A DNA stretch of 64,000 nt from the IMG/VR virus record IMGVR_UViG_3300045988_179859. One strand, written 5' to 3'. Below, piece by piece: positions 1 to 64,000 of this stretch; positions within the stretch are counted from its first letter, which is position 1; each line of letters starts with the position of its first letter. Origin of the DNA: a virus. The position numbers and the translations under genes were made by a program. The notes under the pieces were generated by a model, which had not been told where the DNA came from, made no database searches, and worked only from the letters and a program-made list of their open reading frames with translations.

Positions 1-60
1 TATGATATTATATATTAAGCCTTTCTTTTGCAGAGAAGTGAAGTTAGTTACTATTTTAGT

Positions 61-86
61 CGAGTTTTGGCGAACTCGGCTTTTTA
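61..86 (+). terminator. rho-independent terminator
   Basis: hairpin cgagtt..aactcg followed by T-run. Confidence 0.5.
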
Positions 87-87
87 G

Positions 88-116
88 TTGATTTATTTTA
101 AAAATTGTGGTAGAAT
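88..116 (+). promoter_or_regulatory. sigma-A promoter (TTGATT-17-TGnTAGAAT)
   Basis: -35 at 88-93, 17-nt spacer, extended -10 at 109-116. Confidence 0.55.
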
Positions 117-135
117 AACTTAAATGAGTTGTTAG

Positions 136-243
136 CGGTGATGCGCTACCATTAAATGTGCGACAAAAAAGCAGTGATGCGCCACTATTGAGTGCGCGAT
201 AAAAATGCGGTAATGCTCGACCAATAAGTGGGCAACAAAACAG
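136..243. repeat. 3 tandem imperfect 36-bp direct repeats
   Basis: gcggtgatgcgctaccattaaatgtgcgacaaaaaa / gcagtgatgcgccactattgagtgcgcgataaaaat / gcggtaatgctcgaccaataagtgggcaacaaaaca. Confidence 0.7.
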
Positions 244-395
244 CAACTCGTTTACGAAATCCCACCACGAGAAATTTTCCCTCGATTTCGCAATAACCTT
301 ATGGAAGATTAGTCGACGAGGACGGAACAGGCAGCCGTCGCACCCTAGCGGTTTTAAAGAGATGTGGGAGGGTCATCCCACCGGGGCTAATCGAA

Positions 396-424
396 ACAGA
401 CGGCATCGCTCGTCTGTTTTTTAT
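396..424 (+). terminator. rho-independent terminator
   Basis: acagacg-N8-cgtctgt followed by TTTTTT. Confidence 0.65.
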
Positions 425-453
425 TTGACAAAAATCTTTAGAAATGTTAGACT
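425..453 (+). promoter_or_regulatory. sigma-A promoter (TTGACA-17-TGnTAGACT)
   Basis: perfect -35, 17-nt spacer, TGn plus TAGACT; sits directly after terminator 396-424. Confidence 0.6.
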
Positions 454-459
454 ATATTT

Positions 460-657
460 AGTCGAGGGATAGAATCGATGTGGAATATAATATAATAAAA
501 ATTTACACTATTGCGGGCTCGTGGATATAGCTTGCACCCGCCTGTGGGCTCATCTGAGTAAAACAATAACAGGACTACCCGCCTGAGGATTAGACGGTCA
601 TATCCAGCGCGAGGTGAAACTCAATGCGTGAAAACGAACTATCGGTTCGTTTTTTTT
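460..657 (+). ncRNA. candidate about 200-nt structured RNA
   Basis: runs from promoter 425-453 to terminator 632-658; GC-rich segment 500-625 with long-range complementarity (ggatat/atatcc, gcggg/cccgc). Confidence 0.3.
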
Positions 658-658
658 A
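632..658 (+). terminator. rho-independent terminator
   Basis: aacgaac-N5-gttcgtt followed by T8. Confidence 0.65.
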
Positions 659-750
659 TTTGGTAAGCGACGGACTATTATTTTCAAATTTTTGAAAATA
701 ATCGAAGAAATTAGCAAGTGTTTCTAAAAATTTGAAGATAGTCTTTGATG

Positions 751-779
751 TTGATTTTGTTTTCGAACTGTGATAGAAT
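751..779 (+). promoter_or_regulatory. sigma-A promoter (TTGATT-17-TGnTAGAAT)
   Basis: -35 at 751-756, -10 at 774-779 with TG at 771-772. Confidence 0.55.
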
Positions 780-855
780 AGATTTACTAAATAAAAATTT
801 CGAATTTTTGACGGAGCAACGTTACGACGATGTTCTATTTTTTTTATTTTTTTTG

Positions 856-884
856 TTGACGTTTTTCGAGATTTGTGGTAGACT
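856..884 (+). promoter_or_regulatory. sigma-A promoter (TTGACG-17-TGnTAGACT)
   Basis: -35 at 856-861, -10 at 879-884, TG at 876-877. Confidence 0.55.
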
Positions 885-890
885 ATAGTT

Positions 891-1007
891 AGTCGAAAAT
901 GTAAAGGTGTTCGCCCACCTATTAAGCGGCGGCGATAACGATTTTGGAGATTCCGCGCCTTACTGGAAGTTTTAATTTTGAGTCGAGTCTTGTACTCGAT
1001 CTTTTTT
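891..1007 (+). ncRNA. candidate small RNA (about 115 nt)
   Basis: promoter 856-884, hairpin ggtg-ttcgc-ccacc, terminator 980-1008. Confidence 0.3.
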
Positions 1008-1008
1008 A
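980..1008 (+). terminator. rho-independent terminator
   Basis: tcgagt-N5-actcga followed by T6. Confidence 0.6.
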
Positions 1009-1037
1009 TTGCATTATTTTCGAATTTTTGATAGAAT
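1009..1037 (+). promoter_or_regulatory. sigma-A promoter (TTGCAT-17-TGnTAGAAT)
   Basis: -35 at 1009-1014, -10 at 1032-1037. Confidence 0.55.
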
Positions 1038-1043
1038 ACAATC

Positions 1044-1196
1044 AAAAGACATCGTTAAAATGACAGCCGTGACGGTTCTGACGGCTTTGCCAAATAAAAA
1101 TTGACCGAATTGATGATAGCTGTGACAGTTCTGACAGCTTAGACAACTAAAAAGTGACTGAAACGATGTAACGATGGAGTTTTCTCTATCGTTTTT
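1044..1196 (+). ncRNA. candidate small RNA with two covarying hairpins (or two micro-ORFs)
   Basis: hairpins 1065-1086 and 1118-1139 share the loop GAC(G/A)GTTCTG; their stems differ by compensatory changes. Confidence 0.35.
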
Positions 1197-1197
1197 C
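1168..1197 (+). terminator. rho-independent terminator
   Basis: acgatgg..ctatcgt followed by T5. Confidence 0.5.
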
Positions 1198-1198
1198 T

Positions 1199-1227
1199 TT
1201 GACAGTTTTCGTCATTTTTGATAGAAT
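1199..1227 (+). promoter_or_regulatory. sigma-A promoter (TTGACA-17-TGnTAGAAT)
   Basis: -35 at 1199-1204, -10 at 1222-1227, TG at 1219-1220. Confidence 0.6.
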
Positions 1228-1233
1228 ATAGTT

Positions 1234-1698
1234 ATGGAACCGGAAATTCCGTTAGATTGTTGAGGTGCATAGGTCGCTACGGATTTGTGTGCGTAGATCT
1301 GAAAATTGGTTTGCTTGGGATCCGAATCGTAGATAAAACAAGCCGTGGTTGTTTCGATACCATATAGTCGATACAGTCAAAGCTTATCAGAATTGTTCTG
1401 TAAAAAGTTATTTCGATTAGAATTAGTGACTCTAATCTATGTTCGAGAAATAACAAAAAATCATGATCGTTGGTGACAACAAAGGTTATGTGACGGTTAC
1501 GTTAGAGTAAGGTCAGATGTGTCGAAAGCTATCAGCAAGCGCCATGTTGGTAGTTGTACATCTTTGAATTGGGTTTTCGGTGAATACCGCGGGGCGTAAG
1601 AAAACCGAATGTGATTGCGAATTCGATTAAGATATGGCTTTTTCGAATTTAAAATTGCATATTTAGGAGGAACAGACGACCTTGATCGTCTGTTTTTT
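1234..1698 (+). ncRNA. candidate about 465-nt non-coding transcript
   Basis: runs from promoter 1199-1227 to terminator 1672-1699; no + strand ORF of 60 aa or more and no ORF preceded by an SD. Confidence 0.25.
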
Positions 1699-1699
1699 A
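1672..1699 (+). terminator. rho-independent terminator (duplicate of 396-424)
   Basis: acagacg-N9-cgtctgt followed by T6. Confidence 0.65.
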
Positions 1700-1700
1700 T

Positions 1701-1729
1701 TTGACATATCTTAAGAAATATGTTAGACT
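1701..1729 (+). promoter_or_regulatory. sigma-A promoter (TTGACA-17-TGnTAGACT), duplicate of 425-453
   Basis: same terminator-promoter module as 396-453. Confidence 0.6.
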
Positions 1730-1736
1730 GAAAATC

Positions 1737-1806
1737 TAGTGAAAAATCACTAGAAAAATAAACATAATAAGACACAAAATTGATCGAGAATTTCTCGATC
1801 TTTTTT
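1737..1806 (+). ncRNA. sRNA-like unit 1 of 4 tandem paralogues
   Basis: promoter, then 5' hairpin ctagtgaaaaatcactag, then terminator. Confidence 0.35.
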
Positions 1807-1807
1807 G
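1781..1807 (+). terminator. rho-independent terminator
   Basis: gatcgag-N5-ctcgatc followed by T6. Confidence 0.65.
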
Positions 1808-1836
1808 TTGACAAGTGCTTGATTTTTTGATATACT
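1808..1836 (+). promoter_or_regulatory. sigma-A promoter (TTGACA-17-TGnTATACT)
   Basis: -35 at 1808-1813, -10 at 1831-1836. Confidence 0.6.
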
Positions 1837-1842
1837 TAATAG

Positions 1843-1924
1843 TGCTTCTGAGTAGAAGCTCTCCAATATTTTTTTTGTTTTTATACTCCTGGAAAAGACT
1901 GAAGATAGTTCTTCGGTCTTTTTT
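1843..1924 (+). ncRNA. sRNA-like unit 2
   Basis: 5' hairpin gcttctgagtagaagc, then CTCCAATA motif, then terminator. Confidence 0.35.
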
Positions 1925-1925
1925 G
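1895..1925 (+). terminator. rho-independent terminator
   Basis: gactgaaga-N4-tcttcggtc followed by T6. Confidence 0.6.
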
Positions 1926-1926
1926 T

Positions 1927-1955
1927 TTGACAAAAATTCAATTTTATGCTATACT
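1927..1955 (+). promoter_or_regulatory. sigma-A promoter (TTGACA-17-TGnTATACT)
   Basis: -35 at 1927-1932, -10 at 1950-1955. Confidence 0.6.
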
Positions 1956-1961
1956 TAATAA

Positions 1962-2031
1962 TGTCCTCATAAAGAGGATCTCCTTAAATTTATTTCCGCG
2001 AAAAGCCGGAGGAAGAGTTCTTCGGTTTTTT
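1962..2031 (+). ncRNA. sRNA-like unit 3
   Basis: 5' hairpin gtcctcataaagaggatc, then CTCCTTAAAT, then terminator. Confidence 0.35.
2001..2031 (+). terminator. rho-independent terminator
   Basis: A-tract/GC stem then T6. Confidence 0.45.
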
Positions 2032-2034
2032 GTG

Positions 2035-2063
2035 TTGACAAAATATTCTTTTTATGATAAACT
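2035..2063 (+). promoter_or_regulatory. sigma-A promoter (TTGACA-17-TGnTAAACT)
   Basis: -35 at 2035-2040, -10 at 2058-2063. Confidence 0.55.
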
Positions 2064-2069
2064 TATAAG

Positions 2070-2150
2070 TGCTCGGTTAAGAAGCACCTCCAATAAATAT
2101 TTTGTGATTATGCCATAGGGAAAAGCGTCGAGAAGTCGGCGTTTTTCTTT
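2070..2150 (+). ncRNA. sRNA-like unit 4
   Basis: 5' hairpin gtgctcggttaagaagcac, then CTCCAATAAAT, then terminator. Confidence 0.35.
2124..2150 (+). terminator. rho-independent terminator
   Basis: gcgtcga-N4-tcggcgt followed by T5. Confidence 0.45.
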
Positions 2151-2178
2151 TGCGTAATTTTTAGGTGTGTGCTATAAT
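2150..2178 (+). promoter_or_regulatory. sigma-A promoter (TTGCGT-17-TGnTATAAT)
   Basis: -10 TATAAT at 2173-2178 with TGc. Confidence 0.55.
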
Positions 2179-2313
2179 GGAAACTGTAGAGAAAACTATC
2201 GCGAATGCGTAGCTAATGGATCAGATGTCGGTCTGCCAGGTTGATGATTCGTAAAAGGCTGAATCAGGTTTTGCATATTTGTCCGTAAGCAGATATCTTA
2301 ATAAATATGCCTC

Positions 2314-2340
2314 GGAGAGCTGTAAACAGGCTCTTTTTTG
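2314..2340 (+). terminator. rho-independent terminator
   Basis: gagagc..gctctt followed by T6. Confidence 0.5.
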
Positions 2341-2358
2341 TGTAATTAAAAAAAGCAC

Positions 2359-2387
2359 TTGACAGATGTTATTGATTGTGGTACTCT
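2359..2387 (+). promoter_or_regulatory. sigma-A promoter (TTGACA-17-TGnTACTCT)
   Basis: -35 at 2359-2364, -10 at 2382-2387. Confidence 0.5.
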
Positions 2388-2393
2388 ATAGTT

Positions 2394-2479
2394 GTCCTCG
2401 TAGGGATGGTATAAGGATTAGAGTCTGGGCAATGGGCTGTAGAAACACTGAAGAGAAGTCTCTTCAGTGTTTTTTTTTG
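2394..2479 (+). ncRNA. candidate small RNA (about 85 nt)
   Basis: promoter 2359-2387 followed by strong terminator 2445-2480. Confidence 0.3.
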
Positions 2480-2480
2480 C
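2445..2480 (+). terminator. rho-independent terminator
   Basis: 11-bp stem acactgaagag/ctcttcagtgt followed by T9. Confidence 0.7.
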
Positions 2481-2482
2481 GT

Positions 2483-2510
2483 AAAAAAAAGCAACTACTC
2501 AGTAGTTGCT
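2483..2510 (-). terminator. terminator for minus-strand micro-ORF
   Basis: A8 then gcaactact-c-agtagttgc; on the minus strand the hairpin is followed by T8. Confidence 0.5.
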
Positions 2511-2532
2511 TTCTGTTGGGTGGCGTTAACGA

Positions 2533-2634
2533 TTATTCGTCATCATCGTCATCGTCACCCCAACGCTCTTCAGCCCAATCCGGAATGTCATCGCCGAATC
2601 GTTCTTCGAGCCAATCTGGATAGTTGTTTGGCAT
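2533..2634 (-). CDS. 33-aa highly acidic peptide MPNNYPDWLEERFGDDIPDWAEERWGDDDDDDE
   Basis: GGTGAGGA Shine-Dalgarno 5 nt upstream of ATG; internal repeat PDW-EER-GDD; terminator downstream on the minus strand. Confidence 0.35.
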   Translation of the reverse strand: MPNNYPDWLEERFGDDIPDWAEERWGDDDDDDE

Positions 2635-2700
2635 GATCCTCACCACTTTTCTGTTTTTGTTACTTTTATTATATGTTTCTATTTATATTTTAGCAAGAGG

Positions 2701-2728
2701 TTGTTTTATTAGAAGAGAGTGCTATAAT
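2701..2728 (+). promoter_or_regulatory. sigma-A promoter (TTGTTT-16-TGnTATAAT) upstream of CDS 2764
   Basis: extended -10 TGCTATAAT at 2720-2728. Confidence 0.5.
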
Positions 2729-2763
2729 ATAAGTGAAATTATTTAGAAATCAGGTGAATTGTT

Positions 2764-3765
2764 ATGGACATGGTTGAGTTGATTGATATGTATCGAACTA
2801 AATTAGATAGTGATCCTTACAGTTGTTTGCTTTTCGCGTTACAGTTACCGAGTATTTGTTCACGAATAGAATATCCTAAAGATTCATCGTTCGATTTTGG
2901 TTTTTATAAAGGCGATAATCGTGTCGATGATGGAAGTTTATATAAAGTTTGGTTGTATAATCATATTGATTCTTTTAAATCTTTATTTTGTCCGCGGATT
3001 GATGTTAATTCGTTTATCAACGATATTTATAAATTGAGATGCAAATTAACGCATACGGGCATTTTATGTGATGATGATTGTCAAAGTGTTGATGCAGAAA
3101 CAACTTTTTATTTTGTTGACAGCCCATATCGAGAAGATGCTAAGTTTGAAAGGGAGGGTAGTTTATTCTTTTTACCATTACCGCAATTTTGTCGAACGAT
3201 GTATAATATTGCGGAAAATGTTATTTTTAGTAATACTATTCCTAACGTAACACCTTATTCTGATCTCTTATTATCGTCTGATGATTTTCATAGAATTCAA
3301 GCCGCGATTCATGTTAAGAATATTGCTGTTTCGGATGCAAGTGATTATGATGATAAAGATTGGTTACTTAAGAATATTTATGATAGATTGTTTGTTGCAA
3401 ATAATCCTTTTGAATTTAGATTAAAATTCATTAAAACAAAGAAGACGGCTAAGGACGCTGATCTTCGAGTATTAGGGTTTAATTCTAATACGAAAGAAGC
3501 TTTCGAAAAATTTTATGCTGAAAACCCTGGTGGTATTTATGAAATTTGGGATTTTTGTAATAAATATGATTGTGTTTTTGATGAAAATGAGTATTTTATT
3601 AAAAAGAAATATGATGAAGATAAATCGGAATTTTGTAAAAATTTCAAAAGATCTACAACTGTATTATGTTTATCTAAAAAAGATTATGATCGAATGTGCG
3701 AAGTTTGGTCTTCTCTTGATTATTTCGATAGACATTATTCTATGAGTTTGGATGATATTCTATAG
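2764..3765 (+). CDS. hypothetical protein, possible HEPN-like (Rx4H motif LRCKLTH)
   Basis: 333-aa ORF directly downstream of promoter 2701-2728; contains R-x4-H. Confidence 0.55.
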   Translation: MDMVELIDMYRTKLDSDPYSCLLFALQLPSICSRIEYPKDSSFDFGFYKGDNRVDDGSLYKVWLYNHIDSFKSLFCPRIDVNSFINDIYKLRCKLTHTGILCDDDCQSVDAETTFYFVDSPYREDAKFEREGSLFFLPLPQFCRTMYNIAENVIFSNTIPNVTPYSDLLLSSDDFHRIQAAIHVKNIAVSDASDYDDKDWLLKNIYDRLFVANNPFEFRLKFIKTKKTAKDADLRVLGFNSNTKEAFEKFYAENPGGIYEIWDFCNKYDCVFDENEYFIKKKYDEDKSEFCKNFKRSTTVLCLSKKDYDRMCEVWSSLDYFDRHYSMSLDDIL

Positions 3766-3782
3766 CGATTGTTCTAACAAAC

Positions 3783-3816
3783 AAAATAAAAGACACTCGT
3801 AAGAGTGTCTTTTTTA
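3783..3816. terminator. bidirectional terminator aaagacactc-gtaa-gagtgtcttt
   Basis: A-run, then 10-bp stem, then T-run; near-identical copy at 59603-59640. Confidence 0.65.
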
Positions 3817-4947
3817 GTTAAACATTTTATCGAAAATAGCGGCGAGAACATCAACAACGATGGCATTACCTGCTTGTTTGTAGAGTTGCGTGTCACTATT
3901 GACGGCTTTGGCTTTATAGAAGTCTTCATCGGTGCATCCCATCAAGCGCCAACATTCGAGAGGTGTCAATTTGCGAATTTTAAAATCAGGCATTTCTAAA
4001 ACGTAATTGTCTTTTTGAACAGAGGTGAGTGTATTAGAGACGCCGTTTTGATTTAATTCGAAATGTTGCTTGGTGATTGTTTTTGTCGGATCGTTAGGAT
4101 CTTTTTCGTAACGTCCACGACTGGCACCGATAACGAAATCTTTGATTTGATCTTCGGCTTCGCTGATAAAGGGTTGACGCGCACCACCTGTCATAGTTGT
4201 AAGAGTCGGTGCTATGCCATCTGTACTGTAGACGCGATATGGCGATGCATTCACACGATTGGGTCTATCGAGTTGTCCGATTTGTTTAATATCGGTCGAT
4301 GGTTTTAATTTAAAGGTTAATTTAGCGACTTGTTCTTGCGACAAGTAGTGACGGTCTTCAACGTCTTGTAAGAGTACGTCTTTTAGTGTTTTATCGAGAG
4401 GTTTCGCTTCAGGAAACTCGTAAGGTTTATGTTTACCGAAAATAGAAACAACGAAGACGCGTTCACGGTTTTGAGGTACGCCGTAGTCCTTACTGTTAAG
4501 AACTTTCCAGTAGTTTGTGTATCCTTTTGATTCTAGCCATTCTAGCCACAAATCGAAGTTGTGTTTATGTGTTTTTCCGACTAGATTCTTAACATTTTTC
4601 ATTAGGAGATATTTTGGACGTTTGATGTCGATAACTTTTTGACATTCCCACAAGAGACTACTGCGCGTACCACTATTCGGATCCAAACCGTGTTGTAATC
4701 CGGCAACTGAAATAGATTGACATGGGAAACTGTATGTGAAGAGATCGTGGTCAGGAATCGTTTTTGTATCAATTTGAGAGATGTCGCCTAAGTTGTTCAC
4801 CGAGCCGTGAATAGCTTCGTAAGAACGAATCGCATAAGAATCAATCTCTGAGATTGCGACAACGTCATGATCAATATTTGCACGGGAAAGCCCCATTGTT
4901 TGAGTACCAATTCCGCTGAATGCTTCAAAAACTCGTAATTTTGCCAT
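3814..4947 (-). CDS. DNA cytosine-5 methyltransferase
   Basis: FSGIG (motif I), FPCQ (motif IV catalytic Cys), ENV. Confidence 0.9.
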   Translation of the reverse strand: MAKLRVFEAFSGIGTQTMGLSRANIDHDVVAISEIDSYAIRSYEAIHGSVNNLGDISQIDTKTIPDHDLFTYSFPCQSISVAGLQHGLDPNSGTRSSLLWECQKVIDIKRPKYLLMKNVKNLVGKTHKHNFDLWLEWLESKGYTNYWKVLNSKDYGVPQNRERVFVVSIFGKHKPYEFPEAKPLDKTLKDVLLQDVEDRHYLSQEQVAKLTFKLKPSTDIKQIGQLDRPNRVNASPYRVYSTDGIAPTLTTMTGGARQPFISEAEDQIKDFVIGASRGRYEKDPNDPTKTITKQHFELNQNGVSNTLTSVQKDNYVLEMPDFKIRKLTPLECWRLMGCTDEDFYKAKAVNSDTQLYKQAGNAIVVDVLAAIFDKMFN

Positions 4948-5044
4948 TTATTAAAAATCCTTATAATTGTTGTTAATTCAGGATTAATTATAGCATATTT
5001 TAACGAATTTCGCAAAAGAAAAACCGTAGCAATGCTACGGTTAG

Positions 5045-5527
5045 TTATTCGTTTACTTCTAGTAAATCAATTAGTATTTGTTGACATTCTTCTTGGAAAG
5101 ATCCGTTGCCTGAACATGCACCGCTGATGTGTACAGTGTCTAGAGCTGTTGCGCAAAGTTTTTTCAATCCGAGAGTGTATTCGTACAAGTGTTCATCTAT
5201 GTAGAAAACGTCAGCGCCTTTGTCTTCTGAGTAGAATACAATGAGACCATTATCAATACTGTGATAGTAATCGGCAATTTCTTCTTGGCGATATGCGACT
5301 CGTAAACCTTTTTTATCGTCATTCATGTCGAGGATTTCAGCGTTTACTCGGAAGTTGTCTAGATATTTGGAACCTTTATCGAAATCAGCTACAATGAATG
5401 AATCCATATTGTTTTTCAGCATGTAGTTATAGAGTTTTTTCAAGTTAGGTTCTAGTTTCTTTCCAAATTTTTCGATTTTAATCATATTTTCTTCTAGATT
5501 TTTACGTTGGAAATCTGTGTATAGCAT
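5045..5527 (-). CDS. hypothetical protein (160 aa) upstream of the MTase
   Basis: ORF with coding-like composition; no recognisable motif. Confidence 0.55.
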   Translation of the reverse strand: MLYTDFQRKNLEENMIKIEKFGKKLEPNLKKLYNYMLKNNMDSFIVADFDKGSKYLDNFRVNAEILDMNDDKKGLRVAYRQEEIADYYHSIDNGLIVFYSEDKGADVFYIDEHLYEYTLGLKKLCATALDTVHISGACSGNGSFQEECQQILIDLLEVNE

Positions 5528-5552
5528 AGTGTTCCTTCTTTTTTTATTTTTT

Positions 5553-7775
5553 TTATTCGTTCCAGATTTTATCGTTCAAGAAATCTTTCAACGTTGGTAA
5601 CGCTTTAGACGAACGCCAAATATCATATCGTTTTAATTGATCGTCTTTGAAATCTTTGCTCCATGATCCAATCATATAATTTGTAGGCGTTTTGTTCATA
5701 GACGGATCGCTTTCAACTTTTGTTTTAGAGCTCAATTGGAAATTCGCAAGCGAATTGTCCATATAGTTGAGTTCTGGGAATGTGACGGTCTTAATCGATG
5801 TTTTATCGAGTGGAATTTGATCGGCACTCAAACCAGAACCGATTTCTCTAACAGTGTCAGGTTTTGCGAAGTCTGATGTATCTTTTCCATCATTGAAGGC
5901 TTTCATAATAGCTACGAAGATGTCAGACCGTGTAGTTTGATCGGCGCTAATCCAATGGTCGGGCTCATTCGGTGAATCGTACCCTGTCCAGACACTAACG
6001 GCTGTATTCTTCGTACCACCACTCATCCACGAATCACTAGCTGATTGTTCAGGTCGAGGAACGCCGTCAGATTCATCATAAGCAACTGTACCTGTTTTGA
6101 CAAAGTAGCCTTTATATTCAGGAATTTTAGCGGATTTTGCGGAGCCGTCATCTTGAGGAACACCTTCAAGCATTTTCGCTAAGATGTACGCGGTTGATGC
6201 TTTCATTGCGCGTTTCTCATTCGGTTTGATCGTTTTAATGGATCCATCTGAAAACTCTAATTTATCGATATAATTAGGTTCGCGATAGATTCCGCCGTTA
6301 GCAATAGCACCGAAGCCTGCTGCGAAGTCAGCTGTTGACAAGTTCAATCCGAGAGCATCGGCACCGCCGTACGTTTCCTTGACATCCATATTGAGATTTT
6401 TCAAGAAGTTTTTAGCGAGATTCGATCCAGTAACTGTGTCGAGCATACGAATAGCCGGAGTATTAAGCGAAAGTCGTAAGGCTTTCTTCATATCAACAAC
6501 CCCGTACGTATATCCGCCGTAATTTTGTGCGACAATGTTCGTACCCGGATATTGGTACGGACTCGAATCCAATCTGTAATTAGATCCTAATTGTAGATAT
6601 TCGATACCCGGTGCATAATCGATAAACGGTTTAACGGTTGAACCGCTCGATCTGGTACGTTGCGTTGCACGGTTGTAACTGTACGGATTTTCTGATTTTT
6701 GATTTCGTGAACCAGACTGTGCGATAACAGCACCTGTTTGAGGGTTCGTTATCGTTACGGCGACTTGTTGTCCGTCGTTACGGTAGTATTTTGGATCGGA
6801 TACGATTGATTGAAGTTTTGAGTCTTCCGCTGAATCCATATTTGTGTAAATCTGAATCGGTGCCTTTTCAAGATCGTAACCGAGATCTTTTAATTGCTGA
6901 AGCGTCGATGTCACATAGGCGTTATGTTCAGAAACTTTAGAGAGTACTTCTTTATTGCGCCAATAACGTTCTTTTAAGCCATCAGTTACGTTGATCTTTT
7001 TAGCGGCTTCGTATTCTTTTTTTGTTAACAAATCATTCGAATAAGCCACGTAAAGAACAATGTTTTTTCTACGATTGGCTTCTTCAGGGTGATCGTAAGC
7101 GTTATATCCTGACGGGGCTTGTCCGAGCCCTGCGATATAGGCTAACCGAGCGATATTTTCCGGTGTTCGTTCAGACATTTGGTCTAACGATTTACCATAA
7201 TAGGTGATCGCTACAGTGTTTGCTCCGAATGACCCTTCACCCATAGCGATTTTGTTGACGTACCATTCAAGAATTTGTTTCTTATTCCAGTTTGTATCTA
7301 ACTGAAGTGCGAGCCAGAATTCTTTAATTTTACGTTCAACTGTTCTATCTTTAACATCACTAGAGAAGGCGACGTTCTTGATTAGCTGTTGTTCGATAGA
7401 AGAACCGCCACGACGTCCTCGTGAAAGAATAGCGTTTGCGAGACCTTTAATCGAAACACCTCGATCTTGGAAGAAGGTGTCGTCTTCTGTGTTTAACAGA
7501 AGTTTCACATACAAATCGGGCAATTTATCGTATTTGATGTAATTTCGACGGATGTCTGTTTGTGACCAAATAACATTGCCTTTTTTGTCGTACATGTTGG
7601 ATGTTGCTTCGCTACGGAGCATTTTTTCCGTAATGACAGGTGCTTTGTCGATAATGGTTTTCACCTTATAGGCTACAATAGGTGTGGCAATTAAGATTGT
7701 TACGCCTATTGTTATTGCGCTATATTTGAGAAACTTTTTTGCGAAAAAGCCTATTTTAGATAATACTGTTTTCAA
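5553..7775 (-). CDS. class A penicillin-binding protein (GT51 transglycosylase plus transpeptidase)
   Basis: N-terminal TM; GT51 motifs EDDTFFQDRG, GGSSIEQQLIKN and RKIKE; transpeptidase motifs STVK, SLN and KTGT. Confidence 0.9.
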   Translation of the reverse strand: MKTVLSKIGFFAKKFLKYSAITIGVTILIATPIVAYKVKTIIDKAPVITEKMLRSEATSNMYDKKGNVIWSQTDIRRNYIKYDKLPDLYVKLLLNTEDDTFFQDRGVSIKGLANAILSRGRRGGSSIEQQLIKNVAFSSDVKDRTVERKIKEFWLALQLDTNWNKKQILEWYVNKIAMGEGSFGANTVAITYYGKSLDQMSERTPENIARLAYIAGLGQAPSGYNAYDHPEEANRRKNIVLYVAYSNDLLTKKEYEAAKKINVTDGLKERYWRNKEVLSKVSEHNAYVTSTLQQLKDLGYDLEKAPIQIYTNMDSAEDSKLQSIVSDPKYYRNDGQQVAVTITNPQTGAVIAQSGSRNQKSENPYSYNRATQRTRSSGSTVKPFIDYAPGIEYLQLGSNYRLDSSPYQYPGTNIVAQNYGGYTYGVVDMKKALRLSLNTPAIRMLDTVTGSNLAKNFLKNLNMDVKETYGGADALGLNLSTADFAAGFGAIANGGIYREPNYIDKLEFSDGSIKTIKPNEKRAMKASTAYILAKMLEGVPQDDGSAKSAKIPEYKGYFVKTGTVAYDESDGVPRPEQSASDSWMSGGTKNTAVSVWTGYDSPNEPDHWISADQTTRSDIFVAIMKAFNDGKDTSDFAKPDTVREIGSGLSADQIPLDKTSIKTVTFPELNYMDNSLANFQLSSKTKVESDPSMNKTPTNYMIGSWSKDFKDDQLKRYDIWRSSKALPTLKDFLNDKIWNE

Positions 7776-7793
7776 ATCGTAATCACCTTCTTT

Positions 7794-9011
7794 CTATTGT
7801 GGAACGCCCGGTCTTGTGATAGACGGCGCGGTTGGTCTAACGTGTGTTTCACTAGATCGTGTTTCTGTTTCACGTGAAACACTCGATGACGGAGGTGTGT
7901 TTTCTGTAGATTCGCTCGATGACGGCGGTGTCGGTTGTACTTGTTTTTTAATATTAACCGTGACCGTCATTGTGGAACCTTTTACGATTTTCTCGTATTT
8001 ATTTTTAGCAGGAGTCTGTTCAAGAATCGTATCGTATGGTTTTGATGATACGTCTTTTTCGACAATCTTCAGAGTGATCTGATTTGCATCAGCCCATTGT
8101 TGAAGGTCTGATAATTTCTTATTAGTGAAGTCGGGCAAATCAATGATTAAACCTTTTAAGCGATCTTGTTCAGCTACGAATTGTTTTTCGAATTGTTCGA
8201 ATTCGGCTTTTGCTTCTTGATCGTTTAAGTAATTCTTATAGTTTTCAGTTGCGTGTTCGTTTGATTTGACAGCGCTTGAACTATTTTGAATAAGTGGTTT
8301 GATTTTATTTTCGATATAGTTCCATTTATAGTGTAATTTTGCAATCATTTGATTGAGATAATTTACGTGTTCTGAAACCATGTCTGTTTTTAATTTATAT
8401 TTATCTATTTGATAGTCTTTGTTGATTGCATCGAGAACAATTGCATATTGATTTGAATCAGATGCTAGTTGTTGGAGAGACGTGTAAATGTTTTCAGCGG
8501 CTTTGTGTCCGTCTTCTATGAGATACGGGTAAAGTACGTCGAAACTATTTTTAAGATAATCTTGAATCGACTTCAATGTTTCTTTTTCAGGGATGTGTCC
8601 GTCTTTTGTGAGAACGTTGAATTTATCAAGAACTTCGTATAGTTTGTTGATTTCATCGTAGTTTTTTAAAGACGCTTGATAACTCTTTGGGAGTTTTTTA
8701 TGGAGTGATCGCAATTCGTCCATGTTCGCCGACGACGGCGTTCCTTTAAAGTTGTGAGTATTGACATCCCATACGAGTGCTTCTTGCTTGTTATAGGCTT
8801 GAATGAGATCTTTTGTGTGATCATCAGCGGTTAATAATTCTGGCGTTAAATCAGCAAGAGGTGTCTTTGAAACACGTTTCCATGTTTTTGTCGTATCAAA
8901 ACGTTGGATAAGTGTATAAGCGATAACACCTGTTGTTGCAACACTTGCGGTTATCAACGCAAGACTACTAGCAAGAACGATTCGTTTTTTAATGTTCTTT
9001 CGTTTTTTCAC
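7794..9011 (-). CDS. membrane-anchored protein with C-terminal PASTA-like domain and a Pro/Ser/Thr-rich tail
   Basis: N-terminal TM; a PASTA-like beta3-alpha segment near the C terminus (…KPYDTILEQTPAKNKYEKIVKGSTMTVTVNIKK). Confidence 0.6.
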   Translation of the reverse strand: MKKRKNIKKRIVLASSLALITASVATTGVIAYTLIQRFDTTKTWKRVSKTPLADLTPELLTADDHTKDLIQAYNKQEALVWDVNTHNFKGTPSSANMDELRSLHKKLPKSYQASLKNYDEINKLYEVLDKFNVLTKDGHIPEKETLKSIQDYLKNSFDVLYPYLIEDGHKAAENIYTSLQQLASDSNQYAIVLDAINKDYQIDKYKLKTDMVSEHVNYLNQMIAKLHYKWNYIENKIKPLIQNSSSAVKSNEHATENYKNYLNDQEAKAEFEQFEKQFVAEQDRLKGLIIDLPDFTNKKLSDLQQWADANQITLKIVEKDVSSKPYDTILEQTPAKNKYEKIVKGSTMTVTVNIKKQVQPTPPSSSESTENTPPSSSVSRETETRSSETHVRPTAPSITRPGVPQ

Positions 9012-9115
9012 ATATGGAGTCCTTTCTGTTTAAGGTAAGGCTATTATATCATAAAAGTCTTTATTTGTCGTGTGTTTTGTGCAATTTGACGTAAAAAAAT
9101 AAGACCGTGCTGGTC

Positions 9116-9349
9116 TTATTTCTTGTAATGTTTGATAAGAGCGCGAACTTTATCTGGTTGGTTTCCGCTGAAATCACCGATTTCAGATTCAACGACAGGC
9201 GCTGCTTTCCAACCATGTTCTTTCAAGTATTCTTTATATTCGGGTTGTTCGTCAACGTTGATTTCTTGGAAATCGATGTTGTTTGTTGTCAATTGTTTCT
9301 TGACCATTTTACATTGGATGCAGTTGTTTTTTGAGTATATGGTAATCAT
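9116..9349 (-). CDS. nrdH: NrdH-like glutaredoxin
   Basis: 77 aa with an N-terminal CIQC redox motif. Confidence 0.85.
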   Translation of the reverse strand: MITIYSKNNCIQCKMVKKQLTTNNIDFQEINVDEQPEYKEYLKEHGWKAAPVVESEIGDFSGNQPDKVRALIKHYKK

Positions 9350-9406
9350 TTGAATTTCCTTTTCTAGTAATTTGTCAAAGTAATGCTTGACGGACAGACG
9401 TGTCCG

Positions 9407-9712
9407 CTAATAACGGAAGATGTTTTTAAAGAACAAGCTGAATTCGTTCAAGACCCACGGTACGTGTTGATCCCAAATGGCGGTTAATTGCGACCAAACA
9501 TGTTTTAACGGTTCGGTTTTAAACCATGCTTCTGGATCGTTGAGTAGAAGTGACATATCGCTAAAATAAGCGATAAGGAATACTCCAATCAGTGCGATCC
9601 CAACAATGCCAATGAGTGATTTTGTGGCTTTAAAGAGACGAATCGCTAAATATATTTGAAATAGAGATAGTCCGGTGATGCCCGACATATAAAGTAACCA
9701 TGAGAGAATCAT
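9407..9712 (-). CDS. small membrane protein (3 TM)
   Basis: hydrophobic 101-aa ORF. Confidence 0.45.
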   Translation of the reverse strand: MILSWLLYMSGITGLSLFQIYLAIRLFKATKSLIGIVGIALIGVFLIAYFSDMSLLLNDPEAWFKTEPLKHVWSQLTAIWDQHVPWVLNEFSLFFKNIFRY

Positions 9713-9855
9713 GTGTTGCCACCTTTCGATTGATATTTTCTATTATAGCACAATTCAAAAGAAAAAGAAACCACTCGCGAATGCGAATGGCTCTTTTTAG
9801 ATTTATTTTCGATTCAGAGGACGATAACTTTCTTAACAGTATCGCTTATAGGGTT

Positions 9856-10131
9856 TTATTTTACAACTTCTTTAAGTGCTTTACCAGCTTTGAATCCTGG
9901 AACTTTTGATGCAGGAATTACAAGTTCAGCACCTGTTTGAGGGTTACGCCCTTTACGTTCTGCACGTTCGCGAACATCGAAGCTACCAAATCCGATGATT
10001 TGTACTTTTTCACCGTTTGCAAGTGATTCAGAGATTGTATCAAAAACAGTGTTTACGACAAGAGCTGCTTGTTTCTTGCTCAATTCTGCTGTTTCAGCTA
10101 CTTTAGCGATCAAATCTTGTTTGTTTGCCAT
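9856..10131 (-). CDS. hup: HU-family DNA-binding protein
   Basis: 91 aa with the HU signature …RNPQTGAE…; close to Lactococcus/Streptococcus HU. Confidence 0.9.
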
Positions 10132-10260
10132 GTTATTATGTACTTCTCGACATTGAAGTCGAGCCTTTCTGTTATAAATGTTGTTATTTCAAGGTTTTTC
10201 TCAACCTTATGTGTCTATTATAGCACATCGTTTTTTAATGTCAAATAAAAAGTGCGATTT

Positions 10261-10608
10261 CTAAGCCTTTTTCGAATTTTTTTCAAGAATCGCGTCTGCG
10301 AGTGCGCTATTTTCGGCACTTTCAGGCTCTTCGTCAGCGATTTCGTCTAACCATTCTTTAAAGTGTGGATTGAGAACACCTTCGAAGTCGGCTTCTTTTA
10401 AGTATTTTCGGTAGAGCTTGTCTAAGACTTTTTGATCGTACACGTGATATTCCGCGACCATGAGCGCTTGCACGAAGCTCTTGATCGAATCTTCTTGCAA
10501 GTCAATCATGAACTTCGCACTGTCACGAGTTTCTTTACGTTTCACGGTTGCGAGTTTTTCTTCATAGTATTTCTCGCGCTCAGCTTTCGTTTGATACATG
10601 ACAGTCAC
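10261..10608 (-). CDS. hypothetical protein
   Basis: 115-aa ORF translationally coupled (ATGA overlap) to the kinase gene. Confidence 0.5.
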   Translation of the reverse strand: MTVMYQTKAEREKYYEEKLATVKRKETRDSAKFMIDLQEDSIKSFVQALMVAEYHVYDQKVLDKLYRKYLKEADFEGVLNPHFKEWLDEIADEEPESAENSALADAILEKNSKKA

Positions 10609-11252
10609 CCCGCAAGAATCCGTGCGACCATTTCATCGTCCGACAGGTCTGCCGTGATGATAATATCTGTATCATATTTTGGAATGTCGTCCAAAGCTGT
10701 TTCTGATACGTGTTCTTCGGCTTCAATTGACGGAACGAATCCGTCACGAGCTTCTAAACGTGCATGGCGAGTTTTTCTGTCAATATTCATATGAACGAGA
10801 ACTGCGCCGTGTTCGTGACAGGCTTCGTATTCGTTCGGGAACCGAACATCGGTAATGATGACCGTGTACGATTGTCTCGTAAGCGAAGCAACTTTATCGA
10901 AAGTCTTGCGAATGAAATATAACGGATCACTCGCACGACGAACGTCACCGTAAAACTGGAATAACTTACGAATTTCCGGTGTCTTTTTATATGCGGAAAC
11001 ATTTGTTAAGTTTTGCGGCAAGATTTCATTGAAAATGGAATCTATGACGTGTTTCGGTAAATCAAACTCGGCACTCAACTCGAGCAAGTCTTTACCTGAT
11101 CGTTTGTGTTTAATTAAACTGTCAATTTCTTCTTTTAAAGCGTCCGCAAAAGAGACGCATTTGACAGGTCCTTCTAAATGGGTAATCAGGAGTCGGGCTA
11201 GATAATCCTTGCCCGATCCCATTTTACCGTAAAGTCCATAGATTTTCGGCAT
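10605..11252 (-). CDS. P-loop kinase, dNMP-kinase-like
   Basis: N-terminal Walker A YGKMGSGKDY; resembles T4 gp1 dNMP kinase and the CoaE family. Confidence 0.65.
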   Translation of the reverse strand: MPKIYGLYGKMGSGKDYLARLLITHLEGPVKCVSFADALKEEIDSLIKHKRSGKDLLELSAEFDLPKHVIDSIFNEILPQNLTNVSAYKKTPEIRKLFQFYGDVRRASDPLYFIRKTFDKVASLTRQSYTVIITDVRFPNEYEACHEHGAVLVHMNIDRKTRHARLEARDGFVPSIEAEEHVSETALDDIPKYDTDIIITADLSDDEMVARILAG

Positions 11253-11263
11253 AATAGTCCTTT

Positions 11264-12919
11264 CTAGTTAGTCGGTGTAGTTTTTACGAAACCACGCACC
11301 GATGCAATGGCACTTCGATCGAAAGTTCGTTTAAGTTTTTCGTCTGCGCCCTTATAGGATGGATCCATAAAGTCTTTGATGTTGTATTTCGTAATTAAGG
11401 GTTCGTCTGCGTCCATCTGATTCGTAATTCGCACACGATCTGTTCGTTGAGATTTGTCTTCTAAGAGACCTGTTTCTTTACCCCAATCGCGAGTGTATTG
11501 TAAGAATTGATTACGACTGTATGTGATACTGTTCGCATTAAATTCCCGCATCCATTCTTTATAGACGGGATAAATAAGTTTAGTTGGAAGAACCGTCCAT
11601 TGAAATACGTCATACATATCGTCCCAGAATTCGAATACGTTGTTGTTTTCTGATTTATATTCAGTTAATAACGATTTTGTCGCTTGAGGAACGATAAAGG
11701 TGTCGAATTGATCCATCTCTAACGCTTTTGATAAAACGTATTCTTTAACAATGGGATCACAAATAAATTGACTTTTAATGTATTTCTTTTCGATACCCTC
11801 GAAAGTGTGATCGAACGGAACCATGACGAGACGACGATAAAAGGAATTCGTTTTATCTCGAAACTTGGGCATACCGTTGATCATTTGAATTGTTACGTGT
11901 TTGACGACAGCCGGATAAGAGTCTTTGTGTTTAGGTTCGATTGAGATATCATCACCTGTGACGGCTGCTTTAAAATCGTCAACGTTATCGATATAAACGC
12001 CAACAGGGTTTTCGTCTGCGATATTTACGACTTTACCAATAAGGTTTCGTTTTTCGAAACGTTTGCTGTAATCGTGAATTTTGAGAGACGAATAGTTTCC
12101 TTGTCCAACAATATTTTTGATGAGTTGTCCATAAGTACCTTTACCGTTGTTTCCTTCGCGTGATACAAACAGGATTGCCTTATTATAAGAATGTCCTGGG
12201 TTGAATGATGCGGCAAGAACTTGCCAGAGCAGTAGTTCTTTTTCTGGATCATGATCTGCGAGTTCACGAATCCATTCATCAACTGTCCAGTCAGAGCCAT
12301 CTGGTTCTTTTAAGACAGGCGTTGTTGTGACTGGTTTATAGTCAGTCTGGATTTTAGAAGTCGCGACAAAGTCAGGTCGAAACGGTTCTAAGGTTTTGGT
12401 TTCTTTATTGAAAATACCGTTATTGACGACAACGTGTGCAGAATCAAGTGATTCGTAAACGACAGGTGCCATCATGGTTACATACGAGAGAATGTTTTTA
12501 CGCATGTTCATTGATAGTGGTTGTTGCAATAGAGAAACGTGAAGTTCGATGAATTCATCACATTCTTCATATAAGCCTAAATTTTTACTATTTGGATCCG
12601 GATTGAACATATAGAGGTTCGTGTCCGTTTTTGAAGATAGCGCAGAGTAGGCAATACGGACGATCGGCAACGTAAATGTCAAAACAAGAGCTAATTCAAA
12701 GTCGGTTAATTTTGCCGGTTCTTTTGAATTGTTCATTGTTGCTAACATTTGTTTGTGAGCTAGGACACCTTTATAAGTATTTCGTAACTCTACGTCGATG
12801 TCGTTCATCGTAGTAATATTGAAGGTACGACTGTTATTGTTTAGATAATCTAGAATATCAGCTAACGTTGGATCTTCTGTCGTCAAACGGATTGGATTTG
12901 TTGATAGTTGCATTACCAA
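11264..12919 (-). CDS. phage/plasmid primase-helicase (P4/D5-family SF3 NTPase)
   Basis: Walker A VSREGNNGKGT, typical of the primase C-terminal/D5 helicase domain. Confidence 0.8.
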   Translation of the reverse strand: MVMQLSTNPIRLTTEDPTLADILDYLNNNSRTFNITTMNDIDVELRNTYKGVLAHKQMLATMNNSKEPAKLTDFELALVLTFTLPIVRIAYSALSSKTDTNLYMFNPDPNSKNLGLYEECDEFIELHVSLLQQPLSMNMRKNILSYVTMMAPVVYESLDSAHVVVNNGIFNKETKTLEPFRPDFVATSKIQTDYKPVTTTPVLKEPDGSDWTVDEWIRELADHDPEKELLLWQVLAASFNPGHSYNKAILFVSREGNNGKGTYGQLIKNIVGQGNYSSLKIHDYSKRFEKRNLIGKVVNIADENPVGVYIDNVDDFKAAVTGDDISIEPKHKDSYPAVVKHVTIQMINGMPKFRDKTNSFYRRLVMVPFDHTFEGIEKKYIKSQFICDPIVKEYVLSKALEMDQFDTFIVPQATKSLLTEYKSENNNVFEFWDDMYDVFQWTVLPTKLIYPVYKEWMREFNANSITYSRNQFLQYTRDWGKETGLLEDKSQRTDRVRITNQMDADEPLITKYNIKDFMDPSYKGADEKLKRTFDRSAIASVRGFVKTTPTN

Positions 12920-12946
12920 TACCTTGACGTTGATACGCCAGCCTTT

Positions 12947-13756
12947 CTATTCAGAGTCATTTTCATTTAATAAAGTAAGAATACTGTTTGCAATGACAGA
13001 TGCTTCGATGTCACCACTTTGACTAAAATCGTGAACAGCTTGAATTAAACGTTCACGTTCATCGCCATTATTTGGAAGCGTTTCGGCTTCAGGCATAAGT
13101 GTGATTGTGACGCCGTGCTGTTCACATAATTGTGAAATGATTTCGTATTCCGGTTTTGAAAATTGATTCGTGAATATAAGAACGAGTTCGTCAACTAAAT
13201 CCGCTTGAATTAAATGACAGAGACGCGTAAATTGTTCACTCTTAAAGGAATGAAGTGGTTCGTTGTTAATTAAGGTTTCGGTTACAACCTTTTTACCGAG
13301 ACGTCGTTCTAACAGGTAACGCGACAATTTAATAAAACCATTCGTAATAGGTATCGGAATTGGTTTGTTAATGATTTGTCCGTTTTCATCAAATTCGCGC
13401 ACGACCGATTGAATGTAAGCGACAATTCGGTGAATTTCCGCCTTACGACCTTTACGTCGACGCATACGATTGAATTCGCTAATTTGACTTAGAGTATATT
13501 TTCGCCAACCGTTTTCCGTGACAGTGCGAGGTGCGAAGTCACCTTCTTTTTCATAACGTTTCAAGGTTTGGATCGAAACCCCTACGAGGTCACCGAATTC
13601 TTTCGGCGATAATAACATTTCTTTTGTTTCTTCCATAGATTTTGAAGCCTGCTTTCTATTTTGTTTGGTAAGATGAGTATAGCAAAAAATTGAAATTTTG
13701 TCAATAGATTGGGGGGTAAAAACACGCAAATTAATTCTGATATTAATTTGATTCAT
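12947..13756 (-). CDS. excisionase/MerR-like HTH protein, possible replication regulator or initiator
   Basis: N-terminal HTH (LLSPKEFGDLVGVSIQTLKRYEKEG); no serine-recombinase YxRVSS motif. Confidence 0.55.
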   Translation of the reverse strand: MNQINIRINLRVFTPQSIDKISIFCYTHLTKQNRKQASKSMEETKEMLLSPKEFGDLVGVSIQTLKRYEKEGDFAPRTVTENGWRKYTLSQISEFNRMRRRKGRKAEIHRIVAYIQSVVREFDENGQIINKPIPIPITNGFIKLSRYLLERRLGKKVVTETLINNEPLHSFKSEQFTRLCHLIQADLVDELVLIFTNQFSKPEYEIISQLCEQHGVTITLMPEAETLPNNGDERERLIQAVHDFSQSGDIEASVIANSILTLLNENDSE

Positions 13757-13799
13757 AGATGTGACTCAATCTATATCAAATTATACACACCCTAATTTT

Positions 13800-13826
13800 C
13801 TTAATTAGAATGATTCTAATTAAGAC
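13800..13826. promoter_or_regulatory. 27-bp perfect palindrome tcttaattagaa-tga-ttctaattaaga (candidate operator)
   Basis: 12-bp arms; lies between the HTH gene start and the iterons. Confidence 0.5.
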
Positions 13827-13843
13827 GTTTTCGGGCAAATTCT

Positions 13844-14131
13844 GTTCCATTTTGTACCACTTTTTTGAATTTTGTGGAACGCTCGAAACGCAACTGGCAG
13901 TAGGTGTTTCGTTACACCCAAAAACACGTTCCACCTACGAGGGGGTCAAACTTTTTATTTATATTTTTTAATTTTTTGTATATTTTGTATATTACTCTTT
14001 TTAAATATATTATATATACACATAAAAAGTGGAACAAGTGGAATAAATCTCGATAGCTCTCACCACGTAAGGGTTTCGGATGTTCCACTTTTTAAAAAAT
14101 CAGTGGAACGCATGTGGAACAAGTGGAACAA
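13844..14131. repeat. candidate replication origin: 9 GTGGAAC/GTTCCAC iterons flanking an AT-rich unwinding element (13950-14025)
   Basis: copies at 13845, 13875, 13928, 14030, 14039, 14083, 14105, 14115 and 14125; three copies phased 10 bp apart. Confidence 0.6.
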
Positions 14132-14145
14132 AAAGATGTTTCAAA

Positions 14146-14409
14146 TTATTTGATTTTCAAAATATGTTTCACATCAATATTTGTTGCGTACTTTTTATTT
14201 TTCGCTGGTTCGTATGACACCTCTACGAGGTCGCCGTGTTTGAGTGTGTAAATAAAGTTCAACAAAGTTTCTTTGTCTTTTGGAATATACATCGAAGCAT
14301 TACAAAAATCGTTCGAGTTTACTCGATGCAAGCGAAGCGATAAGGAGTAGTCTTCTTTTTTATTTTTAATAATACGATTGACACGTACAATTTTAAATGT
14401 ATTTTTCAA
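14146..14409 (-). CDS. hypothetical protein (87 aa)
   Basis: ORF only. Confidence 0.4.
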   Translation of the reverse strand: MKNTFKIVRVNRIIKNKKEDYSLSLRLHRVNSNDFCNASMYIPKDKETLLNFIYTLKHGDLVEVSYEPAKNKKYATNIDVKHILKIK

Positions 14410-14421
14410 AACACTACCTCC

Positions 14422-15114
14422 TTATCGAATGAGAAAGATTCGAACGAGTAGGTTCAAAATAGTAGCAAGTCCAACGATGAGCGCCAGAGTTTCTAATCGT
14501 TTCATCCATTTATAGCGTCGAGTACCCGATTCGCCCGCGAGACGCATTAGGAAGTTTCTCGTATCGTGAGAACTCGGTCGCGAGGATTCTGTTTCTTTTT
14601 TTGTTGTGATGAATTTCGGCACGATTTTCTTTACTTGATTTTGCTTATCGCGTTTTTTAAGTTTTTCGTAAATTGGATCGTAAATCTTTTCTGCGGAGTT
14701 GGGGTCGATCGGATCACCATAAGTATCAAAGGCGAAGTATTTTTGTTTGTATACTTGAGCCGTCATATCAGGCAGTTCGTCTTTTGATCTGTCGATATTT
14801 ACAACGTTTGAATAAAATTGATGTTTGTCGGTGATGTTGTACACAGTTCCAACATCAAAAGTCATATCTGATACAATGGTGTCGGGTTGCGTTGCAGTAA
14901 TGATAGAATATTCGCCAACGTATGCTTCTTTAAAGAGAATAACGTTTTGGCTAATCCATGAGGTATCGGGTAACGAATCAATAGATTCGACCCAACCGCC
15001 AACTTGTCCGTCGAGAACCATATCTACTAAGTTAGACGGAATAGGTCCTTCTTGTACGATTTGTGTGACAGTTCTCCCGTCAACAATTCTTTTATTGTTT
15101 GTAAGTTTAATCAT
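14422..15114 (-). CDS. hypothetical protein with C-terminal TM (230 aa)
   Basis: ORF, hydrophobic C terminus. Confidence 0.5.
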   Translation of the reverse strand: MIKLTNNKRIVDGRTVTQIVQEGPIPSNLVDMVLDGQVGGWVESIDSLPDTSWISQNVILFKEAYVGEYSIITATQPDTIVSDMTFDVGTVYNITDKHQFYSNVVNIDRSKDELPDMTAQVYKQKYFAFDTYGDPIDPNSAEKIYDPIYEKLKKRDKQNQVKKIVPKFITTKKETESSRPSSHDTRNFLMRLAGESGTRRYKWMKRLETLALIVGLATILNLLVRIFLIR

Positions 15115-15342
15115 AATTTTTTACACTTCTTTCTGGATGTTATGTAATCACATCAGAAAACGACCGTGAGAAAATCACGGTCTGTAGTGAATTAACTTGG
15201 TCGTTCTGTAATTAATTATTGACTGATCTTTTATGCTATGCTATAATTATTCTATTAGAAGTCATCGAAGGTGCTATTCGTACAACTAGGTGGCCTTTTT
15301 TTGTAGCCGAATTGTCCTTAAATTTTGCACCTTTTCGATTTT

Positions 15343-15354
15343 TGTGATATAATA
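15343..15354 (+). promoter_or_regulatory. element consensus extended -10 TGTGATATAATA
   Basis: 40 nt upstream of CDS 15394. Confidence 0.5.
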
Positions 15355-15393
15355 AGGCTATCTAAAAATTAGTCACGAAAGGACTCTTATAAA

Positions 15394-16611
15394 ATGTTAG
15401 AATATATTGCCGGCATGGATGTCGGAAACGGATATTTAAAACTAGGTATTAACGATAAAGTAGAAGTATTTCCATCAATTGCTGTGAACCGTTACTCTGT
15501 TCACAATGATTTGAAATTGACGCTTGACGATAGCGCTTCGTTTGCGAATGACGCTTTTAATCAAATGGATGCGTCATTCTCAAGTCCTCTCGTAAACGAC
15601 ACAACGCGTCGTATCTTCGGTAGTCGTGCTCTTGCAAGTGGTGAACCATTAGAAGAATTTGACGTATTCTCGCGTAAGTCAAAAGCCGACGATGATCTGT
15701 CAGGGGTTCTCATTCTAGGGTCTCTTGCAAGTCGTGCTATTCACGATTACTACGCAGAACATAAAGCGTTGCCTACTGAGATTCTTCCCGTAGATGTATG
15801 GCTTTCGACAGCTCTTCCGATTGCCGAATATGAAAAACACCATGCAGATTACGCTCATAAATTGAAAAATAGTGGATCTGCACACCTTGTTACGATTCAT
15901 AATTTTGCGCAAACAATCACTATCGCAATTACTATCAAAGAAGTATATATTGCGAACGAAGGTGAGGCTGCCCAATACGGTTTGCGTCACGCGCAGTCTA
16001 ATTTCCTTGACTTGATCGAAGCTGATGCGAAGAAACGTGCGGTCAATGGTGAATTGGATGATGTGACGGGTTACGATTTGGTGCATGCGGAGAATACTCT
16101 CGGCATCGATATTGGTGAAGGGACTGTCGATTTCGCGGTATTCACTAACGGTAAATTCAACCAAGATGCGTCAACGTCATTCTTGAAAGGATACGGAAAC
16201 GTACTCGAGGCGGCACTTGATCGTTTGATCGAAGAAGGATATACTTACAAGACACGTAAAGAGCTCTCTGAGTTTATCAATAAAGAACCTAGCAAGTTGA
16301 GTCGTAACAAGTATACGCACGTAGCTGGTGTTGTAGACGAAGAATCATATCGTTTCGCACAGCAACTTCGTAATGAGATTTCTAAAATCTATACTCGTGT
16401 GGGTGCAACGAATGAAGTTATTTTCGTATACGGTGGTGGTTCAGGTGGTCTTGAACAACACCTCTATAACGAGATCGTGAATCTTTTGTCTGATTTCAAT
16501 AGCGGTGGAACTCCAATCATTTATTTGAACGCTGCATATTCACGTTTCTTGAACGAACACGGTTTGTATAGTCTTGCAAAAGGTCTATATAATATCGCGC
16601 ATAAAGACTAA
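15394..16611 (+). CDS. actin-like ATPase (ParM/Alp family)
   Basis: phosphate-1 motif GMDVGNGYLK and phosphate-2 motif GIDIGEGTVDF. Confidence 0.8.
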   Translation: MLEYIAGMDVGNGYLKLGINDKVEVFPSIAVNRYSVHNDLKLTLDDSASFANDAFNQMDASFSSPLVNDTTRRIFGSRALASGEPLEEFDVFSRKSKADDDLSGVLILGSLASRAIHDYYAEHKALPTEILPVDVWLSTALPIAEYEKHHADYAHKLKNSGSAHLVTIHNFAQTITIAITIKEVYIANEGEAAQYGLRHAQSNFLDLIEADAKKRAVNGELDDVTGYDLVHAENTLGIDIGEGTVDFAVFTNGKFNQDASTSFLKGYGNVLEAALDRLIEEGYTYKTRKELSEFINKEPSKLSRNKYTHVAGVVDEESYRFAQQLRNEISKIYTRVGATNEVIFVYGGGSGGLEQHLYNEIVNLLSDFNSGGTPIIYLNAAYSRFLNEHGLYSLAKGLYNIAHKD

Positions 16612-16620
16612 TAGGGGGCT

Positions 16621-17160
16621 TTGCATATGTCGGTTTACAAAACAATCGGCATTTGTCTAAACTTACTACTACAAATTGCCAGATGGTCGGCTATTTACGG
16701 ATTAATGTTATTAACCGGTCATCTATTAAGGCTCTCTACGAATTGGTCGCTTATGGATATCTATATAGGTATGGTTGTGTTCTGTATCGGTTTTACGGGT
16801 GATCGTTTATTGTTTGCGATACGCTCTGGATTTAACGTGAAGACGTGGGCACTATTAAGTGATTATGTGTGTCTCGCGTTATCGTATAAAATGATGTCAC
16901 TGTTAAGTGGAATCTCAAACGAAACATTTTGGCAGTATTTCGTACTTGCGACGGTATCGATGATCGGGTTAGATGTTCTTTTACAACGTTATATCGGATG
17001 GCTTTTCAAAAACAAGAGGTCACTCTTTAAATTGTTTAGCCACAATACGTTCGTAGTGGACGATCGTTTGATTCATGTCAGTGAATATGAGTTAGATGGA
17101 ACATTTTCAACCTATATGCAAATTTTGGAAACGAAAGCGGGTGTTTCAAATGAACTATAA
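16621..17160 (+). CDS. polytopic membrane protein (179 aa)
   Basis: 4-5 predicted TM segments. Confidence 0.5.
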   Translation: MHMSVYKTIGICLNLLLQIARWSAIYGLMLLTGHLLRLSTNWSLMDIYIGMVVFCIGFTGDRLLFAIRSGFNVKTWALLSDYVCLALSYKMMSLLSGISNETFWQYFVLATVSMIGLDVLLQRYIGWLFKNKRSLFKLFSHNTFVVDDRLIHVSEYELDGTFSTYMQILETKAGVSNEL

Positions 17161-17365
17161 TGCAGATGATATTCGAAATCAGGAATTCCATTTGTCTTTT
17201 CGTGGTTATAAGCCACAAGAAGTTGAGGGATTTCTCGATAAAATTGCAGAAGATTATGTAACCGTTTCTGATTATGAAGAATTGGTTCTTGAGAAGAAAG
17301 AATTAGAAGAAACGGTTGATAAGCTTCGTGAAAAAGTTCGATATTTGGAATCGACTTCGTTATAG
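17150..17365 (+). CDS. DivIVA/GpsB N-terminal domain protein (71 aa)
   Basis: DIRNQEFHLSFRGYKPQEVEGFLDKIAEDY matches the DivIVA/GpsB lipid- and PBP-binding domain; I chose the start at 17150 rather than 17096. Confidence 0.7.
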   Translation: MNYNADDIRNQEFHLSFRGYKPQEVEGFLDKIAEDYVTVSDYEELVLEKKELEETVDKLREKVRYLESTSL

Positions 17366-17373
17366 GTGACGAT

Positions 17374-18165
17374 ATGAATGTTTTAGAATATGTGATTGAT
17401 TTCCCGAAATCGTATGGCGAAGATCGTTTGGCTATCGGAAACGATGTCGTTTGCGCCATTGATGGGTCAAGCCCGATCAAACAAATAGCAGTACTACCTT
17501 TTCATTCTCAAGCTGAATGGTTGGCGTCAGCTGTAGCCGGTGCCGTGTCAGTGTGTGTGAATGGTACGATTCCTGAATATGCACAAATGGCTGTTGATTC
17601 TATTAAGTTTCGATATGCTGAAATGCTTGAAAATTTTCCAGATGAGATGAAACCTTGTGCTGTTTTAGCCGGCGTGCAAGTTATTGATGATAAATTACAC
17701 GCTTATGCGATTGGTGATTGTTCCGCAGTTATTGAAAAAATAGACGGTACGATTGAAATCGTAACGGATAATCGTATTCGTCGATTTTCAGATGTCACTA
17801 AAGCGATGCGTAATAAAGCAATCGCCTGTGGTGAAGATCCTGTTAAAGCCGTTCAAGAACAAATGACAAAAAACAGACATGTTATGAACACGCCTGATGG
17901 TTTTTGGACAGTTGCTTTAAAAGGTCATTTCGAAGACGAATTTGTGGAACGTATCTACGATGTAGATGATGTGAAACAATGCTTAGTCTTCTCGGATGGA
18001 TTTGAACGAGTATTTCTTCATGAGTTGGTTTCTATAGAAGCTGTACTCAATGGAAATGTTAGTTTGAATTCAGCATTAAAGGTTCTTCGAAAATGGGAAC
18101 GTAACGCTACAAACTTAGATGTCAAACGGCATGATGACGCTTGTGCGATTTTAATCGAACTATAA
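17374..18165 (+). CDS. possible PP2C-family (SpoIIE/RsbU-like) Ser/Thr phosphatase
   Basis: motifs AIDGSS, IGDCS, FSDGFE and terminal RHDDACAILI in PP2C order. Confidence 0.5.
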   Translation: MNVLEYVIDFPKSYGEDRLAIGNDVVCAIDGSSPIKQIAVLPFHSQAEWLASAVAGAVSVCVNGTIPEYAQMAVDSIKFRYAEMLENFPDEMKPCAVLAGVQVIDDKLHAYAIGDCSAVIEKIDGTIEIVTDNRIRRFSDVTKAMRNKAIACGEDPVKAVQEQMTKNRHVMNTPDGFWTVALKGHFEDEFVERIYDVDDVKQCLVFSDGFERVFLHELVSIEAVLNGNVSLNSALKVLRKWERNATNLDVKRHDDACAILIEL

Positions 18166-18193
18166 GAAAAAGGATAACTTTGTAGTTATCCTT

Positions 18194-18946
18194 TTATTGT
18201 TGCCAAATGTTATATTCTTGTTTAAAGGCGTCTTTGATTTTTTGATTGGCGTCTTTATAGGTTGTTTTCTTAACTAGACTTCCCTGAACGACAATTCGAC
18301 CACGAGCATAGTTATCGGTGCATGTAATCAATGTTACGAGTGGGTCAGAATTTGGTCCTGGTTCATCCAAAACACTTGTTTCGGTTGGTTCAATTTTGCG
18401 CACGGATATAATTGTGTATGTGTATACATACTCTTTATCGGTCATGTAGATTTGTTGACCTTCTTGTGCGTGTTCAAGTGGTGAGAATAATAAACTAGTC
18501 GCACCCCAGATTCCGAAGACGTGGTGGCTGGCAAGACCGTAGTTACCTTGACCCATGACTTGATTTTCTTTTGTTGTTCCCGCTCCGTAGTAGAGACTTT
18601 GATCGTCAACTCCTTTGAAGATTGGCATGTTGATTCCTAAGTCGGGAATTGCGATACCTGCAATAACAGGGAGATCTTCAGGTGCGGGTGGTGGTGAGCT
18701 AATAACGCGATCGGGGTCAAGAGGTTTGACTTCTTCCCAGTTGTAATTGGCTGGGGCTTCTTCTGCGTTTTTCTTAAGAGTTTCTTTCGGTACGTTTGCG
18801 ACAATGAGTTTATTCGTTCGCGATGCCATTTTCGAATGAGCTATCGGTTTGTTGAACATAAGTGCAAACGCAAGACCGACTGTAAGTGCTAAATTTATGA
18901 GGATTAAGGCGATAAGTATGAGTCGCCTTGATTTAGATACCGGCAT
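18194..18946 (-). CDS. sortase
   Basis: N-terminal TM; catalytic TLITCT motif; conserved His upstream. Confidence 0.85.
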   Translation of the reverse strand: MPVSKSRRLILIALILINLALTVGLAFALMFNKPIAHSKMASRTNKLIVANVPKETLKKNAEEAPANYNWEEVKPLDPDRVISSPPPAPEDLPVIAGIAIPDLGINMPIFKGVDDQSLYYGAGTTKENQVMGQGNYGLASHHVFGIWGATSLLFSPLEHAQEGQQIYMTDKEYVYTYTIISVRKIEPTETSVLDEPGPNSDPLVTLITCTDNYARGRIVVQGSLVKKTTYKDANQKIKDAFKQEYNIWQQ

Positions 18947-19049
18947 AGAATTGTCCTTTCTGTTTGATAAAAACAGTATACCACAAACTGTTGCTTTTGT
19001 ACACCAAATTTGTTATAATTAATAGAATTTAAACAGAAAGGGCTTTATT

Positions 19050-19565
19050 ATGCGAAAAGAAAATGATGCACGTCTTGCGATACGTGTACCAAAAGAAACT
19101 GCGGAATTTATTAAGTACCAAGCAGGTAAAGAAGGAATCTCTCAAAAAGATTATACGCTTCGAGCGATTAATTTCTATAATGACTTTCAATATATGGCTA
19201 AAGAGGGTTATGCTGACCCGTTAGCTCAAATGACCGCTATTCGTCATCGTTCGGAGAAAATCAGACAGTGGTGCCAAAAATTAGATATTGACATGGCTGA
19301 TTTCTATTTCGATGCTCTGAATTTTTATTTAGATGCATTGACGTTATCCGATGGTCAACCAGACACAATGAGTATGGTGACACTGAATACCTTGTTGCGT
19401 ACAATTTCGGCTCAGTTAGATTCTGTGGAAACGAAGATTGACACGCAAACAAATATCGCTATTAATGGATTTAGTTCATTTGCACGTATCAGTGCGGGTG
19501 CGTCTTATTTGATAGACGATGTGGATGATGGTGTGTTACCTGAAACGAAAGTAAATATGAGGTAA
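19050..19565 (+). CDS. hypothetical protein, possible RHH-type DNA-binding N terminus
   Basis: ORF with upstream TTGTTATAAT promoter. Confidence 0.5.
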   Translation: MRKENDARLAIRVPKETAEFIKYQAGKEGISQKDYTLRAINFYNDFQYMAKEGYADPLAQMTAIRHRSEKIRQWCQKLDIDMADFYFDALNFYLDALTLSDGQPDTMSMVTLNTLLRTISAQLDSVETKIDTQTNIAINGFSSFARISAGASYLIDDVDDGVLPETKVNMR

Positions 19566-19569
19566 GGAA

Positions 19570-20790
19570 ATGAGTTTAGCAACATTAGATGCTATCAATA
19601 AAGCAAAAGAAAAAGCTTTAAAAGAAAAACAAGAAGCTGAAAAGAAAGTTCTTGTTGAGCCAAAAGAGGAATCCGTTGAAAAGAAACCGAGTGTGGTCGT
19701 TGAGAAAAAACCGACGGAGACGGTTGATGCAAAACCTGTCGAGAAAGTTGCTGTTGAAAAACCTGTAGAAACGTCTACGGGATTGGTTGAAACGAAAGAT
19801 GATGTTGATTGGGAACATAAATACAAAGAACTTGAAGCAAAAATGAAACGTCAGGCGCAAGCTTCAGCAAAACAGTTAGACGATGTGCAAAAGAAAGCAG
19901 CGACTAGAGTTCTTGAACAGCAACGAATTAATGAATCACTTACAAAAGAAGTAGATCATTGGAAGAACCAAGTGAAAGAGCGTGACGCATTTGACTTCGG
20001 TTCGAATGATACATTTAATCATCAGTTTAAGTTTGTTGGTGCAAATACCATGTTTGGAAAAAACTGGAAAAATCCATTTAAAAACTTAGATCGCGAAGGC
20101 GCTCGGGTGGATATTCATTTGCGAGCATTACACCCTGCTTTTGATTTTATTGCTAGTTTAAAAGGGCGTGAAGTTCAAATTAGTAAGAATTTCAAAACGA
20201 AAATCTCCCCGGAGAATTCGTTCTATCGGGGGACTGGTGATCAGCCGAATAGACGGGCGCTTGTGTACTTTGTTATGATGACCTTCGCTTATCAATTCAA
20301 TTTAGATGATCTTGTGAAATATGCATGGTATTGGGTGAAGGCTGAACATACGGAATTGGCGTCAAAACCAGATGCTATTCGTGAATTAGTGCAAGGTAGT
20401 GAATCCAATGGATCGAAAGCTTTTGACTTTTATGTATTAGCTTTAGCTTATCGTGATGTGTGTGAGGAAAAACGACGCTATGAATTAAGTGAAAATGAGA
20501 TCAGTACGCAATTGTATGATCTTCGTGACATGATTGATAAACAAGCTGAATTATCACGAACTATTCGTGATGGTGTTTTGACAGATGAATTATTGACGGC
20601 GCTTCTTGTAGGTCGTGAATTAGGTATTCACAATCATGCTCTTCGAAGTGGTTTGAAACCGTCTGATTTGAAAGAATATTTAGCTGCACGTGTGCCTGAT
20701 ACCGAGACCGAAATTGCACGGACAATTATGCATGAAGCGAAGTCTTATGCGTCTGAAGTTGCTCGTCGTGACGCTAAAGCTGGAAAATAA
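19570..20790 (+). CDS. hypothetical protein with Lys/Glu-rich N terminus (406 aa)
   Basis: ORF only. Confidence 0.55.
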   Translation: MSLATLDAINKAKEKALKEKQEAEKKVLVEPKEESVEKKPSVVVEKKPTETVDAKPVEKVAVEKPVETSTGLVETKDDVDWEHKYKELEAKMKRQAQASAKQLDDVQKKAATRVLEQQRINESLTKEVDHWKNQVKERDAFDFGSNDTFNHQFKFVGANTMFGKNWKNPFKNLDREGARVDIHLRALHPAFDFIASLKGREVQISKNFKTKISPENSFYRGTGDQPNRRALVYFVMMTFAYQFNLDDLVKYAWYWVKAEHTELASKPDAIRELVQGSESNGSKAFDFYVLALAYRDVCEEKRRYELSENEISTQLYDLRDMIDKQAELSRTIRDGVLTDELLTALLVGRELGIHNHALRSGLKPSDLKEYLAARVPDTETEIARTIMHEAKSYASEVARRDAKAGK

Positions 20791-20846
20791 TTGGCGCGAT
20801 TGTTTAAATTATGATACAATAGAACTAATTAATATGAAAGGACTGT

Positions 20847-23345
20847 GTGATGTTACTCATTGTTACAGAAAAACCGAGCGCGTGTAAGAATTTCGCAAAA
20901 GCGCTTGGTGGTAATAAAGGTACGTTTAATGGTCAAGATTATGAATTGATTGCTCTTGCGGGACATACAATGGAGTATGTCGATCCGAAAGACATGGTTT
21001 CTAAGGAGAAATCTGAGCAATATAAATCTTGGGATATTAAATATTTACCTTGGAATTTAAAAGAAATGACTTTCGACCGTCAGGTCGCTAAGAATAAAGG
21101 TAAACTGATTGCTAATCTGAAATCAGCCGCGAAACGTGCGGATGCTCTTGTTATTGCAACCGATGTGGATCCTTCTGGTGAGGGTGAATTGATTGCGATG
21201 GAAGCCTTTCAAGAGATTGGATGGAAAGGTCCAATCAAACGAATGTATTTCGTAGATGAATCTGTTAAGCAAATTCAAAAAGCGTTTAAGTCTATGCGCG
21301 ATGTTTCTGATTCTAGTCGAAATGGTGATTATTTGAAGGCCGAGACGCGTTCTCGTTGGGATTTTGCCTCTATGCAGATTGTACGGGCGGCGACGAGTAT
21401 TGCGCGAAGATTGAAAATGAAGGTTGTTCTTAGAAATGGGCGATTGAAATCAGTTATCACGCGTCTTGTTTTCATGCAAGAAGAGGCTATTCGGAAGTAT
21501 AAACGTAAGCCTTACTATGAAGTACAATTTAAAGATGATAATGGTCATGTTTACAAGCGGAAATTCAATGAAGGTGATACATGGCGGTATGATTTAGAAG
21601 TGGATGTTCCGCTCGGTGATTATTCGAAGTCATCTGTTATGGAAGATGGTCGAACACGTAAGGAAACTAAACCTCCGAAATTGCTCGATTTAATGGGTCT
21701 CGCCGCGATTCTCGCACCGCGTGGATTTAATTCGAAGAAAGTCTTAGCTGTTTATCAGAAGATGTATGAAGCTAAAATCGTATCGTATCCTCGTACAGAA
21801 GATAAAGTGATTTCGGTTGAACAATTCAATGATATGTTGCCGTTGATTGACAACATTGCGAAGGTTGTTGGTGTTGATAATGGATTATTGACGCATAGGC
21901 AACTTCGTACGACTCACGTTAAAGACGGCGGTAGTCACGGGGCAAATCGTCCAGGTGAAGTTGTTCCAAAATCACTTGAATCTTTATCTGTATTTGATGA
22001 TGGAAGCAAAGGAATTGCTGCCGCTATCTATACTACTCTTGCGAAGAACTTTTTAGCGATGTTTGGTGAGAATTATGTTTATGACAGTGTGGCTGGTCAT
22101 GTTGTAGAACATCCTGATTTTAAAACAACGTTCTCGCTTCCAGTATCAAGTGGTTGGAAAGCAATCTATACGGATTCGGATAAAGATGATGAAGATGATG
22201 ATACTGCTACAAAGGGTATCGGTACATCGGCTGATCCGTTTGTTGCTGAGGGAGCTAATCCGAAACCTGCGACACCTACTATCAAGTGGCTCAAAGCGCA
22301 ACTTGAGAAATATGATGTCGGTACAGGGGCAACGCGTACGTCAACGATTGCTGAAATTACAAATGATGTGGCTGAACGTCGATTGATGGATGAGAAACGT
22401 GGTCGTTTGTCTATGACGCTTGTCGGTAAAGTAAATGCTGTGTTGTTGAAAGATACATGGATTGCGTCTCCTGAAATCACACAAGAACTTTTCCAAAATA
22501 TGGAAGCTGTTGGACAATTACAGAAATCTGTCGATGAAGTTGTTAATTCTGTAACGAAACTTGTAAAACACGATATCGAGGTTATGGAAAAGAACGAAGC
22601 GTTGGCTGGTCGTTATATTGATTCTGTTTTAGCGGATGGTGGTGCTGATGCGAAGACTTTTGCGAAGTTGAAAACAAAAGCACCTGTTCCAAAAGTAAAA
22701 GGCGTTTTCCAAGGAAAAGAAGTTGAATTCTATAATTCAGTGATGGGTGTTTATCAACCGACTGATGATGAAATGAAGACGGCTCTCAGTGGTGGTGAAT
22801 TCATTGTTAATTTGAAGAATAAGGCTGGAAAACCATATAAAGGTCGGATTGCGTTTGGCTATGACGATAAATATGGTTATGGTTATAAGTATCTCGGTCC
22901 AGTTCAAACAGGTCCTGCGAAAGTTAAGATTCAGTTCGAGGGGCAAGAGATTGAAATTAAACCGGTATTTGGCTCATACGAATTAAATCAAAGCGAATTG
23001 GACGCATTGAGTCGAAAAGAAGAAGTTCGAATTAATACGAAAACGTCCAAGGGAGACCCTTGGAACCCCTCATTGAAGATTGTTAATGATCCTAAGTGGG
23101 GTTGGATTGTCACGTTTGTGAAAGCAACTCCGAAAGGGAAACCTGAACGATCTGCGATGAAGCCAGAGTTTTCAGGATATAAGTTCTCTGAAGAAGAAAA
23201 GGATCACTTATATGCAGGTGGTTCAACGCCTGTTACTTTGAAATCGGGTAAAAAAGGTTTCGTGAAGTGGGGTCAAACGTCGTTTAAGAATAAGGAAGGA
23301 AAGACGGTCAAATACTACGGATATTACGTAGACGAATGGCTGTAA
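20847..23345 (+). CDS. type IA DNA topoisomerase (Topo III-like)
   Basis: TOPRIM motifs LLIVTEKPS and DVDPSGE; active-site Tyr in SYPRTE. Confidence 0.9.
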   Translation: MMLLIVTEKPSACKNFAKALGGNKGTFNGQDYELIALAGHTMEYVDPKDMVSKEKSEQYKSWDIKYLPWNLKEMTFDRQVAKNKGKLIANLKSAAKRADALVIATDVDPSGEGELIAMEAFQEIGWKGPIKRMYFVDESVKQIQKAFKSMRDVSDSSRNGDYLKAETRSRWDFASMQIVRAATSIARRLKMKVVLRNGRLKSVITRLVFMQEEAIRKYKRKPYYEVQFKDDNGHVYKRKFNEGDTWRYDLEVDVPLGDYSKSSVMEDGRTRKETKPPKLLDLMGLAAILAPRGFNSKKVLAVYQKMYEAKIVSYPRTEDKVISVEQFNDMLPLIDNIAKVVGVDNGLLTHRQLRTTHVKDGGSHGANRPGEVVPKSLESLSVFDDGSKGIAAAIYTTLAKNFLAMFGENYVYDSVAGHVVEHPDFKTTFSLPVSSGWKAIYTDSDKDDEDDDTATKGIGTSADPFVAEGANPKPATPTIKWLKAQLEKYDVGTGATRTSTIAEITNDVAERRLMDEKRGRLSMTLVGKVNAVLLKDTWIASPEITQELFQNMEAVGQLQKSVDEVVNSVTKLVKHDIEVMEKNEALAGRYIDSVLADGGADAKTFAKLKTKAPVPKVKGVFQGKEVEFYNSVMGVYQPTDDEMKTALSGGEFIVNLKNKAGKPYKGRIAFGYDDKYGYGYKYLGPVQTGPAKVKIQFEGQEIEIKPVFGSYELNQSELDALSRKEEVRINTKTSKGDPWNPSLKIVNDPKWGWIVTFVKATPKGKPERSAMKPEFSGYKFSEEEKDHLYAGGSTPVTLKSGKKGFVKWGQTSFKNKEGKTVKYYGYYVDEWL

Positions 23346-23357
23346 GAAGGTACTAAA

Positions 23358-24284
23358 GTGGCAAAACAAGTATATAGTATTCCGTTCGATTTGAATAAGA
23401 CGCAAATGGACCGTCAGTTCCAGTTGCAGTCTAAGAAAAACGGAATCAAATTTACGAAAAAGCCGATCACTATGATGACGCTTGTTATCTGGGTTGCGGC
23501 GATTATGATTTTGATGTATGTTGAAATGAATAGTTTTATTGGACAAGGTTCTATCTTTGGTGGGATTTTGTTTGCTATTGGTTTCATTGCATTTGCTTAT
23601 TTGATGGGTCGACAAGATGAAACGCATCGATATGGCTATCAAGTATTACCGCTTTATATTCAATATGTTTTGAAGAAGGCGCGTGAATTAACATTGATTC
23701 GAAATACACCTTTGACAAAAGCTCGTCGATTTTTCGGTCTTAAGTTTATTGAGAAAAAGGGTATTGAATCTGGTGTTATTCGAATGATTGATAATCGATG
23801 GGCTCGTATTTATCAAGTGGTTGGTAATGCGTCTCTCATGTTGTTCGATGAAGATGCGACTCATGTCTTGGATAAAACTGCTAAGTTTTACAAGAGTATT
23901 CCTGAGGGTGTCGATGTGATTTTTGATACGGCTTCTGAACCGCAACGTGTTGATGAACAGCTTGCCGAATGTGAATATCGTAGATCTTTGGTGTATGATG
24001 ATTTACTTGTTGCATTGTATGACGAGCAAGAGTTTCTTTTAAGAGAAGCTGTTGGTGGTTATAAAGATGAGCATGCAATGATTGTTGAAGATGCTGATAA
24101 GTCAGATGAAGGGCATATTGCAATTCACCAATATATGATGTTGATTGCTGATTCAAAACAAGATTTGTACGAGGCTGAAGGTTTGGCGTTTGATGATATG
24201 AATAGGTCAGGGTATATGTTTAAATATATCAAACCGCTTGATTACGAAGAAGTTGTCAAATACTATAAGAATCTCTATACGTAA
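23358..24284 (+). CDS. membrane protein (2 N-terminal TM plus cytosolic domain)
   Basis: ORF, hydrophobic N terminus. Confidence 0.55.
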   Translation: MAKQVYSIPFDLNKTQMDRQFQLQSKKNGIKFTKKPITMMTLVIWVAAIMILMYVEMNSFIGQGSIFGGILFAIGFIAFAYLMGRQDETHRYGYQVLPLYIQYVLKKARELTLIRNTPLTKARRFFGLKFIEKKGIESGVIRMIDNRWARIYQVVGNASLMLFDEDATHVLDKTAKFYKSIPEGVDVIFDTASEPQRVDEQLAECEYRRSLVYDDLLVALYDEQEFLLREAVGGYKDEHAMIVEDADKSDEGHIAIHQYMMLIADSKQDLYEAEGLAFDDMNRSGYMFKYIKPLDYEEVVKYYKNLYT

Positions 24285-24286
24285 AA

Positions 24287-24330
24287 ATGAAAATAAAAAA
24301 TGGAAAAGTTGTGCGCTTTTCCTTTTTTTA
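24287..24330 (+). terminator. rho-independent terminator
   Basis: ggaaaag-N7-cttttcc followed by T7. Confidence 0.6.
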
Positions 24331-24376
24331 TGTTATAATAAGTAAGATTAATCTATAAGAAAGGACCTATTTTAAA

Positions 24377-26344
24377 GTGGCTTTAAAAAAGAAGAAAAAG
24401 AAGCAGTCTGTGAAAAAGGTTGCCGAGAAAAAACCACAAGCGAGTGTCGAAGAGGCTCCTGAAACAAATAAGTTGATTCGTCATTCTGATTTTATGAGTA
24501 GGATCAAACCTAAGAATAATTATTATTTCTTTAGTGATTATTTTGTGATTGATGGTTCAACGTATGGGTCAGTTCTAACATTGTTGCATAATGATGGTGC
24601 TGATAATAAACTTCCAAAGTTCTGGGGCGTTTTGGTTTCGTTGAATAACTGGGCGAACGATGAAGAATTTAAGGATGTTCGAATTCGATTTATTAATCAG
24701 GCGCGTAAACGTGATGATAACTGGGTTCGAACCAAACAAGTTCAATCAGAACGGGTTGTTGTATCTGACCAAGTGGAATCAAGTGGATTCTCGCGGAGTG
24801 ATAAAGCAACTGTTGGTGATAATGCGGAAGCTCTCGATCGTGTAACAGAAGAAATTCGTACGGGTGCCGCTTATTTAGATGTGCGTATGCATTATTTAAT
24901 TAAAGCGCCGTCACTTGATGTATTGGATAAAGCAGTTCGTCGTTTGAATCGTAATTTGCGAGATCATTTCGATACAGTTGTGGCTCGAGCGAAGTCTGGG
25001 GCTCAACGTCATGATTTGAATATGTTGCTTCGATCAACTGTTATGAATGATGAACGACAATTCGGTTTTACATCAGAAGAGTATGCTGGTTTTTATAATC
25101 TAGTAACACATGGTATCGAAGATTTGACCGGTGAATATGTTGGTCAGATGCGTGGTGATATTAACGCTTCGGCTGTGTTGTTTGATATTGATAAGTATCG
25201 ACATCATGTTGTAGTAGCGTCTGCGAGGGAAGCTCGGACGATGTCATATACGCAGGAAGAGTTGTCGCCTTATAAACCGCTAAAAGGTGCTGATATGTGG
25301 GGCGTCAAGATTGGACAAAACGCATTGATGAATCGACATCGGGTTGTTCATTTCGTACTAAACGGATCCGATATTCAATCGGTGGGTCTTGATTTATCTC
25401 GATTGACGGCGGACGTTAATATGAGTAAAGGATCGTTGAACCCGTTTGAAGTATTCGGTGAAAAACATGATGAAATGAACTTGTTTGCGGCTCAAACTGA
25501 GAAGATTATCCTGATGGCTCTTATGATGGTCAGTGGTGATGTGAAAGATGAATCATTGATCCGTACTGAACTGAATGATCTCTTGGCTGATTTCTATATT
25601 GACCAAAACATGTGGGTTAAAGATGCGTCAGATGCTATTAACCGAACACAAGTTAAGTTGGTTGGATTGCCTCACTCGGAATATCCACGGTTGCCTGAGT
25701 TTATCGCGTATATCAAACAAGAGTATGAAACACTCGCGCAAGGTGAACGTAACGAACCAGCTCGTCAAGAGCGTCTGAAATTGTTGCACGGTATCTTTAA
25801 AGAGATGCTTGCAAATAATGGTGATATTTTCGATACGATCACGTCTGATCGAATTGATGATGCTGATTATGATTCTCGGGTTATTTATGATTTTTCAGCA
25901 TTGCGTACGCGTGGTGATAACGTCGCAATGGCACAATTCGTAAATGTGTTGTCTTATGCGGTTCGATCTCTTGGTAAAGACGATGTGGTTATTGTTCATG
26001 GAACCGAATTAATTATGGATGTATTGAAACCGTATGTTTCTCGTCAGTTTGATGAATTGTTCAACAAGGGTGTTCGTGTTGTATACTGTTACGGTGATAT
26101 TGACGCGGTTCTCGACGACAAAGACTTTAACGATCTAGATGAAGCCGATTATACTTTGTTTGGACGTATGAGTTTGAACGATATTGATCGCTATCAAGAA
26201 ATTCTAGGTCGAGAAATTCCGAAGAATTTGAATGATTTGATTACGGCCGACAAAGACGAAAGTTGGTATCTGCGACGATCTTTTGAAAACGTGGTGTTCG
26301 ACTGTGACTTAGGGCTCGGCCTTTCTGTAGAAAGCGAGGTCTAA
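24377..26344 (+). CDS. hypothetical protein (655 aa), no P-loop
   Basis: Lys-rich N terminus; no Walker A despite sitting where a VirB4 would be expected. Confidence 0.6.
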   Translation: MALKKKKKKQSVKKVAEKKPQASVEEAPETNKLIRHSDFMSRIKPKNNYYFFSDYFVIDGSTYGSVLTLLHNDGADNKLPKFWGVLVSLNNWANDEEFKDVRIRFINQARKRDDNWVRTKQVQSERVVVSDQVESSGFSRSDKATVGDNAEALDRVTEEIRTGAAYLDVRMHYLIKAPSLDVLDKAVRRLNRNLRDHFDTVVARAKSGAQRHDLNMLLRSTVMNDERQFGFTSEEYAGFYNLVTHGIEDLTGEYVGQMRGDINASAVLFDIDKYRHHVVVASAREARTMSYTQEELSPYKPLKGADMWGVKIGQNALMNRHRVVHFVLNGSDIQSVGLDLSRLTADVNMSKGSLNPFEVFGEKHDEMNLFAAQTEKIILMALMMVSGDVKDESLIRTELNDLLADFYIDQNMWVKDASDAINRTQVKLVGLPHSEYPRLPEFIAYIKQEYETLAQGERNEPARQERLKLLHGIFKEMLANNGDIFDTITSDRIDDADYDSRVIYDFSALRTRGDNVAMAQFVNVLSYAVRSLGKDDVVIVHGTELIMDVLKPYVSRQFDELFNKGVRVVYCYGDIDAVLDDKDFNDLDEADYTLFGRMSLNDIDRYQEILGREIPKNLNDLITADKDESWYLRRSFENVVFDCDLGLGLSVESEV

Positions 26345-26345
26345 T

Positions 26346-29300
26346 GTGAAGAAGTTTAAATGGTTTATTCCACTGTTGCTCGTTGGGTTGACAGTCTTCG
26401 GTGGGAATTTGATTCAAAGTATCTCTCCATCAGCGGGGTCTGTGTTTGTACAGACGGTATATGCCGCTGACGATGAGGATAAAGACAAAGACGCAATTGA
26501 CAGTTCGATTTATGCGAAAGCCAGTGATATCGCAAATGCTTTCAACCAAGGTCTTTCAGCATTAGGTTCTGATAAAGACGAAGATGTTGAAAAAGCGAAT
26601 AAATTGCTCGACTTGGTTCGTCAGAATCCAACTTCAGCAACGAACGTGGGTAATGCTGGTGGAGCTCTTGGTTACGCGGATAATCCGACAGGTTTTGTTA
26701 GTCTTGGTACGAAGTTGAAAAACTGGATTATTTCGAAAGTGTCTGCAAACTCTTCAGCTTATAGTTATAAAGGTCTTGCGAACGTAACACTGAGTCCAAA
26801 CAATGACGATAGAGGCAATAGCGTTAAGACATCTTCTTTTATTGGATATGCTTTATACGGTAAGGCTTTGACTGAAAACGGTTATATGAAGATGGGTGAT
26901 TCGACTATCATTGGTACTGTTATTCAGTTTGGTCGCGTTATTGGTGGTATGATTATCTTGGTTCTTTATATGATCAATTTAGTCATTCCTGTGTTGTTCG
27001 CTGTTGTTCTTAAATTGATGATGATCTTCAATCCATTTGTTTGGTTGGCTAAAGGGTCAGGCGTTGCAAATGCAGCGACAGGCGGTTTATTGAAGAGTGC
27101 TATTGATACAAATATTCCGGGGGCTGAGTTCTTCGGAAACATGGTTCAAAGTTTCAATGGTCTTTATGCCGCGTTGACTTCGGCAGGATTGCTGTCTATT
27201 GTATTCTTGTTGATGTTCTTGATTGCGGGTGTATTCATCTTTGGTAAAATTGGTGGTGTTAAATCACGATTTGTCAAAATTGTGTTGCGTTTATTGATTA
27301 TTGTTTTAGGTATTCCTCTAGTAGGTGGTACTTATACATCAACTCTTAAGTGGCTTCAAAAAGAAGCAGCTGATTCAGGGGCTTCTGGTTATGTGAATTA
27401 TATCATTGCGTCATCGTTTATCCGTGTTGATTCATGGGTTGAAAATACGCGTTTGGCGCCTCCAACAGCAAAAGGTACGCTTGCTACGAGTCCGGGTGCT
27501 TCATTGATTAAGTATAATCCGAAAGAGATGGTTGCGTCTCGTGATACGCAAGATTTACGTCGAGTTGCGGCCGCAATTAATGTTATTGCCGCTCAAGGCG
27601 ATCATGAAGGAACTGGTTCAAATGATTGGGCTCGTGTTCTTGGAAATAATTTAGCAAGTACTAGTTCTAATGCAAGTGATGGATTAAGTTCATATCAAAG
27701 TGCTTCAGGCTATGGTAAAGATCAAGCAACTCTTGATAGCGGTGATTCGTTTACCGCTGATTTGAAAACGGTAGCTAATTCGTCAGCTGTATCATGGGTT
27801 GTAGATACCTTGTTCAAATTTATGGGATCTACTAAATACACGGGCGCCAACTACGATTCATTTGTTAAAGGTACAATTCATTCCAAACCTGGTTTGAAAG
27901 CCGCTAATGGATTGCTTTCATTGAACTTTGAGATCTTAGACAACGTTGGCGATTGGAAGAAAGATACATCGGAGGGCGTCAACAAAGGTTCAACGGGGTA
28001 CATTCTTTATGATGGTACTGGTATTAAAGGGCTAGGTGAGTCTGACGGTGGTAAAGGTGAAGGTGATGCAGGACGAGCTTTTGCTAAAGGCTATACTGAT
28101 CGTAAGTATAACTTCTATAACAATGGTTTCTTATCGGTAACACCTACAGGTAACGGGTTCATGGATAGTGATCAGGTTTCATATTATTTGAAATCAGGTG
28201 GATCTATTGCAAATGGTTCATGGCAAACGTCGCATTTGGATACAGCCGCGAATAATACCGGTTTTGGTTTTTCTGATTTGGCTATGTATAACTTCTTGAA
28301 TACATCGTTTGAAGGATCAGGTATGGTTGTTTATTCACCATCTAATTCGACAAGTATCTTGTCACTTGGTCAATATCAAACAGTTGTTATGCCGGGTCGT
28401 GGATTCGATGTGTTTATGTTATGGCTTGAAACGGTTGTTATTCTCCTAGTATTCGTTATTGTAGGTATTTTGTTCTGGTACGAAATGATTACTAAAGTGT
28501 TCTTCAATTTCTTCGGATTGTTGACGAATATCTTCGGTTCAGCGCTTGGATCACTTAACTTCTTTATGAAGATGGTTCTTTATGCAGGTGCCGCATTGAT
28601 CCAATTAGTAACTGCAATGGTGGCTTATTTAATGATTACACAAATCCTTATGGGTGTTGTGACAATGGCTAGTAAGTTGGCTGCAAATGCGACAATCGTG
28701 TTGCCTCTTGGTGCGATGAATATCCAAGCGGGTGCAACTATTGGTTCAGCTCTCGCTCGTATTCTTTCAATTTTCTTATTGTTGGCTATCGCCTTTAGTG
28801 CTCGCTACGTGTATAAAAAGCACGTAGCCAGTGCTATTATGGAATTCTTCACTGAAATGATTACGAAGTTTACTCATCGTTTGGATCAAGCTCAAGGTGG
28901 AGATGGAACGGCTGGTCAAAAGCTTCAAGCTGCTGGTGAGCAACACAAGAAAGACATTGATAAGTCTGATTATCAAGATGCTCTCGCACAAGAGAAAGCT
29001 CTTGATATGGAAGATCGTCGTCAAGGTAAACAAGGTCGTTCAAATGCTGAACTTCGAGCAGCCGCTCGAGCGAAAGCTATGCAAACTAAAGCAGCTCGAC
29101 TTAATGATGTGGCGCATGGTCGTACAAGTGAACATGCATTGAGCTCTGAAAAAGAATTGCAAGAAAGTCGTAAAGACCAGTTGGCTCAGAAGAAAGACGA
29201 AACGAACGAATATCGTCGTAATGCTCGTGAAATCAAGCGTAATTCTAAATTGTTGGAATCACGTGACTCTGCAATTGCTCAAGAAGTTGCTAAATATAAC

Positions 29301-31109
29301 AAAGATGTCGAGGGTAAAGGCTTTACATCTTTGGATCAAGGTTACGGTGACGTTGATGGTGACGGTCATGATATGGATCCTAAAACGATTAGTGATGAGG
29401 ATGCGGCGGCAAAAGCTGGTATCGGTAACTATGATGATCTGTATAAAGCAAATACGGAATTGAATCACGCTGAAAGTCAAATTCGAGGACGTATGTCTAA
29501 GAAACAGGAAGCCCGCGCTGATTTGATGAAAACTCGTGAAGGCAAACGTGCGGAATTGGAGAGCGCTAAGCGAAATCAATCACAAGTCGAAGGTCGTTTA
29601 GCTAATGCTATGCAGGTTCGAGATAAAGCACAAGGTGCTTTGGATGAAGCCATGGCTGGTGGCAATCAACCAACAATTGATGCCGCACGAGCTCGTTTGG
29701 CTGATGCTAACAGCAATGTCGCTAAGTTTGAACAACAATCTCAAGACGCGCAAAGCGAAGTTAGTGCCGCTCAAAAAGGTGTTGATGATGTAGATGCGCA
29801 ATTGGATGCGAACAATGAAGCTATCGCGGCGGACGACGCTGAACTTGACACAATTCGAAGCAATCGCGTATTGGTTCGTCGTGCTGCGAAGCACTTAGCT
29901 CGTAAGAGCGGTTTCCAATCGAATGTCGCTGGCGAAGTGCAACAAGTAACTTTGGCTGATGGTTCAAGAGGTACTGCGAAAGTCTTTAAGGGTGATCCTG
30001 ATAGAGCATTTAGTGATTTGACTAAATTGCGAAATTCTATGATTGAAGGTCAAGCACTTGAATCGCAATACAAATCTATGAAAGAATCTGATCCGGTCGG
30101 TGCTCAAAGAATCTATCAACAGCTTCAACAAAATAATCAACAACGTGCTTCTTCTGTACAAAATCTCGCCCAAATGGGATTCGATGTACAAAATATGACA
30201 ACACTTGATCAAGTGAATGAGGTTGGACAAGCGTTCGAGCAAGAATTCAATACTGTATCGGGTGGTCAAGGAAGTGTTGTTGTATCAGGTAATACTCAAG
30301 CGCGTTCAATCACACCGTACGGTCGTACGGTTAAAGCTCCTGTCGAAGGTGTCAAACCTGAGTTGTATACACCTCAAAATCAGGCGCCTGCACCGTTTAT
30401 TAATGGTCGTCAACAGCAAGTGGCATCACTTTATGATAACGGTGGTCCTGGAAATGTCGTACAGATGCCGACACGGACAGTGACTGCAACAAGTGGTCCA
30501 CAAAGTAATGACACTCGACGTACGATTCGAGCTAAACAAGAAACTCGAATTGTCAGTGGTGATCCATCTGTGGGTGTTGATCATCTCGATGTTATTTCTG
30601 AAGAACATGTTACACATGAGTCTGTCGGTGGTGGTGGCCCACGTAGAACGATTGTGAATCAAGTCCAAGGTTCACGTGTGGTTCAAGGGCAACCTTCTGT
30701 ACAGAGTCAATCTCCGATTATGAATCCGGTGTCAGGTGGTGTTTTAGGTGGTGGATATTCCGGACCAGCGCCTATTCAATCACAAGCGTCAGGTCCTCGT
30801 AATTTGGGAACGACGACTCTCACAACAGATACAACAGAATTTGTTCAAGGTGCTTCTAACGATACTCGTCGAACAGTTCGTCGTAATAACAATGTACGAG
30901 TTCAAGAACGGGCTTCTCAAGCAACAGATACTATTGAGGTTCGCGATGAAGGATTTGTTCAATACGAACAATCTCAACCGCAATCTCGACGGAATGTTGT
31001 TCGTACTACGAAAGGACAACCGAAAAGTCCAGTACAGCGTCCGGGTGTGACTTATGGGCCTAATAATAAGGTTCAACCGGCACCATTATCGCGTAAACCT
31101 AAAAAGTGA
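26346..31109 (+). CDS. giant polytopic membrane protein (1587 aa), VirB6/TcpH/ConG-like candidate
   Basis: signal peptide, two clusters of TM helices, long coiled-coil/Gln-rich C-terminal half. Confidence 0.7.
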   Translation: MKKFKWFIPLLLVGLTVFGGNLIQSISPSAGSVFVQTVYAADDEDKDKDAIDSSIYAKASDIANAFNQGLSALGSDKDEDVEKANKLLDLVRQNPTSATNVGNAGGALGYADNPTGFVSLGTKLKNWIISKVSANSSAYSYKGLANVTLSPNNDDRGNSVKTSSFIGYALYGKALTENGYMKMGDSTIIGTVIQFGRVIGGMIILVLYMINLVIPVLFAVVLKLMMIFNPFVWLAKGSGVANAATGGLLKSAIDTNIPGAEFFGNMVQSFNGLYAALTSAGLLSIVFLLMFLIAGVFIFGKIGGVKSRFVKIVLRLLIIVLGIPLVGGTYTSTLKWLQKEAADSGASGYVNYIIASSFIRVDSWVENTRLAPPTAKGTLATSPGASLIKYNPKEMVASRDTQDLRRVAAAINVIAAQGDHEGTGSNDWARVLGNNLASTSSNASDGLSSYQSASGYGKDQATLDSGDSFTADLKTVANSSAVSWVVDTLFKFMGSTKYTGANYDSFVKGTIHSKPGLKAANGLLSLNFEILDNVGDWKKDTSEGVNKGSTGYILYDGTGIKGLGESDGGKGEGDAGRAFAKGYTDRKYNFYNNGFLSVTPTGNGFMDSDQVSYYLKSGGSIANGSWQTSHLDTAANNTGFGFSDLAMYNFLNTSFEGSGMVVYSPSNSTSILSLGQYQTVVMPGRGFDVFMLWLETVVILLVFVIVGILFWYEMITKVFFNFFGLLTNIFGSALGSLNFFMKMVLYAGAALIQLVTAMVAYLMITQILMGVVTMASKLAANATIVLPLGAMNIQAGATIGSALARILSIFLLLAIAFSARYVYKKHVASAIMEFFTEMITKFTHRLDQAQGGDGTAGQKLQAAGEQHKKDIDKSDYQDALAQEKALDMEDRRQGKQGRSNAELRAAARAKAMQTKAARLNDVAHGRTSEHALSSEKELQESRKDQLAQKKDETNEYRRNAREIKRNSKLLESRDSAIAQEVAKYNKDVEGKGFTSLDQGYGDVDGDGHDMDPKTISDEDAAAKAGIGNYDDLYKANTELNHAESQIRGRMSKKQEARADLMKTREGKRAELESAKRNQSQVEGRLANAMQVRDKAQGALDEAMAGGNQPTIDAARARLADANSNVAKFEQQSQDAQSEVSAAQKGVDDVDAQLDANNEAIAADDAELDTIRSNRVLVRRAAKHLARKSGFQSNVAGEVQQVTLADGSRGTAKVFKGDPDRAFSDLTKLRNSMIEGQALESQYKSMKESDPVGAQRIYQQLQQNNQQRASSVQNLAQMGFDVQNMTTLDQVNEVGQAFEQEFNTVSGGQGSVVVSGNTQARSITPYGRTVKAPVEGVKPELYTPQNQAPAPFINGRQQQVASLYDNGGPGNVVQMPTRTVTATSGPQSNDTRRTIRAKQETRIVSGDPSVGVDHLDVISEEHVTHESVGGGGPRRTIVNQVQGSRVVQGQPSVQSQSPIMNPVSGGVLGGGYSGPAPIQSQASGPRNLGTTTLTTDTTEFVQGASNDTRRTVRRNNNVRVQERASQATDTIEVRDEGFVQYEQSQPQSRRNVVRTTKGQPKSPVQRPGVTYGPNNKVQPAPLSRKPKK

Positions 31110-31134
31110 TGAAAATTTTCATCACTTTTTTTTC
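31100..31134 (+). terminator. rho-independent terminator
   Basis: agtgatgaaaattttcatcact followed by T8. Confidence 0.65.
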
Positions 31135-31142
31135 GCACCTCT

Positions 31143-31171
31143 TGACAAACGATTTCATATTTGCTAAACTT
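31143..31171 (+). promoter_or_regulatory. sigma-A promoter TTGACA-17-TGnTAAACT
   Basis: same architecture as the leader promoters. Confidence 0.5.
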
Positions 31172-31267
31172 ATTATTGTAAAAACTTGCCCAAAAATAAT
31201 TAACGAAGGAGAATATTATGGATCTCAATAGGAGGGCAGGCGAGATTCATGGTAGATCATTAGTCCA

Positions 31268-31654
31268 ATGAATTCATTATTGACTAGCATTTACACCGAG
31301 CTTCCTGTCGGTGCGTGGGATTTGACGTCATTCCTTACAAATGCCTATAAACAAGTTGGCGAATGGGGTAAACTTTTGCTAATGCTCTTGGGTATTATCT
31401 TGATCGTTGTATCAGGTGTTAAGATCTGGCGTAACTTCACAAGTGAAAGCGCACAACGTCAACCTCGTTGGGGTATGACTATTTGCGGATTGCTCGTAGG
31501 TGGTGCTCTCTCTATTTCATCAGGTTGGACACTCTTGAACGATATCGCTCAAGGTGGTCAAAAGACTATCCAAGATTTGGGTGGTGGTGCTATTGTATTC
31601 AGTAATATTGTGGCACATCCCGCTGAAGCTATTCGTGCTTTGATTAGCTTCTAA
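31268..31654 (+). CDS. small 2-TM membrane protein (VirB2/VirB3-like candidate)
   Basis: 128 aa with two hydrophobic helices. Confidence 0.5.
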   Translation: MNSLLTSIYTELPVGAWDLTSFLTNAYKQVGEWGKLLLMLLGIILIVVSGVKIWRNFTSESAQRQPRWGMTICGLLVGGALSISSGWTLLNDIAQGGQKTIQDLGGGAIVFSNIVAHPAEAIRALISF

Positions 31655-31765
31655 TAGTTAGTACGGGATTGAAAGGCTAGGTGAAGACCTAGTCTTTTTT
31701 TTTTGTTGTGAAGTTGAAATATTTGTGATATAATAAGTCTATGACAAAACAGAAAGGGTTTTAAT

Positions 31766-33190
31766 ATGGCTTTTTGGAATAAGGGTATGACCGATGGTGG
31801 TGAAGATACCCGTAAGAATAAGTTAGATAAAGAATTTGACAAAGAAGCTGCCCGTGAAGAACGATTACGTAAATTTAAGATGGGTCAGCACAATATTATT
31901 GAGCGACAACTTGTAACGTTGGGTCTTGCGTTAGGTATTACGATTGTGGGAATCTCTATTTCTGCAAATGGTATGATTAAGAAAAACAGCCAAACGTTAT
32001 CAACAAAAGCAATTTATACGGAGCAAGCGGAATATTCTAAGAACTCAGCTGTTAAGGCGAAGGTTGTATCTGTCAACCGTTCTAAAGATGGAAAAACGGC
32101 TTACTTGTTGTTTTATTTTGAACAACCTGACCAAGTTTCGCAGGATGCTCGAAATTATAAAGTGTTCCTCTCAGCTTTTAATGATCGATTAAAAACCACA
32201 CCTGTTGGAAATATGTTCGTATTTGGTTCAACTGGTTATATGGGTGTTCGAATTCATGATGAAGCCGGTATTCCGAACCAGGTGTTAGATATTACGATTC
32301 GTTCTGAGAAAGATGTGGCAACGTCTAAACAAGATAATGAAAAAGCAACTCTTGAGAACGGATATGGTGAAACGTTTAGAAAATACAATCAGATCCGTTT
32401 TTATGCGAACTTTGGTGCGAAGAAAGCAACTGTTGTGGATTTAGCAAACGATGCATCGCCGTCTGAAATGTATTATCAATTAGTTGGTAAAGAAGAAGAT
32501 AAGAAATTGTTGGCTGAGTATGACGAAGAAGTTGCTTCTATCAAGACACAATTGGCTCGTATTGAAGAATATCAAACACGTATTGCCGATCGCGGTTACG
32601 ATGTACCAGAGCTTCCAGAAGTGTTCCGCGATATGAAAGTTACAGCCGATGGTCTTGAAACAACAGCAGTTGTTCCAGGTGGTTATAATTTGAAAGCGGG
32701 TTCTACGCTTCGTGATGGTTATTTGAAACAGTTAATTACTGGCGATATTGATGAAGATGATATTTCTAATTTGTTGGCTGTCAAGTCAGCTGAAACGAGT
32801 GGTTCGTTAACGAAGCAAGTTCAAAAATCAGATGGTACGTATGAAACCGTTGAGGTCAATATTGATAAGTCTAAATTAAAAGGTTTAGCGACAGTTGGTA
32901 ACGACGTACAGTCTTCACTTCAAATCAGAACGTTGAAGAAAACAGGTAGTGACCAAACGCTTGAGCTGAGCGCTGTTCAATCGGATCTTAATTCATCTAC
33001 GGAAATGGCTGTGGCGAAAGATGCGGAACAGTTGAGTCAAGCGTATCAAGCGCTATTCCAATCGTTGCAAAAGGTTCAGGTTACAATTAACCGTAAGCGT
33101 GTTGCTTTGGATGAAGGAATGTTATCACAAAAAACCCTTTATACTCAAACATCAGGTGCGAAGACATTTAATGTTTGGCAACAAAAATAA
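31766..33190 (+). CDS. membrane-anchored extracytoplasmic protein (474 aa), VirB8/TcpC-like candidate
   Basis: single N-terminal TM then about 390 aa outside the membrane. Confidence 0.5.
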   Translation: MAFWNKGMTDGGEDTRKNKLDKEFDKEAAREERLRKFKMGQHNIIERQLVTLGLALGITIVGISISANGMIKKNSQTLSTKAIYTEQAEYSKNSAVKAKVVSVNRSKDGKTAYLLFYFEQPDQVSQDARNYKVFLSAFNDRLKTTPVGNMFVFGSTGYMGVRIHDEAGIPNQVLDITIRSEKDVATSKQDNEKATLENGYGETFRKYNQIRFYANFGAKKATVVDLANDASPSEMYYQLVGKEEDKKLLAEYDEEVASIKTQLARIEEYQTRIADRGYDVPELPEVFRDMKVTADGLETTAVVPGGYNLKAGSTLRDGYLKQLITGDIDEDDISNLLAVKSAETSGSLTKQVQKSDGTYETVEVNIDKSKLKGLATVGNDVQSSLQIRTLKKTGSDQTLELSAVQSDLNSSTEMAVAKDAEQLSQAYQALFQSLQKVQVTINRKRVALDEGMLSQKTLYTQTSGAKTFNVWQQK

Positions 33191-33278
33191 GAATAAGCCC
33201 GTCCAATTCGGGCTTTTTTGAGACTTTTTAGGGCTTTTGTGATATAATAGGCTTAGTTATTTGCAGAAAGGAATAGTC

Positions 33279-33986
33279 ATGGCGAAATTGTCAAAAGAAA
33301 AGAAACTAAAATATGGTGATCGTGATCACTTAGTTTCTATTAAAACAAAATCAGGTAAAGAGATAGGCGGTCGTTTTTTTGATTGGTTGTTGCCTAGATG
33401 GTCTGTAGTACCAGTTGTCGTCTGCGGTTTAATTGTTGGTGGTAGCGTTGTAGGCAATATTTTACAGAATAAAGTAGTTGAATCTCGTAATGAACAGCTT
33501 GTTGCTAAGATTAAAACAGCTAAAGCAGAATTAAAACGCGAAAAGAAATCAGTCAAACCGAGTGTGATTTATAAAGATGTGGCGGTTCAAACTCATAATG
33601 CTGGTGCTACGGGTAAAGCGGTTGCTGATAGTATGATGACTGTTACGAAGAAACAAGATGTTTCTACAAGGGCGTCTGTGTCGGATGATGATGCTGTTAA
33701 GGCTACGAATGTTTTGATGAAGTCTTTGGATAAGAGCGCGTCTGAGTGGTCTAAGGTTAAATCGTGGTTGAAGCGACCTGATTGGACGCTAACGTTTGAG
33801 TCAGATGTTCCTTTTGAGGGCACGGATGTTCAAACAATGTTTACGATTAAGGATGGTTCTGGAAAAACAGTAGGTTATGTTCTTGCGAAGTATGATGCTG
33901 TCGAAGATTTGTTTACGAATGTCAAAACTGTATACGTGAAAGATGTTCGTGATTTGAAATTGGATGGGGGAACTAAGCATGAATAA
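33279..33986 (+). CDS. membrane-anchored protein, paralogue A
   Basis: start chosen at the SD-preceded MAKLSK; N-terminal TM; C-terminal domain paralogous to 36683-37405. Confidence 0.6.
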   Translation: MAKLSKEKKLKYGDRDHLVSIKTKSGKEIGGRFFDWLLPRWSVVPVVVCGLIVGGSVVGNILQNKVVESRNEQLVAKIKTAKAELKREKKSVKPSVIYKDVAVQTHNAGATGKAVADSMMTVTKKQDVSTRASVSDDDAVKATNVLMKSLDKSASEWSKVKSWLKRPDWTLTFESDVPFEGTDVQTMFTIKDGSGKTVGYVLAKYDAVEDLFTNVKTVYVKDVRDLKLDGGTKHE

Positions 33987-34572
33987 GTATAAGAATTTGA
34001 TTAAGAACGTTCTGGTTACGATTGTTACAATGTTTGTTACGTGGATTTCCTTATTGCTGATTAGTGTGTTTTTAGCGGGTCCGTCGAAGTTGAATTCACA
34101 GTTGAAAGATATGTATGCGTCCGTGCGAAACCAGATTGTTGATGCGCGCGGTGTGTCGCATTCGAAAAAGACAGAGACTAAGAAAAATATTAAAGGTGTT
34201 TCGACTGATATTTTTGAAGATGATTCAAAACAAGCGGAAAAGGCGTTCAAGTCATATTTGGCAATTGATTCGGCTAAGGATTACACCGATGTTAAAAAAC
34301 TTGTAACGAATCAGTTTACATCCGAATCGAATTTTGTTAAAATGTTTTTTGAAAGCGATACATTTACGAATAAAATGTCGTTTAAATCATTGGATGTTAT
34401 TATGAAATCGTGGTCTGAAGACGGATCTGTTGCGTATAATGGTATTTTAAGCTATACTGTTAATGGTAAAGAGCATCGTCGATTGGTTACATTTACTATG
34501 TTTTATAACACGGATGATCGTACTAGTCGTGATTTGAAAGATGTTCAAGTAAATGATGCTGAATTTATGTAG
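33979..34572 (+). CDS. membrane-anchored protein, paralogue B
   Basis: start at the SD-preceded MNKYKN; paralogous to 37405-38064. Confidence 0.6.
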   Translation: MNKYKNLIKNVLVTIVTMFVTWISLLLISVFLAGPSKLNSQLKDMYASVRNQIVDARGVSHSKKTETKKNIKGVSTDIFEDDSKQAEKAFKSYLAIDSAKDYTDVKKLVTNQFTSESNFVKMFFESDTFTNKMSFKSLDVIMKSWSEDGSVAYNGILSYTVNGKEHRRLVTFTMFYNTDDRTSRDLKDVQVNDAEFM

Positions 34573-34585
34573 AAAGGCGTAGGGT

Positions 34586-36565
34586 ATGGCTGAAGATAAA
34601 GAATTGAAAGGATCTATTCAAGGAAATGAATCTCCGCAGAATCCGCCAAAAGAACCGAAGTCATCGATTGAAAAAGCAGGTGACGAATTAAAGGAGCAAG
34701 CGAAGTCGGATCCAAAATTAAAAGATCCGGGTGGTAAAGGTCTTGATAAAGATCAACCAGAACCACCTTCGTTGAAGGATGCGTTCAAGAAAAACTCAAA
34801 CGATGATGGTGGTAAAGGTCTTCTTGGTAAAGCTAAGGGTAGCGGAAAAGGTTCGAAAAATGATTCTCCCGAAGATGCTTTAAAAGGAAAACTGCAAGAT
34901 ACCGGTAAGAAGATAGCAAAAGAAGCGGCAAAACCTGCGGGTAAAGCGGGAGCTGCGACTCTCGGTGGTAATATCTTTATGGGTGCGATGAATCAAGCGG
35001 CTACAGCGTCGGTTGGTTTGTTCGCGGCTATTCTCGGATTTATTGTCGACATGGTTGTCGGTATCGTTGGTTTTGTTGGTGGTCTGATTATGGGACTTCT
35101 GACGTTTACTTGGCAGATGGTCGTTATGGCCGTGTCTGGGACAATTGCTATTATTAGTGTTGTTGTGATGATTATTGCACAGAGTAACCAGGTACAGCGG
35201 GCTCGTGCTGCTGATGAAGCGTTCAGATGTAATGATGCCAACGTGGAGAATCGCGCGAAACAAAAGATTTCGGCGGCCAAGAAAGGTGAACTTTCTGCTG
35301 AAGATCAAGCCCGTGTTGATGAAAACTCTAAGAAAACACTTTCTGTGTTGACGAAATACGGATTGGACGAAACGCAAATTGCGGCTGTTTTGGGAGCTTG
35401 GAATTCTGAATCAAGTATTCAACCGAAACGTTATGAAACGGACTATATTGTTAAAGAAAAATATGATCAATTGGATAAAGATGGTCCTACAGCCGAATCA
35501 TTAGTAGGTGGTTGGGGTGCGTTTCTTGCAATGTATAATGGTACTGGTCTTAATGAGAGTGGTTATCTTCATGAAGGTAAACATTATATCGGGGTAGGTC
35601 TTGGTCAATGGACAGGTCCTCGTGCGAAACAATTGTGGGACTTTTCTAAGTCGATTAAAAAATCGATGTTCGACATGGATACTCAGTTGGCGTTTATGAT
35701 CAGTGATAACGATAGTGGTAAATCTCGATTGGATGCGTATAAAGAAGCGTCTAAAGGTAAATCTGTGGATGAAGCTACTGCGTTGTTCTTAGCAATGTGG
35801 GAGGGTGTGCCTGGTAATAAATTAGCAGCCCGACAACAGGCCGCCGCTGAACGTTTGATTGCGATTAAGAAGATGGATAAAGATGAAGCATATGCCGCGT
35901 CAATCTTATCTCTTGCAAACGTTAAAGCCTCTGCGGCAAATAGTAAACAGTCTAAATTGAATGAAAAAGATGACTGTGGTGTTGCTCTTAAAGATAGTGG
36001 AGCTGTTGATTATGCCGAAGATGGTACTGGTGAATTTCCTGCGGGTATTACGGGATACGCTTGGAAACCAAAGGATCTACCAAAAGAACTCAAACCGTAT
36101 GTGAAAGATCCAGCAAAAGTTGGAATGTCGTATGGTTCACGTAAAGGTTGGGCTGAAGGATCTGGGCAGTGTGTTGACTTGACTGAATCATATGGTACGT
36201 GGATTTGGAAGGGTGCTGTTTCTGTTGTTCAAGGTAATGGTAATCAACAAGCAAACGCTTGGGCTAATATTTTCGGAACAAAAGTTTCAAAAGATCCTAT
36301 TAAAGCCGGTTCTATTTTCTCAACACCTGGTCCGAGCAGTGCGGGTCATACCGGTATTGTGGTTCATATTTTTAAGAATCGCGATATTATGGTTGTAGAG
36401 CAGAATTTTGATAAGTTTTCAGGTTCTGATTTCGCCGGGTTGCCTAATACGTGGAATTATCGTTATATCAAAAAAGCTCAGTATGAACAAGAAGGTATGA
36501 CTTTTGCGGCACCTAAAGATGGTAAGCCTGATTGGGACGGCAAGGGAAAAACTTCTAAGAAATAA
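34586..36565 (+). CDS. bifunctional peptidoglycan hydrolase (lysozyme/muramidase-like plus C-terminal CHAP), VirB1 analogue
   Basis: glycine-zipper TM region; CHAP Cys (GSGQCVD) and His (AGHTGIV); central GLGQWTGPRA lytic domain. Confidence 0.8.
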   Translation: MAEDKELKGSIQGNESPQNPPKEPKSSIEKAGDELKEQAKSDPKLKDPGGKGLDKDQPEPPSLKDAFKKNSNDDGGKGLLGKAKGSGKGSKNDSPEDALKGKLQDTGKKIAKEAAKPAGKAGAATLGGNIFMGAMNQAATASVGLFAAILGFIVDMVVGIVGFVGGLIMGLLTFTWQMVVMAVSGTIAIISVVVMIIAQSNQVQRARAADEAFRCNDANVENRAKQKISAAKKGELSAEDQARVDENSKKTLSVLTKYGLDETQIAAVLGAWNSESSIQPKRYETDYIVKEKYDQLDKDGPTAESLVGGWGAFLAMYNGTGLNESGYLHEGKHYIGVGLGQWTGPRAKQLWDFSKSIKKSMFDMDTQLAFMISDNDSGKSRLDAYKEASKGKSVDEATALFLAMWEGVPGNKLAARQQAAAERLIAIKKMDKDEAYAASILSLANVKASAANSKQSKLNEKDDCGVALKDSGAVDYAEDGTGEFPAGITGYAWKPKDLPKELKPYVKDPAKVGMSYGSRKGWAEGSGQCVDLTESYGTWIWKGAVSVVQGNGNQQANAWANIFGTKVSKDPIKAGSIFSTPGPSSAGHTGIVVHIFKNRDIMVVEQNFDKFSGSDFAGLPNTWNYRYIKKAQYEQEGMTFAAPKDGKPDWDGKGKTSKK

Positions 36566-36682
36566 TTCTTTTGCGAAAACCTGTAATTCTATTATAGGTT
36601 TTCTTTTAAAATGTTTTATTTTTGGCGTTTTTTAAGATATTGTGATATAATGTTAGTATGTTTTGATGAAAGGAAATATGTG

Positions 36683-37405
36683 ATGGTTAAACATAAAGAT
36701 AAAAAAGAAAAACCATCTTTCAAAGATGCTTTTGCTGAAGGACGTAATAAATTTACACCGCATACGAAAACAGGTGCTACGTATGGTGAAGCGTTGACGT
36801 CAAATTTGGCGAAGAATTGGTCTGTTATTCCAAGTTTGATTGCGTTGGTTGTAGCCGGAGCTGTTGCGTTGACAATGCAAAATAATATTCAGACAAGAAC
36901 TCAACAGATTACTCAAATCGAATCTAAGATTAAAGGTCTTCAAAATAAGTTGGATTTAGCAAAAAATAGTAGTAGCGAAAAAGTTGTTAAAAAAACAGTT
37001 GATGTTAAGATGCATAATGCAACAGATGCGGGAAATCGATTGATTAAGTATGAAACTGACTTAATGAGATTGATGGATATTACTATTGCGGGAGATACTC
37101 CGTCGAAAGAACATATCCAAGAAGCTTTTGATACACAAGATAAAATTCAAAAAATGACTGGTTTGAATGAAAGTGAAGCCGCTGCTACATGGATCAAAAT
37201 TCCATCTTGGACGATGGAATTCAAATCAGTTGTTTCTTATGAAGGTAATGAAATTCCGTCATTGTTTATTCTTAAAGATGATAAGGGTGATCTGATGGGT
37301 CTTGTTACGGCTGTGTATCATGCAGATACGGATTCGTTCTCAAATGTGAATGTAACATATACTACAGCGGGTGATGCTGTTAACTATAATCGGGGTGGTC
37401 GCTAA
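36683..37405 (+). CDS. membrane-anchored protein, paralogue A'
   Basis: start moved to the SD-preceded MVKHKD because the ORF's 5' end overlaps its own promoter. Confidence 0.6.
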   Translation: MVKHKDKKEKPSFKDAFAEGRNKFTPHTKTGATYGEALTSNLAKNWSVIPSLIALVVAGAVALTMQNNIQTRTQQITQIESKIKGLQNKLDLAKNSSSEKVVKKTVDVKMHNATDAGNRLIKYETDLMRLMDITIAGDTPSKEHIQEAFDTQDKIQKMTGLNESEAAATWIKIPSWTMEFKSVVSYEGNEIPSLFILKDDKGDLMGLVTAVYHADTDSFSNVNVTYTTAGDAVNYNRGGR

Positions 37406-38064
37406 TGAAAAGAAATACAATCAATACAATTATTTTGACTGGCGCGGCTGTTATTAGTGCTAGTTTGATCGGATTTTCTGTAGTAACTGCGTCGCAAATG
37501 GATACGAAATATAGTCGTTTACAATCCGAATATAAAACGATGCAGACTGAAATTGCACGTAATCGTAAAGAAAATGTAAAAGTTGTAACTGAGACCGAGA
37601 AAAATATTCAGGGTGTCTCTAATCAACAACTTAAAGAAGATAAACGTCAAGCGAGTATTTATTTTGCACCAGCGTTCACATGGACGTCTGGTAATGAATA
37701 TGATGCAACACGCAAATCTTATATTGATAAACTTGGAACTGATTCGCAATTTGTACAGAATTATTTGAAAGAAAATATTCGAATTGAAGTTGCGAATAAG
37801 AATCTTAAAAACAATGATATCGACATTCAAGGTTTGAAATCAAACTTTGAAGAAATGGTGCTTTATCCAACAACGTGGAAGCCAGATGGTACTATTACGT
37901 ATGTTGGTGTTATTAAGTATTATGTGTTTAAGAACGAATCTGATTTGAATGATAAAACAGGACTTCTTAAATCAAAAGCCGTTGTTGAATTTACTATGTC
38001 TGGTGCTAATGCGAAAGACCGTCAAATTTCTGACGTGAAAGCATACGCTGGATCTCTCGAATAA
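37405..38064 (+). CDS. membrane-anchored protein, paralogue B'
   Basis: TAATG coupling; N-terminal TM. Confidence 0.6.
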   Translation: MKRNTINTIILTGAAVISASLIGFSVVTASQMDTKYSRLQSEYKTMQTEIARNRKENVKVVTETEKNIQGVSNQQLKEDKRQASIYFAPAFTWTSGNEYDATRKSYIDKLGTDSQFVQNYLKENIRIEVANKNLKNNDIDIQGLKSNFEEMVLYPTTWKPDGTITYVGVIKYYVFKNESDLNDKTGLLKSKAVVEFTMSGANAKDRQISDVKAYAGSLE

Positions 38065-38090
38065 TAGAAAGGAAAGGGTCTTCAATATCT

Positions 38091-38399
38091 ATGAACGTGA
38101 CATTTTTTGACACACATCCACGAACTAAATTAATTTATTACACGCTTGCCTTCTTTACATCAATTATTGTTTGGATTGCTGCAATTTTCTCTATTAGTGC
38201 GTCTGCGTATGTACTTATTATTGGAACAGGTGGTAATGCCGTATTGATGTTGGGGCTTGGAATTGTTTCGCTATTGCCGTTGAGTTTATTGATGACGATG
38301 TTTGCATACAATGGTATTAAAAAGCGTGGTGATCGAATGGTTTCTGCTTATAAATTAGAATGGTCAGAATTTAGAAAACGTCGTGCTGAAAAAAAGTAA
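38091..38399 (+). CDS. small 3-TM membrane protein
   Basis: 102 aa, hydrophobic. Confidence 0.5.
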   Translation: MNVTFFDTHPRTKLIYYTLAFFTSIIVWIAAIFSISASAYVLIIGTGGNAVLMLGLGIVSLLPLSLLMTMFAYNGIKKRGDRMVSAYKLEWSEFRKRRAEKK

Positions 38400-38410
38400 A
38401 AATTGGGTCT

Positions 38411-38440
38411 TGACATTTTTAGTTGAAAAGATATACAATA
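38411..38440 (+). promoter_or_regulatory. sigma-A promoter TTGACA-16/17-TATACAAT
   Basis: followed by 10-bp-stem hairpin 38444-38467 and a second hairpin 38478-38495 in the leader. Confidence 0.5.
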
Positions 38441-38532
38441 ATAGCGTAGTGAATACTACGCTATTATTTCTTTGCCGGTTTAAAGGAAACCGTGCACGCG
38501 GCTTTTTCCAGTCGTAAATGAAAGGAAAACAA

Positions 38533-39114
38533 ATGGCAGATTTTCGTGGTAAATCCTATAAGGATGTTCGATTGTATGTGGTTGACAAGCCAATTTTTGA
38601 GATCAAAAAGCAAGGCGAACCGACAGGACGTTATTGGATGAATATTTCCGCAGCGAACGATAAGTTTGAAAACGAGAAAGATTTTATTGATCGTCCATCG
38701 CTCGGATATGGTCGTCCATATCAAGATAAAAACGGTGAAACGCAGTATGATCATTCTATGGCATACAGTAAATCACAACTCGATCGAATTGCATCCGCAG
38801 TTGGGCTAGATCCAGAGAACTATGATGTTCAAGAACTTCGTGGGAAAACCTTCCGTGGTGATTTGATGCAAGCGTCATCTAAATCTCAAAAAGGTTTGAT
38901 CGTGAACACTAGTAAAATGCTTAAAGCAGATGAACCTTTGGATAAAGCAGCTCATGATGCAAATACAGCTCGTGCTGCAGAATTGAGACCTGAACGTGAC
39001 GCAGAAATTAAAGCGAAAGCACAGGAAGCATCTGAAAAAGCACCAGCGCCCGAAGTACAACAAGAAGCTGAATCTCAAGGTCTTGAGATCTCTGATGATG
39101 ATCTTCCGTTCTAA
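38533..39114 (+). CDS. SSB-like protein with canonical acidic tip …DDDLPF
   Basis: the C-terminal tip matches the SSB-Ct motif; N-terminal segment VRLYVVDKP…GRYWMNISAAND resembles the SSB OB fold (VILVGN…VRYMPNG.AVANITLAT). Confidence 0.6.
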   Translation: MADFRGKSYKDVRLYVVDKPIFEIKKQGEPTGRYWMNISAANDKFENEKDFIDRPSLGYGRPYQDKNGETQYDHSMAYSKSQLDRIASAVGLDPENYDVQELRGKTFRGDLMQASSKSQKGLIVNTSKMLKADEPLDKAAHDANTARAAELRPERDAEIKAKAQEASEKAPAPEVQQEAESQGLEISDDDLPF

Positions 39115-39180
39115 GTTGTACGGTTTGCTATGAAGGCAGATGAAAATCTGCCTTTCTTTTTTAAGTAAAGGATTAAAATC

Positions 39181-41040
39181 ATGGTTTATTTGACACAAAG
39201 ACAAACAATGGTTCCGCAACGTATGTTTGTATCAAGTATTATTGCGGAAAAAGATGAAAACGGAAATGTAATTCCGGATATGTATCGTATGGAATTAACA
39301 ATGGCTAATGATTTAGAGGGTCGTGTTGTTAATCCTGTATTGAATTCAAATGTTGATGATTCTGCGTCAATTTATTCAAAAGATGAATTAGTTGAATTGG
39401 CTAAGAATTTGGGAATCGATTTCGATGGTTCGAATATTAATGATTTAGAAGAAGCTCTTTATCGTGATAACTATGTGTTTGACGCTGAATTGTTGACTGT
39501 TAGTGACCCGGCTAAAGGTCGCTTGTCTTATCATATTGATACGACTCGTGTAAAAGAATCTGAACAACCGTTTGATTATAATGCACATCTTAAAAATACG
39601 TCAGAGTTGAATCAAGAATATATGCGTATGACACAAGATCCAAATAGTGTTTTGTACGCTGTGAATAAGCTTCGGTTAAGTGATTATGTTTCGTCTAGTA
39701 AAGCGAACGATTTAGAATCTATCTTTTATGCTGAGCGTGCGTTTCGAGATGGTGATGCTACGTATGCTGATGCTCGACCGTTAGATGTAGTGAATCGGTT
39801 ATCTGACAAGATCACGGTTAAAAGTAGTGATTTCACAATGTTCCGTGTATTCTCGAGCAATGAAGCGAAACAAATTAATGAAAGTAAAGTTCCGTTTGAG
39901 AAAGCGCTCGAAGATGAAGGGATCACATTAACGGCGGCTGATTATGAACCTCCTGTTGAAGAACGGGAACATGATCCCTATTCTGTTGTCGATATTGATG
40001 ATCTTGAGATTCCTAAAATGGAATACTTGGAACCTGAAATTCCGTCAGATGAAGAAATGGCTCGCTTAGAAGGTCGTGAAGACGAAGAACTCGAACGAGA
40101 ACGCTTACATCACGAAGACGATGAAATCCCTGTAGCTTCAAAACAAGAAGTTTCTGAAGAAAAAGCTGAAGAAGAGGTCGAACAATTACCTCGTGATGAG
40201 GAAGGTTTGCTTAAAGAAACAGGTGATCTAGAACCGTTTGATCGTAAAGATAAACGTATGTTTATAGATGGTGTTCCCGTAAAAGTTGTAACGGGACAGT
40301 CTGGCGAAACTCGGTATAATATTCCGCTCACGATGGCGAACGATAAACATGATCCATTAACAGCTTATGTTAAACCAAAATTGAACACCGCTAATCAATG
40401 GTATGGTCAAAACGATATGGATCGTATTGCAAACGTTACACACGTTCCTGTTGATTATGTGATGGAGGATTTCGATAAGAAAGCATTATCGGCTGATGTT
40501 ATTCGTAATGAAAAAGGTGAGTATCGTATGAATACTCGTACGTTGAAGCATGTTGATGATTTTGATTATGATAAACATGTGAAAGTTACGAAAGAAACAC
40601 AATCATTGTACGAATTATGGAGTAATGCGCTTAATTCGACAGGTAAAGCGTTGAAAGCAACAGCTAAAGATGCAATGTTCCGGGCTTATCAATTGAAAGA
40701 GCGTTTTGGTGAATGGCGTCATAACATTAAAGATGAATATGATGAATGGTCTCTCCACCAAGAAGGACGTCAAAAGACAAAACTGAAAGACAAGGTTTTG
40801 AATTTGAAAGAAGATTTGAGTGCGTGGTCGCGTGGTCAAGATGAATCACAAGGTTTTAAAACTCGATCTGAGCGTTATAAACAAACGAAAATGACGTCTA
40901 AATTTATGTCTAAGCTTGAAGCCGCTTATTGGAATCGTGCGCAGGGTATTGCGAATAAGTTTGGTTTTTCTTCTAAAGAAATCAATACACCTGAACAAGC
41001 AAGTCCTACTAAACAGGATGATTATGGATTGGGTCGGTAA
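39181..41040 (+). CDS. protein with two tandem SSB/OB-like modules (619 aa)
   Basis: internal duplication …MYRMELTMANDLEG… / …RYNIPLTMANDKHD…. Confidence 0.55.
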   Translation: MVYLTQRQTMVPQRMFVSSIIAEKDENGNVIPDMYRMELTMANDLEGRVVNPVLNSNVDDSASIYSKDELVELAKNLGIDFDGSNINDLEEALYRDNYVFDAELLTVSDPAKGRLSYHIDTTRVKESEQPFDYNAHLKNTSELNQEYMRMTQDPNSVLYAVNKLRLSDYVSSSKANDLESIFYAERAFRDGDATYADARPLDVVNRLSDKITVKSSDFTMFRVFSSNEAKQINESKVPFEKALEDEGITLTAADYEPPVEEREHDPYSVVDIDDLEIPKMEYLEPEIPSDEEMARLEGREDEELERERLHHEDDEIPVASKQEVSEEKAEEEVEQLPRDEEGLLKETGDLEPFDRKDKRMFIDGVPVKVVTGQSGETRYNIPLTMANDKHDPLTAYVKPKLNTANQWYGQNDMDRIANVTHVPVDYVMEDFDKKALSADVIRNEKGEYRMNTRTLKHVDDFDYDKHVKVTKETQSLYELWSNALNSTGKALKATAKDAMFRAYQLKERFGEWRHNIKDEYDEWSLHQEGRQKTKLKDKVLNLKEDLSAWSRGQDESQGFKTRSERYKQTKMTSKFMSKLEAAYWNRAQGIANKFGFSSKEINTPEQASPTKQDDYGLGR

Positions 41041-41119
41041 TCGACTTAAAATGTTGTCATTTTAAGAAAAAAATGATATAATAGACCTGCTATTAAATAA
41101 GAACTATACGAGGTACTAA

Positions 41120-42118
41120 ATGGAAACACTTGGACATCACGTTAATACTTCAAAAGGACGTGAAATTTTACGAACATTTGGTGGTCTCTTAACCACTGAA
41201 CAAATTAAAACAGATACTGAATTTCAGGTGAAATCTACTAAGCTTCGAATTCCTGGTCAGAAAGACATGGACGGTCGTATTCGTCGCCCATATCTTGATA
41301 TGGATGTTGAAGTGACGGGTATGGTTGTTAATAACGAAGGCTCGTCAGATGCTGTTCATTTTCCGAAACAAGACCGTTCTAAAATGCGTTATCGTTACGA
41401 ATTAGATGATCATGAACTTCAAGATTTGATTAGTCGTGGAATGTATCGTGATCGTAGTTTCGAACGCGATTTGGCACACGTTTTCTATAATCAACCGTTT
41501 ATTGATCGTACAAATGTAACAGTTCATACTACTAAAGTTAATTATGACGGTATTGCTGTTCCGTATGTGTTGGTTGATAATGTGGACACGTTGCTTGTTG
41601 ATTATGCGGAAAGCCGTGAAAATCAACAAGTTCGATCTGGTTTTAGTGTTGCGTTTGACGATGCAATGTTAATGATTGATAAAGCGGATCAATTGGCTAT
41701 TACGACTGCTCATAATGCTAAAGCGTTTGATGGTGTAGATTCTGAATTCGAAAGTGATCGTACAGTTGCGTTGACTCAATTGCTTGATGGAACGGAAGAC
41801 TATGCCGATCAATACAATATTGAATCTACTGGTTTTGACGAAACACCTGAAGACGAAGTTGTTGAAGAGCAACCTGTTATTGAAGATCCTATTTTGGCAC
41901 AGGATGTTAATAAATTGAGTGAATCACTCGATCTTCCAGAAGAGCTTCCTGTTGAGGAACCTGTAGTGGAACAACCTAAAGAAGATGTTGTTGAAGATGC
42001 GGAACCTGAGCATAAGAAGACTTTGAAAGAGCGTTTGGCTGAAATGGAATCTGAGAAACAAGAAAATGTTTCACGTGAAACAGATGAAAATGTTCTTGAT
42101 GACGATTTTGAATTTTAG
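41120..42118 (+). CDS. acidic protein with SSB-tip-like C terminus …DDDFEF
   Basis: 332 aa with acidic C-terminal third. Confidence 0.55.
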   Translation: METLGHHVNTSKGREILRTFGGLLTTEQIKTDTEFQVKSTKLRIPGQKDMDGRIRRPYLDMDVEVTGMVVNNEGSSDAVHFPKQDRSKMRYRYELDDHELQDLISRGMYRDRSFERDLAHVFYNQPFIDRTNVTVHTTKVNYDGIAVPYVLVDNVDTLLVDYAESRENQQVRSGFSVAFDDAMLMIDKADQLAITTAHNAKAFDGVDSEFESDRTVALTQLLDGTEDYADQYNIESTGFDETPEDEVVEEQPVIEDPILAQDVNKLSESLDLPEELPVEEPVVEQPKEDVVEDAEPEHKKTLKERLAEMESEKQENVSRETDENVLDDDFEF

Positions 42119-42123
42119 TTAGA

Positions 42124-42152
42124 AAAGAACGATTAAGTTCGTTCTTTTTTTT
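42124..42152 (+). terminator. rho-independent terminator
   Basis: aagaacg-N8-cgttctt followed by T8. Confidence 0.6.
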
Positions 42153-42174
42153 AGAATAGAAAGGGCAACTTACT

Positions 42175-44367
42175 TTGAAACGAGATATTGTTATTTCCAA
42201 TCATTTCACGACAAAACGTTCTGATGGTACGGCTACGAGGGGTGCGACACCCGGTCAATTTGTAACTCGATATATGAGTCGTGATGAAAAAGGAGCGACT
42301 GAGCCATTAGCGCCGTTTATGCTCGATGCTGAAGATACGTATAACAAAGGTACAAAACGCTATTATGCTCGAGAAGAAGAGATCGAAGGTATTAAGGCGG
42401 AAACCTTGGATCATGACGGTTTAGAAATTAAACGACGTTTTAAAAAGATAGACGGTCTTGGCGGTCGTGCTTTTGGTTCTCGTAATTTATCCTTGTCGGA
42501 TAGAGAATTAAAAGAAGAGTCTAATAAGATTCAGCAAGCGTTTGATGAAAATCATGCTGTACAATTAATGGTGATTTCTTTTTCTGAGAAGTTTTTGCGC
42601 GAATATGATGTATTAGATGATGATTTTGTATATAAGGGGGATGGGTCTTATCGTAATAACTATGATCAGATGAAACTGCGAATGGCTATTACGAGAGGTG
42701 TGTCTGACATGACGGATGTCGGTGGTTATGCGAATCCAGTATGGGTCGGTACGCTTCAGGTAGATACGTCACATTTGCATTGCCATTTGGCTTTGTGTGA
42801 TACTGACTTTTCAGATGCTCGTACGCGAGAGGGTGGCGATGACCGTGGTAAGATTTGGGATGCTGAGAAATCGGCAATGAGACATGGTATTGCTCGTCAA
42901 TTGGATTTGATGCGAGGATATTCGTTTCATCACAAGGGTACGCAAAAAGATCAAGAAAACGTTTTAGCCTTTGTTAAAGATGTGGACTTCCACGAAGCAT
43001 CGTATAATAGAGAACTTCAGCTAGTCATGGGATCGTTGCCTGAAGATAAAACTTTATGGAACACTGAATCGACAGATACGTCTATGAAATACCCTAACGA
43101 AGTCGCGCGCGGTTTTGTACAGCGCCTCTATATTGATTATCCCGAACAGACAGGTTATCGCGAAGCTTATGACCGAATTGTTTCTATGGCGGACGATGAA
43201 TCTTTTGTTGAGAACGGTCGTAAGGAACTGATCGATCGTGGCGTGAATGCACTGTACAGACAAATTGCGCAAGTTGATGATGGAGAAGTTTCTGTTAAGA
43301 CGGATCTATTGCGAGTGCAATCTATGGACGACGATAGTTTGAAGCGTGCCATTGTGGCACGTGGCGATCGCTTTGAAGAATTCGATCCGTACGGATTCGA
43401 GCTTCGTACGCGAGCTTATACTGGACGGATTCGTAAGCATGTGCGTGAAGTAGAATCGCAAGCGAAGAACTTGATCGAGTATAATAATAGTGCGCACACG
43501 GAAGACGCATCTCGTATGGGCGTCTATTATGCAACTGAACTGAGATACCATGCCGAAACAGCTGATAAGTATCGCTCGTTCTTTGCCTGGAATGTGAAGC
43601 GTGATAAAGAAGTTCGTGATAAGTACAACGCAGTCGAAGATACGTATACGATGCTTCGTGAGCGAAACAACTTATACGACAGTCCTATCGAAAACGTTGT
43701 AGAGAAATACGGCTATGATTCTGTACAGATTGCGCGCAAGAATCAGGACGAATTTAACGCACGTGTGCAACTTGATACGAACGTGACAGATGCTTCTTTA
43801 TTGTTTACGACGTCCGGTCGACGTGTTTATCGGGAGCATACTCGTGAGTTGGCGCGTCAGTATCGCATGCAAAATCAAACGTACGCCGTTTCTGCCTATG
43901 CAGGCGGTCAGTTGTCGGCTCCGATGCTTGTCGAGACATTAAACAACGGAGACACAGCCCCTTATGCACCACAAGCAATGAGCGATATGTATTCTAAAGA
44001 GTATTTTAACGAAGTTAAGGCGCATGATTTGCATGATTTAGATGTGGATTATTATGGGCAGTCATCTGTTGGTTTTACGCGACAGGTGGTTGAGCAGTTT
44101 GCTGACCAGTACAATAGGCGCCTGGAATCGTACGTGGGTGCTCGCGATTACTTGGAAGAGACTGACCAAAGTCTTGAGAGTATTCGTACGACTGAGCGCG
44201 ATTTGTATCGTATGCGAGACACGGTGGAGAAACTCTATGACGGTGAGTTTGAAGTGCCCGAATTGGTATTCGATGAAGCGAAGAAAAAGAAGCAGTTGGA
44301 AGAGACTATTACGCTCGATACCAATATTCAAGTGCTAGAATCTTTACATGAAGAGCTTAGTTTGTAA
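42175..44367 (+). CDS. conjugative relaxase (histidine-triad type)
   Basis: 3-His motif DTSHLHCHLAL; TTG start with SD AAAGGG. Confidence 0.75.
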   Translation: MKRDIVISNHFTTKRSDGTATRGATPGQFVTRYMSRDEKGATEPLAPFMLDAEDTYNKGTKRYYAREEEIEGIKAETLDHDGLEIKRRFKKIDGLGGRAFGSRNLSLSDRELKEESNKIQQAFDENHAVQLMVISFSEKFLREYDVLDDDFVYKGDGSYRNNYDQMKLRMAITRGVSDMTDVGGYANPVWVGTLQVDTSHLHCHLALCDTDFSDARTREGGDDRGKIWDAEKSAMRHGIARQLDLMRGYSFHHKGTQKDQENVLAFVKDVDFHEASYNRELQLVMGSLPEDKTLWNTESTDTSMKYPNEVARGFVQRLYIDYPEQTGYREAYDRIVSMADDESFVENGRKELIDRGVNALYRQIAQVDDGEVSVKTDLLRVQSMDDDSLKRAIVARGDRFEEFDPYGFELRTRAYTGRIRKHVREVESQAKNLIEYNNSAHTEDASRMGVYYATELRYHAETADKYRSFFAWNVKRDKEVRDKYNAVEDTYTMLRERNNLYDSPIENVVEKYGYDSVQIARKNQDEFNARVQLDTNVTDASLLFTTSGRRVYREHTRELARQYRMQNQTYAVSAYAGGQLSAPMLVETLNNGDTAPYAPQAMSDMYSKEYFNEVKAHDLHDLDVDYYGQSSVGFTRQVVEQFADQYNRRLESYVGARDYLEETDQSLESIRTTERDLYRMRDTVEKLYDGEFEVPELVFDEAKKKKQLEETITLDTNIQVLESLHEELSL

Positions 44368-44383
44368 AAAATATTGTCAAATT

Positions 44384-44412
44384 AGCGAAAACTTTTGCGT
44401 TTTCGCTTTTTA
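44384..44412 (+). terminator. hairpin/terminator agcgaaaac-tttt-gttttcgct
   Basis: 9-bp perfect stem followed by T-run. Confidence 0.55.
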
Positions 44413-44463
44413 TTTGATATAATGGACACATAGATTAAAAATAAACAGAAGGGATCTCACTAA

Positions 44464-45120
44464 ATGAAATATAATCCCGCGGTTCGAAAGAATATTCTTT
44501 TGCAAGAAATGACCGCTTATACTAACCAAGAAAACGTTGCTTTTACTGAAGCGTTGGCGGCTGTAGAGCAACTTGACGATAACACAAATGATGAACTTGC
44601 ACAAGCACTTGTTGCATTTATGCGTTCACTTGTTCATGATAATATTGCTCGTTCAAACCAAGTACGTAATGCTTTGAACACGTTCTTTGATGAAACAGGT
44701 GAGTTTGATGAAGATACTTATCTTTTGTTCAAACCGTATGAAGTTGTTGAACCCAAAGAAGAGTCTGTGGTTGAAACACAAGAGCATGTTGTTGAAGAAA
44801 AAGAAGCACCTGTCGTTGAAGAAGACGAACCGGTTGCTGATGAAGAACCAGTGAGCGAATCTGAAGAACAAGTTCAAGACGAAGTTGTTGAGTCTGAAGA
44901 AGAAGTGGTTCCGACAGACGTTTCTGAAGAAGATGCTGAAGTCTTGGCTACTTTGCCAGAAGATGCTGAAGTCTTGGCTACTTTGCCAGAAGATGATGAG
45001 GCTGAAACCGAAGAAGTTGACGTAATTGGTGATGTTTTTGGTACGTCTGAAGAAGAATTGAAAACTCGTGATCGGGCTGAAGCATTGAGTGCTGAAATCG
45101 AATTACCAGATTCGTTGTAA
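44464..45120 (+). CDS. acidic protein with tandem repeat (218 aa)
   Basis: perfect 30-bp duplication at 44931-44990 encoding EDAEVLATLP twice. Confidence 0.6.
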   Translation: MKYNPAVRKNILLQEMTAYTNQENVAFTEALAAVEQLDDNTNDELAQALVAFMRSLVHDNIARSNQVRNALNTFFDETGEFDEDTYLLFKPYEVVEPKEESVVETQEHVVEEKEAPVVEEDEPVADEEPVSESEEQVQDEVVESEEEVVPTDVSEEDAEVLATLPEDAEVLATLPEDDEAETEEVDVIGDVFGTSEEELKTRDRAEALSAEIELPDSL

Positions 45121-45131
45121 AGGGTGGTGCT

Positions 45132-47138
45132 ATGGATCGTTTTGAATTAGAAGAACATCTATTAGGCCAGGAACAAACAGTTGAACGTGTATCGGACAAA
45201 GGAGAGCGTAAAACACAAACGGAATACGTTTTTCCTATGTTGCGTGACTATGCGAAACCATTGACACCGTTGACATTTCCTGTTGAGGGACGTGATCATG
45301 AAATCGGATTGATTCAAGAAACGTTTGCTCGCGCGTCTGTGTCAAATATCTTCTTACGAGGTCCAGCCGGGGTTGGTAAAACGACTTTGGTTCGGGCGAT
45401 GATTAAAGAAGATAAAAATCGTCTTTACTTTGAAGTGGATCTTCCAAAGATGACCGCTGTTGAATCAAGTGGTGAAGATGTAAACTCTGTTATTGCACGA
45501 CGTATGCAGGCGATGCTTGATGAAGTTAAAGAATTCGGTCGACGTGCTCGGGCGATTTTAGCGTCTGAGGGTGTTAAAGAGATGATTGATATTGTGTTGT
45601 TCATCGATGAATTTCACTTGCTATTTCAATTGTCACCAGCCGCGGTTGAAGCAATGAAACCTGACTTAGCGGATTCTGTTAAACGGAATATTCGTGTAGT
45701 TGGGGCGACAACGAATGATGAGTATTACAAGTATCGTATTGATGACAACTTGCCATTCATTGAACGTTTTGTTTCAATTCAATTGTTCCCACCTAATGAT
45801 ACTCAAGTTATTGAAATCTTGAAAGGTTCTGCAAATGACGCAATCGCTCGAGATTTTACGTTGAAAGATAAATTTAGAAACAAAGGTATCTATTCACAAA
45901 TTGTTGAGTATACAAACCGATATATTCCGGCTTCAAGTCAACCGCGTAAAGCATTGATGATGTTGGATTCACTTATCGGGGCAGCTCGTTATCGTAATAT
46001 TCCAGTTACCCGAAAATTATTAGCTGAAAAGATTTACGATTTAGTTGGTGTAAACGTTGCAATTAACGTTGATGGTCAACAAATCAAGTCACAATTATCT
46101 GATCGGGTATATGACCAGGATTTAGCGATTGATGCGATTGAGCGTTATCTTCAATTAGTCGTTGCCGACTTGTATGATAAGTCTCGACCTATGGCTTCGT
46201 TCTTATTTACGGGTGCCAGCGGGGTCGGTAAAACGGAATTAGCAAAAGCTTTAGCCTTTGTAATGTTCGGTAAAGATGATGCGATGATTCGTTTTAATAT
46301 GTCAGAGTACTCTGAAGAACATCGTGTAACGGCTTTACGTGAAGAACTAGCACGACAAATCGATATTAAGCCATTCTCAATTCTTCTACTGGACGAAATT
46401 GAGAAAGCTCATCCGTCTTGTACGCGTTTGTTGCTTCAAATTTTGGACGATGGTGAATTATCTGACCAAAACGGACGTTTGAAATCGTTTAAGAATACAA
46501 TTATTATTTCGACAACTAACGTCGGTGCTGATGTGTATTCTGAGATCGCTCCGTATTTGAAAGGTCGTGGATCATCTACAGCAATGGCTTTGTTGAAATA
46601 CAAACCGTTAATTTTGAAAGCGTTACGCGATAGCAAGTCGTTTCCGAATGAGTTGATTAACCGTTACAATGCGGTAATTCCATTTACGCCACTACAAAAT
46701 GAAACGAAATTGAAGATTGCTCATAAGAAATTAAAAGATCTTCGTCAAGATGTTTTCTATAAACATGGATATGACTTGCGTGTTGGTGCGGAAGTTGCTA
46801 CATGGCTCGTTTATCAAAAAGGTGGCGGTGTTGCTACAGAAGATGGTGGTGCTCGTGGTATTGTACGTGCACTGGATGATGATTTCAAAACAGCAATCGC
46901 TCGGGCTATTAATAATGGCGAAGCGTTAGAAGGCAAACTATATGCGGCTGTTGATCCTGAACCGGATCAACCAGATCCAGATCGTAAACGGGATATGGCA
47001 TTTACGGATGACTTCCATAAAGAAGATATCTCTAAAGTGTTTGTCGGTGATATGGTGTATGCTACGGCGCTTTCAGCGAAGAACAAAGACGCTATTGCAA
47101 GATGGCATGAAAAACAAAGAAACAATAAGTACAAATGA
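45132..47138 (+). CDS. Clp/Hsp100-family double AAA+ ATPase (ClpL-like size)
   Basis: D1 Walker A GPAGVGKT preceded by EGRDHEI; D2 GASGVGKTELAKALA and LLLDEIEKAHP…LLQILDDG. Confidence 0.85.
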   Translation: MDRFELEEHLLGQEQTVERVSDKGERKTQTEYVFPMLRDYAKPLTPLTFPVEGRDHEIGLIQETFARASVSNIFLRGPAGVGKTTLVRAMIKEDKNRLYFEVDLPKMTAVESSGEDVNSVIARRMQAMLDEVKEFGRRARAILASEGVKEMIDIVLFIDEFHLLFQLSPAAVEAMKPDLADSVKRNIRVVGATTNDEYYKYRIDDNLPFIERFVSIQLFPPNDTQVIEILKGSANDAIARDFTLKDKFRNKGIYSQIVEYTNRYIPASSQPRKALMMLDSLIGAARYRNIPVTRKLLAEKIYDLVGVNVAINVDGQQIKSQLSDRVYDQDLAIDAIERYLQLVVADLYDKSRPMASFLFTGASGVGKTELAKALAFVMFGKDDAMIRFNMSEYSEEHRVTALREELARQIDIKPFSILLLDEIEKAHPSCTRLLLQILDDGELSDQNGRLKSFKNTIIISTTNVGADVYSEIAPYLKGRGSSTAMALLKYKPLILKALRDSKSFPNELINRYNAVIPFTPLQNETKLKIAHKKLKDLRQDVFYKHGYDLRVGAEVATWLVYQKGGGVATEDGGARGIVRALDDDFKTAIARAINNGEALEGKLYAAVDPEPDQPDPDRKRDMAFTDDFHKEDISKVFVGDMVYATALSAKNKDAIARWHEKQRNNKYK

Positions 47139-47192
47139 AAGGAATAGATTTATCAATATCTGTATTGCATGAATCTTGGGTAAAAGAGACCA

Positions 47193-49499
47193 ATGGCGGT
47201 ATTTGGTAAGAAAAGTTTATTTGCGCAATTACAATTTAATGAAACGGTTGCGGAGACGGTATACGATAATATTAAGGAATTGTATAACGATTCCGATCAA
47301 CGAGGCGCAATTGTTGAATATACAGATGGTGATCATAAGAACTATGTCATCATCGCAATGTTAGCTGATGACTTAGAAGCAGCTTTCGGTAAGAAATATA
47401 AGAAAAATGAGGAAGTTGGTTCTTTCTCTGCTTCTATTAACGATGGACTGATTCAAGCGGTTCTTGTTGAAGGGGATTTCGAGTCAGGAACTTTGGCTTT
47501 GATTCCAACAACAGATACGTTGGCGGATATGACGGAATGGTCATTTATCGAAAAAACGCCAATGCACATCGCGGTCGTAACTCCTGATTTTAATGCTAAA
47601 GATGGTGTTATTCTTCTGTCTGATACGGTTACGTTGAACGAATTGACAAATATTCGTAACGGACATATGACCATTAAAATTAAAAACGATGAAAACGGTG
47701 AACCTGATGAAGCAGAAATCATCAATCTTCACGAAGTTAAAGATGAACCTGTTTCTCGTGTAGAAGAAACGGTTGAAGAATCTGATGATTTGGGTTATGA
47801 TCCTGACGCTGATCCAGATGTTGAATATGATCCTGATTCAGATTATGACGAAGTTGAATCCGTTGAAGAATATTCAGAAGATCCTGTGTATGAAGAATCT
47901 CAATACGAAGGCGAACCCGTGTATGAGGATCCGGTCGATTACAACGATACCGTTGATTATAATGAACCGGCTTACGAACAACCAATGTTTGATCCTGAGC
48001 AAGACTTTGACCCGCAAGCATCCGTTGTAGAACAAGTACCTGTTGTCCAACCAGACGTTGAAAACTTAGTGGATATTCAAGAAGAATTGATCAAACAATT
48101 GAATTCTGATTCACTCGATATTGAAGTGTCAGATGAAGAATTCTATAAAGTATTTGGTCAAGATAATCATTCTGTAGAGTTATTCAATGAACAGCCTAAT
48201 GATCCGAATAATCACTTGGATCAACACGTTGCGCAAATGGCGAGCGTTGCAAATACAAGAATTCTTCGTTATTTAGATGAACGCACAAATACGCTTGCAA
48301 GTGAATATGTGTTAGCGCTTCGTACGTACGCTGATAAGCTTACGAAAACACTTGACTATCATGATGGTAATACGGAAGCGGGTCAAAAGTATAATGACAT
48401 TAAAGCAGAACGTGACCGTATTATTCAAACCATTTATATGGAACACGAAGCTAAGAAAGACGAAATTCAACGTGAATACGATGCACGCAAAGATAAATTT
48501 ATTGAAGAACGTAAGCTTCAAGCAGAACGTGAATTCGATGATGAAAATCGTGCACAATTAGCTAAAGATCTTGAATTAGATACGGCTAAACTTGAACTTG
48601 AAGGTCAAGATTATGAGTCTAAAGGTCTTCGTGAATTGCATACTCGTCGTCGTGATGTGGCTCGTGTATTCATGGAACGTGCGACTACAAACTTGTTGAT
48701 GCACTATCGTGATGAAATGGCGAAAGTTTATAAAGGTGTGAAAGAGTTGGCGCTTAGTGAAAGCAACCACATCAATCGTTACATCGAACAAAACTTTGCG
48801 TCAGAAGTTATGCGTGCAAATGCGATTCAAAAACAATTGGATATGCAAGCTGACCTTACAGCGTTGCAAGATAAGTTTAGCGCACAATTGCTTGAAAAGA
48901 ATGCTGAAATTGAAGCAATTCGTGATAAAGCGGCTTCTGATTATAAAGCTCTTGAAGAAAAATCATCATTCAATCTTCGCGATCTTAAGAAAGAATTGCA
49001 GGCTGAACTCGATGCTGAACGTGTGGTTAATAAAGAACTTCGTGCATCACTTGATCGTATGACTGAGAAATTCGAAACTCTTGAAGAGAAGAAAGAAGAA
49101 GAATATCGTCATCGTCTTAAAGTATCAGACGACCGTGCTGAAGCTCTTGAACGTCGTATCGATGCTCGTGAAAAAGACATCATTGTTGCAAATCGTAACC
49201 GTTGGATTGTTGCGGCATTAGCAGCACTTGCAACCGCTATCGGTGGTGTGATGATTACAGCTTATGTAATGAATCAAGCACAAGCAACTACAAATCATTC
49301 AGTTGAAACGCAAATTACGCAATTGAAACGTGATTTGGAAGATGCGAAGAAAGATGCGCAAACTGCTAAGACTGAAGCGAATAATGCTAAAACTGAAAGC
49401 AATACGAAGCAAGCTCAAATTGATAGCTTGACAAAAGCTCTCGGTGATCGTGCAAATCAAGCACAACCAAATGGGCAAAATCAACCAGCCCAACCCTAA
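47193..49499 (+). CDS. acidic coiled-coil protein with C-terminal TM (768 aa)
   Basis: Asp/Glu/Pro/Tyr-rich low-complexity region, long coiled coil, TM near the C terminus. Confidence 0.6.
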   Translation: MAVFGKKSLFAQLQFNETVAETVYDNIKELYNDSDQRGAIVEYTDGDHKNYVIIAMLADDLEAAFGKKYKKNEEVGSFSASINDGLIQAVLVEGDFESGTLALIPTTDTLADMTEWSFIEKTPMHIAVVTPDFNAKDGVILLSDTVTLNELTNIRNGHMTIKIKNDENGEPDEAEIINLHEVKDEPVSRVEETVEESDDLGYDPDADPDVEYDPDSDYDEVESVEEYSEDPVYEESQYEGEPVYEDPVDYNDTVDYNEPAYEQPMFDPEQDFDPQASVVEQVPVVQPDVENLVDIQEELIKQLNSDSLDIEVSDEEFYKVFGQDNHSVELFNEQPNDPNNHLDQHVAQMASVANTRILRYLDERTNTLASEYVLALRTYADKLTKTLDYHDGNTEAGQKYNDIKAERDRIIQTIYMEHEAKKDEIQREYDARKDKFIEERKLQAEREFDDENRAQLAKDLELDTAKLELEGQDYESKGLRELHTRRRDVARVFMERATTNLLMHYRDEMAKVYKGVKELALSESNHINRYIEQNFASEVMRANAIQKQLDMQADLTALQDKFSAQLLEKNAEIEAIRDKAASDYKALEEKSSFNLRDLKKELQAELDAERVVNKELRASLDRMTEKFETLEEKKEEEYRHRLKVSDDRAEALERRIDAREKDIIVANRNRWIVAALAALATAIGGVMITAYVMNQAQATTNHSVETQITQLKRDLEDAKKDAQTAKTEANNAKTESNTKQAQIDSLTKALGDRANQAQPNGQNQPAQP

Positions 49500-49502
49500 T
49501 TC

Positions 49503-49583
49503 GAAAACACTACCCAAAACACTAGTTGGACGTAAAAAATAAGTTCAGAAAACACTAGCTATCTGGGTAGTGTTTTTTTTTTG
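49503..49583 (+). repeat. three AAAACACTA(C/G) direct repeats embedded in a long inverted repeat (cactaccc … gggtagtg) plus T-run
   Basis: repeat copies at 49504, 49516 and 49549; 8-bp outer stem; T10. Confidence 0.5.
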
Positions 49584-49600
49584 CAAGCAAAGGTCAAAAA

Positions 49601-49610
49601 TGATATAATA
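49601..49610 (+). promoter_or_regulatory. extended -10 TGATATAATA only 6 nt upstream of ATG 49616 (leaderless mRNA candidate)
   Basis: no SD; -10 ends 5 nt before the start codon. Confidence 0.45.
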
Positions 49611-49615
49611 GAACC

Positions 49616-51481
49616 ATGAAAAGAACGAATGAATATGTAAAAGTTCCAAATGGAACGATGTTTTTCCCTAAGGTCTATTTGACGCGAGACGAAATTACGA
49701 ATATGTACGTTTACGGACACGTGCGTCCAAGTTGGTTTAAGTTGGTGCTTGTTGACGATTCGGAACTCGATGAAATTATAGCCGTAAATAAGCCTCTGAG
49801 ATCGTCTAAGGTTGAGGCATATAATCAGCTTGTCGCTCTCTCAAACGCTCGCTATGACGAAATGAGAGCCGATTTAGAACGTTTTGCAGATGGTTCGTTA
49901 GACTTGATGGATTTGTCGGTGAAATATTGGACTTATTTTAAAGATACTCGTAAGTTGTTTAAAGATGTTTTGACGGATGTCGATGTTGATTTCTTTTGGA
50001 AACAGCATAAAAAGCACAGTCAAAAAGAAACAACGATGCGAATCTATGGCGTAGAGCACACGACGCAGTTGGAGTCTAATCAAGAACTACGCAAGCAAAC
50101 GACTCGTCAAAAATATGGCGTAGATAACGTTATGCAGTTGGATTCTATTAAGCAAAAACAAAAGGAAACAATGCTTGAGAAATACGGTGCTGATCACAAT
50201 TTTAAGTTATCGGATGCGGTACGATCATGGAATAAGCATGTTTATGAGATCTTAAAAGAAGAATGGGCTGATGTTTTTGAAAAGTTAGGTGTTATGTCGG
50301 CACAAGATATTGCGTCCGTTTTGAATTTAAAAAGACGATCTTTTGTTTTATACGGCGACGACGAAATGGCGCTGATCTCTTTGTTAGAAGCGTGGGCGAA
50401 GATTAAAGGCGAACCTGTCGTCTATCCAACTAATGCGATGTTTCGATTAAATATGACGTTTACGTGCCCATGGTTAACACTTTATAGTAAGCGTGGTTTA
50501 GTTTCTGTTCCAGATGCATTTTTGAATACGTCAGCGTCACGTTATGAACAGATGGTTGCGAATTACTTAGACGAACTTGGTGTCGATTACGTTGCGAATC
50601 ATCGTAAGCTATTAAACGGATTAGAACTTGATTTCTATATTCCGTCTAAGAATCTCGCAATCGAAGTCAATCCGAACTGCTCACATAATAGTAATCTTTA
50701 TGCGACAGAACCTGAGCGTGTCTGTTACGGACACGTGCAAGAGGCTTTTTACCACTATAACAAGTACAAGTCAGCCGCTAAGAAGGGCATTACTTTGATT
50801 CACTTGTATGGTTACGATTTAGATCCTGTGGTATTCAACACGCGCACGAAAACACGCATTAAGCAACTTGTGAGTGGCTATTCTGTCCGATTATTTGCGA
50901 GAAACACTGTGATTAAAAAGGCCACGAAGCAAGCGGACAAGAAAAAAGCACGCGAATTTCTTAATGAATATCACGTGCAAGGTGCGAGTAGAGCATCTGT
51001 TTATTATCTAGTTTATAATGATTCTAATTTAGTGGCGGTTGCGTCTTTTGATATGAATAATCGTAATTTTGAATCGGAATTGAAGCGTTTGTGCGTGAAA
51101 CCGGATGTACAAATTGTGGGGCTAACGTCGAAGATTATTGCTCGTTTCTTTAAAGATTACGATATAGAAGAACTTTACAGTTATTCTGATAATAATATCG
51201 GTAATGGTTTGTCTTATCAGAAAGCAGGTGGCGTTTTGGTCAAGGAAACTGGTCCGTCACTCTTATTTAGTTCCTGGACAGATCCGACAGATGTTTATTC
51301 GTGGCAGATTGCGACACCATGGGGCGCGCGCGAGGGATTACTGTCGAAGTACGGTCAATTTGATTCGCAAGAGAAGATTGACCTGTTTGTCGAGACAGAA
51401 TTGCCTCACCGGACAGACGATAAGAAGGGCTATGACAGAATCTATACAGCTGGTTCTAAGCTGTGGTTATTTAAAAGATGA
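49616..51481 (+). CDS. Vsr/DUF559-like nuclease-fold protein with triplicated KYGxxHxxQL module
   Basis: LELDFYIPSKNLAIEVNPNCSH resembles the Vsr/DUF559 core; C-terminal domain paralogous to 55508-57064. Confidence 0.6.
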   Translation: MKRTNEYVKVPNGTMFFPKVYLTRDEITNMYVYGHVRPSWFKLVLVDDSELDEIIAVNKPLRSSKVEAYNQLVALSNARYDEMRADLERFADGSLDLMDLSVKYWTYFKDTRKLFKDVLTDVDVDFFWKQHKKHSQKETTMRIYGVEHTTQLESNQELRKQTTRQKYGVDNVMQLDSIKQKQKETMLEKYGADHNFKLSDAVRSWNKHVYEILKEEWADVFEKLGVMSAQDIASVLNLKRRSFVLYGDDEMALISLLEAWAKIKGEPVVYPTNAMFRLNMTFTCPWLTLYSKRGLVSVPDAFLNTSASRYEQMVANYLDELGVDYVANHRKLLNGLELDFYIPSKNLAIEVNPNCSHNSNLYATEPERVCYGHVQEAFYHYNKYKSAAKKGITLIHLYGYDLDPVVFNTRTKTRIKQLVSGYSVRLFARNTVIKKATKQADKKKAREFLNEYHVQGASRASVYYLVYNDSNLVAVASFDMNNRNFESELKRLCVKPDVQIVGLTSKIIARFFKDYDIEELYSYSDNNIGNGLSYQKAGGVLVKETGPSLLFSSWTDPTDVYSWQIATPWGAREGLLSKYGQFDSQEKIDLFVETELPHRTDDKKGYDRIYTAGSKLWLFKR

Positions 51482-51570
51482 GTCTTTTGCGAGACTCGCA
51501 AAAGTGCATGTTTGTGCGAAATCGGTGACGAAACTCGCAGAAATTTGCACTTTTTTTTGTAATCGTTTTA

Positions 51571-51580
51571 TGATATAATA
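51571..51580 (+). promoter_or_regulatory. element consensus extended -10 TGATATAATA
   Basis: upstream of the coupling-protein gene. Confidence 0.5.
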
Positions 51581-51636
51581 AGTCTATTGGGCAGAAAAGA
51601 TTATTTTAATGCCATTAGACAGAAAGGAAAACTTCA

Positions 51637-54600
51637 ATGGGGAAATTTAAAAATCCATTAAAAGTGAAACCTCAAACAGGTTATCAAAAAATGAAAAGTC
51701 TCCCGGTCGATCAATATGGTAAATATCGAGATCGTATCAATAGCCAACAAGCAGCTCGTAAGATTCGAAATACGCAAGGCTACGATTCGTCAAAGGTGTT
51801 TGGTTTGGTTGGCGGAATCGGGACGTTTATTTCAGGCTTAGGCGCTACGTGGGTAGTTTCGGTCATGTATCGAGCGATCAACGGGATGATGAATGGTAAA
51901 GGTTCATCTGCATTATCATCGGCGTCCATGTCGTTACCCTGGTGGGCGTGGCCTGTCAATCTATTAGTAGGGACTATGGTCGGATTTATCGTTTACGATA
52001 AATTCAAGAGGAAACAGAGCACAGATCGTATTTTAGATGAAGATGGTCAACTGAACGATTATACGTCAGACGGTCACGTTATGTATAAAGAAGAAATTGT
52101 AGAACGTTTTCCAGTTTTTCCTGACCGTGGTGCTCATAGTAGTGTGAAGCCGTCAGCTATTTTAAGCCATGCGTTTTTATCGAATAAAGGTGTTCCCGCG
52201 GTTATGATGACAAAACGTTATACCGCTGACGTTATTGTTCCAAACGAGGATGATCCTGAAGATTTTGAGATTTTTTATGAAGGTGAAGAGGTTCTTGATA
52301 GTGAGGGGAACCCAATCCTTGAAAAGAAACCGATGATCGATATGGATAAGGGTGGCGAAGTTTTCGATAAAATTAGTATTTTCGAAGGCAACCCTCAACG
52401 TGTATTCGATCATGCAAAAGAATTAGTGTTCGATAGTGAAGGTAAGGCTAGAGGTGACGACCAATCAGCTCCGTATAAGTCATTGATCGATATGATGAAC
52501 AATGATTGGGAGATTCCAGCTTACGAACGACAACGTCCAACGGGTGTCTATTTCGTTGATACAGCGCCGGTAAACGTTATGATTCTCGCTATTACTAGGG
52601 CTGGTAAGGGACAGACATATATTGAAGCGCTTCTTGACATGTGGACTCGGGAAAAACGGCAATGGAATATCGTAAACAATGACCCTAAAGGAGAGCTTCT
52701 TGTTAAGTTCTATGTGCGGGCAACTATTCGTGGATATGACATTGTACAGTTTAACTTGATCAATCCTATGAAGACGGATATCTTCAATCCTCTTGGTTAT
52801 GCGGTAGAAGCTGCGCGTGAAGGACGTATGGAGAAAGTTGCCGAGTATTTGACCAACTTGTCTTCTGTATTCTTCCCGAAAGATGGTGGTGAGGATCCGG
52901 TATGGCCTCAATCTGCGTCAGCTGCATTTGAACGTACTTGTCTTGCGCTTATTGACTTCTATCGAGAAGAAGAAATGGAAATGCGTCGTCGGGCAGAACT
53001 CGATGGGCGTAACGTTCACTTGCTTGATGCTGAAATTAATAACATGTGGGGTAAAGTAACGCTTTATAATGTGTTTAAGATGTTTTCAAGTTTGGTTTCT
53101 AAGAAAGAAACTGACCCGATGAAAACATGGGTTAAAGAAGAAGACAAGCCACCGACGGTTATTAACGATGAGACTGGTGAAGAAGTTCTTGATCCATCTG
53201 TTAAGCCAACTGAAAAAGTGTTGCTTGATTTGTTCTTCGATGCGACAGAAGCGTTGCCGAAAAACCGTATGCGCGATCTTTTGGACTCATCTAATAAGAC
53301 CTTGAAATCGATGATGCAAAGTGAAAAAATGCTTAGTTCTGTATACGGAATCGCTACAGCATCAATGCGTTTCTTCACTGACCCAACGATTATTGCCTTG
53401 ACTTCAGGTACAGCTTCTCAGAACTTTGACATTGAGTCACTGTCATTCCCACGTCGGGTGGCCGTTCGATTCACATCTGAGTGGATGGCTCGTTATAAAT
53501 ACGCTGGTAAGTTGGTTCGTTGGTCTGCATGGACAGATGATACCTTTACAGAAGAACTAGATCCGAAACTTTTTGGACATTCATTTAATATCGGTCGTGA
53601 TGGTTGGGTTCATTACGCCTTTGATGGTAAATTCGAAGGACGTGATGGCTATATTAAGATGGAAATCGTCAACCCTGATAATAATGTTCCGATGAAGATT
53701 TTCTATTTTAAAGCACGTCTTGATTATCTGACACGACTTGATGGTAAGTCCTTCATTAAGAATCCTGTTACGAAAGAGAAGATTCTTCGAAATGGTACTT
53801 TGACCGAATTGCGTCCGGTTAAAGATAAAGAAGGTCGTCGTAAGTTTGTTCCTCGTAACACTATGATTAAGAAGACGGTTAAAGATTTCCGTAATTATAG
53901 CGAGGGCGGACGTAATTTACGAGATAAGGAAATTGAAGTTCATGCGTTTTCTGATTTGAAATTGCGTTATACGGACAAACCGAAATTTGTAAACTTTATT
54001 ACACCTCCGCACTTGACGGCTTATGCTCGTTTGATTTTGATCTTGATTAAACAGGTTACAGACTCTGCGTTTTCTAGTGCGTATTTGACGAAGGCGAATC
54101 AAAAACCGCTTTATGGTACGAACTACATGTTAGACGAGTTGGGTAACTTGCAGTCGGACGGTCATGGTATTAACGACTTGGAAACACTTCTTTCTATCGG
54201 TTTGTCTGCCGATCAACGTTTCCACTTGATTCTGCAAACACTCCAACAGCTTGAAGCGGTTTATGGTGGTGATAAGAATAAGATTATCTCTGGTAACTCG
54301 AACGATTTGATCTTCTTGAAATCTAATGACGTAACGATGATTGATGATTTGGTTGCTGTTGCAGGTAAACGTCACGTTGAACGTGTTAATAGCTTGACGG
54401 TTTCTGAAAATACTCAATCGCGTGTTCAAAAGACAGACGGTCGTATTTCGAAAACGAAAACTGTGCTTGAAGAAGATGTTATTTCTCGAAATGAATTCTT
54501 GCGATTGGATAAGTTTGGTGCGATTGTAATGCGTGCGGGTGATGATCCTATTTATAACTATGGAGCATCATCTCTGCCTCCAGTATTTGCAATGCAAAAC

Positions 54601-55485
54601 GATACGATTCAAGAGCCTGGTGTAGAATATACACTTCAAACCATTCCAACTATGTCTTCTGTGTTGGAATTTGACCCAGAAAAGAATCAGCCGAACTTTT
54701 ATGCGATGCTTGAGAAACGTTTGTCGCAAGCCCGTTTAGTTGAAGAAATGGAAAGTAAGTATCGTGGAGCATACGGTTATAGTCAGCATGATATTGATAT
54801 TATGGATGCTGATGAGTATGCGCGTGACATTATGGATGCAGTTAATGATGAGCTTTATGAAATTGAACAAGATTACTTAGCTCAACATGAATTAGATGAT
54901 GAAATGACGTCTTCTGGTAATGCATCTGTTATGTATGAAAATATTGCTCGTGAACGTGAAGCTTCGATTACGGTTAATGTTGATTACGAAAAAGCTGTGA
55001 CGAAAGCTGAAAAAGAATTGGTTCCAGATTATCGTGAAAAAATCTATGCTGGCGGAATGGTTAGTCGTGATATGTTGGTTAGTCAACACGGTAAAGGTTT
55101 GAGTGGCGGTACTGGTATGGATGCTGTTGTTATTGAAGCTGTACTCAAGACTAAATCACAATTCATGGGTGACACTAAATTCCGTTGGGATGATGATAAA
55201 CAAATCTTGTCAAATGTGGCTGGTGTTCGATTTGTAAGTTATGATCCATCGGTTAAAGAATACGAAAAGAGTGCTCAAGACCCTAATTCGAAAGTCTATA
55301 TGGAAGCAACTGATGGTCTTGCTCTTGAGGGATACCGCGTTGAACCGGAGTTTTACGAATATCTTGCAAAATTAGATTCTTGGGAGTCTATTGCGGGCGG
55401 TTCGTTCGATAAGACCGTTCGTGATATTTGTAATCGTCGTGAAAATACGATTGACACCGATGCTCCTGAAGACGAAGAATTCTAA
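51637..55485 (+). CDS. type IV coupling protein (VirD4/TraG family), 1282 aa
   Basis: 2 N-terminal TM; Walker A AITRAGKGQT (compare VirD4 APTRSGKGVG); YMLDELGNL box. Confidence 0.85.
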   Translation: MGKFKNPLKVKPQTGYQKMKSLPVDQYGKYRDRINSQQAARKIRNTQGYDSSKVFGLVGGIGTFISGLGATWVVSVMYRAINGMMNGKGSSALSSASMSLPWWAWPVNLLVGTMVGFIVYDKFKRKQSTDRILDEDGQLNDYTSDGHVMYKEEIVERFPVFPDRGAHSSVKPSAILSHAFLSNKGVPAVMMTKRYTADVIVPNEDDPEDFEIFYEGEEVLDSEGNPILEKKPMIDMDKGGEVFDKISIFEGNPQRVFDHAKELVFDSEGKARGDDQSAPYKSLIDMMNNDWEIPAYERQRPTGVYFVDTAPVNVMILAITRAGKGQTYIEALLDMWTREKRQWNIVNNDPKGELLVKFYVRATIRGYDIVQFNLINPMKTDIFNPLGYAVEAAREGRMEKVAEYLTNLSSVFFPKDGGEDPVWPQSASAAFERTCLALIDFYREEEMEMRRRAELDGRNVHLLDAEINNMWGKVTLYNVFKMFSSLVSKKETDPMKTWVKEEDKPPTVINDETGEEVLDPSVKPTEKVLLDLFFDATEALPKNRMRDLLDSSNKTLKSMMQSEKMLSSVYGIATASMRFFTDPTIIALTSGTASQNFDIESLSFPRRVAVRFTSEWMARYKYAGKLVRWSAWTDDTFTEELDPKLFGHSFNIGRDGWVHYAFDGKFEGRDGYIKMEIVNPDNNVPMKIFYFKARLDYLTRLDGKSFIKNPVTKEKILRNGTLTELRPVKDKEGRRKFVPRNTMIKKTVKDFRNYSEGGRNLRDKEIEVHAFSDLKLRYTDKPKFVNFITPPHLTAYARLILILIKQVTDSAFSSAYLTKANQKPLYGTNYMLDELGNLQSDGHGINDLETLLSIGLSADQRFHLILQTLQQLEAVYGGDKNKIISGNSNDLIFLKSNDVTMIDDLVAVAGKRHVERVNSLTVSENTQSRVQKTDGRISKTKTVLEEDVISRNEFLRLDKFGAIVMRAGDDPIYNYGASSLPPVFAMQNDTIQEPGVEYTLQTIPTMSSVLEFDPEKNQPNFYAMLEKRLSQARLVEEMESKYRGAYGYSQHDIDIMDADEYARDIMDAVNDELYEIEQDYLAQHELDDEMTSSGNASVMYENIAREREASITVNVDYEKAVTKAEKELVPDYREKIYAGGMVSRDMLVSQHGKGLSGGTGMDAVVIEAVLKTKSQFMGDTKFRWDDDKQILSNVAGVRFVSYDPSVKEYEKSAQDPNSKVYMEATDGLALEGYRVEPEFYEYLAKLDSWESIAGGSFDKTVRDICNRRENTIDTDAPEDEEF

Positions 55486-55521
55486 AAAGAAAAACTCTAG
55501 CGAAATGCTAGAGTTTTTTTA
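55486..55521. terminator. bidirectional terminator shared by convergent genes
   Basis: A7, then actctagc-N5-gctagagt, then T7. Confidence 0.65.
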
Positions 55522-57064
55522 TGTAGCGAAGACTTCCTGTGTCGTACACGCGATAGTAATTTCGACTGCGCATGATTTCAATTTCGCTTAAGTTGCTATC
55601 AAAACCTTCTCGCACGAGTTTCTTTTTCGTTGTCTCATAGCGAGTTTTGCAATCGAATGTGTTACGCTGAACCCATACGTAATTCGGTGGCGTTATTCCG
55701 TCTAGAATAAAACCAGAGCGTTCGTATATGTTGGACACTGTAAAGCGCTTATTGAGGTCCATGTATGTGACGAGCGTTTCACCGTTTGTTGTATAGTGTT
55801 TTGTGAAGTACATTAGTAGCTTATCAAAGGCACCGTGCACGATATAGTGTGGATTGACACAATATCGGTATAGTTCCCACGTATGAGATGTAAATCTCGA
55901 TTTTCCACAAGTGAGCACGGCTATCAACTCGTCACCATAATACATACCGAAACGGTGAAGTGCGCTTTGATCTGCACCTTGGAAATGATAACGATTCAGA
56001 AATTTTTGAGAGGTTTTCTTGTCAATTTCTTTAACGATGCACTTGCGAGCACCGATTTTGGGTTTGTTTTCGGTGAGTGTTTGGATTCGTGTTTCGAGCG
56101 CTTTTAGCTTTTGAGTGCTCTGTAAGTCAGAATCGTAAATGTGGACGAGTGCGATCTTGTCTTTTAGTGCTTGTTGAGATTTGGCTTGATGGTAGTTTTT
56201 ATCCGTGAAGCCCCTTTTTGGATCATCGATGGTATGCGTCGATATGGGATTTACTTCGATGCCGAGGTTGTGATCGGGAAGCCAAATATCGATTTCCTGC
56301 TTGTTGGTTAAGAGATCACGTCGATTTAGTTGGTACTTAATATTGTTATCTTGTAAGATTTTCAGTACCGTTGCAACTTGGTTGGATGTACTTGTGGGTT
56401 TTACGAGATGATTGAGCTCATACGTGTTGAAATACCAAGACACGGTCGCGGGCGCGATATGGAGGTACTGTGCGAGATTACTTTTCGACGGTACTTCTTG
56501 GTGTTCGTTTATGTAATCGCGAATAGCGTTTAGGTAGCGAAGTCTGGTGGATTTTGCTTTACCGTGTAACTTCTCAGCGTCGATAAAGGCTTGATCGAGT
56601 TCTGATAAGTCATCTGTGAATTGTTTTTGGTAATGATGTTTCACCATTAATCGCTTCAGATTTTCTATTCGGATGCCGTATTTGCTCGCGACAGTGACTT
56701 TTGCGATGCCTTTATCGAGGTCTGTCGCGATGCTCGGCCAAAGCTCATCGTGTTTTCTTTCAAAATGTTTATGGACGTTTTCGCCACGAGTCCATGTGAC
56801 GCCTTCTTTTGCGAGGATTCGTGAGATGGCGCCATGGCTAACTTGAAAGCGCTTCGCTATCTCGTTGATTGTATAGCCATCATGATAGAGGTTCTGTATG
56901 GCTTGTGGGTCGAGATTTAGTGGTTGTTTTTCGATACCTAAATCTTTCAAGTATCTCGATACAGTGGCTGTTGATAGCTTTGTTTCGCGAGCGATTTCTT
57001 TTAAGGTTTTCTTTTGCGCGCGTAGCTTGCGCAACTCGCTCGCGAGGTTCTCTGTAAGTGGCAT
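55508..57064 (-). CDS. Vsr/DUF559-like nuclease-fold protein with N-terminal tandem HTH modules
   Basis: QEIDIWLPDHNLGIEVNPISTH core; C-terminal domain paralogous to 49616-51481. Confidence 0.65.
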   Translation of the reverse strand: MPLTENLASELRKLRAQKKTLKEIARETKLSTATVSRYLKDLGIEKQPLNLDPQAIQNLYHDGYTINEIAKRFQVSHGAISRILAKEGVTWTRGENVHKHFERKHDELWPSIATDLDKGIAKVTVASKYGIRIENLKRLMVKHHYQKQFTDDLSELDQAFIDAEKLHGKAKSTRLRYLNAIRDYINEHQEVPSKSNLAQYLHIAPATVSWYFNTYELNHLVKPTSTSNQVATVLKILQDNNIKYQLNRRDLLTNKQEIDIWLPDHNLGIEVNPISTHTIDDPKRGFTDKNYHQAKSQQALKDKIALVHIYDSDLQSTQKLKALETRIQTLTENKPKIGARKCIVKEIDKKTSQKFLNRYHFQGADQSALHRFGMYYGDELIAVLTCGKSRFTSHTWELYRYCVNPHYIVHGAFDKLLMYFTKHYTTNGETLVTYMDLNKRFTVSNIYERSGFILDGITPPNYVWVQRNTFDCKTRYETTKKKLVREGFDSNLSEIEIMRSRNYYRVYDTGSLRYIKKL

Positions 57065-57170
57065 GTGATCGTCCTTTCTATATAGTTATTTTATCATAAA
57101 ATTCGTTCAAGTTCTATTATGGCACGAAACTTGTTCGTGCTTTTTTGGGTGTTGCGTTTGAGATGATTGT

Positions 57171-57180
57171 ATGGTATAAT
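57171..57180 (+). promoter_or_regulatory. extended -10 TGGTATAAT
   Basis: upstream of the adhesin gene. Confidence 0.45.
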
Positions 57181-57217
57181 TCTTTTATATTAGTCTTGAA
57201 AGGAATCTTTTAAAGTA

Positions 57218-59602
57218 ATGAAAAAAAATTTATTTAAAGTAACTACTTGTGCGATGCTCGCTACGACTGCATTCGGATTCGCTGCTCCTTTAGCGCAACC
57301 CTTGACTGTTTTCGCTGATGAGGTCGTTGCAAATGCTACGACTGTGAAATCTTATGCAGAACTCGTGAACAAGGCTCGTAAAGCGGGTATTCAAGTTACG
57401 GAACTGCCTGAAAAAGTCTTTACAAATAAAGCTGATTATGACAAGCATGTAAGTGAACAAATTAAAATTTTGGAAGATGCGATTGCGCGTCAAGGATCGG
57501 TTGATACTACGAATTCTAAAGCTAAAGAAGCATTAGAAAAATATAATGCGGAGTTAAAAGCTTATAATGAGCAAATGGACGCTCGTAAAAAAGCGATTGC
57601 TGAATATCCGACTAAGAAAAAAGATTATGAAGGTAAATCAGCAACATACGAGGCTGAGAAAAAAGCGTATGAAGCTAAATTAGCTGAATATAATAAGGCT
57701 TTAGATGAAGCTACTAAAAATGCTAAAAAAGATGGTTATTTGAGTCAACCTGAAAGTCAAGATTTGATTTTCAAACGTGAACCAAATGCTAAATTGTCTG
57801 TTTCAGGTAACACTATTTATTTGGATGCTGCTGATGCTGTAGGTGGTATGGGCGTTATTAATGCTTCAGCCGGACGCCATATTGCGGCTGGTCATCAACG
57901 CAATACGATTCAGTGGCAAACTGTAAATAACCCAGGTGCTGTTGGTGGTGGATCTGGTGAATCCGGTCAAACACAAGCAACGGTTCTAGGTTTAGAACAA
58001 GGTAAGACTACAACTGTTACTTATGATGGTCTTCAAAATTCAACGTTTAAAGGTCGTAAAATTTCTAAGGTTGTTTATGACTATACGCTTGAAAGCTCAC
58101 CTTCAAATGATAATACAGTGACAGCGGTTGTTTATCAAGACCCAACGATTACGATTTACTTTGGTACAAATCGTGATAAACAAGGTGTTGATACGAAGAT
58201 TCGTATGAAAGCCACATTCTATTATGAAGACGGTTCTAAAGTTAATTTAGCTGATGGTAGTGCTTTGTTTAGTTTTGCAAGTTTGAACTATACGAATCAA
58301 GGTTTTAATGAGCAAGAATATGTTGGTGTAACTGATTCAATTCAACCTATTCAAATTACAGGTTCATCTATTGTGTACAAAGATGGCAAACTTGGTGCTA
58401 CATCTTCTAATAACACGAAGAGCGAAGGATCTAAGTTTGAACGTGGTGAGTGGGATTCGACGGCTGATAATCCAAATTCTTACTATGGTGCGGGTGCCGC
58501 AAAAGCAACAGCTAAAGCGGCCGCTGGTTCTGTAGAATTTATTATTGGTAACCATCCAACAGCGAATCCTGCGCGTGGAACTCAACGTCAATGGTTCCAA
58601 TTTAATTCTGAAGTGCGTTCAAATACGTTACCGCCAAAACCGCAGGCTCCTGTTCCGTTTAATGGTGAAGTTCCACAAGATCCCTCTAAGACGCCAGAGC
58701 CTAAGAAACCAGAAGCACCAAAACCTGTTGATGGATCACCTTTGGCTGTTCAAGTAACACCGGGTCGTTTGCAAGAACCTGAAAAACCGGCTGATCCTGA
58801 AAAACCTGCTGAAAAAGTGATTACGAAACACATCGATATCACAACCGGAAAAGAAATTTCTAAACAAGAAGACGGTAAACAGCCTAAGAAAGATATTCCT
58901 GGTTATGAATTCGTTGAAACGAAAGACGAAGGTGGAAACACAATCCACTATTATAAGCCAGTCGAAAAACCTGCTGAAAAAGTGATTACGAAACATATCG
59001 ACATCACGACTGGAAAAGAAATCTCTAAACAAGAAGATGGTAAACAACCTAAGAAGGATATTCCAGGTTATGAATTCGTTGAAACGAAAGACGAAGGTGG
59101 AAACACAATCCACTATTATAAGCCAGTCGAAAAACCTGCTGAAAAAGTGATTACGAAACATATCGACATCACGACTGGAAAAGAAATCTCTAAACAAGAA
59201 GATGGTAAACAACCTAAGAAGGATATTCCAGGTTATGAATTCGTTGAAACGAAAGACGAAGGTGGAAACACAGTTCACTACTACAAACCTGTCGAAAAGC
59301 CTTCTGAGAAAGTAATTACGAAACACATCGATATCACAACCGGAAAAGAAATTTCTAAACAAGAAGATGGTAAACAACCTAAGAAAGATATTCCCGGTTA
59401 TGAATTCGTTGAAACGAAAGACGAAGGTGGAAATACGATCCACTATTATAAACCAGTCGAAAAGAAAGAAACACCTAAAGAATTGCCTAAGACTAGTGAG
59501 CAATCTAAACAACGTACAACTGCGGTTCTCGGATTGTTGTCAGTTGTAGGACTTGGTGGTTTAGTAACTTACTTTGACCTTCGTAAACGTGACGAAAACT
59601 AA
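57218..59602 (+). CDS. cell-surface adhesin-like protein with 4 tandem 62-aa repeats and an LPKTS-type sorting signal
   Basis: signal peptide; LPKTS, then hydrophobic stretch, then RKRDEN at the C terminus. Confidence 0.85.
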   Translation: MKKNLFKVTTCAMLATTAFGFAAPLAQPLTVFADEVVANATTVKSYAELVNKARKAGIQVTELPEKVFTNKADYDKHVSEQIKILEDAIARQGSVDTTNSKAKEALEKYNAELKAYNEQMDARKKAIAEYPTKKKDYEGKSATYEAEKKAYEAKLAEYNKALDEATKNAKKDGYLSQPESQDLIFKREPNAKLSVSGNTIYLDAADAVGGMGVINASAGRHIAAGHQRNTIQWQTVNNPGAVGGGSGESGQTQATVLGLEQGKTTTVTYDGLQNSTFKGRKISKVVYDYTLESSPSNDNTVTAVVYQDPTITIYFGTNRDKQGVDTKIRMKATFYYEDGSKVNLADGSALFSFASLNYTNQGFNEQEYVGVTDSIQPIQITGSSIVYKDGKLGATSSNNTKSEGSKFERGEWDSTADNPNSYYGAGAAKATAKAAAGSVEFIIGNHPTANPARGTQRQWFQFNSEVRSNTLPPKPQAPVPFNGEVPQDPSKTPEPKKPEAPKPVDGSPLAVQVTPGRLQEPEKPADPEKPAEKVITKHIDITTGKEISKQEDGKQPKKDIPGYEFVETKDEGGNTIHYYKPVEKPAEKVITKHIDITTGKEISKQEDGKQPKKDIPGYEFVETKDEGGNTIHYYKPVEKPAEKVITKHIDITTGKEISKQEDGKQPKKDIPGYEFVETKDEGGNTVHYYKPVEKPSEKVITKHIDITTGKEISKQEDGKQPKKDIPGYEFVETKDEGGNTIHYYKPVEKKETPKELPKTSEQSKQRTTAVLGLLSVVGLGGLVTYFDLRKRDEN
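58776..59475 (+). repeat. 4 tandem 186-bp repeats (copies 2 and 3 identical)
   Basis: PVEKPAEKVITKHIDITTGKEISKQEDGKQPKKDIPGYEFVETKDEGGNTIHYYK repeated four times. Confidence 0.85.
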
Positions 59603-59640
59603 AAAAAATAAAAGATACTCGTAAGAGTATCTTTTTTTTA
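59603..59640. terminator. bidirectional terminator aaagatactc-gtaa-gagtatcttt (copy of 3783-3816)
   Basis: A8, then stem, then T8. Confidence 0.7.
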
Positions 59641-59641
59641 A

Positions 59642-61096
59642 TTATTCGTGATCGAATGGCACGTCTGTGTTTTCGATAACGTCGGCTTGAGCTTTGCCCA
59701 TTGCGCGACCTGTGAGGGTTGCTTGGATGAGATCTTTGACATCGAGACCCATGCCGTTTGTGATTTGGTTCATTGACGTCATGATGTCGCCAACCATTTT
59801 TCCAGAATTGCCCTCACCGTACATCGTGATCTTATCAACGTTCGAAAGTGGAGCGGCAACGTTTTTAGCGATTTCAGGCAAGACGTTGACGAGCATTTCT
59901 GTGATAGCGGCTTCACCGTATTTCTTCATTGCTTCCGCTTTCTTGTCAAGACCTTCTGCTTCGGCATCGAGTTTCATGCGGATAGCTTCGGCTTCGGCTT
60001 TACCTTTAGCTTCGATCCCTTTTGCTTCTTCTTCAGCTTGACGACGATTTGCTTCAGCGCGACGTTCTTGAGCTTCAGCTTCTTTTTGAGTTTCGAAGAG
60101 TTCAGCTTCAGCTGCTTTTTGACGACGAATCAATTCAGCTTCGGCGTTACGTTCAGCTGCGTATTTTTGTGCATCAGCTTCCGCCTCAACGCTGGCGGCT
60201 AGAGCTTGACGTTTAACGGCAACTTCGCGTTCTTTGACTTTAGCTTCTTGTTCTTGACGGGCAATTTCTGCTTCAGCTGTTTCAATTTCGATTGATTTAC
60301 GTTGAATTTGTGCTTGAATGTTGTACGCGGCTTCGGCTTTAGCTCGTTCTGTGTCTGATTCAACTTTAAGAGCTGCTTGTCGTTTAGCTAATTCCGTGTT
60401 CTTTTCAGCGATTTCAAGTTCTGCTTTGACGCGAGCATCATTGGCGAGTTTATTTGAAACAGCTTGTTGTTCTTGAACTTCTTGGGTTGCTTTAGCTTTA
60501 GCGATAGCTGCATCTTTCTTGATAGTTTCGGTATTGTCTACACCGAGATTATCAATAACACCATTTGCATCAGAAAGTCCTTGGATGTTGAAGGCAACAA
60601 TTTCAAGACCCATTTCTTCAAGGTCTTTGGTTGCATTTGCTTGAACGTTTTCTGAGAATACAGCACGATTTGTGACGATATCTTCCAATTTCATTTGGCC
60701 GATGATAGCACGCAAGTGTCCTTCAAGAGTGTCGCGGACTTCATCTGCGATTTCAGATGTGTCTTTGTATAAGAAGTTACGAGTTGCTGCTTTAAAGAGT
60801 TCTTCTTTATCGATTCCGATACGAACTTTTACAGCCGCATCAACTTTGATGTTGATGTAGTTGTTTGTTGGTACGAAATCAGCAGTACGAACATCGACAG
60901 AGATCATTGAAGCTGTCATGACGTCTACGCGTTCAATTAATGGAATTTTCCATCCAGTTTTACCGTGAATCGTACGCTGACCCCACGGTCCAGATACGAC
61001 TTTGATTTGTCCGGGACTTGCTGATACAAATCCTGAAGCGATGATTGTTCCGATAATCAGAACGAGGATTCCGATTACGATCCATGTGATAGGCAT
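59642..61096 (-). CDS. flotillin/SPFH-domain protein (FloT/YuaG-like)
   Basis: N-terminal TM; SPFH core; Ala/Glu-rich coiled coil with EAEA repeats. Confidence 0.85.
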   Translation of the reverse strand: MPITWIVIGILVLIIGTIIASGFVSASPGQIKVVSGPWGQRTIHGKTGWKIPLIERVDVMTASMISVDVRTADFVPTNNYINIKVDAAVKVRIGIDKEELFKAATRNFLYKDTSEIADEVRDTLEGHLRAIIGQMKLEDIVTNRAVFSENVQANATKDLEEMGLEIVAFNIQGLSDANGVIDNLGVDNTETIKKDAAIAKAKATQEVQEQQAVSNKLANDARVKAELEIAEKNTELAKRQAALKVESDTERAKAEAAYNIQAQIQRKSIEIETAEAEIARQEQEAKVKEREVAVKRQALAASVEAEADAQKYAAERNAEAELIRRQKAAEAELFETQKEAEAQERRAEANRRQAEEEAKGIEAKGKAEAEAIRMKLDAEAEGLDKKAEAMKKYGEAAITEMLVNVLPEIAKNVAAPLSNVDKITMYGEGNSGKMVGDIMTSMNQITNGMGLDVKDLIQATLTGRAMGKAQADVIENTDVPFDHE

Positions 61097-61140
61097 AAGA
61101 ATATATTCCTTTCAAATAATAAATTTCTAATTAGTTTTTG

Positions 61141-61168
61141 TTCGTTGGCTAGGCCAACGAATTTTTTA
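61141..61168 (+). terminator. hairpin ttcgttggc-tag-gccaacgaa followed by T-run
   Basis: 9-bp perfect stem. Confidence 0.5.
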
Positions 61169-61190
61169 AGGCTTGTGTTTGTAATTTTAA

Positions 61191-61202
61191 TGTGATATAA
61201 TA
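61191..61202 (+). promoter_or_regulatory. element consensus extended -10 TGTGATATAATA
   Basis: 40 nt upstream of ATG 61243. Confidence 0.5.
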
Positions 61203-61242
61203 TGACTGTTAAGAAATTTTTAAGTAAAGGACTCAATATAAT

Positions 61243-64000
61243 ATGTTAAAAGAAACATTTAGTATGCGTAAAATTGGGAAACATTTGGTTAATGTTTCTA
61301 TGTTAGGTCTTGCTGTAGCGCCTATTGCCGGTTCAGCGTTGGCACCCGTTACTGTTTTGGCGGCTGAGCAAACTGGTCGAAAGGTTGAAAAGATTCCTTT
61401 TAAAACCGAAACTAAAGAAGATCCGACTCTTCCAAAAGGTGAAAAGAAAGTCATTCAAAAAGGTGTTGAGGGTGAAAAAGAAATTGTGACTACAACGCCA
61501 ACTGAATCACAATCTAGTCGTAAACCGGTTGATGTTATTGTTCCTTATGATGTTTCAGGGTCTACTTATGGCGGTACATCTGAACTTGATCATTTGGAAG
61601 CTGTTGCTAAACAAGGTGCGGATGATACTCGTTATTTGATTATTGGTTATGATGAAGGAAACACTCCTGATGGATTTGCTTTGCGCAAGGTTATTAAAGG
61701 TGATACTGATAGTCAAACTAAAACGACGGGAGCACGGATTTCCAAGGTTACACGGTTCTTGTCTAAACAAGAAATTTTGACATTTGTTAAGAAAGTTCGT
61801 GAATTGTTACCCGCTTCTCATCAGGATGGGTCTTGGTCTTGGGATAAAGCTATGAAAGCTTTGAAGTATTATGATCCGCAATACATGGAAGAAGATGGTA
61901 CTTCTAAAGATATTGGAACACCGTATGAAGAGATTTTTGAAAAAGGTCGTGATAAAAACAGAGCTGTTGGTATTTTATGGTTTACTGACGATTGGGAAGG
62001 TTGGGAGAAATATGATACTAGCTTTTTCGATTGGGCGCAAAAGAATCACGCTGATCAATTTTTAACGGTTGTTTATGGCGGTACTAATTCATTGTCATAT
62101 AACACGTTGACTAAGGCTGGTCAAAAAGCTATTTTGACTACGGCTGGAAAAGACCAAACCGCTCTTGCTAATGAGATCGCTGAGAAATTTACTAAACTTG
62201 TGACAATTACAACTCCGGGTAAACCAACGACTAGTGAAAAAGTTATTAAAGAACCCGTAAATGAAATTATTGCGATCGGTACTAAAGAAGCAGAACCTGT
62301 GAAACCAGCTGAGCCTACCAAACGAACTGAAGAAATTCCATTTAAGACTGAAACAAAAGAAGATCCAACTCTTCCAGAAGGTGAGAAGAAAGTCGTTCAA
62401 AAAGGGGAAAAGGGTCTTCGTGAGTTTACAACGACACCTGATGTTACTGGTAATGTGACTGGTAAAGTTGATTTTGATATTAAAGCGGGAACATCTACAT
62501 CAAAAGAGAGTACGCGTAAACCGGTCGATCTATTAGCAATTATTGATACTTCTAGTTCTATGGTTAATAATTTCGGTCGAGCTCTTGATTCAACATTAGC
62601 TCTTGTAAAATCTTTGAATGATGATGATCAAATTACATTTGCGCATTATGGTTTTAACAGCACCGATACTTATAACACGGGCAATCGTCCAGCGAATACA
62701 GGTGTTATCGGAGCTAGTAATAAGTCTTATCAGGGTGCTATGACACAACCTATGACTAAGAAAGACGCTATTGCTTATCTTGAAAAGGCTAAACAATTCA
62801 AAGTGACGGCCGCTGGTGTTCATTTAGATGAGTTTATCGCGGATATGAAAAAACAAGGTGTTAAATTCCGTGAGGATGAAAACAAGAACTATCAAGATAT
62901 CTATATGGAACATCATAAAGCGGACAGCACCGTTTCAGTCATTCAATTCACAGATGGTTGGATGGATACAGAAGATATCGATAAAGATTTTGCCGCATGG
63001 GCTACTAAAAATGCTAAAACATTTATGACTGTTTCGTATAAGAATGATGCAGGTGCTAATGGTGGACCAACTGATCAGTCTGTTCGTAAAATGACAGAAG
63101 CCGGTCATAAAAATATTTATGATGAGCGTAAAGAAGCAATTGATAATAATAAAATTATTAAACAATTTGAATCAACGGCCACTGAAAAGGTTACGGTAAC
63201 CAAGCAAGATGTCAATATTGATGTTACGTTAACTATTCCAAAAGATGCTAAATTGGAGTCAGCTGAATTGGTTACTCCAAACGGTCCTGTTAAAATGGAT
63301 ATTAAAGATAATGTAGCGGTATATTCTGGTAAGAAAGTTGCGGATGGTCATTATTCATTGACATATAAAGTATCTGGTGGAAATGGTGATGTAAAAGTTG
63401 TTGTTAATAAAGATGGTAAGGAATTGGTTTCTAAGTCTGATAAATTAACAACTACAAAAGGATCTTCCACAGATAAGATTATTAAACAACCTGTCAATGA
63501 AATTATTCATATTGGTACTAAAGGTTCTAAATCTGACGTAACTGAAAAGAAAGTACCTTTTGAAACAATTAAGAAAGATGATCCGACTCTTGAAGAAGGA
63601 CAAGAAAAAGTTGTCCAAGAAGGTGTTGAAGGTGTTATTAAAGTAACAACGACTTATGAAACTCAAAAGGGTGAAAAAGTTAAAGGTTCTGAAAAAGTAA
63701 CGGAAGAAAAAGTAACTGATAAGGTCGATAAAATTATCGCTGTCGGTACTAAAGGTTCTAAATCTGAAGTGACTGAGAAGAAAGTACCTTTCGAAACAAT
63801 CTATAAACAAGATCCAACACTTAAAAAAGGTGAAGAAAAAGTTCTTCAAGAAGGTGTTGAAGGTTTGATTAAGGTTACGACTATTTATGAAACTCAAAAA
63901 GGTAAAAAAGTAGATGGTTCTGAAAAAGTAACTGAAGAAGCAGTCACTGAAAAAGTTGATAAGATCGTGGCTCAAGGTACAATGGAAAAACGTAAAGTTC
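61243..64000 (+). CDS. large surface protein with vWA and G5 repeat domains (3' end outside the window)
   Basis: signal peptide; vWA MIDAS motifs YDVSGST and IIDTSSSM; G5 repeats …DPTLPKGEKKVIQKGVEGEKE…; no in-frame stop checked across the stretches translated by hand. Confidence 0.65.
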   Translation, partial: MLKETFSMRKIGKHLVNVSMLGLAVAPIAGSALAPVTVLAAEQTGRKVEKIPFKTETKEDPTLPKGEKKVIQKGVEGEKEIVTTTPTESQSSRKPVDVIVPYDVSGSTYGGTSELDHLEAVAKQGADDTRYLIIGYDEGNTPDGFALRKVIKGDTDSQTKTTGARISKVTRFLSKQEILTFVKKVRELLPASHQDGSWSWDKAMKALKYYDPQYMEEDGTSKDIGTPYEEIFEKGRDKNRAVGILWFTDDWEGWEKYDTSFFDWAQKNHADQFLTVVYGGTNSLSYNTLTKAGQKAILTTAGKDQTALANEIAEKFTKLVTITTPGKPTTSEKVIKEPVNEIIAIGTKEAEPVKPAEPTKRTEEIPFKTETKEDPTLPEGEKKVVQKGEKGLREFTTTPDVTGNVTGKVDFDIKAGTSTSKESTRKPVDLLAIIDTSSSMVNNFGRALDSTLALVKSLNDDDQITFAHYGFNSTDTYNTGNRPANTGVIGASNKSYQGAMTQPMTKKDAIAYLEKAKQFKVTAAGVHLDEFIADMKKQGVKFREDENKNYQDIYMEHHKADSTVSVIQFTDGWMDTEDIDKDFAAWATKNAKTFMTVSYKNDAGANGGPTDQSVRKMTEAGHKNIYDERKEAIDNNKIIKQFESTATEKVTVTKQDVNIDVTLTIPKDAKLESAELVTPNGPVKMDIKDNVAVYSGKKVADGHYSLTYKVSGGNGDVKVVVNKDGKELVSKSDKLTTTKGSSTDKIIKQPVNEIIHIGTKGSKSDVTEKKVPFETIKKDDPTLEEGQEKVVQEGVEGVIKVTTTYETQKGEKVKGSEKVTEEKVTDKVDKIIAVGTKGSKSEVTEKKVPFETIYKQDPTLKKGEEKVLQEGVEGLIKVTTIYETQKGKKVDGSEKVTEEAVTEKVDKIVAQGTMEKRKV
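63490..63960 (+). repeat. 2 near-identical tandem G5-domain repeats, about 235 bp each
   Basis: IGTKGSKSDVTEKKVPFETIKKDDPTL… versus VGTKGSKSEVTEKKVPFETIYKQDPTL…. Confidence 0.7.

What the first reader, a model, noticed from the sequence alone, without database searches (positions are those of the whole stretch)
23358..38399. Conjugation-type membrane gene cluster with no recognisable VirB4 ATPase
The region encodes Topo III, a VirD4-type coupling protein, a relaxase, a VirB1-like hydrolase, a giant VirB6-like membrane protein and multiple VirB8-like candidates. No ORF in the window has the VirB4/TraE Walker A. The 655-aa protein sitting where VirB4 usually sits (24377-26344) has no P-loop at all. 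Either VirB4 lies outside the window, or this system uses a different energising ATPase or a divergent pseudo-ATPase scaffold.
Basis: partly seen in the sequence, partly recalled or inferred. Interest (0 to 1): 0.55.

Follow-up and report, generated by a model that had tools for sequence, protein, structure and literature searches.

The report
Conjugation machine with dead VirB4 ATPase
The 655-aa protein is a true relative of VirB4, the motor protein that DNA-transfer (type IV secretion) machines are thought to need. It and hundreds of relatives in Gram-positive bacteria have lost every ATP-handling motif, so this widespread conjugation system must be powered another way, and mobility predictors mostly fail to call its plasmids conjugative.

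Summary
The window carries a Gram-positive conjugation operon with no VirB4-type P-loop in any frame. The genes are Topo III, a hydrolase, a MobL relaxase, a Clp-type AAA+ and a VirD4 coupling protein.

The 655-aa protein (24377-26344) is nevertheless a VirB4 homologue:
- An HMM of canonical Gram-positive VirB4s hits it at E 1.8e-20.
- phmmer gives 3e-23 to a pLS20-type VirB4 with an intact Walker A.

In 124 family sequences and 109 cluster representatives, Walker A is gone and Walker B DE is replaced, mostly by HG. The gene is under strong purifying selection (dN/dS 0.03). It is about 39% identical to its Actinomycetota homologues.

The upstream 308-aa protein looks like the missing VirB3-like hairpin plus the VirB4 N-terminal subdomain, so VirB4 is split.

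Two complete relatives show no other VirB4. In Gordonia pGKT2, reported as transferable, this was tested with the HMM in all six frames. In a 55-kb S. aureus plasmid the same HMM hit nothing, not even its own dead copy, so there the case rests on the gene list.

Best reading: VirB4 survives as a non-catalytic scaffold. ATP use falls to the intact coupling protein and perhaps the Clp-like AAA+. This is a new variant of a known kind.

The parts
20847..23345 (+). Topoisomerase III-type protein (832 aa), first conserved gene of the transfer operon
   Evidence: Pfam Toprim 1.6e-10 and Topoisom_bac 2.3e-37. Present in 54 of 84 related loci. 40% identical to the pGKT2 topoisomerase.
23358..24284 (+). 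308-aa protein: N-terminal two-helix membrane hairpin (VirB3-like position) plus a cytoplasmic domain resembling the first subdomain of the VirB4 N-terminal domain (TrsD/TraD-like)
   Evidence: Two TM segments at 37-55 and 66-84. NCBIfam VirB4_plasma positions 8-274 of 894, E 1.5e-4. AF2 model pLDDT 75; the top 7 Foldseek PDB hits are TrwK/VirB4 chains, E 2e-3 to 9e-3. hhalign places residues 124-294 on PrgJ-type VirB4 columns 30-199 (E 6e-4) and on TrsD (E 3e-4). Found in 80 of 84 loci, always directly upstream. dN/dS 0.035.
24377..26344 (+). 655-aa VirB4 homologue lacking Walker A, Walker B (DE replaced by HG at residues 541-542) and the sensor Gln: a predicted pseudo-ATPase
26346..31109 (+). 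1587-aa polytopic membrane protein with a long low-complexity, coiled-coil C-terminal half; VirB6 position
   Evidence: Signal/TM segment plus hydrophobic segments clustered at 192-327 and 692-817. No Pfam or NCBIfam hit. Adjacent to the VirB4 homologue in 80 of 84 loci. 25-26% identical to the pGKT2 1272-aa protein.
31268..31654 (+). 128-aa two-TM small membrane protein (possible pilin-like or VirB2-position protein; not tested)
   Evidence: Two hydrophobic segments. Homologues in 28 loci and in pGKT2.
31766..33190 (+). 474-aa bitopic protein, conserved channel component of unknown fold
   Evidence: One TM at 49-67. Homologues in 29 loci and in pGKT2.
33261..34572 (+). First pair of bitopic proteins (241 aa and 202 aa; overlapping ORFs), VirB8-like candidates
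   Evidence: A single N-terminal TM each. Paralogous to the pair at 36611-38064. Fold not tested.
34586..36565 (+). 659-aa cell-wall hydrolase with internal TM segments (VirB1 / PrgK / CwlT analogue)
   Evidence: Pfam Phage_lysozyme2 2.5e-23 and CHAP 4.7e-9. TM segments at 143-197.
36611..38064 (+). Second pair of bitopic proteins (264 aa and 219 aa), paralogues of the first pair
   Evidence: Translations share the C-terminal motif W..P.WT..F.S.V..EG. One TM each.
38091..38399 (+). 102-aa small multi-TM protein
   Evidence: Hydrophobic segments at 25-68. No family hit.
42175..44367 (+). MobL (MOB_L / MOB_P2-related) relaxase
   Evidence: Pfam MobL 9.2e-29. NCBIfam MobP2 5.5e-18. 25% identical to the annotated pGKT2 MobL.
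45132..47138 (+). Clp/Hsp100-type double AAA+ ATPase with both Walker A and both Walker B motifs intact
   Evidence: Pfam AAA 4e-20 and AAA_2 3.5e-36. NCBIfam ClpV1, ClpA and ClpB at about 1e-68. GPAGVGKT and GASGVGKT. FIDEF and LLDEI. 39% identical to pGKT2. Also present in the Staphylococcus and pELF systems.
47193..49499 (+). 768-aa coiled-coil protein with a C-terminal TM segment
   Evidence: TM at 672-690. Weak similarity to the pGKT2 866-aa protein in the same position.
51637..55485 (+). 1282-aa VirD4-type coupling protein with intact P-loop and Walker B
   Evidence: Pfam T4SS-DNA_transf, TraG-D_C and TrwB_AAD_bind. AITRAGKGQT and YMLDELG. 40% identical to the Gordonia, Rhodococcus and Streptomyces plasmid coupling proteins.
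57218..59602 (+). LPXTG surface adhesin (GbpC domain plus SSSPR-51 repeats), probable mating-aggregation factor
   Evidence: Pfam GbpC 1.2e-48 and SSSPR-51 2.4e-44. A sortase gene lies at 18194-18946 on the minus strand.

Best explanation
The region is the mating-channel module of a Gram-positive conjugative type IV secretion system. The system belongs to the MobL / pLS20-related lineage.

Its VirB4 is encoded in two pieces:
- The 308-aa protein supplies a VirB3-like membrane hairpin and the first N-terminal subdomain.
- The 655-aa protein supplies the rest of the N-terminal domain and the RecA-like C-terminal domain.

The C-terminal domain keeps the VirB4 fold. The P-loop has been replaced by a variable insert. 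Walker B DE has become HG. The sensor glutamine is gone.

These steps are shown:
- The homology to VirB4.
- The loss of motifs across a large clade.
- Strong purifying selection.
- The absence of any other VirB4 in the window and in complete pGKT2.

This step is inferred. The protein no longer hydrolyses ATP. It persists as the structural hub of the inner-membrane complex, docking the hairpin protein, the polytopic VirB6-position protein and the bitopic proteins. ATP-driven steps are carried out by the intact VirD4-type coupling protein and possibly by the conserved Clp-type double AAA+ ATPase, for example by unfolding the relaxase or remodelling the channel.
For: **Homology to VirB4**
- Foldseek E 1.2e-14 to full-length TrwK.
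- An HMM of 12 canonical VirB4s gives E 1.8e-20.
- phmmer gives 3e-23 and 3.5e-23 to the L. plantarum and L. brevis VirB4s, which have intact GRPGSGKS and GRPRMGKS.
- tblastn reaches annotated VirB4 genes directly.

**Dead motifs**
- MAFFT with canonical VirB4s shows no P-loop and HG in place of DE.
- Across 124 distinct family members, H541 occurs in 122 of 124 and G542 in 124 of 124, and no conserved GK[ST] exists.
- All 109 full-length 50%-cluster representatives behave the same way.

**The gene is functional**
- dN/dS is 0.03.
- Identity to the Gordonia homologue is 39%, about the same as for the coupling protein (40%), the topoisomerase (40%) and the AAA+ (39%).
- The 308 / 655 / 1587-aa triad is kept in 80 of 84 loci.

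**It is the only VirB4**
- The window's six frames hold no other hit.
- The whole of pGKT2 holds no other hit.
- The complete S. aureus plasmid has no VirB4 on its gene list.
- pGKT2 transfer between actinomycetes is reported (PMC5640721).

**Split VirB4**.

**Other ATPases are intact**.
Against: - No biochemistry exists. Invariant K311, D536 and the acidic residue at 544 (HGx[DE]) could in principle form an unconventional site.
- The evidence that the 308-aa protein is a VirB4 piece is weak line by line (E 1e-4 to 1e-2), although all lines agree.
- pGKT2 transfer is known to me only second-hand. A helper element in the donor was not excluded.
- In the distantly related pELF plasmids, the published essential tra genes lie in a different, FtsK-type locus. 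A dead-VirB4 cluster is therefore not proven necessary for transfer anywhere.
- The Clp-like AAA+ also accompanies live VirB4s. It is not a specific replacement.
- The rest of this element lies outside the window and was not seen.
Confidence: 0.7

Rival explanations
1. A canonical, ATP-hydrolysing VirB4 is encoded elsewhere on the same element, outside the 64-kb window. The 655-aa protein would then be an accessory paralogue, like RvhB4-II of Rickettsiales.
For: The window does not cover the whole element, and related contigs reach 144-231 kb. There is a precedent for a dead VirB4 paralogue beside a live one: RvhB4-II 'lack conserved ATPase active sites' (PMC4676284).
Against: Complete pGKT2 (182 kb) has only the dead homologue in all six frames. 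The complete 55.5-kb S. aureus plasmid lists no VirB4. No recurrent Walker-A ATPase lies within 10 kb either side in 84 loci. The dead protein occupies the canonical VirB4 slot, between the VirB3-like protein and the VirB6-position protein and upstream of the hydrolase. The HMM used came from Firmicute VirB4s and could miss a very divergent one. It did miss the Staphylococcus and pELF dead copies.
Confidence: 0.07
2. The 655-aa protein still binds or hydrolyses nucleotide through a non-canonical site, so it is a divergent motor and not a pseudo-enzyme.
For: Several charged residues near the former active site are invariant or nearly so: K311 (123 of 124), D536 (124 of 124), an acidic residue at 544 (121 of 124), R501 and R512. 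The motif hhhhHGx[DE] keeps an acidic residue two positions after the old catalytic Glu.
Against: The loop between strand beta-1 and the following helix varies in length and sequence and is not glycine-rich. Walker A Lys/Ser, Walker B Asp/Glu and the sensor Gln are all missing together. No known ASCE ATPase works without a P-loop (established knowledge).
Confidence: 0.12
3. The Clp-type double AAA+ ATPase has specifically taken over the motor role of VirB4, and that takeover is why VirB4 could decay.
For: A Clp-type AAA+ (AAA + AAA_2) with intact motifs is present in all four dead-VirB4 systems examined: the window, pGKT2, S. aureus and pELF. It is as conserved as the coupling protein (39% identity). 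Its best NCBIfam match is the T6SS ATPase ClpV.
Against: The same AAA+ occurs on L. plantarum plasmids whose VirB4 keeps Walker A. One example is NZ_CP121256, with Clp at 35266-36978 and the GRPGSGKS VirB4 at 53812-55764. It therefore predates the loss and is not exclusive to it. It lies beside the relaxase and coupling-protein genes, not in the channel module, which suggests a substrate-processing role.
Confidence: 0.25
4. The channel module is an inactive relic. The element moves by other means, such as mobilisation in trans or an FtsK-type system as in pELF.
For: MOB-suite types pGKT2 as only mobilizable and the Staphylococcus plasmid as non-mobilizable. In pELF the essential tra genes map to another locus.
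Against: dN/dS is 0.03 for both VirB4 pieces. All ORFs are intact and co-oriented over 35 kb. Synteny and about 40% identity are kept between Bacillota and Actinomycetota. No FtsK/TraB-type gene was seen in the window. The MOB-suite calls depend on recognising mating-pair genes such as VirB4, so they are circular here.
Confidence: 0.05

Closest known systems
pLS20-type VirB4 ATPases of Bacillota plasmids (L. plantarum pPLAN631 'ATPase' WP_216747576, L. brevis ARN96447, Priestia megaterium VirB4 WP_322552813)
   Same: These are the closest sequence relatives. phmmer gives 3e-23, 3.5e-23 and 2.6e-14. The dead-family HMM scores 118-120 bits against the two Lactobacillaceae proteins and 69 bits against the Priestia VirB4. 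They are the same length class (about 650 aa) and keep the NPF motif. Each is preceded by a small TrsD-like protein and followed by a lysozyme. The plasmids carry MobL/MOB_P relaxases, and at least the L. plantarum plasmids carry a Clp-like AAA+.
   Different: They keep GxxGxGKS and hhhhDE. The window protein and its clade have neither, and they carry a 14-residue insert (GDINASAVLFDIDK) before strand beta-1.
VirB4 C-terminal domain of Thermoanaerobacter pseudethanolicus (PDB 4ag5/4ag6) and TrwK/VirB4 of R388 (7o42, 8rtd)
   Different: Sequence identity is 7-17%. The catalytic motifs are absent from the window protein. The N-terminal part is encoded by a separate gene.
RvhB4-II, the second VirB4 paralogue of the Rickettsiales rvh T4SS
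   Same: It is a conserved VirB4 homologue that 'lack[s] conserved ATPase active sites' yet is retained, presumably as a structural or regulatory subunit (PMC4676284).
   Different: RvhB4-II always coexists with the catalytically intact RvhB4-I, in a Gram-negative effector-secretion system. Here the dead copy appears to be the only VirB4, in a Gram-positive DNA-conjugation system.
TrsD/TraD + TrsE/TraE arrangement of pSK41/pIP501-type T4SS
   Same: A small protein upstream of a short (about 650 aa) VirB4 corresponds to the N-terminal 250 residues of long PrgJ-type VirB4s (hhalign probability 97%, E 7.5e-11). The 308-aa family aligns to the same segment.
   Different: The 308-aa protein adds a two-helix membrane hairpin. 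TrsE is a live ATPase.
Gordonia sp. KTR9 plasmid pGKT2 (NC_018580) and the Staphylococcus 55-65 kb plasmids (e.g. NZ_CP150776)
   Same: The gene set and order match: Topo, 296/279 aa, dead VirB4, giant membrane protein, lysozyme, MobL, Clp-like AAA+, coiled-coil protein, large coupling protein. pGKT2 transfer is reported.
   Different: Identity is 24-40%. pGKT2 has a UvrD-like helicase inserted before its VirB4 homologue. In these records the channel genes are annotated only as hypothetical proteins.
Enterococcus faecium linear pELF plasmids
   Same: They carry a distant dead VirB4 (656 aa, IVMIHGFD) with a 288-aa upstream partner, a Clp-like AAA+ and a lysozyme.
   Different: Identity is only 22%. 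The experimentally essential tra genes of pELF2 (traC, traD, traG) lie in a separate FtsK-type operon (PMC13492992).

Membership tests
VirB4 (T4SS ATPase family) | RecA-like C-terminal domain with the VirB4-specific fold | tested here: met
VirB4 (T4SS ATPase family) | Significant sequence similarity to VirB4 profiles or proteins | tested here: met
   HMM of 12 canonical Gram-positive VirB4s gives E 1.8e-20, 69 bits. phmmer gives 3e-23 to the L. plantarum VirB4. tblastn reaches annotated VirB4 genes. Pfam and NCBIfam VirB4 models do not reach threshold.
VirB4 (T4SS ATPase family) | Walker A P-loop GxxGxGK[ST] | tested here: not met
   Absent from the protein, from 124 family members and from 109 cluster representatives. 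The aligned position holds a variable insert.
VirB4 (T4SS ATPase family) | Walker B hhhhDE with a catalytic Glu | tested here: not met
   VVIVHGTE at 537-544. H occurs in 122 of 124 and G in 124 of 124 sequences.
VirB4 (T4SS ATPase family) | N-terminal domain associated with a VirB3-type membrane hairpin | tested here: inconclusive
   The upstream 308-aa protein has two TM helices. It gives weak but concordant matches to VirB4 N-termini: NCBIfam 1.5e-4, Foldseek 2e-3 and hhalign 6e-4.
VirB4 (T4SS ATPase family) | ATP hydrolysis and hexamer formation | not testable with these tools
   Needs purified protein.
Gram-positive conjugative T4SS (MPF_FATA-like, pLS20/MobL lineage) | Relaxase | tested here: met
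   Pfam MobL 9.2e-29.
Gram-positive conjugative T4SS (MPF_FATA-like, pLS20/MobL lineage) | VirD4-type coupling protein with an intact NTP site | tested here: met
   Three Pfam T4CP domains. AITRAGKGQT and LDELG.
Gram-positive conjugative T4SS (MPF_FATA-like, pLS20/MobL lineage) | Cell-wall hydrolase (VirB1 analogue) | tested here: met
   Phage_lysozyme2 + CHAP.
Gram-positive conjugative T4SS (MPF_FATA-like, pLS20/MobL lineage) | Polytopic VirB6-like channel protein | tested here: inconclusive
   Multi-TM 1587-aa protein in the expected position. No hit to any VirB6, TcpH or pLS20_p028 model.
Gram-positive conjugative T4SS (MPF_FATA-like, pLS20/MobL lineage) | VirB8-like (NTF2-fold) bitopic proteins | not tested
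   Four bitopic candidates exist. A rough alignment with PrgL and neighbours was uninformative.
Gram-positive conjugative T4SS (MPF_FATA-like, pLS20/MobL lineage) | Demonstrated DNA transfer | not testable with these tools
   The only evidence is the reported transfer of the syntenic plasmid pGKT2.
Clp/Hsp100 class-1 AAA+ | Two AAA+ modules, each with Walker A and Walker B | tested here: met
   AAA 4e-20 and AAA_2 3.5e-36. GPAGVGKT and GASGVGKT. FIDEF and LLDEI. Scores lie far below the equivalog cut-offs for ClpA, ClpB and ClpV, so it is a separate subfamily.

The most novel reading that the evidence does not exclude
A whole, phylum-spanning clade of conjugative type IV secretion systems operates with no VirB4 ATP hydrolysis at all. 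The one component regarded as universal and catalytically essential has become a pure scaffold. Channel assembly and DNA export are driven only by the coupling protein, with or without a Clp-like unfoldase. At least several hundred elements now scored as non-conjugative would then be self-transmissible.
Probability: 0.5. Interest if true: 0.75.

Novelty: new variant of a known kind. Interest (0 to 1): 0.62.

Why it matters
**VirB4 is treated as universal and catalytic**
- VirB4 is used as the universal marker of T4SS (PMC4027160 abstract).
- Plasmid-mobility pipelines require it (PMC9185392).
- A 2025 field review states that Gram-positive VirB4 homologues retain the Walker A and B motifs (PMC12857230).

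**What this clade adds**
- It is a conserved, selected clade in which the only VirB4 homologue has lost those motifs.
- The clade spans Streptomyces, Nocardiopsis, Arthrobacter, Gordonia, Rhodococcus, Staphylococcus, Lactococcus, Paenibacillus and gut Clostridia.
- That makes it a natural experiment on what the VirB4 ATPase is for in pilus-less Gram-positive systems.

**Practical consequence**
- It helps explain why many large Gram-positive plasmids are typed 'non-mobilizable' or only 'mobilizable'.
- Of the 295 PLSDB records holding a relative of this protein, 159 are typed non-mobilizable and 109 mobilizable.
- The family has no Pfam or NCBIfam model, so a profile built from it would improve annotation at once.

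Tried and rejected
**Searches that found nothing**
- Pfam and NCBIfam on the 655-aa protein gave no hit.
- Scanning all 44 aligned family members gave only faint N-domain hints (TraC_F_IV 0.043, CagE_TrbE_VirB 0.19).
- phmmer and a profile search against PDB sequences found nothing.
- hhalign against PrgJ alone found nothing. A VirB4 alignment was needed, and even then the local probability was only 21%. The decisive sequence evidence came from the pLS20-type relatives.
- megablast of the region against PLSDB gave no match.

**Identities considered and rejected**
- pWBG4 (det) conjugation system of Staphylococcus. It has a different relaxase class and different gene content.
- The pELF tra operon. 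It is a different locus built around an FtsK-type motor.
- The 832-aa ORF upstream as VirB4. It is Topo III.
- The 619-, 768- and 621-aa ORFs as hidden VirB4s. None has a P-loop or an HMM hit.
- The pGKT2 703-aa 'AAA family ATPase' next to its VirB4 homologue as a substitute motor. It is UvrD-like and not conserved in the family.
- The Clp-like AAA+ as a specific replacement. It also occurs with live VirB4s.

**Attempts that failed**
- pMG1 (AB206333) is not in the collection.
- A rough alignment of the VirB8-like candidates with PrgL and neighbours was uninformative.


Full report
**1. What is in the window**

The window has about 40% G+C. Its centre, roughly 15.4-55.5 kb, is a single co-oriented + strand gene array. 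Pfam identifies these genes:

| Coordinates | Strand | Identification |
|---|---|---|
| 15394-16611 | + | Alp/ParM-type partition ATPase |
| 18194-18946 | - | Sortase |
| 20847-23345 | + | Topoisomerase III |
| 34586-36565 | + | Lysozyme + CHAP cell-wall hydrolase |
| 42175-44367 | + | MobL relaxase |
| 45132-47138 | + | Clp-type double AAA+ ATPase |
| 51637-55485 | + | 1282-aa VirD4-type coupling protein |
| 57218-59602 | + | LPXTG adhesin with GbpC and SSSPR-51 domains |

Most ORFs between them have no family match.

**2. The observation itself**

A six-frame scan for [GA]xxxxGK[ST] finds the motif within real ORFs only twice, both in the Clp-like AAA+. The coupling protein has the VirD4-style loop AITRAGKGQT and a Walker B YMLDELG. 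The 655-aa ORF at 24377-26344 has no P-loop of any kind. The factual core of the finding is therefore correct.

**3. The 655-aa protein is a VirB4 homologue**

A database search found more than 241 relatives, none with a Pfam domain. A structure predicted from 44 of them (pLDDT 78) gives these matches:
- Foldseek aligns it with full-length TrwK/VirB4 of R388 at E 1.2e-14.

Sequence evidence agrees once the right relatives are used:
- tblastn of the protein against PLSDB reaches genes annotated as VirB4, 'conjugation-related ATPase' or 'ATPase' in Priestia, Lactiplantibacillus, Listeria and Bacillus plasmids.
- phmmer gives 3e-23 and 3.5e-23 to the L. plantarum and L. brevis proteins and 2.6e-14 to a Priestia VirB4.
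- An HMM built from 12 canonical Gram-positive VirB4s hits the ORF at E 1.8e-20. It hits nothing else in any frame of the window.

The nearest live relatives sit next to a 'pLS20_p028 family' membrane protein and a lysozyme. The protein therefore belongs to the pLS20-type branch of VirB4.

**4. The catalytic motifs are gone, and this is ancient**

In a MAFFT alignment with canonical VirB4s, all canonical proteins show a P-loop (GxxGxGK[ST], or GKG in PrgJ) and hhhhDE. Six proteins lack both:
- the window protein;
- its pGKT2 homologue;
- two Staphylococcus homologues;
- the Lactococcus pJM1A homologue;
- the pELF homologue.

In these proteins:
- The P-loop position holds a variable insert followed by a conserved 'MWGSKISQ' helix.
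- Walker B reads VVIVHGTE.
- The sensor Gln of the 'TQ' motif is lost.
- The downstream NPF motif is kept.

Across 124 distinct family sequences, H541 occurs in 122 and G542 in all 124. DE never occurs, and no conserved GK[ST] exists. An exhaustive HMMER scan of 1.84 billion cluster representatives finds 356, 271 and 159 clusters at E 1e-3, 1e-10 and 1e-30. All 109 full-length representatives among the top 150 lack Walker A. They carry HG, or occasionally YG, QG, NG, TG, QS, HS or HR, in place of DE.

**5. It is not a decaying gene**

dN/dS against two close relatives is 0.03 at dS of about 0.5, both for this gene and for the upstream 308-aa gene. The protein is 39% identical to its Gordonia homologue. 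That is about as conserved as the coupling protein (40%), the topoisomerase (40%) and the AAA+ (39%). It is much more conserved than the membrane components at 24-30%.

A scan of one genome per species found the family in 115 loci:
- Most are in Actinomycetota: Streptomyces, Nocardiopsis, Arthrobacter, Kribbella, Promicromonospora, Microbacterium.
- Others are in Bacillota: Paenibacillus, Evansella, and Lachnospiraceae and Clostridia MAGs.

The 308 / 655 / 1587-aa triad is kept in 80 of the 84 loci held.

**6. Is there another VirB4?**

- No recurrent Walker-A ATPase lies within 10 kb either side in the 84 loci.
- Gordonia plasmid pGKT2 is fully syntenic with the window, from Topo III to the coupling protein. 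Its complete 182 kb contains only the dead homologue when searched with the canonical VirB4 HMM in all six frames.
- The extra 'AAA family ATPase' beside the pGKT2 homologue is UvrD-like.
- A complete 55.5-kb S. aureus plasmid with the same gene set lists no VirB4.
- pGKT2 has been transferred experimentally from Gordonia KTR9 to Gordonia, Rhodococcus and Nocardia (Jung et al. 2011 as cited in PMC5640721). I could not check whether a helper element was excluded.

The alternative 'VirB4 lies outside the window' is therefore unlikely, but it is not excluded for this particular element.

**7. The upstream 308-aa protein completes VirB4**

The protein has a two-helix membrane hairpin at 37-84 followed by an alpha/beta domain. 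Three independent, individually weak results point the same way:
- NCBIfam's mycoplasma-ICE VirB4 model matches it over model positions 8-274 of 894 (E 1.5e-4).
- The seven best Foldseek PDB hits of its AF2 model (pLDDT 75) are TrwK/VirB4 chains, E 2e-3 to 9e-3.
- hhalign puts residues 124-294 on columns 30-199 of long PrgJ-type VirB4s, and puts the 655-aa family on columns 223-765.

In the same analysis, the TrsD/TraD proteins of pSK41/pIP501-type systems align to residues 11-250 of long VirB4s with 97% probability. Split VirB4s are therefore normal in this part of the family. I infer that 308 aa + 655 aa equals VirB3-like hairpin + full VirB4.

**8. Where could the energy come from?**

- The coupling protein is intact.
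- The Clp-type AAA+ has both Walker A and both Walker B motifs. It is present in the window, in pGKT2 (twice), in the Staphylococcus plasmid and in pELF.
- The same AAA+ is also found on L. plantarum plasmids whose VirB4 still has GRPGSGKS.
- It is therefore an older feature of the lineage that may have made loss of the VirB4 ATPase tolerable. It is not a dedicated replacement.

**9. Comparison with what is known**

- A 2025 review of T4SS states that Gram-positive VirB4 homologues retain the Walker A and B motifs (PMC12857230).
- VirB4 is the marker used to define T4SS classes and to call plasmids conjugative.
- The only precedent I found for a conserved dead VirB4 is RvhB4-II of Rickettsiales, which always accompanies the live RvhB4-I (PMC4676284).
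- Full-text searches for VirB4 lacking Walker motifs found nothing else.
- The recently described pELF tra operon is a different, FtsK-type locus. pELF plasmids also carry a distant dead-VirB4 cluster, whose role is unknown.

**10. Verdict**

- The system is a new variant of a known kind: a pLS20/MobL-related Gram-positive T4SS whose only VirB4 is split and catalytically dead.
- The scaffold role and the identity of the motor are inferences that need genetics and biochemistry.
- The labels 'VirB6-like' and 'VirB8-like' for the membrane proteins remain positional guesses.

Noticed in passing
window 5553-7775 (-) and 7794-9011 (-): The mobile element carries a class A penicillin-binding protein (transglycosylase + transpeptidase) and a PASTA-domain protein. 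This is unusual cargo, possibly linked to cell-wall remodelling at mating junctions.
   Followed up: no
window 3814-4947 (-), 10605-11252 (-), 11264-12919 (-): A phage-like replication and modification module sits on a conjugative element: a C5 cytosine methylase, a dNMP-kinase-like protein and a D5-type primase-helicase.
   Followed up: no
window 33261-34572 and 36611-38064: Two paralogous pairs of bitopic proteins (241 + 202 aa and 264 + 219 aa) flank the cell-wall hydrolase. This is a tandem duplication of a two-gene module.
   Followed up: partly
window 38518-39114 and 39181-41040: The 198-aa and 619-aa proteins share a repeated module of roughly 60 aa containing '...RY.M..S/TxAND K/L...'. 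It occurs once in the first protein and twice in the second. Neither protein has a family match.
   Followed up: no
window 49616-51481: A 621-aa protein has a DUF7487 repeat region and a weak GNAT-like C-terminal segment. It sits between the coiled-coil protein and the coupling protein.
   Followed up: no
L100 (E. faecium pELF_JHP9, record 15.5-43 kb) and L106: Clinically important linear pELF plasmids carry a distant version of the cluster: Clp-like AAA+, a 288-aa partner, a 656-aa dead VirB4 (IVMIHGFD) and a lysozyme. It is separate from the tra operon shown to be essential in 2026.
   Followed up: partly
L091, L093, L094, L095, L099, L101 versus L087-L090, L092: TrsD/TraD-type small proteins of pSK41/pIP501/pLS20-type T4SS are homologous to residues 11-250 of long PrgJ-type VirB4s (hhalign probability 97%, E 7.5e-11). 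Short VirB4s therefore appear to be split VirB4s in general.
   Followed up: partly
L086 21699-23810 (pGKT2): pGKT2 has a UvrD-like helicase and an HTH gene inserted between the 296-aa partner gene and the dead VirB4 gene. The window has neither.
   Followed up: partly
window 57218-59602 (+) and 18194-18946 (-): An element-encoded sortase accompanies an LPXTG adhesin with a GbpC (antigen I/II-type) domain and four SSSPR-51 repeats. It resembles the aggregation substances of enterococcal plasmids.
   Followed up: no
PLSDB typing of related plasmids: MOB-suite types the Staphylococcus plasmid as non-mobilizable and pGKT2 as only mobilizable. Of 295 records with a relative of the 655-aa protein, 159 are typed non-mobilizable and 109 mobilizable.
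   Followed up: partly

What the first reader, a model, noticed from the sequence alone, without database searches (positions are those of the whole stretch)
38400..42118. Trio of divergent ssDNA-binding-like proteins bearing canonical SSB C-terminal tips immediately upstream of the relaxase
The 198-aa protein ends …EISDDDLPF, which is the SSB-Ct interaction motif, and has an N-terminal segment resembling the SSB OB fold. The next 619-aa protein contains two copies of the same module (LTMAND motif). The third, 332 aa, ends …VLDDDFEF. Plasmid leading regions often carry one SSB. Three different proteins built from this module, two of them with host-SSB-mimicking tails that could recruit host partners such as PriA, RecO or ExoI to transferred ssDNA, is unusual.
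Basis: partly seen in the sequence, partly recalled or inferred. Interest (0 to 1): 0.6.

Follow-up and report, generated by a model that had tools for sequence, protein, structure and literature searches.

The report
SSB-tailed OB-fold proteins beside relaxase
Just upstream of the DNA-nicking enzyme of an uncultured giant conjugative element lie two related proteins with a predicted ssDNA-binding-type (OB) fold, one of which carries an exact copy of the Gram-positive SSB partner-docking tail, and a third, unrelated acidic protein, so this is a new variant of the known OB-fold helpers of conjugation, not three copies of one SSB module.

Summary
All three ORFs and both tails are real. P1 (193 aa from the likely start at 38533) ends EISDDDLPF, which matches the Gram-positive SsbA tip (DISDDDLPF). 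The tip is kept in homologues about 60% identical while the linker before it drifts.

P2 (619 aa) does contain two copies of the P1 module (BLASTP 5e-6 and 6e-4; hhalign E 1e-6). It has no SSB-like tip.

P3 (332 aa, ends DDDFEF) shows no detectable relation to that module and lacks the canonical Pro, so this is a pair plus one rather than a trio.

In distant metagenomic elements the order P1-like, P3-like, MobL relaxase is conserved. The remote P1-like proteins have other acidic tails. The coupling protein also keeps an acidic tail ending in an aromatic residue.

The most likely reading is that P1, P2 and P3 are DNA-processing accessory proteins of a MobL system, comparable to HelP and OrfL/OrfM. 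In this reading P1 is a divergent SSB-like adaptor to host SSB partners. That makes it a new variant of a known kind, of moderate interest.

The parts
38410..38439 (+). Sigma-70-like promoter (TTGACA, 18 nt, TACAAT) upstream of P1
   Evidence: It matches 11 of 12 consensus positions. It is conserved in L014 and L016.
38437..38468 (.). Perfect 14-bp inverted repeat (AATAATAGCGTAGT gaat ACTACGCTATTATT). It could be an operator, a 5'UTR hairpin or an oriT hairpin.
   Evidence: Found and unique in the window. The single-stranded DNA fold is -21.4 kcal/mol, z -6.1. L016 keeps the stem through a compensatory change, GCG/CGC to GAG/CTC.
38533..39114 (+). P1, 193 aa (198 aa if translation starts at 38518). 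It has a beta-rich OB-like core (about residues 12-124), helices at 138-169 and a disordered acidic tail at 173-193.
39085..39111 (+). P1 C-terminal tip EISDDDLPF, matching the Gram-positive SsbA SSB-Ct motif
   Evidence: Translation. Conservation. SaSsbA ends DISDDDLPF and S. mutans SsbA ends DDDLPF. The tip alone produces the PHROG 378 SSB hit.
39132..39155 (+). Terminator-like hairpin with a T-run after P1
   Evidence: Found (10-bp stem, 4 G-C pairs).
39181..39630 (+). P2 module N (residues 1-150), a copy of the P1 module. It is acidic (pI 4.4).
39946..40212 (+). P2 acidic low-complexity linker (residues 256-344, net charge about -26)
40213..40620 (+). P2 module C (residues 345-480), the second and best-conserved copy of the module
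40621..41040 (+). P2 C-terminal basic segment (residues 481-619, pI 9.6). It has no SSB-like tip and ends DDYGLGR.
41054..41082 (+). Promoter-like site (TTGTCA, 17 nt, TATAAT, with a TG before the second hexamer) upstream of P3
41120..42118 (+). P3, 332 aa, a separate family. It has an N-terminal beta-rich domain (about residues 24-138), a long acidic disordered C-terminal half (net charge -35) and the tip DDDFEF at 42098-42115.
42175..44367 (+). MobL-family relaxase, 730 aa
   Evidence: Pfam PF18555, E 9e-29, 101 bits against a cut-off of 28.5. Identity to plasmid MobL proteins is 25-33%.
44464..45120 (+). Very acidic 218-aa protein (net charge -53) following the relaxase
   Evidence: It is present in all related loci.
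45132..47138 (+). Clp-like double AAA+ ATPase, 668 aa
   Evidence: Pfam AAA_2, E 3.5e-36. NCBIfam gives partial ClpA, ClpB and ClpV hits.
51637..55485 (+). Type IV coupling protein, 1282 aa, with a conserved acidic tail ending in an aromatic residue (...APEDEEF)
   Evidence: Pfam T4SS-DNA_transf, TraG-D_C and TrwB_AAD_bind. Tails are shown.

Best explanation
P1, P2 and P3 are accessory DNA-processing proteins of a MobL-type conjugation module on an uncultured giant element. Its contigs reach 390 kb and are known only from metagenomes.

P1 and the two modules of P2 belong to a previously undescribed family with a strongly diverged OB-like fold. I infer that P1 binds the single-stranded DNA exposed at or after nicking. 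Its flexible acidic tail ends in the exact Gram-positive SsbA tip (D/E-I-S-D-D-D-L-P-F). Through that tip P1 would plug the transferred or unwound strand into the host proteins that normally dock on SSB, such as primosome, recombination-mediator and helicase factors.

P2 is a tandem-module paralogue without the tip. It probably acts as a scaffold or a cooperative DNA-binding partner.

P3 belongs to a different family that travels with MobL. Its long acidic tail ends in Phe, like the tail of the coupling protein. It probably mediates protein-protein docking within the relaxosome and coupling-protein complex rather than acting as an SSB.

Shown: gene order, homologies, tail conservation and the predicted fold. 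Inferred: DNA binding, partner recruitment and the role in transfer.
For: Fold:
- The P1 model is confident (pLDDT 82.7, pTM 0.74), with the order beta1-3, helix, beta4-5, then helices and a disordered tail.
- The top Foldseek BFVD hit is annotated as a phage SSB (E 2e-4), and several DUF669 proteins follow. DUF669 and N4-like proteins are regarded as highly diverged OB-fold SSBs with acidic tails (PMC4889955).
- Equally low scores were reported for the solved plasmid OB protein PrgE.

Tail:
- The tip is the same as SsbA over 8-9 residues and is conserved while the linker varies.

Family:
- P2 holds two copies of the module.
- A profile search of 1.84 billion proteins found only 21 hits at E 0.001 or better. 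Fifteen of them are small proteins of 159-231 aa with the same ND and H..NT motifs and acidic tails.

Context:
- Four of the five remote relatives I looked up lie in the order lysozyme/CHAP, small genes, P1-like, P3-like, MobL.
- The same order holds in closer lineages.
- P1 has its own strong promoter and a terminator-like hairpin, which fits an abundantly made protein.
- tblastn finds no canonical SSB in the 64-kb window.

Precedent:
- The OB-fold proteins HelP, OrfL/OrfM and Orf22/23 are encoded beside the relaxase, and HelP, OrfL and OrfM are reported as essential for transfer (PMC12614216).
Against: - No sequence method connects the module to any SSB or OB family.
- The single SSB hit, PHROG 378 at E 1e-5, vanishes when the tail is cut off.
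- The modules are not basic. The P1 core has pI 7.8, P2 module N has pI 4.4 (net -13) and module C has pI 5.6. That argues against strong generic ssDNA coating, at least for P2.
- Remote P1-like proteins do not carry the SSB tip. They end ELEA, GPEM, LDK, VEIV or GPAF. Host-SSB mimicry is therefore a feature of one lineage and not the family's core function.
- The OB-like assignment for P3 rests on a low-confidence model (pLDDT 54).
- SaSsbA-Ct peptide did not bind SaPriA in vitro (PMC5531588), so partner recruitment by this tip in Firmicutes cannot be assumed.
Confidence: 0.5

Rival explanations
1. Tail-docking network with no SSB function. The acidic tails ending in an aromatic residue on P1, P3 and the coupling protein would be interchangeable ligands for one element-encoded receptor. 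Candidates are the relaxase, the basic C-terminal domain of P2 or the Clp-like AAA+ ATPase. The OB-like modules would be protein-interaction scaffolds, and the likeness of the P1 tip to SsbA would be convergence on a generic 'acidic plus LPF' ligand.
For: - Only 3 of 93 ORFs of 80 aa or more in the window end in an acidic stretch plus an aromatic residue: P1, P3 and the coupling protein.
- The coupling-protein tail keeps this character at 70% identity: DTDEEF, EDDTDY, EDVDTDF, EDVDTEF.
- P3-like tails in distant elements also end in an acidic stretch plus Phe: EDELDF, FDDPNF.
- Remote P1-like tails are acidic but not SSB-like.
- The acidic tail of F TraD docks on the relaxosome protein TraM (PMC3159463).
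- The P2 modules are acidic.
- In S. mutans, a C-terminal LPF is recognised by the AAA+ unfoldase ClpX (PMC5143411).
Against: - The P1 tip matches SsbA over 8-9 residues, including I-S and L-P. That is more than a generic acidic-aromatic tail needs.
- The P3 and coupling-protein tails differ from it in having no Pro.
- No receptor has been identified.
- The fold hits are dominated by DNA binders.
Confidence: 0.2
2. Decoy of the host SSB interactome, acting in establishment or counter-defence. P1 would display the SSB tip to draw host nucleases or helicases that dock on SSB (RecJ, RecQ, ExoI-like) away from incoming ssDNA, or to damp the SOS response. It might be delivered to the recipient through the T4SS.
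For: - The SSB-Ct tip sits on a protein whose core is not an SSB by sequence.
- F-like plasmids translocate their SSB and PsiB to recipients to suppress mating-induced SOS (PMC8406263, title and abstract).
- P1 is a separate transcription unit with a strong promoter.
Against: - The gene lies inside the transfer and relaxase gene block, not in an identified leading region.
- The family is syntenic with MobL even where the SSB tip is absent.
- PADLOC finds no defence-related family for P1, P2 or P3.
- There is no evidence of translocation.
Confidence: 0.12
3. Classical relaxosome DNA-binding auxiliaries of the pLS20 Aux1/Aux2 or TraM/TraY type, meaning sequence-specific oriT binders. Under this reading the tails are incidental.
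For: - The position directly upstream of a MobL relaxase is the same as that of aux1 and aux2 in pLS20 (PMC5675868).
- A conserved inverted repeat lies upstream of P1.
Against: - Aux1, Aux2, TraM and TraY are ribbon-helix-helix proteins. The P1 model is beta-rich and OB-like, and Pfam gives no RHH hit for P1, P2 or P3.
- The tails are strongly conserved.
Confidence: 0.08

Closest known systems
HelP (ICEBs1), OrfL/OrfM (ICESt3) and Orf22/Orf23 (Tn916): OB-fold relaxosome auxiliaries
   Same: They are small OB-fold proteins, often present as two paralogues, encoded next to the relaxase of a Gram-positive conjugative element. OrfL and OrfM bind DNA only weakly and act as protein adaptors to the relaxase and the host PcrA helicase (PMC12614216).
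   Different: - I found no Pfam or solved-structure match that would tie P1, P2 or P3 to any described OB family. HelP, OrfL and OrfM sequences were not compared directly.
- The partner relaxase here is MobL, not MOBT.
- P1 has a long helical and acidic extension ending in an SSB-Ct tip.
- P2 fuses two modules in one 619-aa chain.
Plasmid-encoded SSBs (F SSB and relatives)
   Same: Both are proteins of a conjugative element that carry the SSB C-terminal tip and therefore have potential access to the host SSB interactome.
   Different: Plasmid SSBs are true members of the SSB family (PF00436) and lie in the leading region. The P1 core is not an SSB by any sequence test, and P1 lies in the relaxase gene block.
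PrgE of pCF10
   Different: PrgE is not next to the relaxase, is not essential for conjugation, has no SSB-Ct tip and shows no sequence relation to P1.
Viral divergent OB-fold SSBs: DUF669 and N4-like, T7 gp2.5-like, baculovirus LEF-3
   Same: These give the best fold matches. They share the architecture of a diverged OB core followed by an acidic C-terminal tail (PMC4889955).
   Different: There is no Pfam DUF669 hit. TM-scores are only 0.2-0.38. The P1 family is linked to conjugation genes and not to phage replication genes, with the exception of one relative (L013).
pLS20 Aux1/Aux2 with the MobL relaxase RelLS20
   Same: They are two accessory genes immediately upstream of a MobL-family relaxase.
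   Different: Aux1 and Aux2 are ribbon-helix-helix proteins. P1 and P3 are beta-rich, much larger and have acidic tails.
F TraD C-terminal tail binding TraM
   Same: A flexible acidic tail on a conjugation protein docks on a relaxosome component. The coupling protein here has such a tail too.
   Different: The receptor here is unknown. No TraM-like protein was identified.

Membership tests
Bacterial SSB (Pfam PF00436 / TIGR00621) | The N-terminal OB domain matches the SSB profile | tested here: not met
   Pfam gives no SSB hit for P1, P2, P3 or any of 20 P1-like proteins. TIGR00621 scores E 0.93, 9.8 bits against a cut-off of 53.95, and only over the tail. PDB sequence and profile searches are empty.
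Bacterial SSB (Pfam PF00436 / TIGR00621) | C-terminal tip D-D-D-[IL]-P-F (SSB-Ct) | tested here: met
   This holds for P1 only. P1 ends EISDDDLPF, and the tip is conserved in the family. P3 ends DDDFEF or FGDF without Pro, and P2 ends DDYGLGR; neither meets the criterion.
Bacterial SSB (Pfam PF00436 / TIGR00621) | A disordered linker lies between the core and the tip | tested here: met
   P1 residues 173-193 have pLDDT below 50. The linker varies in sequence and length across homologues.
Bacterial SSB (Pfam PF00436 / TIGR00621) | Cooperative ssDNA binding as a homotetramer or dimer | not testable with these tools
   This needs EMSA, SEC-MALS or similar experiments.
DUF669 / N4-like viral SSBs | Match to the DUF669 profile | tested here: not met
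   No hit at E 1 or better for P1 or for 19 relatives.
DUF669 / N4-like viral SSBs | Diverged OB core plus an acidic C-terminal tail | tested here: inconclusive
   Foldseek matches to DUF669 proteins have probability 0.97-0.99, but TM-scores are only 0.33-0.36. The acidic tail is present.
HelP / OrfL / OrfM OB-fold relaxosome auxiliaries | Sequence membership in the family | tested here: inconclusive
   No Pfam family matches any P1-like protein at E 1 or better, and profile searches of solved-structure sequences are empty. HelP, OrfL and OrfM sequences were not compared directly.
HelP / OrfL / OrfM OB-fold relaxosome auxiliaries | OB fold | tested here: inconclusive
HelP / OrfL / OrfM OB-fold relaxosome auxiliaries | Encoded beside the relaxase of a conjugative element | tested here: met
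   The order P1, P2, P3, MobL holds in the window. The order P1-like, P3-like, MobL holds in L005, L008, L011, L012, L014 and L016.
HelP / OrfL / OrfM OB-fold relaxosome auxiliaries | Interacts with the relaxase or a host SF1 helicase and is needed for transfer | not testable with these tools
   This needs two-hybrid assays and conjugation assays.
Ribbon-helix-helix relaxosome auxiliaries (Aux1/Aux2, TraM, TraY) | N-terminal RHH DNA-binding fold | tested here: not met
   The P1 model is beta-rich and OB-like. The low-confidence P3 model also begins with beta strands. Pfam gives no RHH hit for P1, P2 or P3.
MobL relaxases (for the neighbouring gene) | Match to PF18555 above the gathering score | tested here: met
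   101.1 bits against a cut-off of 28.5, E 9.2e-29, residues 3-382.

The most novel reading that the evidence does not exclude
The conserved acidic tails ending in an aromatic residue on P1, P3 and the coupling protein could form a tail-exchange code. It would be analogous to the T7 gp2.5/gp4 tails (recalled from memory) and to TraD-TraM. The code would be read by an element-encoded receptor, perhaps the Clp-like AAA+ ATPase encoded just after the relaxase. Because the P1 tail is also the host SsbA tip, P1 would link the host replication-restart and recombination machinery to the transfer apparatus. SSB-like proteins might even be unfolded and exported with the DNA into the recipient.
Probability: 0.1. 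Interest if true: 0.75.

Novelty: new variant of a known kind. Interest (0 to 1): 0.5.

Why it matters
OB-fold relaxosome helpers were recognised only recently, and only for MOBT elements. The one characterised MobL system, pLS20, uses ribbon-helix-helix auxiliaries.

This locus suggests a second, unrelated OB-like family. It is absent from Pfam, the PDB, PLSDB and the GTDB species-representative genomes. It is coupled to MobL relaxases in large uncultured elements.

One member has acquired the exact host SSB docking tip. If that tip is functional, it is a simple route by which a mobile element could connect its transferred strand to host replication and repair factors. It would also be a handle for studying how these giant elements transfer and establish.

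Tried and rejected
1. The PHROG 378 'SSB' hit of P1 (E 1e-5) is not evidence of core homology. It disappears when the last 19 or 43 residues are removed.
2. P3 as a third copy of the module is rejected. BLASTP, hhalign with narrow profiles and hhalign with broadened profiles are all negative.
3. The Rhodococcus pGS01 412-aa protein upstream of MobL is not shown to be a P3 homologue. The gene order is the same, but hhalign gives only E 0.016 and 2.8% probability.
4. Identity with 'Inocle' elements is not established. The paper reports 32% or 24% GC, whereas this window is about 36-43%.
5. Known plasmids and phages gave nothing. Megablast and tblastn against PLSDB and tblastn against the phage collection found no relatives of P1, P0144 or P3.
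6. Two GTDB genome scans were empty, so no host could be named.
7. Rfam found no RNA family in 37900-45200. PADLOC found nothing for P1, P2 or P3.
8. The afdb50 fold library was unavailable.
9. A phmmer search of the PDB with the tail peptide returned only designed repeat proteins.


Full report
**Observation.** The three + strand ORFs exist as described: 38518-39114 (198 aa), 39181-41040 (619 aa) and 41120-42118 (332 aa). I call them P1, P2 and P3. The next gene, 42175-44367, is a MobL-family relaxase (PF18555, 101 bits, E 9e-29). P1 ends EISDDDLPF and P3 ends DDDFEF. The real P1 start is probably the ATG at 38533, giving 193 aa. AAAGGA lies 7 nt upstream, and every homologue begins MAD.

**Context.** The region is a conjugative transfer block.
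- A lysozyme plus CHAP cell-wall hydrolase lies at 34586-36565.
- A topoisomerase lies at 20847-23345.
- A very acidic 218-aa protein and a Clp-like double AAA+ ATPase follow the relaxase.
- A 1282-aa VirD4-type coupling protein lies at 51637-55485.

**Are the three proteins one module?** P1 and P2 are related; P3 is not.
- P1 matches P2 twice by BLASTP: P2 residues 60-141 at E 5e-6 and residues 345-466 at E 6e-4.
- The P1 and P2 family profiles align at 91% probability, E 1e-6.
- A joint alignment of the P1 family with both halves of P2 keeps R13, G28, A41-N42-D43, L57, Y78, A87 and H141 invariant.
- P3 shows nothing by BLASTP or by hhalign with family profiles. Profiles broadened with distant homologues of both families also show nothing.
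- The locus therefore holds a pair (P1 plus a tandem-module P2) and one unrelated protein.

**Is the module an SSB?** By sequence it is not.
- Pfam gives no hit for P1, P2, P3 or any of 20 P1-like proteins.
- TIGR00621 scores 9.8 bits against a cut-off of 54, and only over the tail.
- PDB sequence and profile searches are empty.
- P1 does hit PHROG 378, 'single strand DNA binding protein', at E 1e-5. I repeated the search with P1 truncated at residue 150 or 174 and the hit disappeared. The tail alone produces it.

By predicted fold the answer is a qualified yes.
- AlphaFold2 on the module alignment gave pLDDT 82.7 and pTM 0.74. The model has strands at residues 12-79, a helix at 80-89, strands at 106-124, helices at 138-169 and a disordered tail at 173-193.
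- In the viral structure library the best Foldseek match is annotated as a phage SSB (E 2e-4), and several DUF669 proteins follow.
- DUF669 and N4-type proteins have been proposed to be highly diverged OB-fold SSBs with acidic tails (PMC4889955).
- Low scores of this kind were also reported for the solved OB protein PrgE (PMC11137577).

**The tails.**
- The P1 tip equals the Gram-positive SsbA tip. SaSsbA ends DISDDDLPF, and IDISDDDLPF is usually conserved in Gram-positive bacteria (PMC5531588). S. mutans SsbA ends DDDLPF (PMC5143411).
- In P1 homologues of about 60% identity the tip is D-I-[ST]-D-[DE]-D-L-P-F, while the preceding linker changes in sequence and length. That pattern indicates selection on the tip.
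- P3 homologues end DDDFEF or EDDF[GD]FGDF. These tails are acidic with a terminal Phe but lack the penultimate Pro that defines SSB-Ct, so they are not canonical.
- P2 ends DDYGLGR or KEFELE.
- Among the 93 ORFs of 80 aa or more in the window, only three end in an acidic stretch plus a terminal aromatic residue. They are P1, P3 and the coupling protein, which ends ...APEDEEF.
- Coupling-protein relatives at about 70% identity end DTDEEF, EDDTDY, EDVDTDF or EDVDTEF, so that tail is also conserved in character.

**Distribution and synteny.**
- All three families are small and are known only from metagenome assemblies. At 90% clustering there are 20, 41 and 51 clusters respectively. Where a source gives a name at all, it is 'hypothetical protein'. 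Contigs reach 245-390 kb.
- PLSDB, the phage collection and the GTDB representative genomes gave no match.
- One 229,674-bp contig is filed in IMG/VR.
- A profile search of 1.84 billion representatives found only 21 hits. Fifteen are new proteins of 159-231 aa with the same motifs and acidic tails, but those tails are not SSB-like: ELEA, GPEM, LDK, VEIV, GPAF.
- I looked up five of these remote relatives. Four lie in the order lysozyme/CHAP, small genes, P1-like, protein of 267-371 aa, MobL. The fifth lies in a phage-like context.
- The 267-aa and 321-aa proteins are P3 homologues (E 2e-17 and 9e-7). They end FDDPNF and EDELDF.
- P2 is confined to the window's clade.
- The conserved unit is therefore P1-like, P3-like, MobL. 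The SSB tip and the tandem P2 are innovations of one lineage.

**Local anatomy.**
- P1 has a near-consensus promoter at 38410-38439. It runs into a unique, perfect 14-bp inverted repeat at 38437-38468. The single-stranded DNA fold of this region has z -6.1.
- The stem is preserved by a compensatory change in a relative.
- A terminator-like hairpin follows P1 at 39132-39155, and a promoter-like site precedes P3.
- The repeat could be an operator, an mRNA leader hairpin or part of oriT. I could not decide among these.
- The window contains no canonical ssb gene.

**Interpretation.** The closest functional precedent is the recently described group of OB-fold relaxosome auxiliaries: HelP of ICEBs1, OrfL/OrfM of ICESt3 and Orf22/23 of Tn916. 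They are encoded beside the relaxase. [quoted passage not shown] The pLS20 MobL system instead uses ribbon-helix-helix auxiliaries.

I conclude that P1, P2 and P3 are DNA-processing accessory proteins of a MobL system. P1 is a diverged SSB-like OB protein whose SsbA-identical tip gives access to host SSB partners. P2 is a tip-less tandem paralogue. P3 is an unrelated MobL-linked protein whose tail probably docks on another component. I put my confidence at about 0.5.

Several observations weaken the simple 'SSB' reading and keep three rivals open (a tail-docking network, a host-interactome decoy and a classical oriT binder).
- The modules are neutral to acidic: pI 7.8, 4.4 and 5.6.
- The tip is absent from remote relatives.
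- SaSsbA-Ct peptide failed to bind SaPriA in vitro.

**Verdict.** The locus is a new variant of a known kind: OB-fold accessory proteins of conjugative DNA processing, and SSB-tip-bearing proteins of mobile elements. Interest is moderate (0.5).

Noticed in passing
window 51637-55485; L018-L030: The 1282-aa coupling protein ends in an acidic tail with a terminal aromatic residue (...APEDEEF). Relatives at about 70% identity keep this character: EDDTDY, EDVDTDF, EDVDTEF. It resembles the P1 and P3 tails and the F TraD tail that binds TraM.
   Followed up: partly
window 38410-38468: A near-consensus promoter runs into a unique, perfect 14-bp inverted repeat (single-stranded DNA fold z -6.1). The repeat is preserved by a compensatory change in L016. 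It could be an operator, a leader hairpin or an oriT hairpin.
   Followed up: partly
window 42123-42148: An AT-rich 10-bp hairpin followed by a T-run lies between P3 and the MobL start. It cannot be conserved in L016, where the called genes leave a spacer of only 20 nt.
   Followed up: no
L003 12664-13842; L014 11175-12494: Relatives carry mobile insertions inside the gene trio. An IS605 OrfB/TnpB-like gene lies between P2 and P3 in L003. A group II intron reverse transcriptase lies between P1 and P2 in L014. The three genes therefore tolerate being separated.
   Followed up: no
window 44464-47138; L010 4995-9802: The order MobL, small protein, AAA+ ATPase recurs on a Staphylococcus aureus plasmid (MobL, 165 aa, AAA family ATPase). 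In the window the small protein is highly acidic. In the window the ATPase is a Clp-like double AAA+ protein with no obvious protease partner nearby.
   Followed up: no
L009 (Rhodococcus fascians pGS01, NZ_CP140265.1 100001-114343): This actinobacterial plasmid has the same gene order: tail-tip lysozyme, two hypothetical genes, a membrane protein, a 412-aa protein and MobL. The 412-aa protein carries a P3-like 'G-[ML]-Y' motif, but homology is not significant.
   Followed up: partly
L013 136-639: One remote P1-like protein (P0148) lies not beside a relaxase but among phage-like genes (metallophosphatase, GIY-YIG, RNase H, HD). This hints at a viral origin for the module.
   Followed up: no
window 1-64000: The element is known only from metagenomes, with contigs up to 390,697 bp (BNJT01001543.1). 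One 229,674-bp contig is filed as viral in IMG/VR. The window also carries a class A PBP, a PASTA protein, a GbpC/SSSPR surface protein, a ParM-like actin, a D5-type primase-helicase and a cytosine methylase. Several large proteins in the transfer region (655, 1587 and 768 aa) have no Pfam match.
   Followed up: partly

What the first reader, a model, noticed from the sequence alone, without database searches (positions are those of the whole stretch)
49616..57064. Two paralogous Vsr/DUF559-like nuclease-fold genes in inverted orientation bracketing the coupling-protein gene
Both proteins share a core of the form LxExGxxYxxNxRxLLxxxExD(F/I)(Y/W)(I/L)PxxNL(A/G)IEVNPxxxH. This is the Vsr/DUF559 PD-(D/E)xK pattern with NP replacing the usual DG. 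They also share a C-terminal domain of about 200 aa (FLN(E/R)YH(V/F)QGA…, possibly GNAT-like). Their N-terminal DNA-binding parts are unrelated: three KYGxxHxxQL modules in one and tandem HTHs in the other. One gene looks leaderless. Their arrangement around virD4 resembles invasive homing-endonuclease-like selfish genes or a recombination cassette.
Basis: partly seen in the sequence, partly recalled or inferred. Interest (0 to 1): 0.55.

Follow-up and report, generated by a model that had tools for sequence, protein, structure and literature searches.

The report
Hef-type homing endonuclease genes flanking T4CP
Two distantly related selfish-nuclease genes of a family known from large phages (Hef-type homing endonucleases: a Vsr-like nuclease fused to a phage-Mu-Mom-like domain) sit on either side of the DNA-transfer motor gene of a conjugative element from human mouth bacteria, and in related elements their cousins lie inside introns that interrupt that same gene.

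Summary
ORF A (49616-51481, +, 621 aa) and ORF B (55508-57064, -, 518 aa) bracket a 1282-aa T4SS coupling protein gene. They share 32% identity over 253 aa (E 1e-24).

The shared part has two domains:
- A GNAT domain closest to phage Mu Mom. Mom residues H58, E108, R111 and Y159 are invariant in the family.

The N-termini differ: KYG (DUF7487) repeats in A, tandem HTHs in B. Both match PHROG "homing endonuclease" families and phage "Hef-like" genes. The family is huge (about 12,500 representatives) but nearly absent from sequenced plasmids.

Insertion polymorphism exists. A occurs only in the window's own clade, and B is missing from the two more distant relatives. In other relatives an A-class gene lies among group I intron-like sequence beside the T4CP Walker A codons. 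B-class genes lie inside a group II intron at codon ~569.

Both genes are under purifying selection (dN/dS about 0.1). No DNA inverted repeats support a recombination cassette.

Verdict: free-standing Hef-type homing endonuclease genes. This is a new member of a known kind in an unusual host replicon. No cleavage or homing was tested.

The parts
49581..49609 (+). Promoter of gene A: -35 TTGCAA, 17-nt spacer, TG-extended -10 TATAAT. It ends 6 nt before the ATG, so a leaderless mRNA is plausible.
   Evidence: Promoter scan; sequence read. The same TGATATAAT box recurs upstream of T4CP.
49616..51481 (+). Gene A, 621 aa: a free-standing Hef-type homing endonuclease gene. Layout: N-terminal region, three KYG/DUF7487 modules, Vsr-like EDxHD nuclease, Mom-like GNAT domain.
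   Evidence: ORF. phrog_3339 'homing endonuclease' E 4e-55 and phrog_559 E 4e-39. Absent from L005, L007, L011, L013 and L015. dN/dS 0.08-0.10.
50021..50236 (+). A aa 136-207: three KYG(V/A)xH/NxxQL modules (Pfam DUF7487), the presumed DNA-binding repeats.
   Evidence: Pfam DUF7487 E 7e-11. The same repeats occur in the HEG that splits T4CP in L005/L007.
50528..50890 (+). A aa ~305-425: Vsr-like (EDxHD-type) nuclease domain. Invariant residues are E337, D339, E350, H357, Y379, H380 and K383; N352 is nearly invariant.
50903..51478 (+). A aa ~430-621: Mom-like GNAT domain (FLNEYHVQGA...). It keeps the equivalents of Mom H58, E108, R111, S124, D149 and Y159. The position of Mom R151 is N.
   Evidence: Alignment with phage Mu Mom; weak Pfam/NCBIfam GNAT hits.
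51484..51504 (.). Hairpin immediately downstream of A (terminator-like).
   Evidence: Terminator scan.
51571..51579 (+). TGATATAAT extended -10 box of the T4CP promoter. It corresponds to the promoter that directly follows the p768 terminator in the A-less relative L011.
   Evidence: Sequence comparison of the window with the L011 empty site; 22-nt motif shared with the B promoter (I3).
51637..55485 (+). Type IV coupling protein (T4CP/VirD4-like) gene, 1282 aa, uninterrupted here. In relatives it is interrupted near M315-L317 (~52581-52587), at G325|Q326 (52611|52612, Walker A), at S568|V569 (53340|53341) and at M577|R578 (53367|53368).
   Evidence: Pfam; tBLASTn mapping of the exons in L005, L007, L009, L020 and L021.
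55490..55518 (.). Bidirectional terminator hairpin between the convergent T4CP and B genes. The stop codon of B lies inside its stem.
   Evidence: Terminator scan and sequence; inverted repeat I5.
55508..57064 (-). Gene B, 518 aa: a free-standing Hef-type homing endonuclease gene. Layout: tandem HTH modules, Vsr-like EDxHD nuclease, Mom-like GNAT domain.
   Evidence: ORF. phrog_3339 E 2e-67 and phrog_559 E 6e-57. tBLASTn to 'Hef-like homing endonuclease' genes of Campylobacter phages. Absent from L013 and L015. dN/dS 0.10-0.14.
56810..57043 (-). B aa 8-85: two helix-turn-helix modules (a third lies at aa 177-209), the presumed sequence-specific DNA-binding part.
   Evidence: Pfam HTH_7 and HTH_38, E 3e-11 each; AF2 model is all-helical across aa 5-214.
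56075..56395 (-). B aa 224-330: Vsr-like nuclease domain. D259, N272 and H277 align to I-Bth0305I D196, N208 and H213; the YHxxK motif lies at 291-295.
   Evidence: Profile A1 against PDB: 3R3P E 1.6e-4, with the alignment shown; invariant columns; core alignment.
55511..56062 (-). B aa 335-518: Mom-like GNAT domain. H360, E397, R400 and Y447 are invariant and correspond to Mom H58, E108, R111 and Y159. The position of Mom S124 is D414 and that of R151 is N438.
57072..57096 (-). Expression signals of B: extended -10 TGATAAAAT (57096-57088) and Shine-Dalgarno AAAGGA (57077-57072).
   Evidence: Sequence read on the minus strand.

Best explanation
**What they are.** A and B are two divergent, independently inserted, free-standing homing endonuclease genes of the Hef type. 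Each protein has three parts:
- a variable sequence-reading N-terminus (KYG/DUF7487 repeats in A, tandem HTHs in B);
- a Vsr-like nuclease of the EDxHD kind, as in I-Bth0305I;
- a C-terminal GNAT domain homologous to phage Mu Mom.

They sit just outside the two ends of an intron-less coupling-protein (T4CP) gene, on a large conjugative plasmid-like element from the human oral microbiome.

**Proposed mechanism.**
1. A related element that lacks the gene comes to share a cell with this one, for example after conjugation.
2. The endonuclease binds a long target in or next to the T4CP gene of the naive element and cuts it.
3. Recombinational repair uses the endonuclease-bearing element as template. 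This copies the endonuclease gene, and probably flanking T4CP markers, into the cut element.

The essential, conserved T4CP gene would play the role that nrd, DNA polymerase and recA genes play for phage homing endonucleases.

**The Mom-like domain.** It either helps grip or flip a base in the target, or modifies adenines so that the carrier's own site is immune.

**Shown versus inferred.**
- Shown: the domain identities and folds, intact catalytic residues, purifying selection, presence/absence polymorphism, and intron-borne cousins at fixed sites inside T4CP.
- Inferred: the cleavage itself, the target site, the homing event, and the role of the Mom-like domain.
For: **Family assignment**
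- PHROG homing-endonuclease families phrog_3339 and phrog_559 match with E 4e-55 to 2e-67.
- tBLASTn finds 364-387 phage records and 849-949 places. These are annotated as homing endonuclease, Hef-like or F-Lim, with about 10 copies per Campylobacter phage genome.
- Taylor et al. 2011 place Hef-type endonucleases in the Vsr-like EDxHD family (PMC3239194). Hef of phage U5 is cited as an endonuclease that cleaves nrdB (PMC2988022).

**Nuclease**
- The profile hit to 3R3P aligns D259, N272 and H277 with D196, N208 and H213.
- E-x-D, E-x-N, H and YHxxK are invariant across 41 sequences.
- Distant homologues carry Pfam Vsr or DUF559 hits.

**Mobility**
- A is present in the window and L016-L018, and absent from L005, L007, L011, L013 and L015. 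L011 shows a clean empty site.
- B is absent from L013 and L015.
- B stays glued to the T4CP 3' end, 22-24 nt away, while the genes on its other side differ among relatives.
- dS of B is discordant with its neighbours: 0.46 against 0.81 in L016, and 2.3 against 1.27 in L011.

**T4CP as target**
- In L020 an A-class gene (43% identical) sits between T4CP aa 318 and 317. Its flanks are homologous to group I introns.
- In L005/L007 a KYG-repeat EDxHD gene splits T4CP exactly at Walker A, GKG|QT.
- In L009, L020 and L021 a B-class gene lies inside a group II intron at aa ~568/569.
- Distant T4CP homologues carry LAGLIDADG inteins.

**Function maintained**
- dN/dS is 0.08-0.14, like the neighbouring genes.
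- Each gene has its own promoter and terminator.
Against: - No biochemical or genetic test of cleavage or homing exists for A, B or any close relative. The target site is unknown.
- B occupies the same position in clades whose T4CPs differ by dS > 1 and is still under purifying selection. That is more than a purely selfish element at fixation should show, and it hints at a benefit to the carrier or at ongoing exchange.
- The absence of B in L013 and L015 occurs in a different downstream gene context, so no precise empty site could be defined for B.
- The last acidic residue of the EDxHD motif (I-Bth0305I D222) aligns with an invariant histidine (B H292), so the active site is not identical to the prototype.
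- The original Hef sequence (phage U5) and paper could not be obtained. The link to the one experimentally studied Hef therefore rests on database annotation and on Taylor et al.
- Two of the three residues essential in Mom are not conserved (R151 is N; S124 is D in B), so the function of the GNAT domain is open.
- The host, and whether co-resident related elements really meet, are unknown. A genome-contig scan found nothing.
Confidence: 0.7

Rival explanations
1. **Momylation-type restriction-modification or competition module.** The Mom-like domain hypermodifies adenines in the element's own DNA. The fused REase-fold nuclease cuts unmodified DNA of incoming phages, competing plasmids or the recipient chromosome. 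On this reading the genes are weapons or defence rather than homing elements.
For: - Iyer et al. 2021 predict exactly this for the Mom-REase fusions of jumbo phages (PMC7824862).
- The Mom-family relationship is real: Mom H58, E108, R111 and Y159 are invariant and D149 is mostly kept.
- Purifying selection and long retention of B at one locus.
- Mom is now known to modify dsDNA (PMC13219725).
Against: - Mom-essential R151 is N in A, B and 24 of 35 family members. S124 is D in B.
- The variable multi-module DNA-binding N-termini, and many divergent copies per phage genome, are the hallmark of long-site homing enzymes.
- Cousins sit inside group I and group II introns at fixed positions in one conserved gene. 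This is homing behaviour, not defence-island behaviour.
- PADLOC gives no match for the nuclease or GNAT parts.
- The two readings are not exclusive: modification could serve as self-immunity for a homing enzyme.
Confidence: 0.17
2. **Domesticated DNA-binding regulators or accessory factors of conjugation.** The HTH or KYG modules would regulate T4CP or adhesin transcription, or assist DNA processing at transfer. The nuclease and GNAT parts would be vestigial or repurposed.
For: - A JGI source names a B orthologue 'predicted transcriptional regulator'.
- Position next to T4CP is conserved across clades.
- The B and T4CP promoters share a 22-nt motif.
- Purifying selection.
Against: - Selection preserves the nuclease catalytic residues and the GNAT active-site residues, not only the DNA-binding parts.
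- A is dispensable: it is absent in five relatives that have the same transfer gene set. B is absent in two.
- Homologues are overwhelmingly phage- and intron-borne.
Confidence: 0.08
3. **Recombination or inversion cassette, or composite transposon.** The two inverted paralogues would act as recombination substrates that invert or mobilise the T4CP gene between them.
For: - Only the inverted orientation of two paralogous genes around T4CP.
Against: - At the DNA level the sole shared inverted repeat is 50 nt at 72% complementarity, inside homologous coding sequence. That is far too diverged for homologous recombination.
- A and B were acquired separately: B is present without A in L005, L007 and L011.
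- T4CP has the same orientation relative to its neighbours in every relative.
- No recombinase is present.
Confidence: 0.02
4. **Vsr/DUF559-type repair endonucleases.** The genes would be very-short-patch mismatch repair enzymes partnering the C5 cytosine methyltransferase encoded elsewhere in the window.
For: - The nuclease fold is closest to Vsr.
- A C5 DNA methylase gene lies at 3814-4947.
Against: - Neither A nor B reaches Pfam Vsr or DUF559 by sequence.
- They are 3-4 times larger than Vsr, with added DNA-binding and GNAT domains.
- They lie about 45 kb from the methylase.
- Their sequence relatives are homing endonucleases.
Confidence: 0.02

Closest known systems
Hef-type ('homing endonuclease-like function') free-standing endonucleases of T4-like, ViI-like and Campylobacter phages (prototype Hef of phage U5; F-LimIII/VII/VIII/X of LIMEstone1; CP8/CP30A/CP81 Hef-like genes; PHROG 3339 and 559)
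   Same: - Same overall architecture over most of the length: variable DNA-binding N-terminus, Vsr-like nuclease, Mom-like GNAT.
- Strong profile matches (E 4e-55 to 2e-67).
- tBLASTn alignments cover B aa 122-516.
- They are free-standing genes next to conserved essential genes.
   Different: - The host replicon is a conjugative plasmid-like element of Gram-positive type, not a virulent phage. Only 1 of 72,556 plasmid records has any homologue of B, and none has a homologue of A.
- Identity to phage members is only 22-32%.
- The neighbouring gene is a T4SS coupling protein.
- Direct comparison with the experimentally studied U5 Hef could not be made.
I-Bth0305I and the EDxHD family of Vsr-like homing endonucleases (PDB 3R3P; Taylor et al. 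2011, PMC3239194)
   Same: - It is the best PDB sequence-profile hit.
- Conserved D, N and H at matching positions, including the 'IEVN(G/P)xxxH' strand.
- An N-terminal modular DNA-binding region.
- Relatives are encoded in group I introns in conserved ATPase genes.
   Different: - I-Bth0305I is 266 aa, has NUMOD-type modules and has no GNAT domain.
- The final Asp of EDxHD (D222) aligns with an invariant His in the A/B family.
- A and B are free-standing here.
- The 410-aa gene that splits T4CP in L005/L007 (KYG repeats plus nuclease, no GNAT) is architecturally closer to I-Bth0305I than A and B are.
Phage Mu Mom (PDB 8BV8), a tRNA-dependent adenine-N6 DNA hypermodifying GNAT; and the 'Mom fused to REase-fold nuclease' proteins of jumbo phages described by Iyer et al. 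2021
   Same: - The C-terminal domain is the best Foldseek match to Mom.
- Mom H58, E108, R111 and Y159 are invariant; D149 and W181 are mostly kept.
- The fusion to a restriction-endonuclease-fold domain matches the Iyer et al. description.
   Different: - Mom-essential R151 is Asn. S124 is kept in A but is Asp in B.
- Mom is a stand-alone 241-aa enzyme regulated by Com.
- No modification has been shown for any fused member.
- Neither Pfam nor NCBIfam recognises the domain as Mom.
Free-standing endonucleases that target intron-insertion sites or split essential genes: F-CphI/psbA in cyanophages, and T4 mobE with trans-homing of the I-TevIII intron (PMC2790892)
   Same: - A free-standing endonuclease gene lies immediately beside a conserved gene which, in relatives, carries introns (with or without the endonuclease ORF) at fixed sites.
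- Both the free-standing state and the intron-borne state of the same endonuclease class are seen.
   Different: - These precedents involve phages and GIY-YIG, HNH or other nuclease families.
- Here the two states are found in different elements. It is unknown whether A or B still recognises the intron-insertion sites.
- The F-CphI comparison rests on my own knowledge; that paper was not read here.

Membership tests
EDxHD (Vsr-like) homing endonuclease family | Catalytic domain with the Vsr-type variant of the PD-(D/E)xK fold | tested here: met
   [not shown]
EDxHD (Vsr-like) homing endonuclease family | Composite active-site motif E...D...x(N)...H...D (I-Bth0305I E170, D196, N208, H213, D222) | tested here: inconclusive
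   - D196, N208 and H213 correspond to B D259, N272 and H277 (A D339, N352 and H357). They are invariant or nearly invariant.
- D222 aligns with an invariant His (B H292, in YHxxK) rather than Asp.
- The upstream Glu is not clearly conserved: B has Q where A has E.
EDxHD (Vsr-like) homing endonuclease family | N-terminal modular sequence-specific DNA-binding region | tested here: met
   B has three HTH modules. A has three DUF7487 KYG modules. These differ from the NUMOD modules of I-Bth0305I.
EDxHD (Vsr-like) homing endonuclease family | Site-specific double-strand cleavage of the endonuclease-less allele, and homing | not testable with these tools
   Only indirect evidence is available: presence/absence polymorphism and intron-borne relatives at fixed T4CP sites.
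Hef-type phage homing endonucleases | Significant sequence similarity over nuclease plus C-terminal domain to phage proteins classed as Hef-like | tested here: met
   - phrog_3339: A 4e-55, B 2e-67. phrog_559: A 4e-39, B 6e-57.
- tBLASTn to genes annotated 'Hef-like homing endonuclease' or 'F-LimVIII'.
Hef-type phage homing endonucleases | Similarity to the experimentally characterised Hef of phage U5 | not tested
   The U5 Hef sequence and the Sandegren et al. 2005 paper were not available. The link is by annotation and by Taylor et al. 2011.
Mom family of GNAT DNA-modifying enzymes | GNAT fold closest to Mom | tested here: met
   [not shown]
Mom family of GNAT DNA-modifying enzymes | Residues essential for Mom catalysis (R111, S124, R151), plus H58, Y59, D149 and Y159 | tested here: inconclusive
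   - R111, H58 and Y159 (and E108) are invariant in 35/35 sequences.
- D149 is kept in A, B and 30/35.
- S124 is kept in A, but is D in B (S in 15/35).
- R151 is N in A, B and 24/35.
- Y59 is F, L or V (residue roles from PMC13219725).
Mom family of GNAT DNA-modifying enzymes | Adenine N6 hypermodification of dsDNA | not testable with these tools
   Requires nucleoside mass spectrometry or modification-sensitive sequencing of DNA from cells that express A or B.
Vsr (PF03852) / DUF559 (PF04480) repair-type endonucleases | Match to the Pfam family model above threshold; small single-domain protein | tested here: not met
   - No Vsr or DUF559 hit for A or B at E <= 1. Only some distant homologues carry these Pfam hits.
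- A and B are 518-621 aa multidomain proteins.
Intron-encoded homing endonuclease (group I or group II intron ORF) | Gene embedded in a catalytic intron RNA that interrupts a host gene | tested here: not met
   - No Rfam match at E <= 1 anywhere in window 47000-59700.
- T4CP is a single 1282-aa ORF.
- The flanks of A and B show no similarity to the relatives' introns.
- The feature is met by cousins in L009, L020 and L021.
Known anti-phage defence systems (PADLOC) | Match of the effector domains to a defence-system model | tested here: not met
   A has no hit. B hits only through its HTH (mad1, CARF-HTH models).

The most novel reading that the evidence does not exclude
A and B may be trans-acting homing endonucleases that still recognise the T4CP sites where their cousins' introns sit. 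Those sites are around the Walker A codons (~315-326) for the A class and codon ~569 for the B class. The fused Mom-like domain would modify adenines in those very sites on the carrier's own intron-less T4CP gene. That would make each protein a homing endonuclease with a built-in antidote, in effect a one-polypeptide, long-site restriction-modification unit. If so, this family of conjugative elements captures both stages of the birth of mobile introns: a free-standing endonuclease beside its target, and the same endonuclease class inside a group I or group II intron at that target. It would also be the first group II introns known to me to carry an EDxHD/Mom-type endonuclease instead of a reverse transcriptase or a LAGLIDADG protein.
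Probability: 0.12. Interest if true: 0.8.

Novelty: new member of a known kind. Interest (0 to 1): 0.5.

Why it matters
**An unusual host replicon.** Homing endonuclease genes are textbook parasites of phage, organelle and intron DNA, but they are hardly documented in conjugative plasmids. In the 72,556-plasmid collection, B has one distant homologue and A has none. Yet in this family of large oral-microbiome elements the coupling-protein gene is a hotspot for them. It carries free-standing genes at both ends (this window), endonuclease genes among group I intron-like sequence at or next to the Walker A codons, group II introns that enclose the endonuclease gene, and inteins in distant homologues. 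This suggests that co-resident conjugative elements compete by homing much as co-infecting phages do. It also suggests that transfer-gene alleles can spread by co-conversion.

**A model for how mobile introns form.** The same data set offers natural paired states, free-standing and intron-borne, for two endonuclease classes in one gene. That is the situation invoked in models of how mobile introns arise.

**Linking two literatures.** The work ties together studies that describe the same protein family under different names: Hef/EDxHD homing endonucleases, and Mom-REase 'momylation' fusions. It raises a testable question: is the Mom-like domain a self-immunity device?

**Practical use.** Long-site nucleases with modular HTH or KYG readers are candidate genome-engineering reagents.

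Tried and rejected
**Searches that led nowhere**
- Megablast of 47000-60000 against plasmids and phages gave no match, so no annotated near-relative exists.
- tBLASTn of A against plasmids gave no match. B gave one distant Tsukamurella hit.
- A T4CP scan of one genome per species (genome contigs) confirmed no relative, so no host could be named.
- Single-sequence phmmer of B against PDB found nothing useful. The profile search was needed.
- The original Hef paper (PMC1275590) is not held.
- No tRNA genes are in the window.
- NCBIfam gives only generic HTH or weak GNAT hits.

**Introns**
- Rfam on the split T4CP region of L005 at E <= 1 found no intron. Whether that insertion is a spliced group I intron or a true gene split is unresolved. 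Its 5' flank is 73-77% similar to the L009 group I intron-like sequence.

**Ideas considered and rejected**
- 'Inocle' identity for the element was rejected because Inocles have 24-32% GC and this window has about 40%.
- Co-conversion or mosaicism in T4CP next to A or B: the identity profile shows lower identity at both ends of T4CP, but the same pattern appears against every relative. It therefore reflects domain constraint, not a conversion tract.
- The duplicated TGATATAAT box on both sides of A was considered as a target-site duplication. It was rejected as over-interpretation, because it is the element's common extended -10 promoter motif and is also used by B.
- The recombination cassette, Vsr repair and known-defence-system readings were rejected.

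Full report
**1. What is in the window**

The finding's coordinates are exact.
- ORF A runs 49616-51481 on the + strand (621 aa).
- A 1282-aa ORF runs 51637-55485 on the + strand.
- ORF B runs 55508-57064 on the - strand (518 aa).

The middle gene is a type IV secretion coupling protein (T4CP). It matches Pfam T4SS-DNA_transf, TrwB_AAD_bind and TraG-D_C. Its length is normal for a widespread family of 1230-1360-aa T4CPs from Actinobacteria and Firmicutes.

The window as a whole looks like a Gram-positive conjugative plasmid-like element. It encodes:
- an actin-like partition protein and a topoisomerase;
- a lysozyme/CHAP cell-wall hydrolase and a MobL relaxase;
- a ClpB-like AAA protein and GbpC/SSSPR and flotillin surface or membrane proteins;
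- a D5-type primase and a C5 methylase.

Exact-protein look-ups place it on 82-120-kb contigs from human oral metagenomes. Relatives lie on contigs up to 230-300 kb. No host could be named. GC content of about 40% argues against the recently described 'Inocle' elements, which have 24-32% GC.

**2. The two proteins are paralogues with a two-domain shared core**

BLASTP aligns A305-548 with B224-461 at 32% identity, E = 1e-24. There is no third copy in the window.

*Nuclease half*
- A profile of 35 family members has the I-Bth0305I homing endonuclease catalytic domain (3R3P) as its best PDB hit, E 1.6e-4. B D259, N272 and H277 fall on D196, N208 and H213 of that enzyme.
- Across 41 sequences from both subfamilies and distant homologues, the invariant residues in A numbering are E337, D339, E350, H357, Y379, H380 and K383. 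N352 is nearly invariant.
More distant members, and I-Bth0305I itself, have 'N-G'.

*C-terminal half*
- The best Foldseek match is phage Mu Mom (8BV8, E 2.6e-5).
- Aligned with the Mu Mom sequence, Mom H58, E108, R111 and Y159 are invariant in all 35 family members. D149 and W181 are mostly kept. S124 is kept in A but is Asp in B. R151 is Asn in both.
- Mom is a tRNA-dependent enzyme that modifies adenine N6 in dsDNA, and R111, S124 and R151 are essential for it (PMC13219725).

*N-terminal halves*

They are unrelated. A has three KYG modules (Pfam DUF7487). B has three HTH modules.

**3. The family is known, under two names**

- Both proteins match PHROG families annotated as homing endonuclease (phrog_3339 at 4e-55 and 2e-67; phrog_559).
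- tBLASTn finds 364-387 phage genomes with 849-949 copies. These are annotated 'Hef-like homing endonuclease', 'F-LimVIII' and similar, with about ten copies per Campylobacter phage genome.
- Hef of phage U5 is cited as a distinct endonuclease that cleaves nrdB (PMC2988022).
- Taylor et al. explicitly added 'Hef type homing endonucleases' to the Vsr-like EDxHD family defined by I-Bth0305I (PMC3239194).
[quoted passage not shown] They predicted a modification-plus-restriction function (PMC7824862).
- An exhaustive phmmer search with B's nuclease-plus-GNAT region finds 12,481 cluster representatives at E <= 1e-10. The top hits cover both domains and sit at the C-terminus of proteins of roughly 450-650 aa with varied N-termini.

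So the protein kind is not new. What is unusual is the replicon. Among 72,556 plasmid records, B has one distant homologue and A has none.

**4. Are they mobile? Presence and absence in relatives**

| Locus | T4CP vs window | A | B |
|---|---|---|---|
| L016-L018 (B 91-94% identical) | intact | present | present |
| L011 | 78%, intact | absent | present (61%) |
| L005, L007 | 81-83% (C-terminal part), split | absent | present (60-62%) |
| L015 | 55% | absent | absent |
| L013 | 49% | absent | absent |

- In L011 the p768 terminator is followed by the T4CP promoter within 133 nt.
- In the window about 2 kb sits between the p768 terminator and the T4CP promoter. It carries A with its own promoter and a hairpin.
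- B is always 22-24 nt from the T4CP stop codon, convergent with it. Its own stop codon lies inside a shared bidirectional terminator. The genes on its other side differ between relatives. B is therefore linked to T4CP and not to its other neighbour.
- IS605/IS607-type elements have also landed in these intergenic spaces in L016-L018.

**5. The T4CP gene is a homing hotspot, and cousins of A and B are intron-borne there**

- *L005 and L007.* The T4CP gene is interrupted exactly in the Walker A motif...AITRAGKG | QTYIEAL... The interrupting 410-aa gene has KYG repeats and an EDxHD-type core ('VDYYV...IELNGHVAHN') but no GNAT domain.
- *L009.* The same site holds an ORF-less sequence with a full-length group I intron match (RF00028, 48.3 bits against a cutoff of 50, E 5e-10).
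- *L020.* An A-class gene (43% identical to A, full length) lies between T4CP residues 318 and 317, a few codons upstream of that site. Its 5' flank is homologous to this intron family, including a bona fide group I intron in L021 (60.6 bits).
- *L009, L020 and L021.* A B-class gene (42-44% identical to B in L009 and L021; 33% in L020, where it is broken into two ORFs) is bracketed by a group II intron D1-D4 match upstream and a domain V match downstream. The intron interrupts T4CP between residues ~568 and 569.
- *Decay.* Some of these intron-borne copies are decaying. P0066-type proteins lack the E-x-D segment, and the L020 copy is split into two ORFs.
- *Distant homologues.* Some distant T4CP homologues carry LAGLIDADG inteins.
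- *The window.* T4CP is intron-less at every one of these sites. No intron RNA is detectable anywhere in 47000-59700 at E <= 1. The flanks of A and B have no similarity to the relatives' introns. A and B are therefore free-standing.

**6. Are they functional?**

Nei-Gojobori dN/dS against relatives:

| Gene | dN/dS | dS |
|---|---|---|
| A | 0.083-0.095 | 0.31-0.71 |
| B | 0.097-0.139 | 0.27 to >2 |
| T4CP | 0.018-0.127 | |
| p768 | 0.035-0.19 | |

- No stop codons occur in any orthologue. All catalytic residues are intact.
- dS of B is discordant with its neighbours. It is lower than T4CP against L016 (0.46 against 0.81) and higher against L011 (2.3 against 1.27, saturated). This fits exchange of B alleles between lineages but is only suggestive.
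- A has a strong extended -10 promoter ending 6 nt before its ATG, so a leaderless transcript is plausible. B has an extended -10 box and a Shine-Dalgarno sequence.

**7. Best explanation and rivals**

The best-supported reading (confidence about 0.7) is that A and B are free-standing Hef-type homing endonuclease genes, inserted independently at the two ends of the T4CP gene.
1. They would cut a long site in or next to T4CP in related elements that lack them, when the two elements share a cell.
2. They would then be copied in by recombinational repair.
3. T4CP would serve as the conserved 'safe harbour', the role that nrd, polymerase and recA genes play in phages.

The rivals:
- *Momylation restriction-modification or competition module (0.17).* This is the main rival, from Iyer et al. 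It explains the Mom-like domain and the long retention of B. It fits poorly with the modular long-site readers, the intron-borne cousins at fixed sites, the loss of Mom R151 and the absence of PADLOC matches. The two readings can be combined: modification as self-immunity for a homing enzyme that sits next to an uninterrupted target.
- *Domesticated regulator or conjugation accessory role (0.08).* It is weakened because A and B are dispensable in relatives and because selection preserves the enzymatic residues.
- *Recombination cassette (0.02).* It is contradicted by the lack of DNA-level inverted repeats and by separate acquisition of the two genes.
- *Vsr-type repair (0.02).* It is contradicted by the architecture and by the lack of a Pfam match.

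**8. Novelty and limits**

- The protein family and its nuclease fold are known. The Mom-REase fusion has been noted before.
- The finding is a new member of a known kind in an unusual setting, a conjugative element rather than a phage.
- The surrounding comparative picture is probably the more publishable observation, but it lies in related loci and not in this window. It comprises a transfer gene riddled with group I and group II introns in relatives, group II introns that carry this endonuclease type, and free-standing and intron-borne states of both classes.
- Nothing here demonstrates cleavage, a target site, homing, splicing or DNA modification. These are the decisive experiments.

Noticed in passing
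L009 7205-17513 (relative; T4CP region): The T4CP gene is broken into at least six collinear pieces by two group II introns (5' GTGCG; RF02004 and RF00029 hits) and at least five copies of a related ORF-less or ORF-bearing intervening sequence. The copies share modules that are 70-86% identical. Twice a group II intron is followed by a micro-exon of about 30 nt ('LLAMTRAGKG', 'IVYGIAITAM') and then a second intervening sequence. One copy matches the group I intron model at 48.3 bits (cutoff 50).
   Followed up: partly
L009 ~9391-12796; L020 ~14180-17069; L021 ~8381-15066: Three independent loci have a group II intron (D1-D4 and domain V matches) at the same T4CP site, aa ~568/569. Each encloses a B-class EDxHD/Mom-type endonuclease gene rather than a reverse transcriptase. 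The L021 intron spans about 6.6 kb and also holds cargo ORFs (DUF2130, a redoxin). A 250-aa ORF of unknown family follows the endonuclease gene in L009 and L021 (68% identical).
   Followed up: partly
L005 14555-16040 (-) and L007 14445-15935 (-): T4CP is split exactly within the Walker A motif (GKG|QT) by a 410-aa gene with KYG repeats and an EDxHD-type core but no GNAT domain. Rfam finds no intron at E <= 1, although the 5' flank resembles the L009 group I intron-like sequence. Whether the gene is spliced or truly split is unresolved.
   Followed up: partly
window 311-388 (+): Match to the skipping-rope sRNA family (RF02924), 54.1 bits against a gathering score of 36.7.
   Followed up: no
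L016 7570-8884; L017 7781-9743; L018 4715-6677: IS605-type (TnpB) and IS607-type (serine resolvase plus TnpB) elements are inserted in the same intergenic spaces next to T4CP: between A and T4CP in L016, and between B and the GbpC adhesin gene in L017 and L018. These spacers therefore collect several kinds of mobile DNA.
   Followed up: no
window 57218-59602 (+): The GbpC-type surface adhesin has four or more near-identical SSSPR-51 repeats and an LPXTG-like C-terminal anchor region. Its length varies among close relatives (794, 739, 465 and 410 aa), which suggests variation in repeat number.
   Followed up: no
P0158, P0166, P0173, P0194 (distant T4CP homologues, ~1590-1600 aa): Some members of the long T4CP family carry a LAGLIDADG_3 (PF14528) domain, which points to inteins in the coupling protein. 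This is a third kind of homing element in the same gene family.
   Followed up: no
window 51566-51587 (+) and 57080-57101 (-); also 49596-49609 (+): The promoters of T4CP and B share a 22-nt motif, TTTTATGATA(T/A)AATAA..., at 86%. Gene A uses the same TGATATAAT extended -10 box, so the inserted genes use the element's own promoter style.
   Followed up: partly
window 24377-33190 and 39181-41040 (+): Several large ORFs in the transfer region (655, 1587, 474 and 619 aa) have no Pfam match at E <= 0.001. The conserved 768-aa acidic coiled-coil protein upstream of A (47193-49499) also has none.
   Followed up: no
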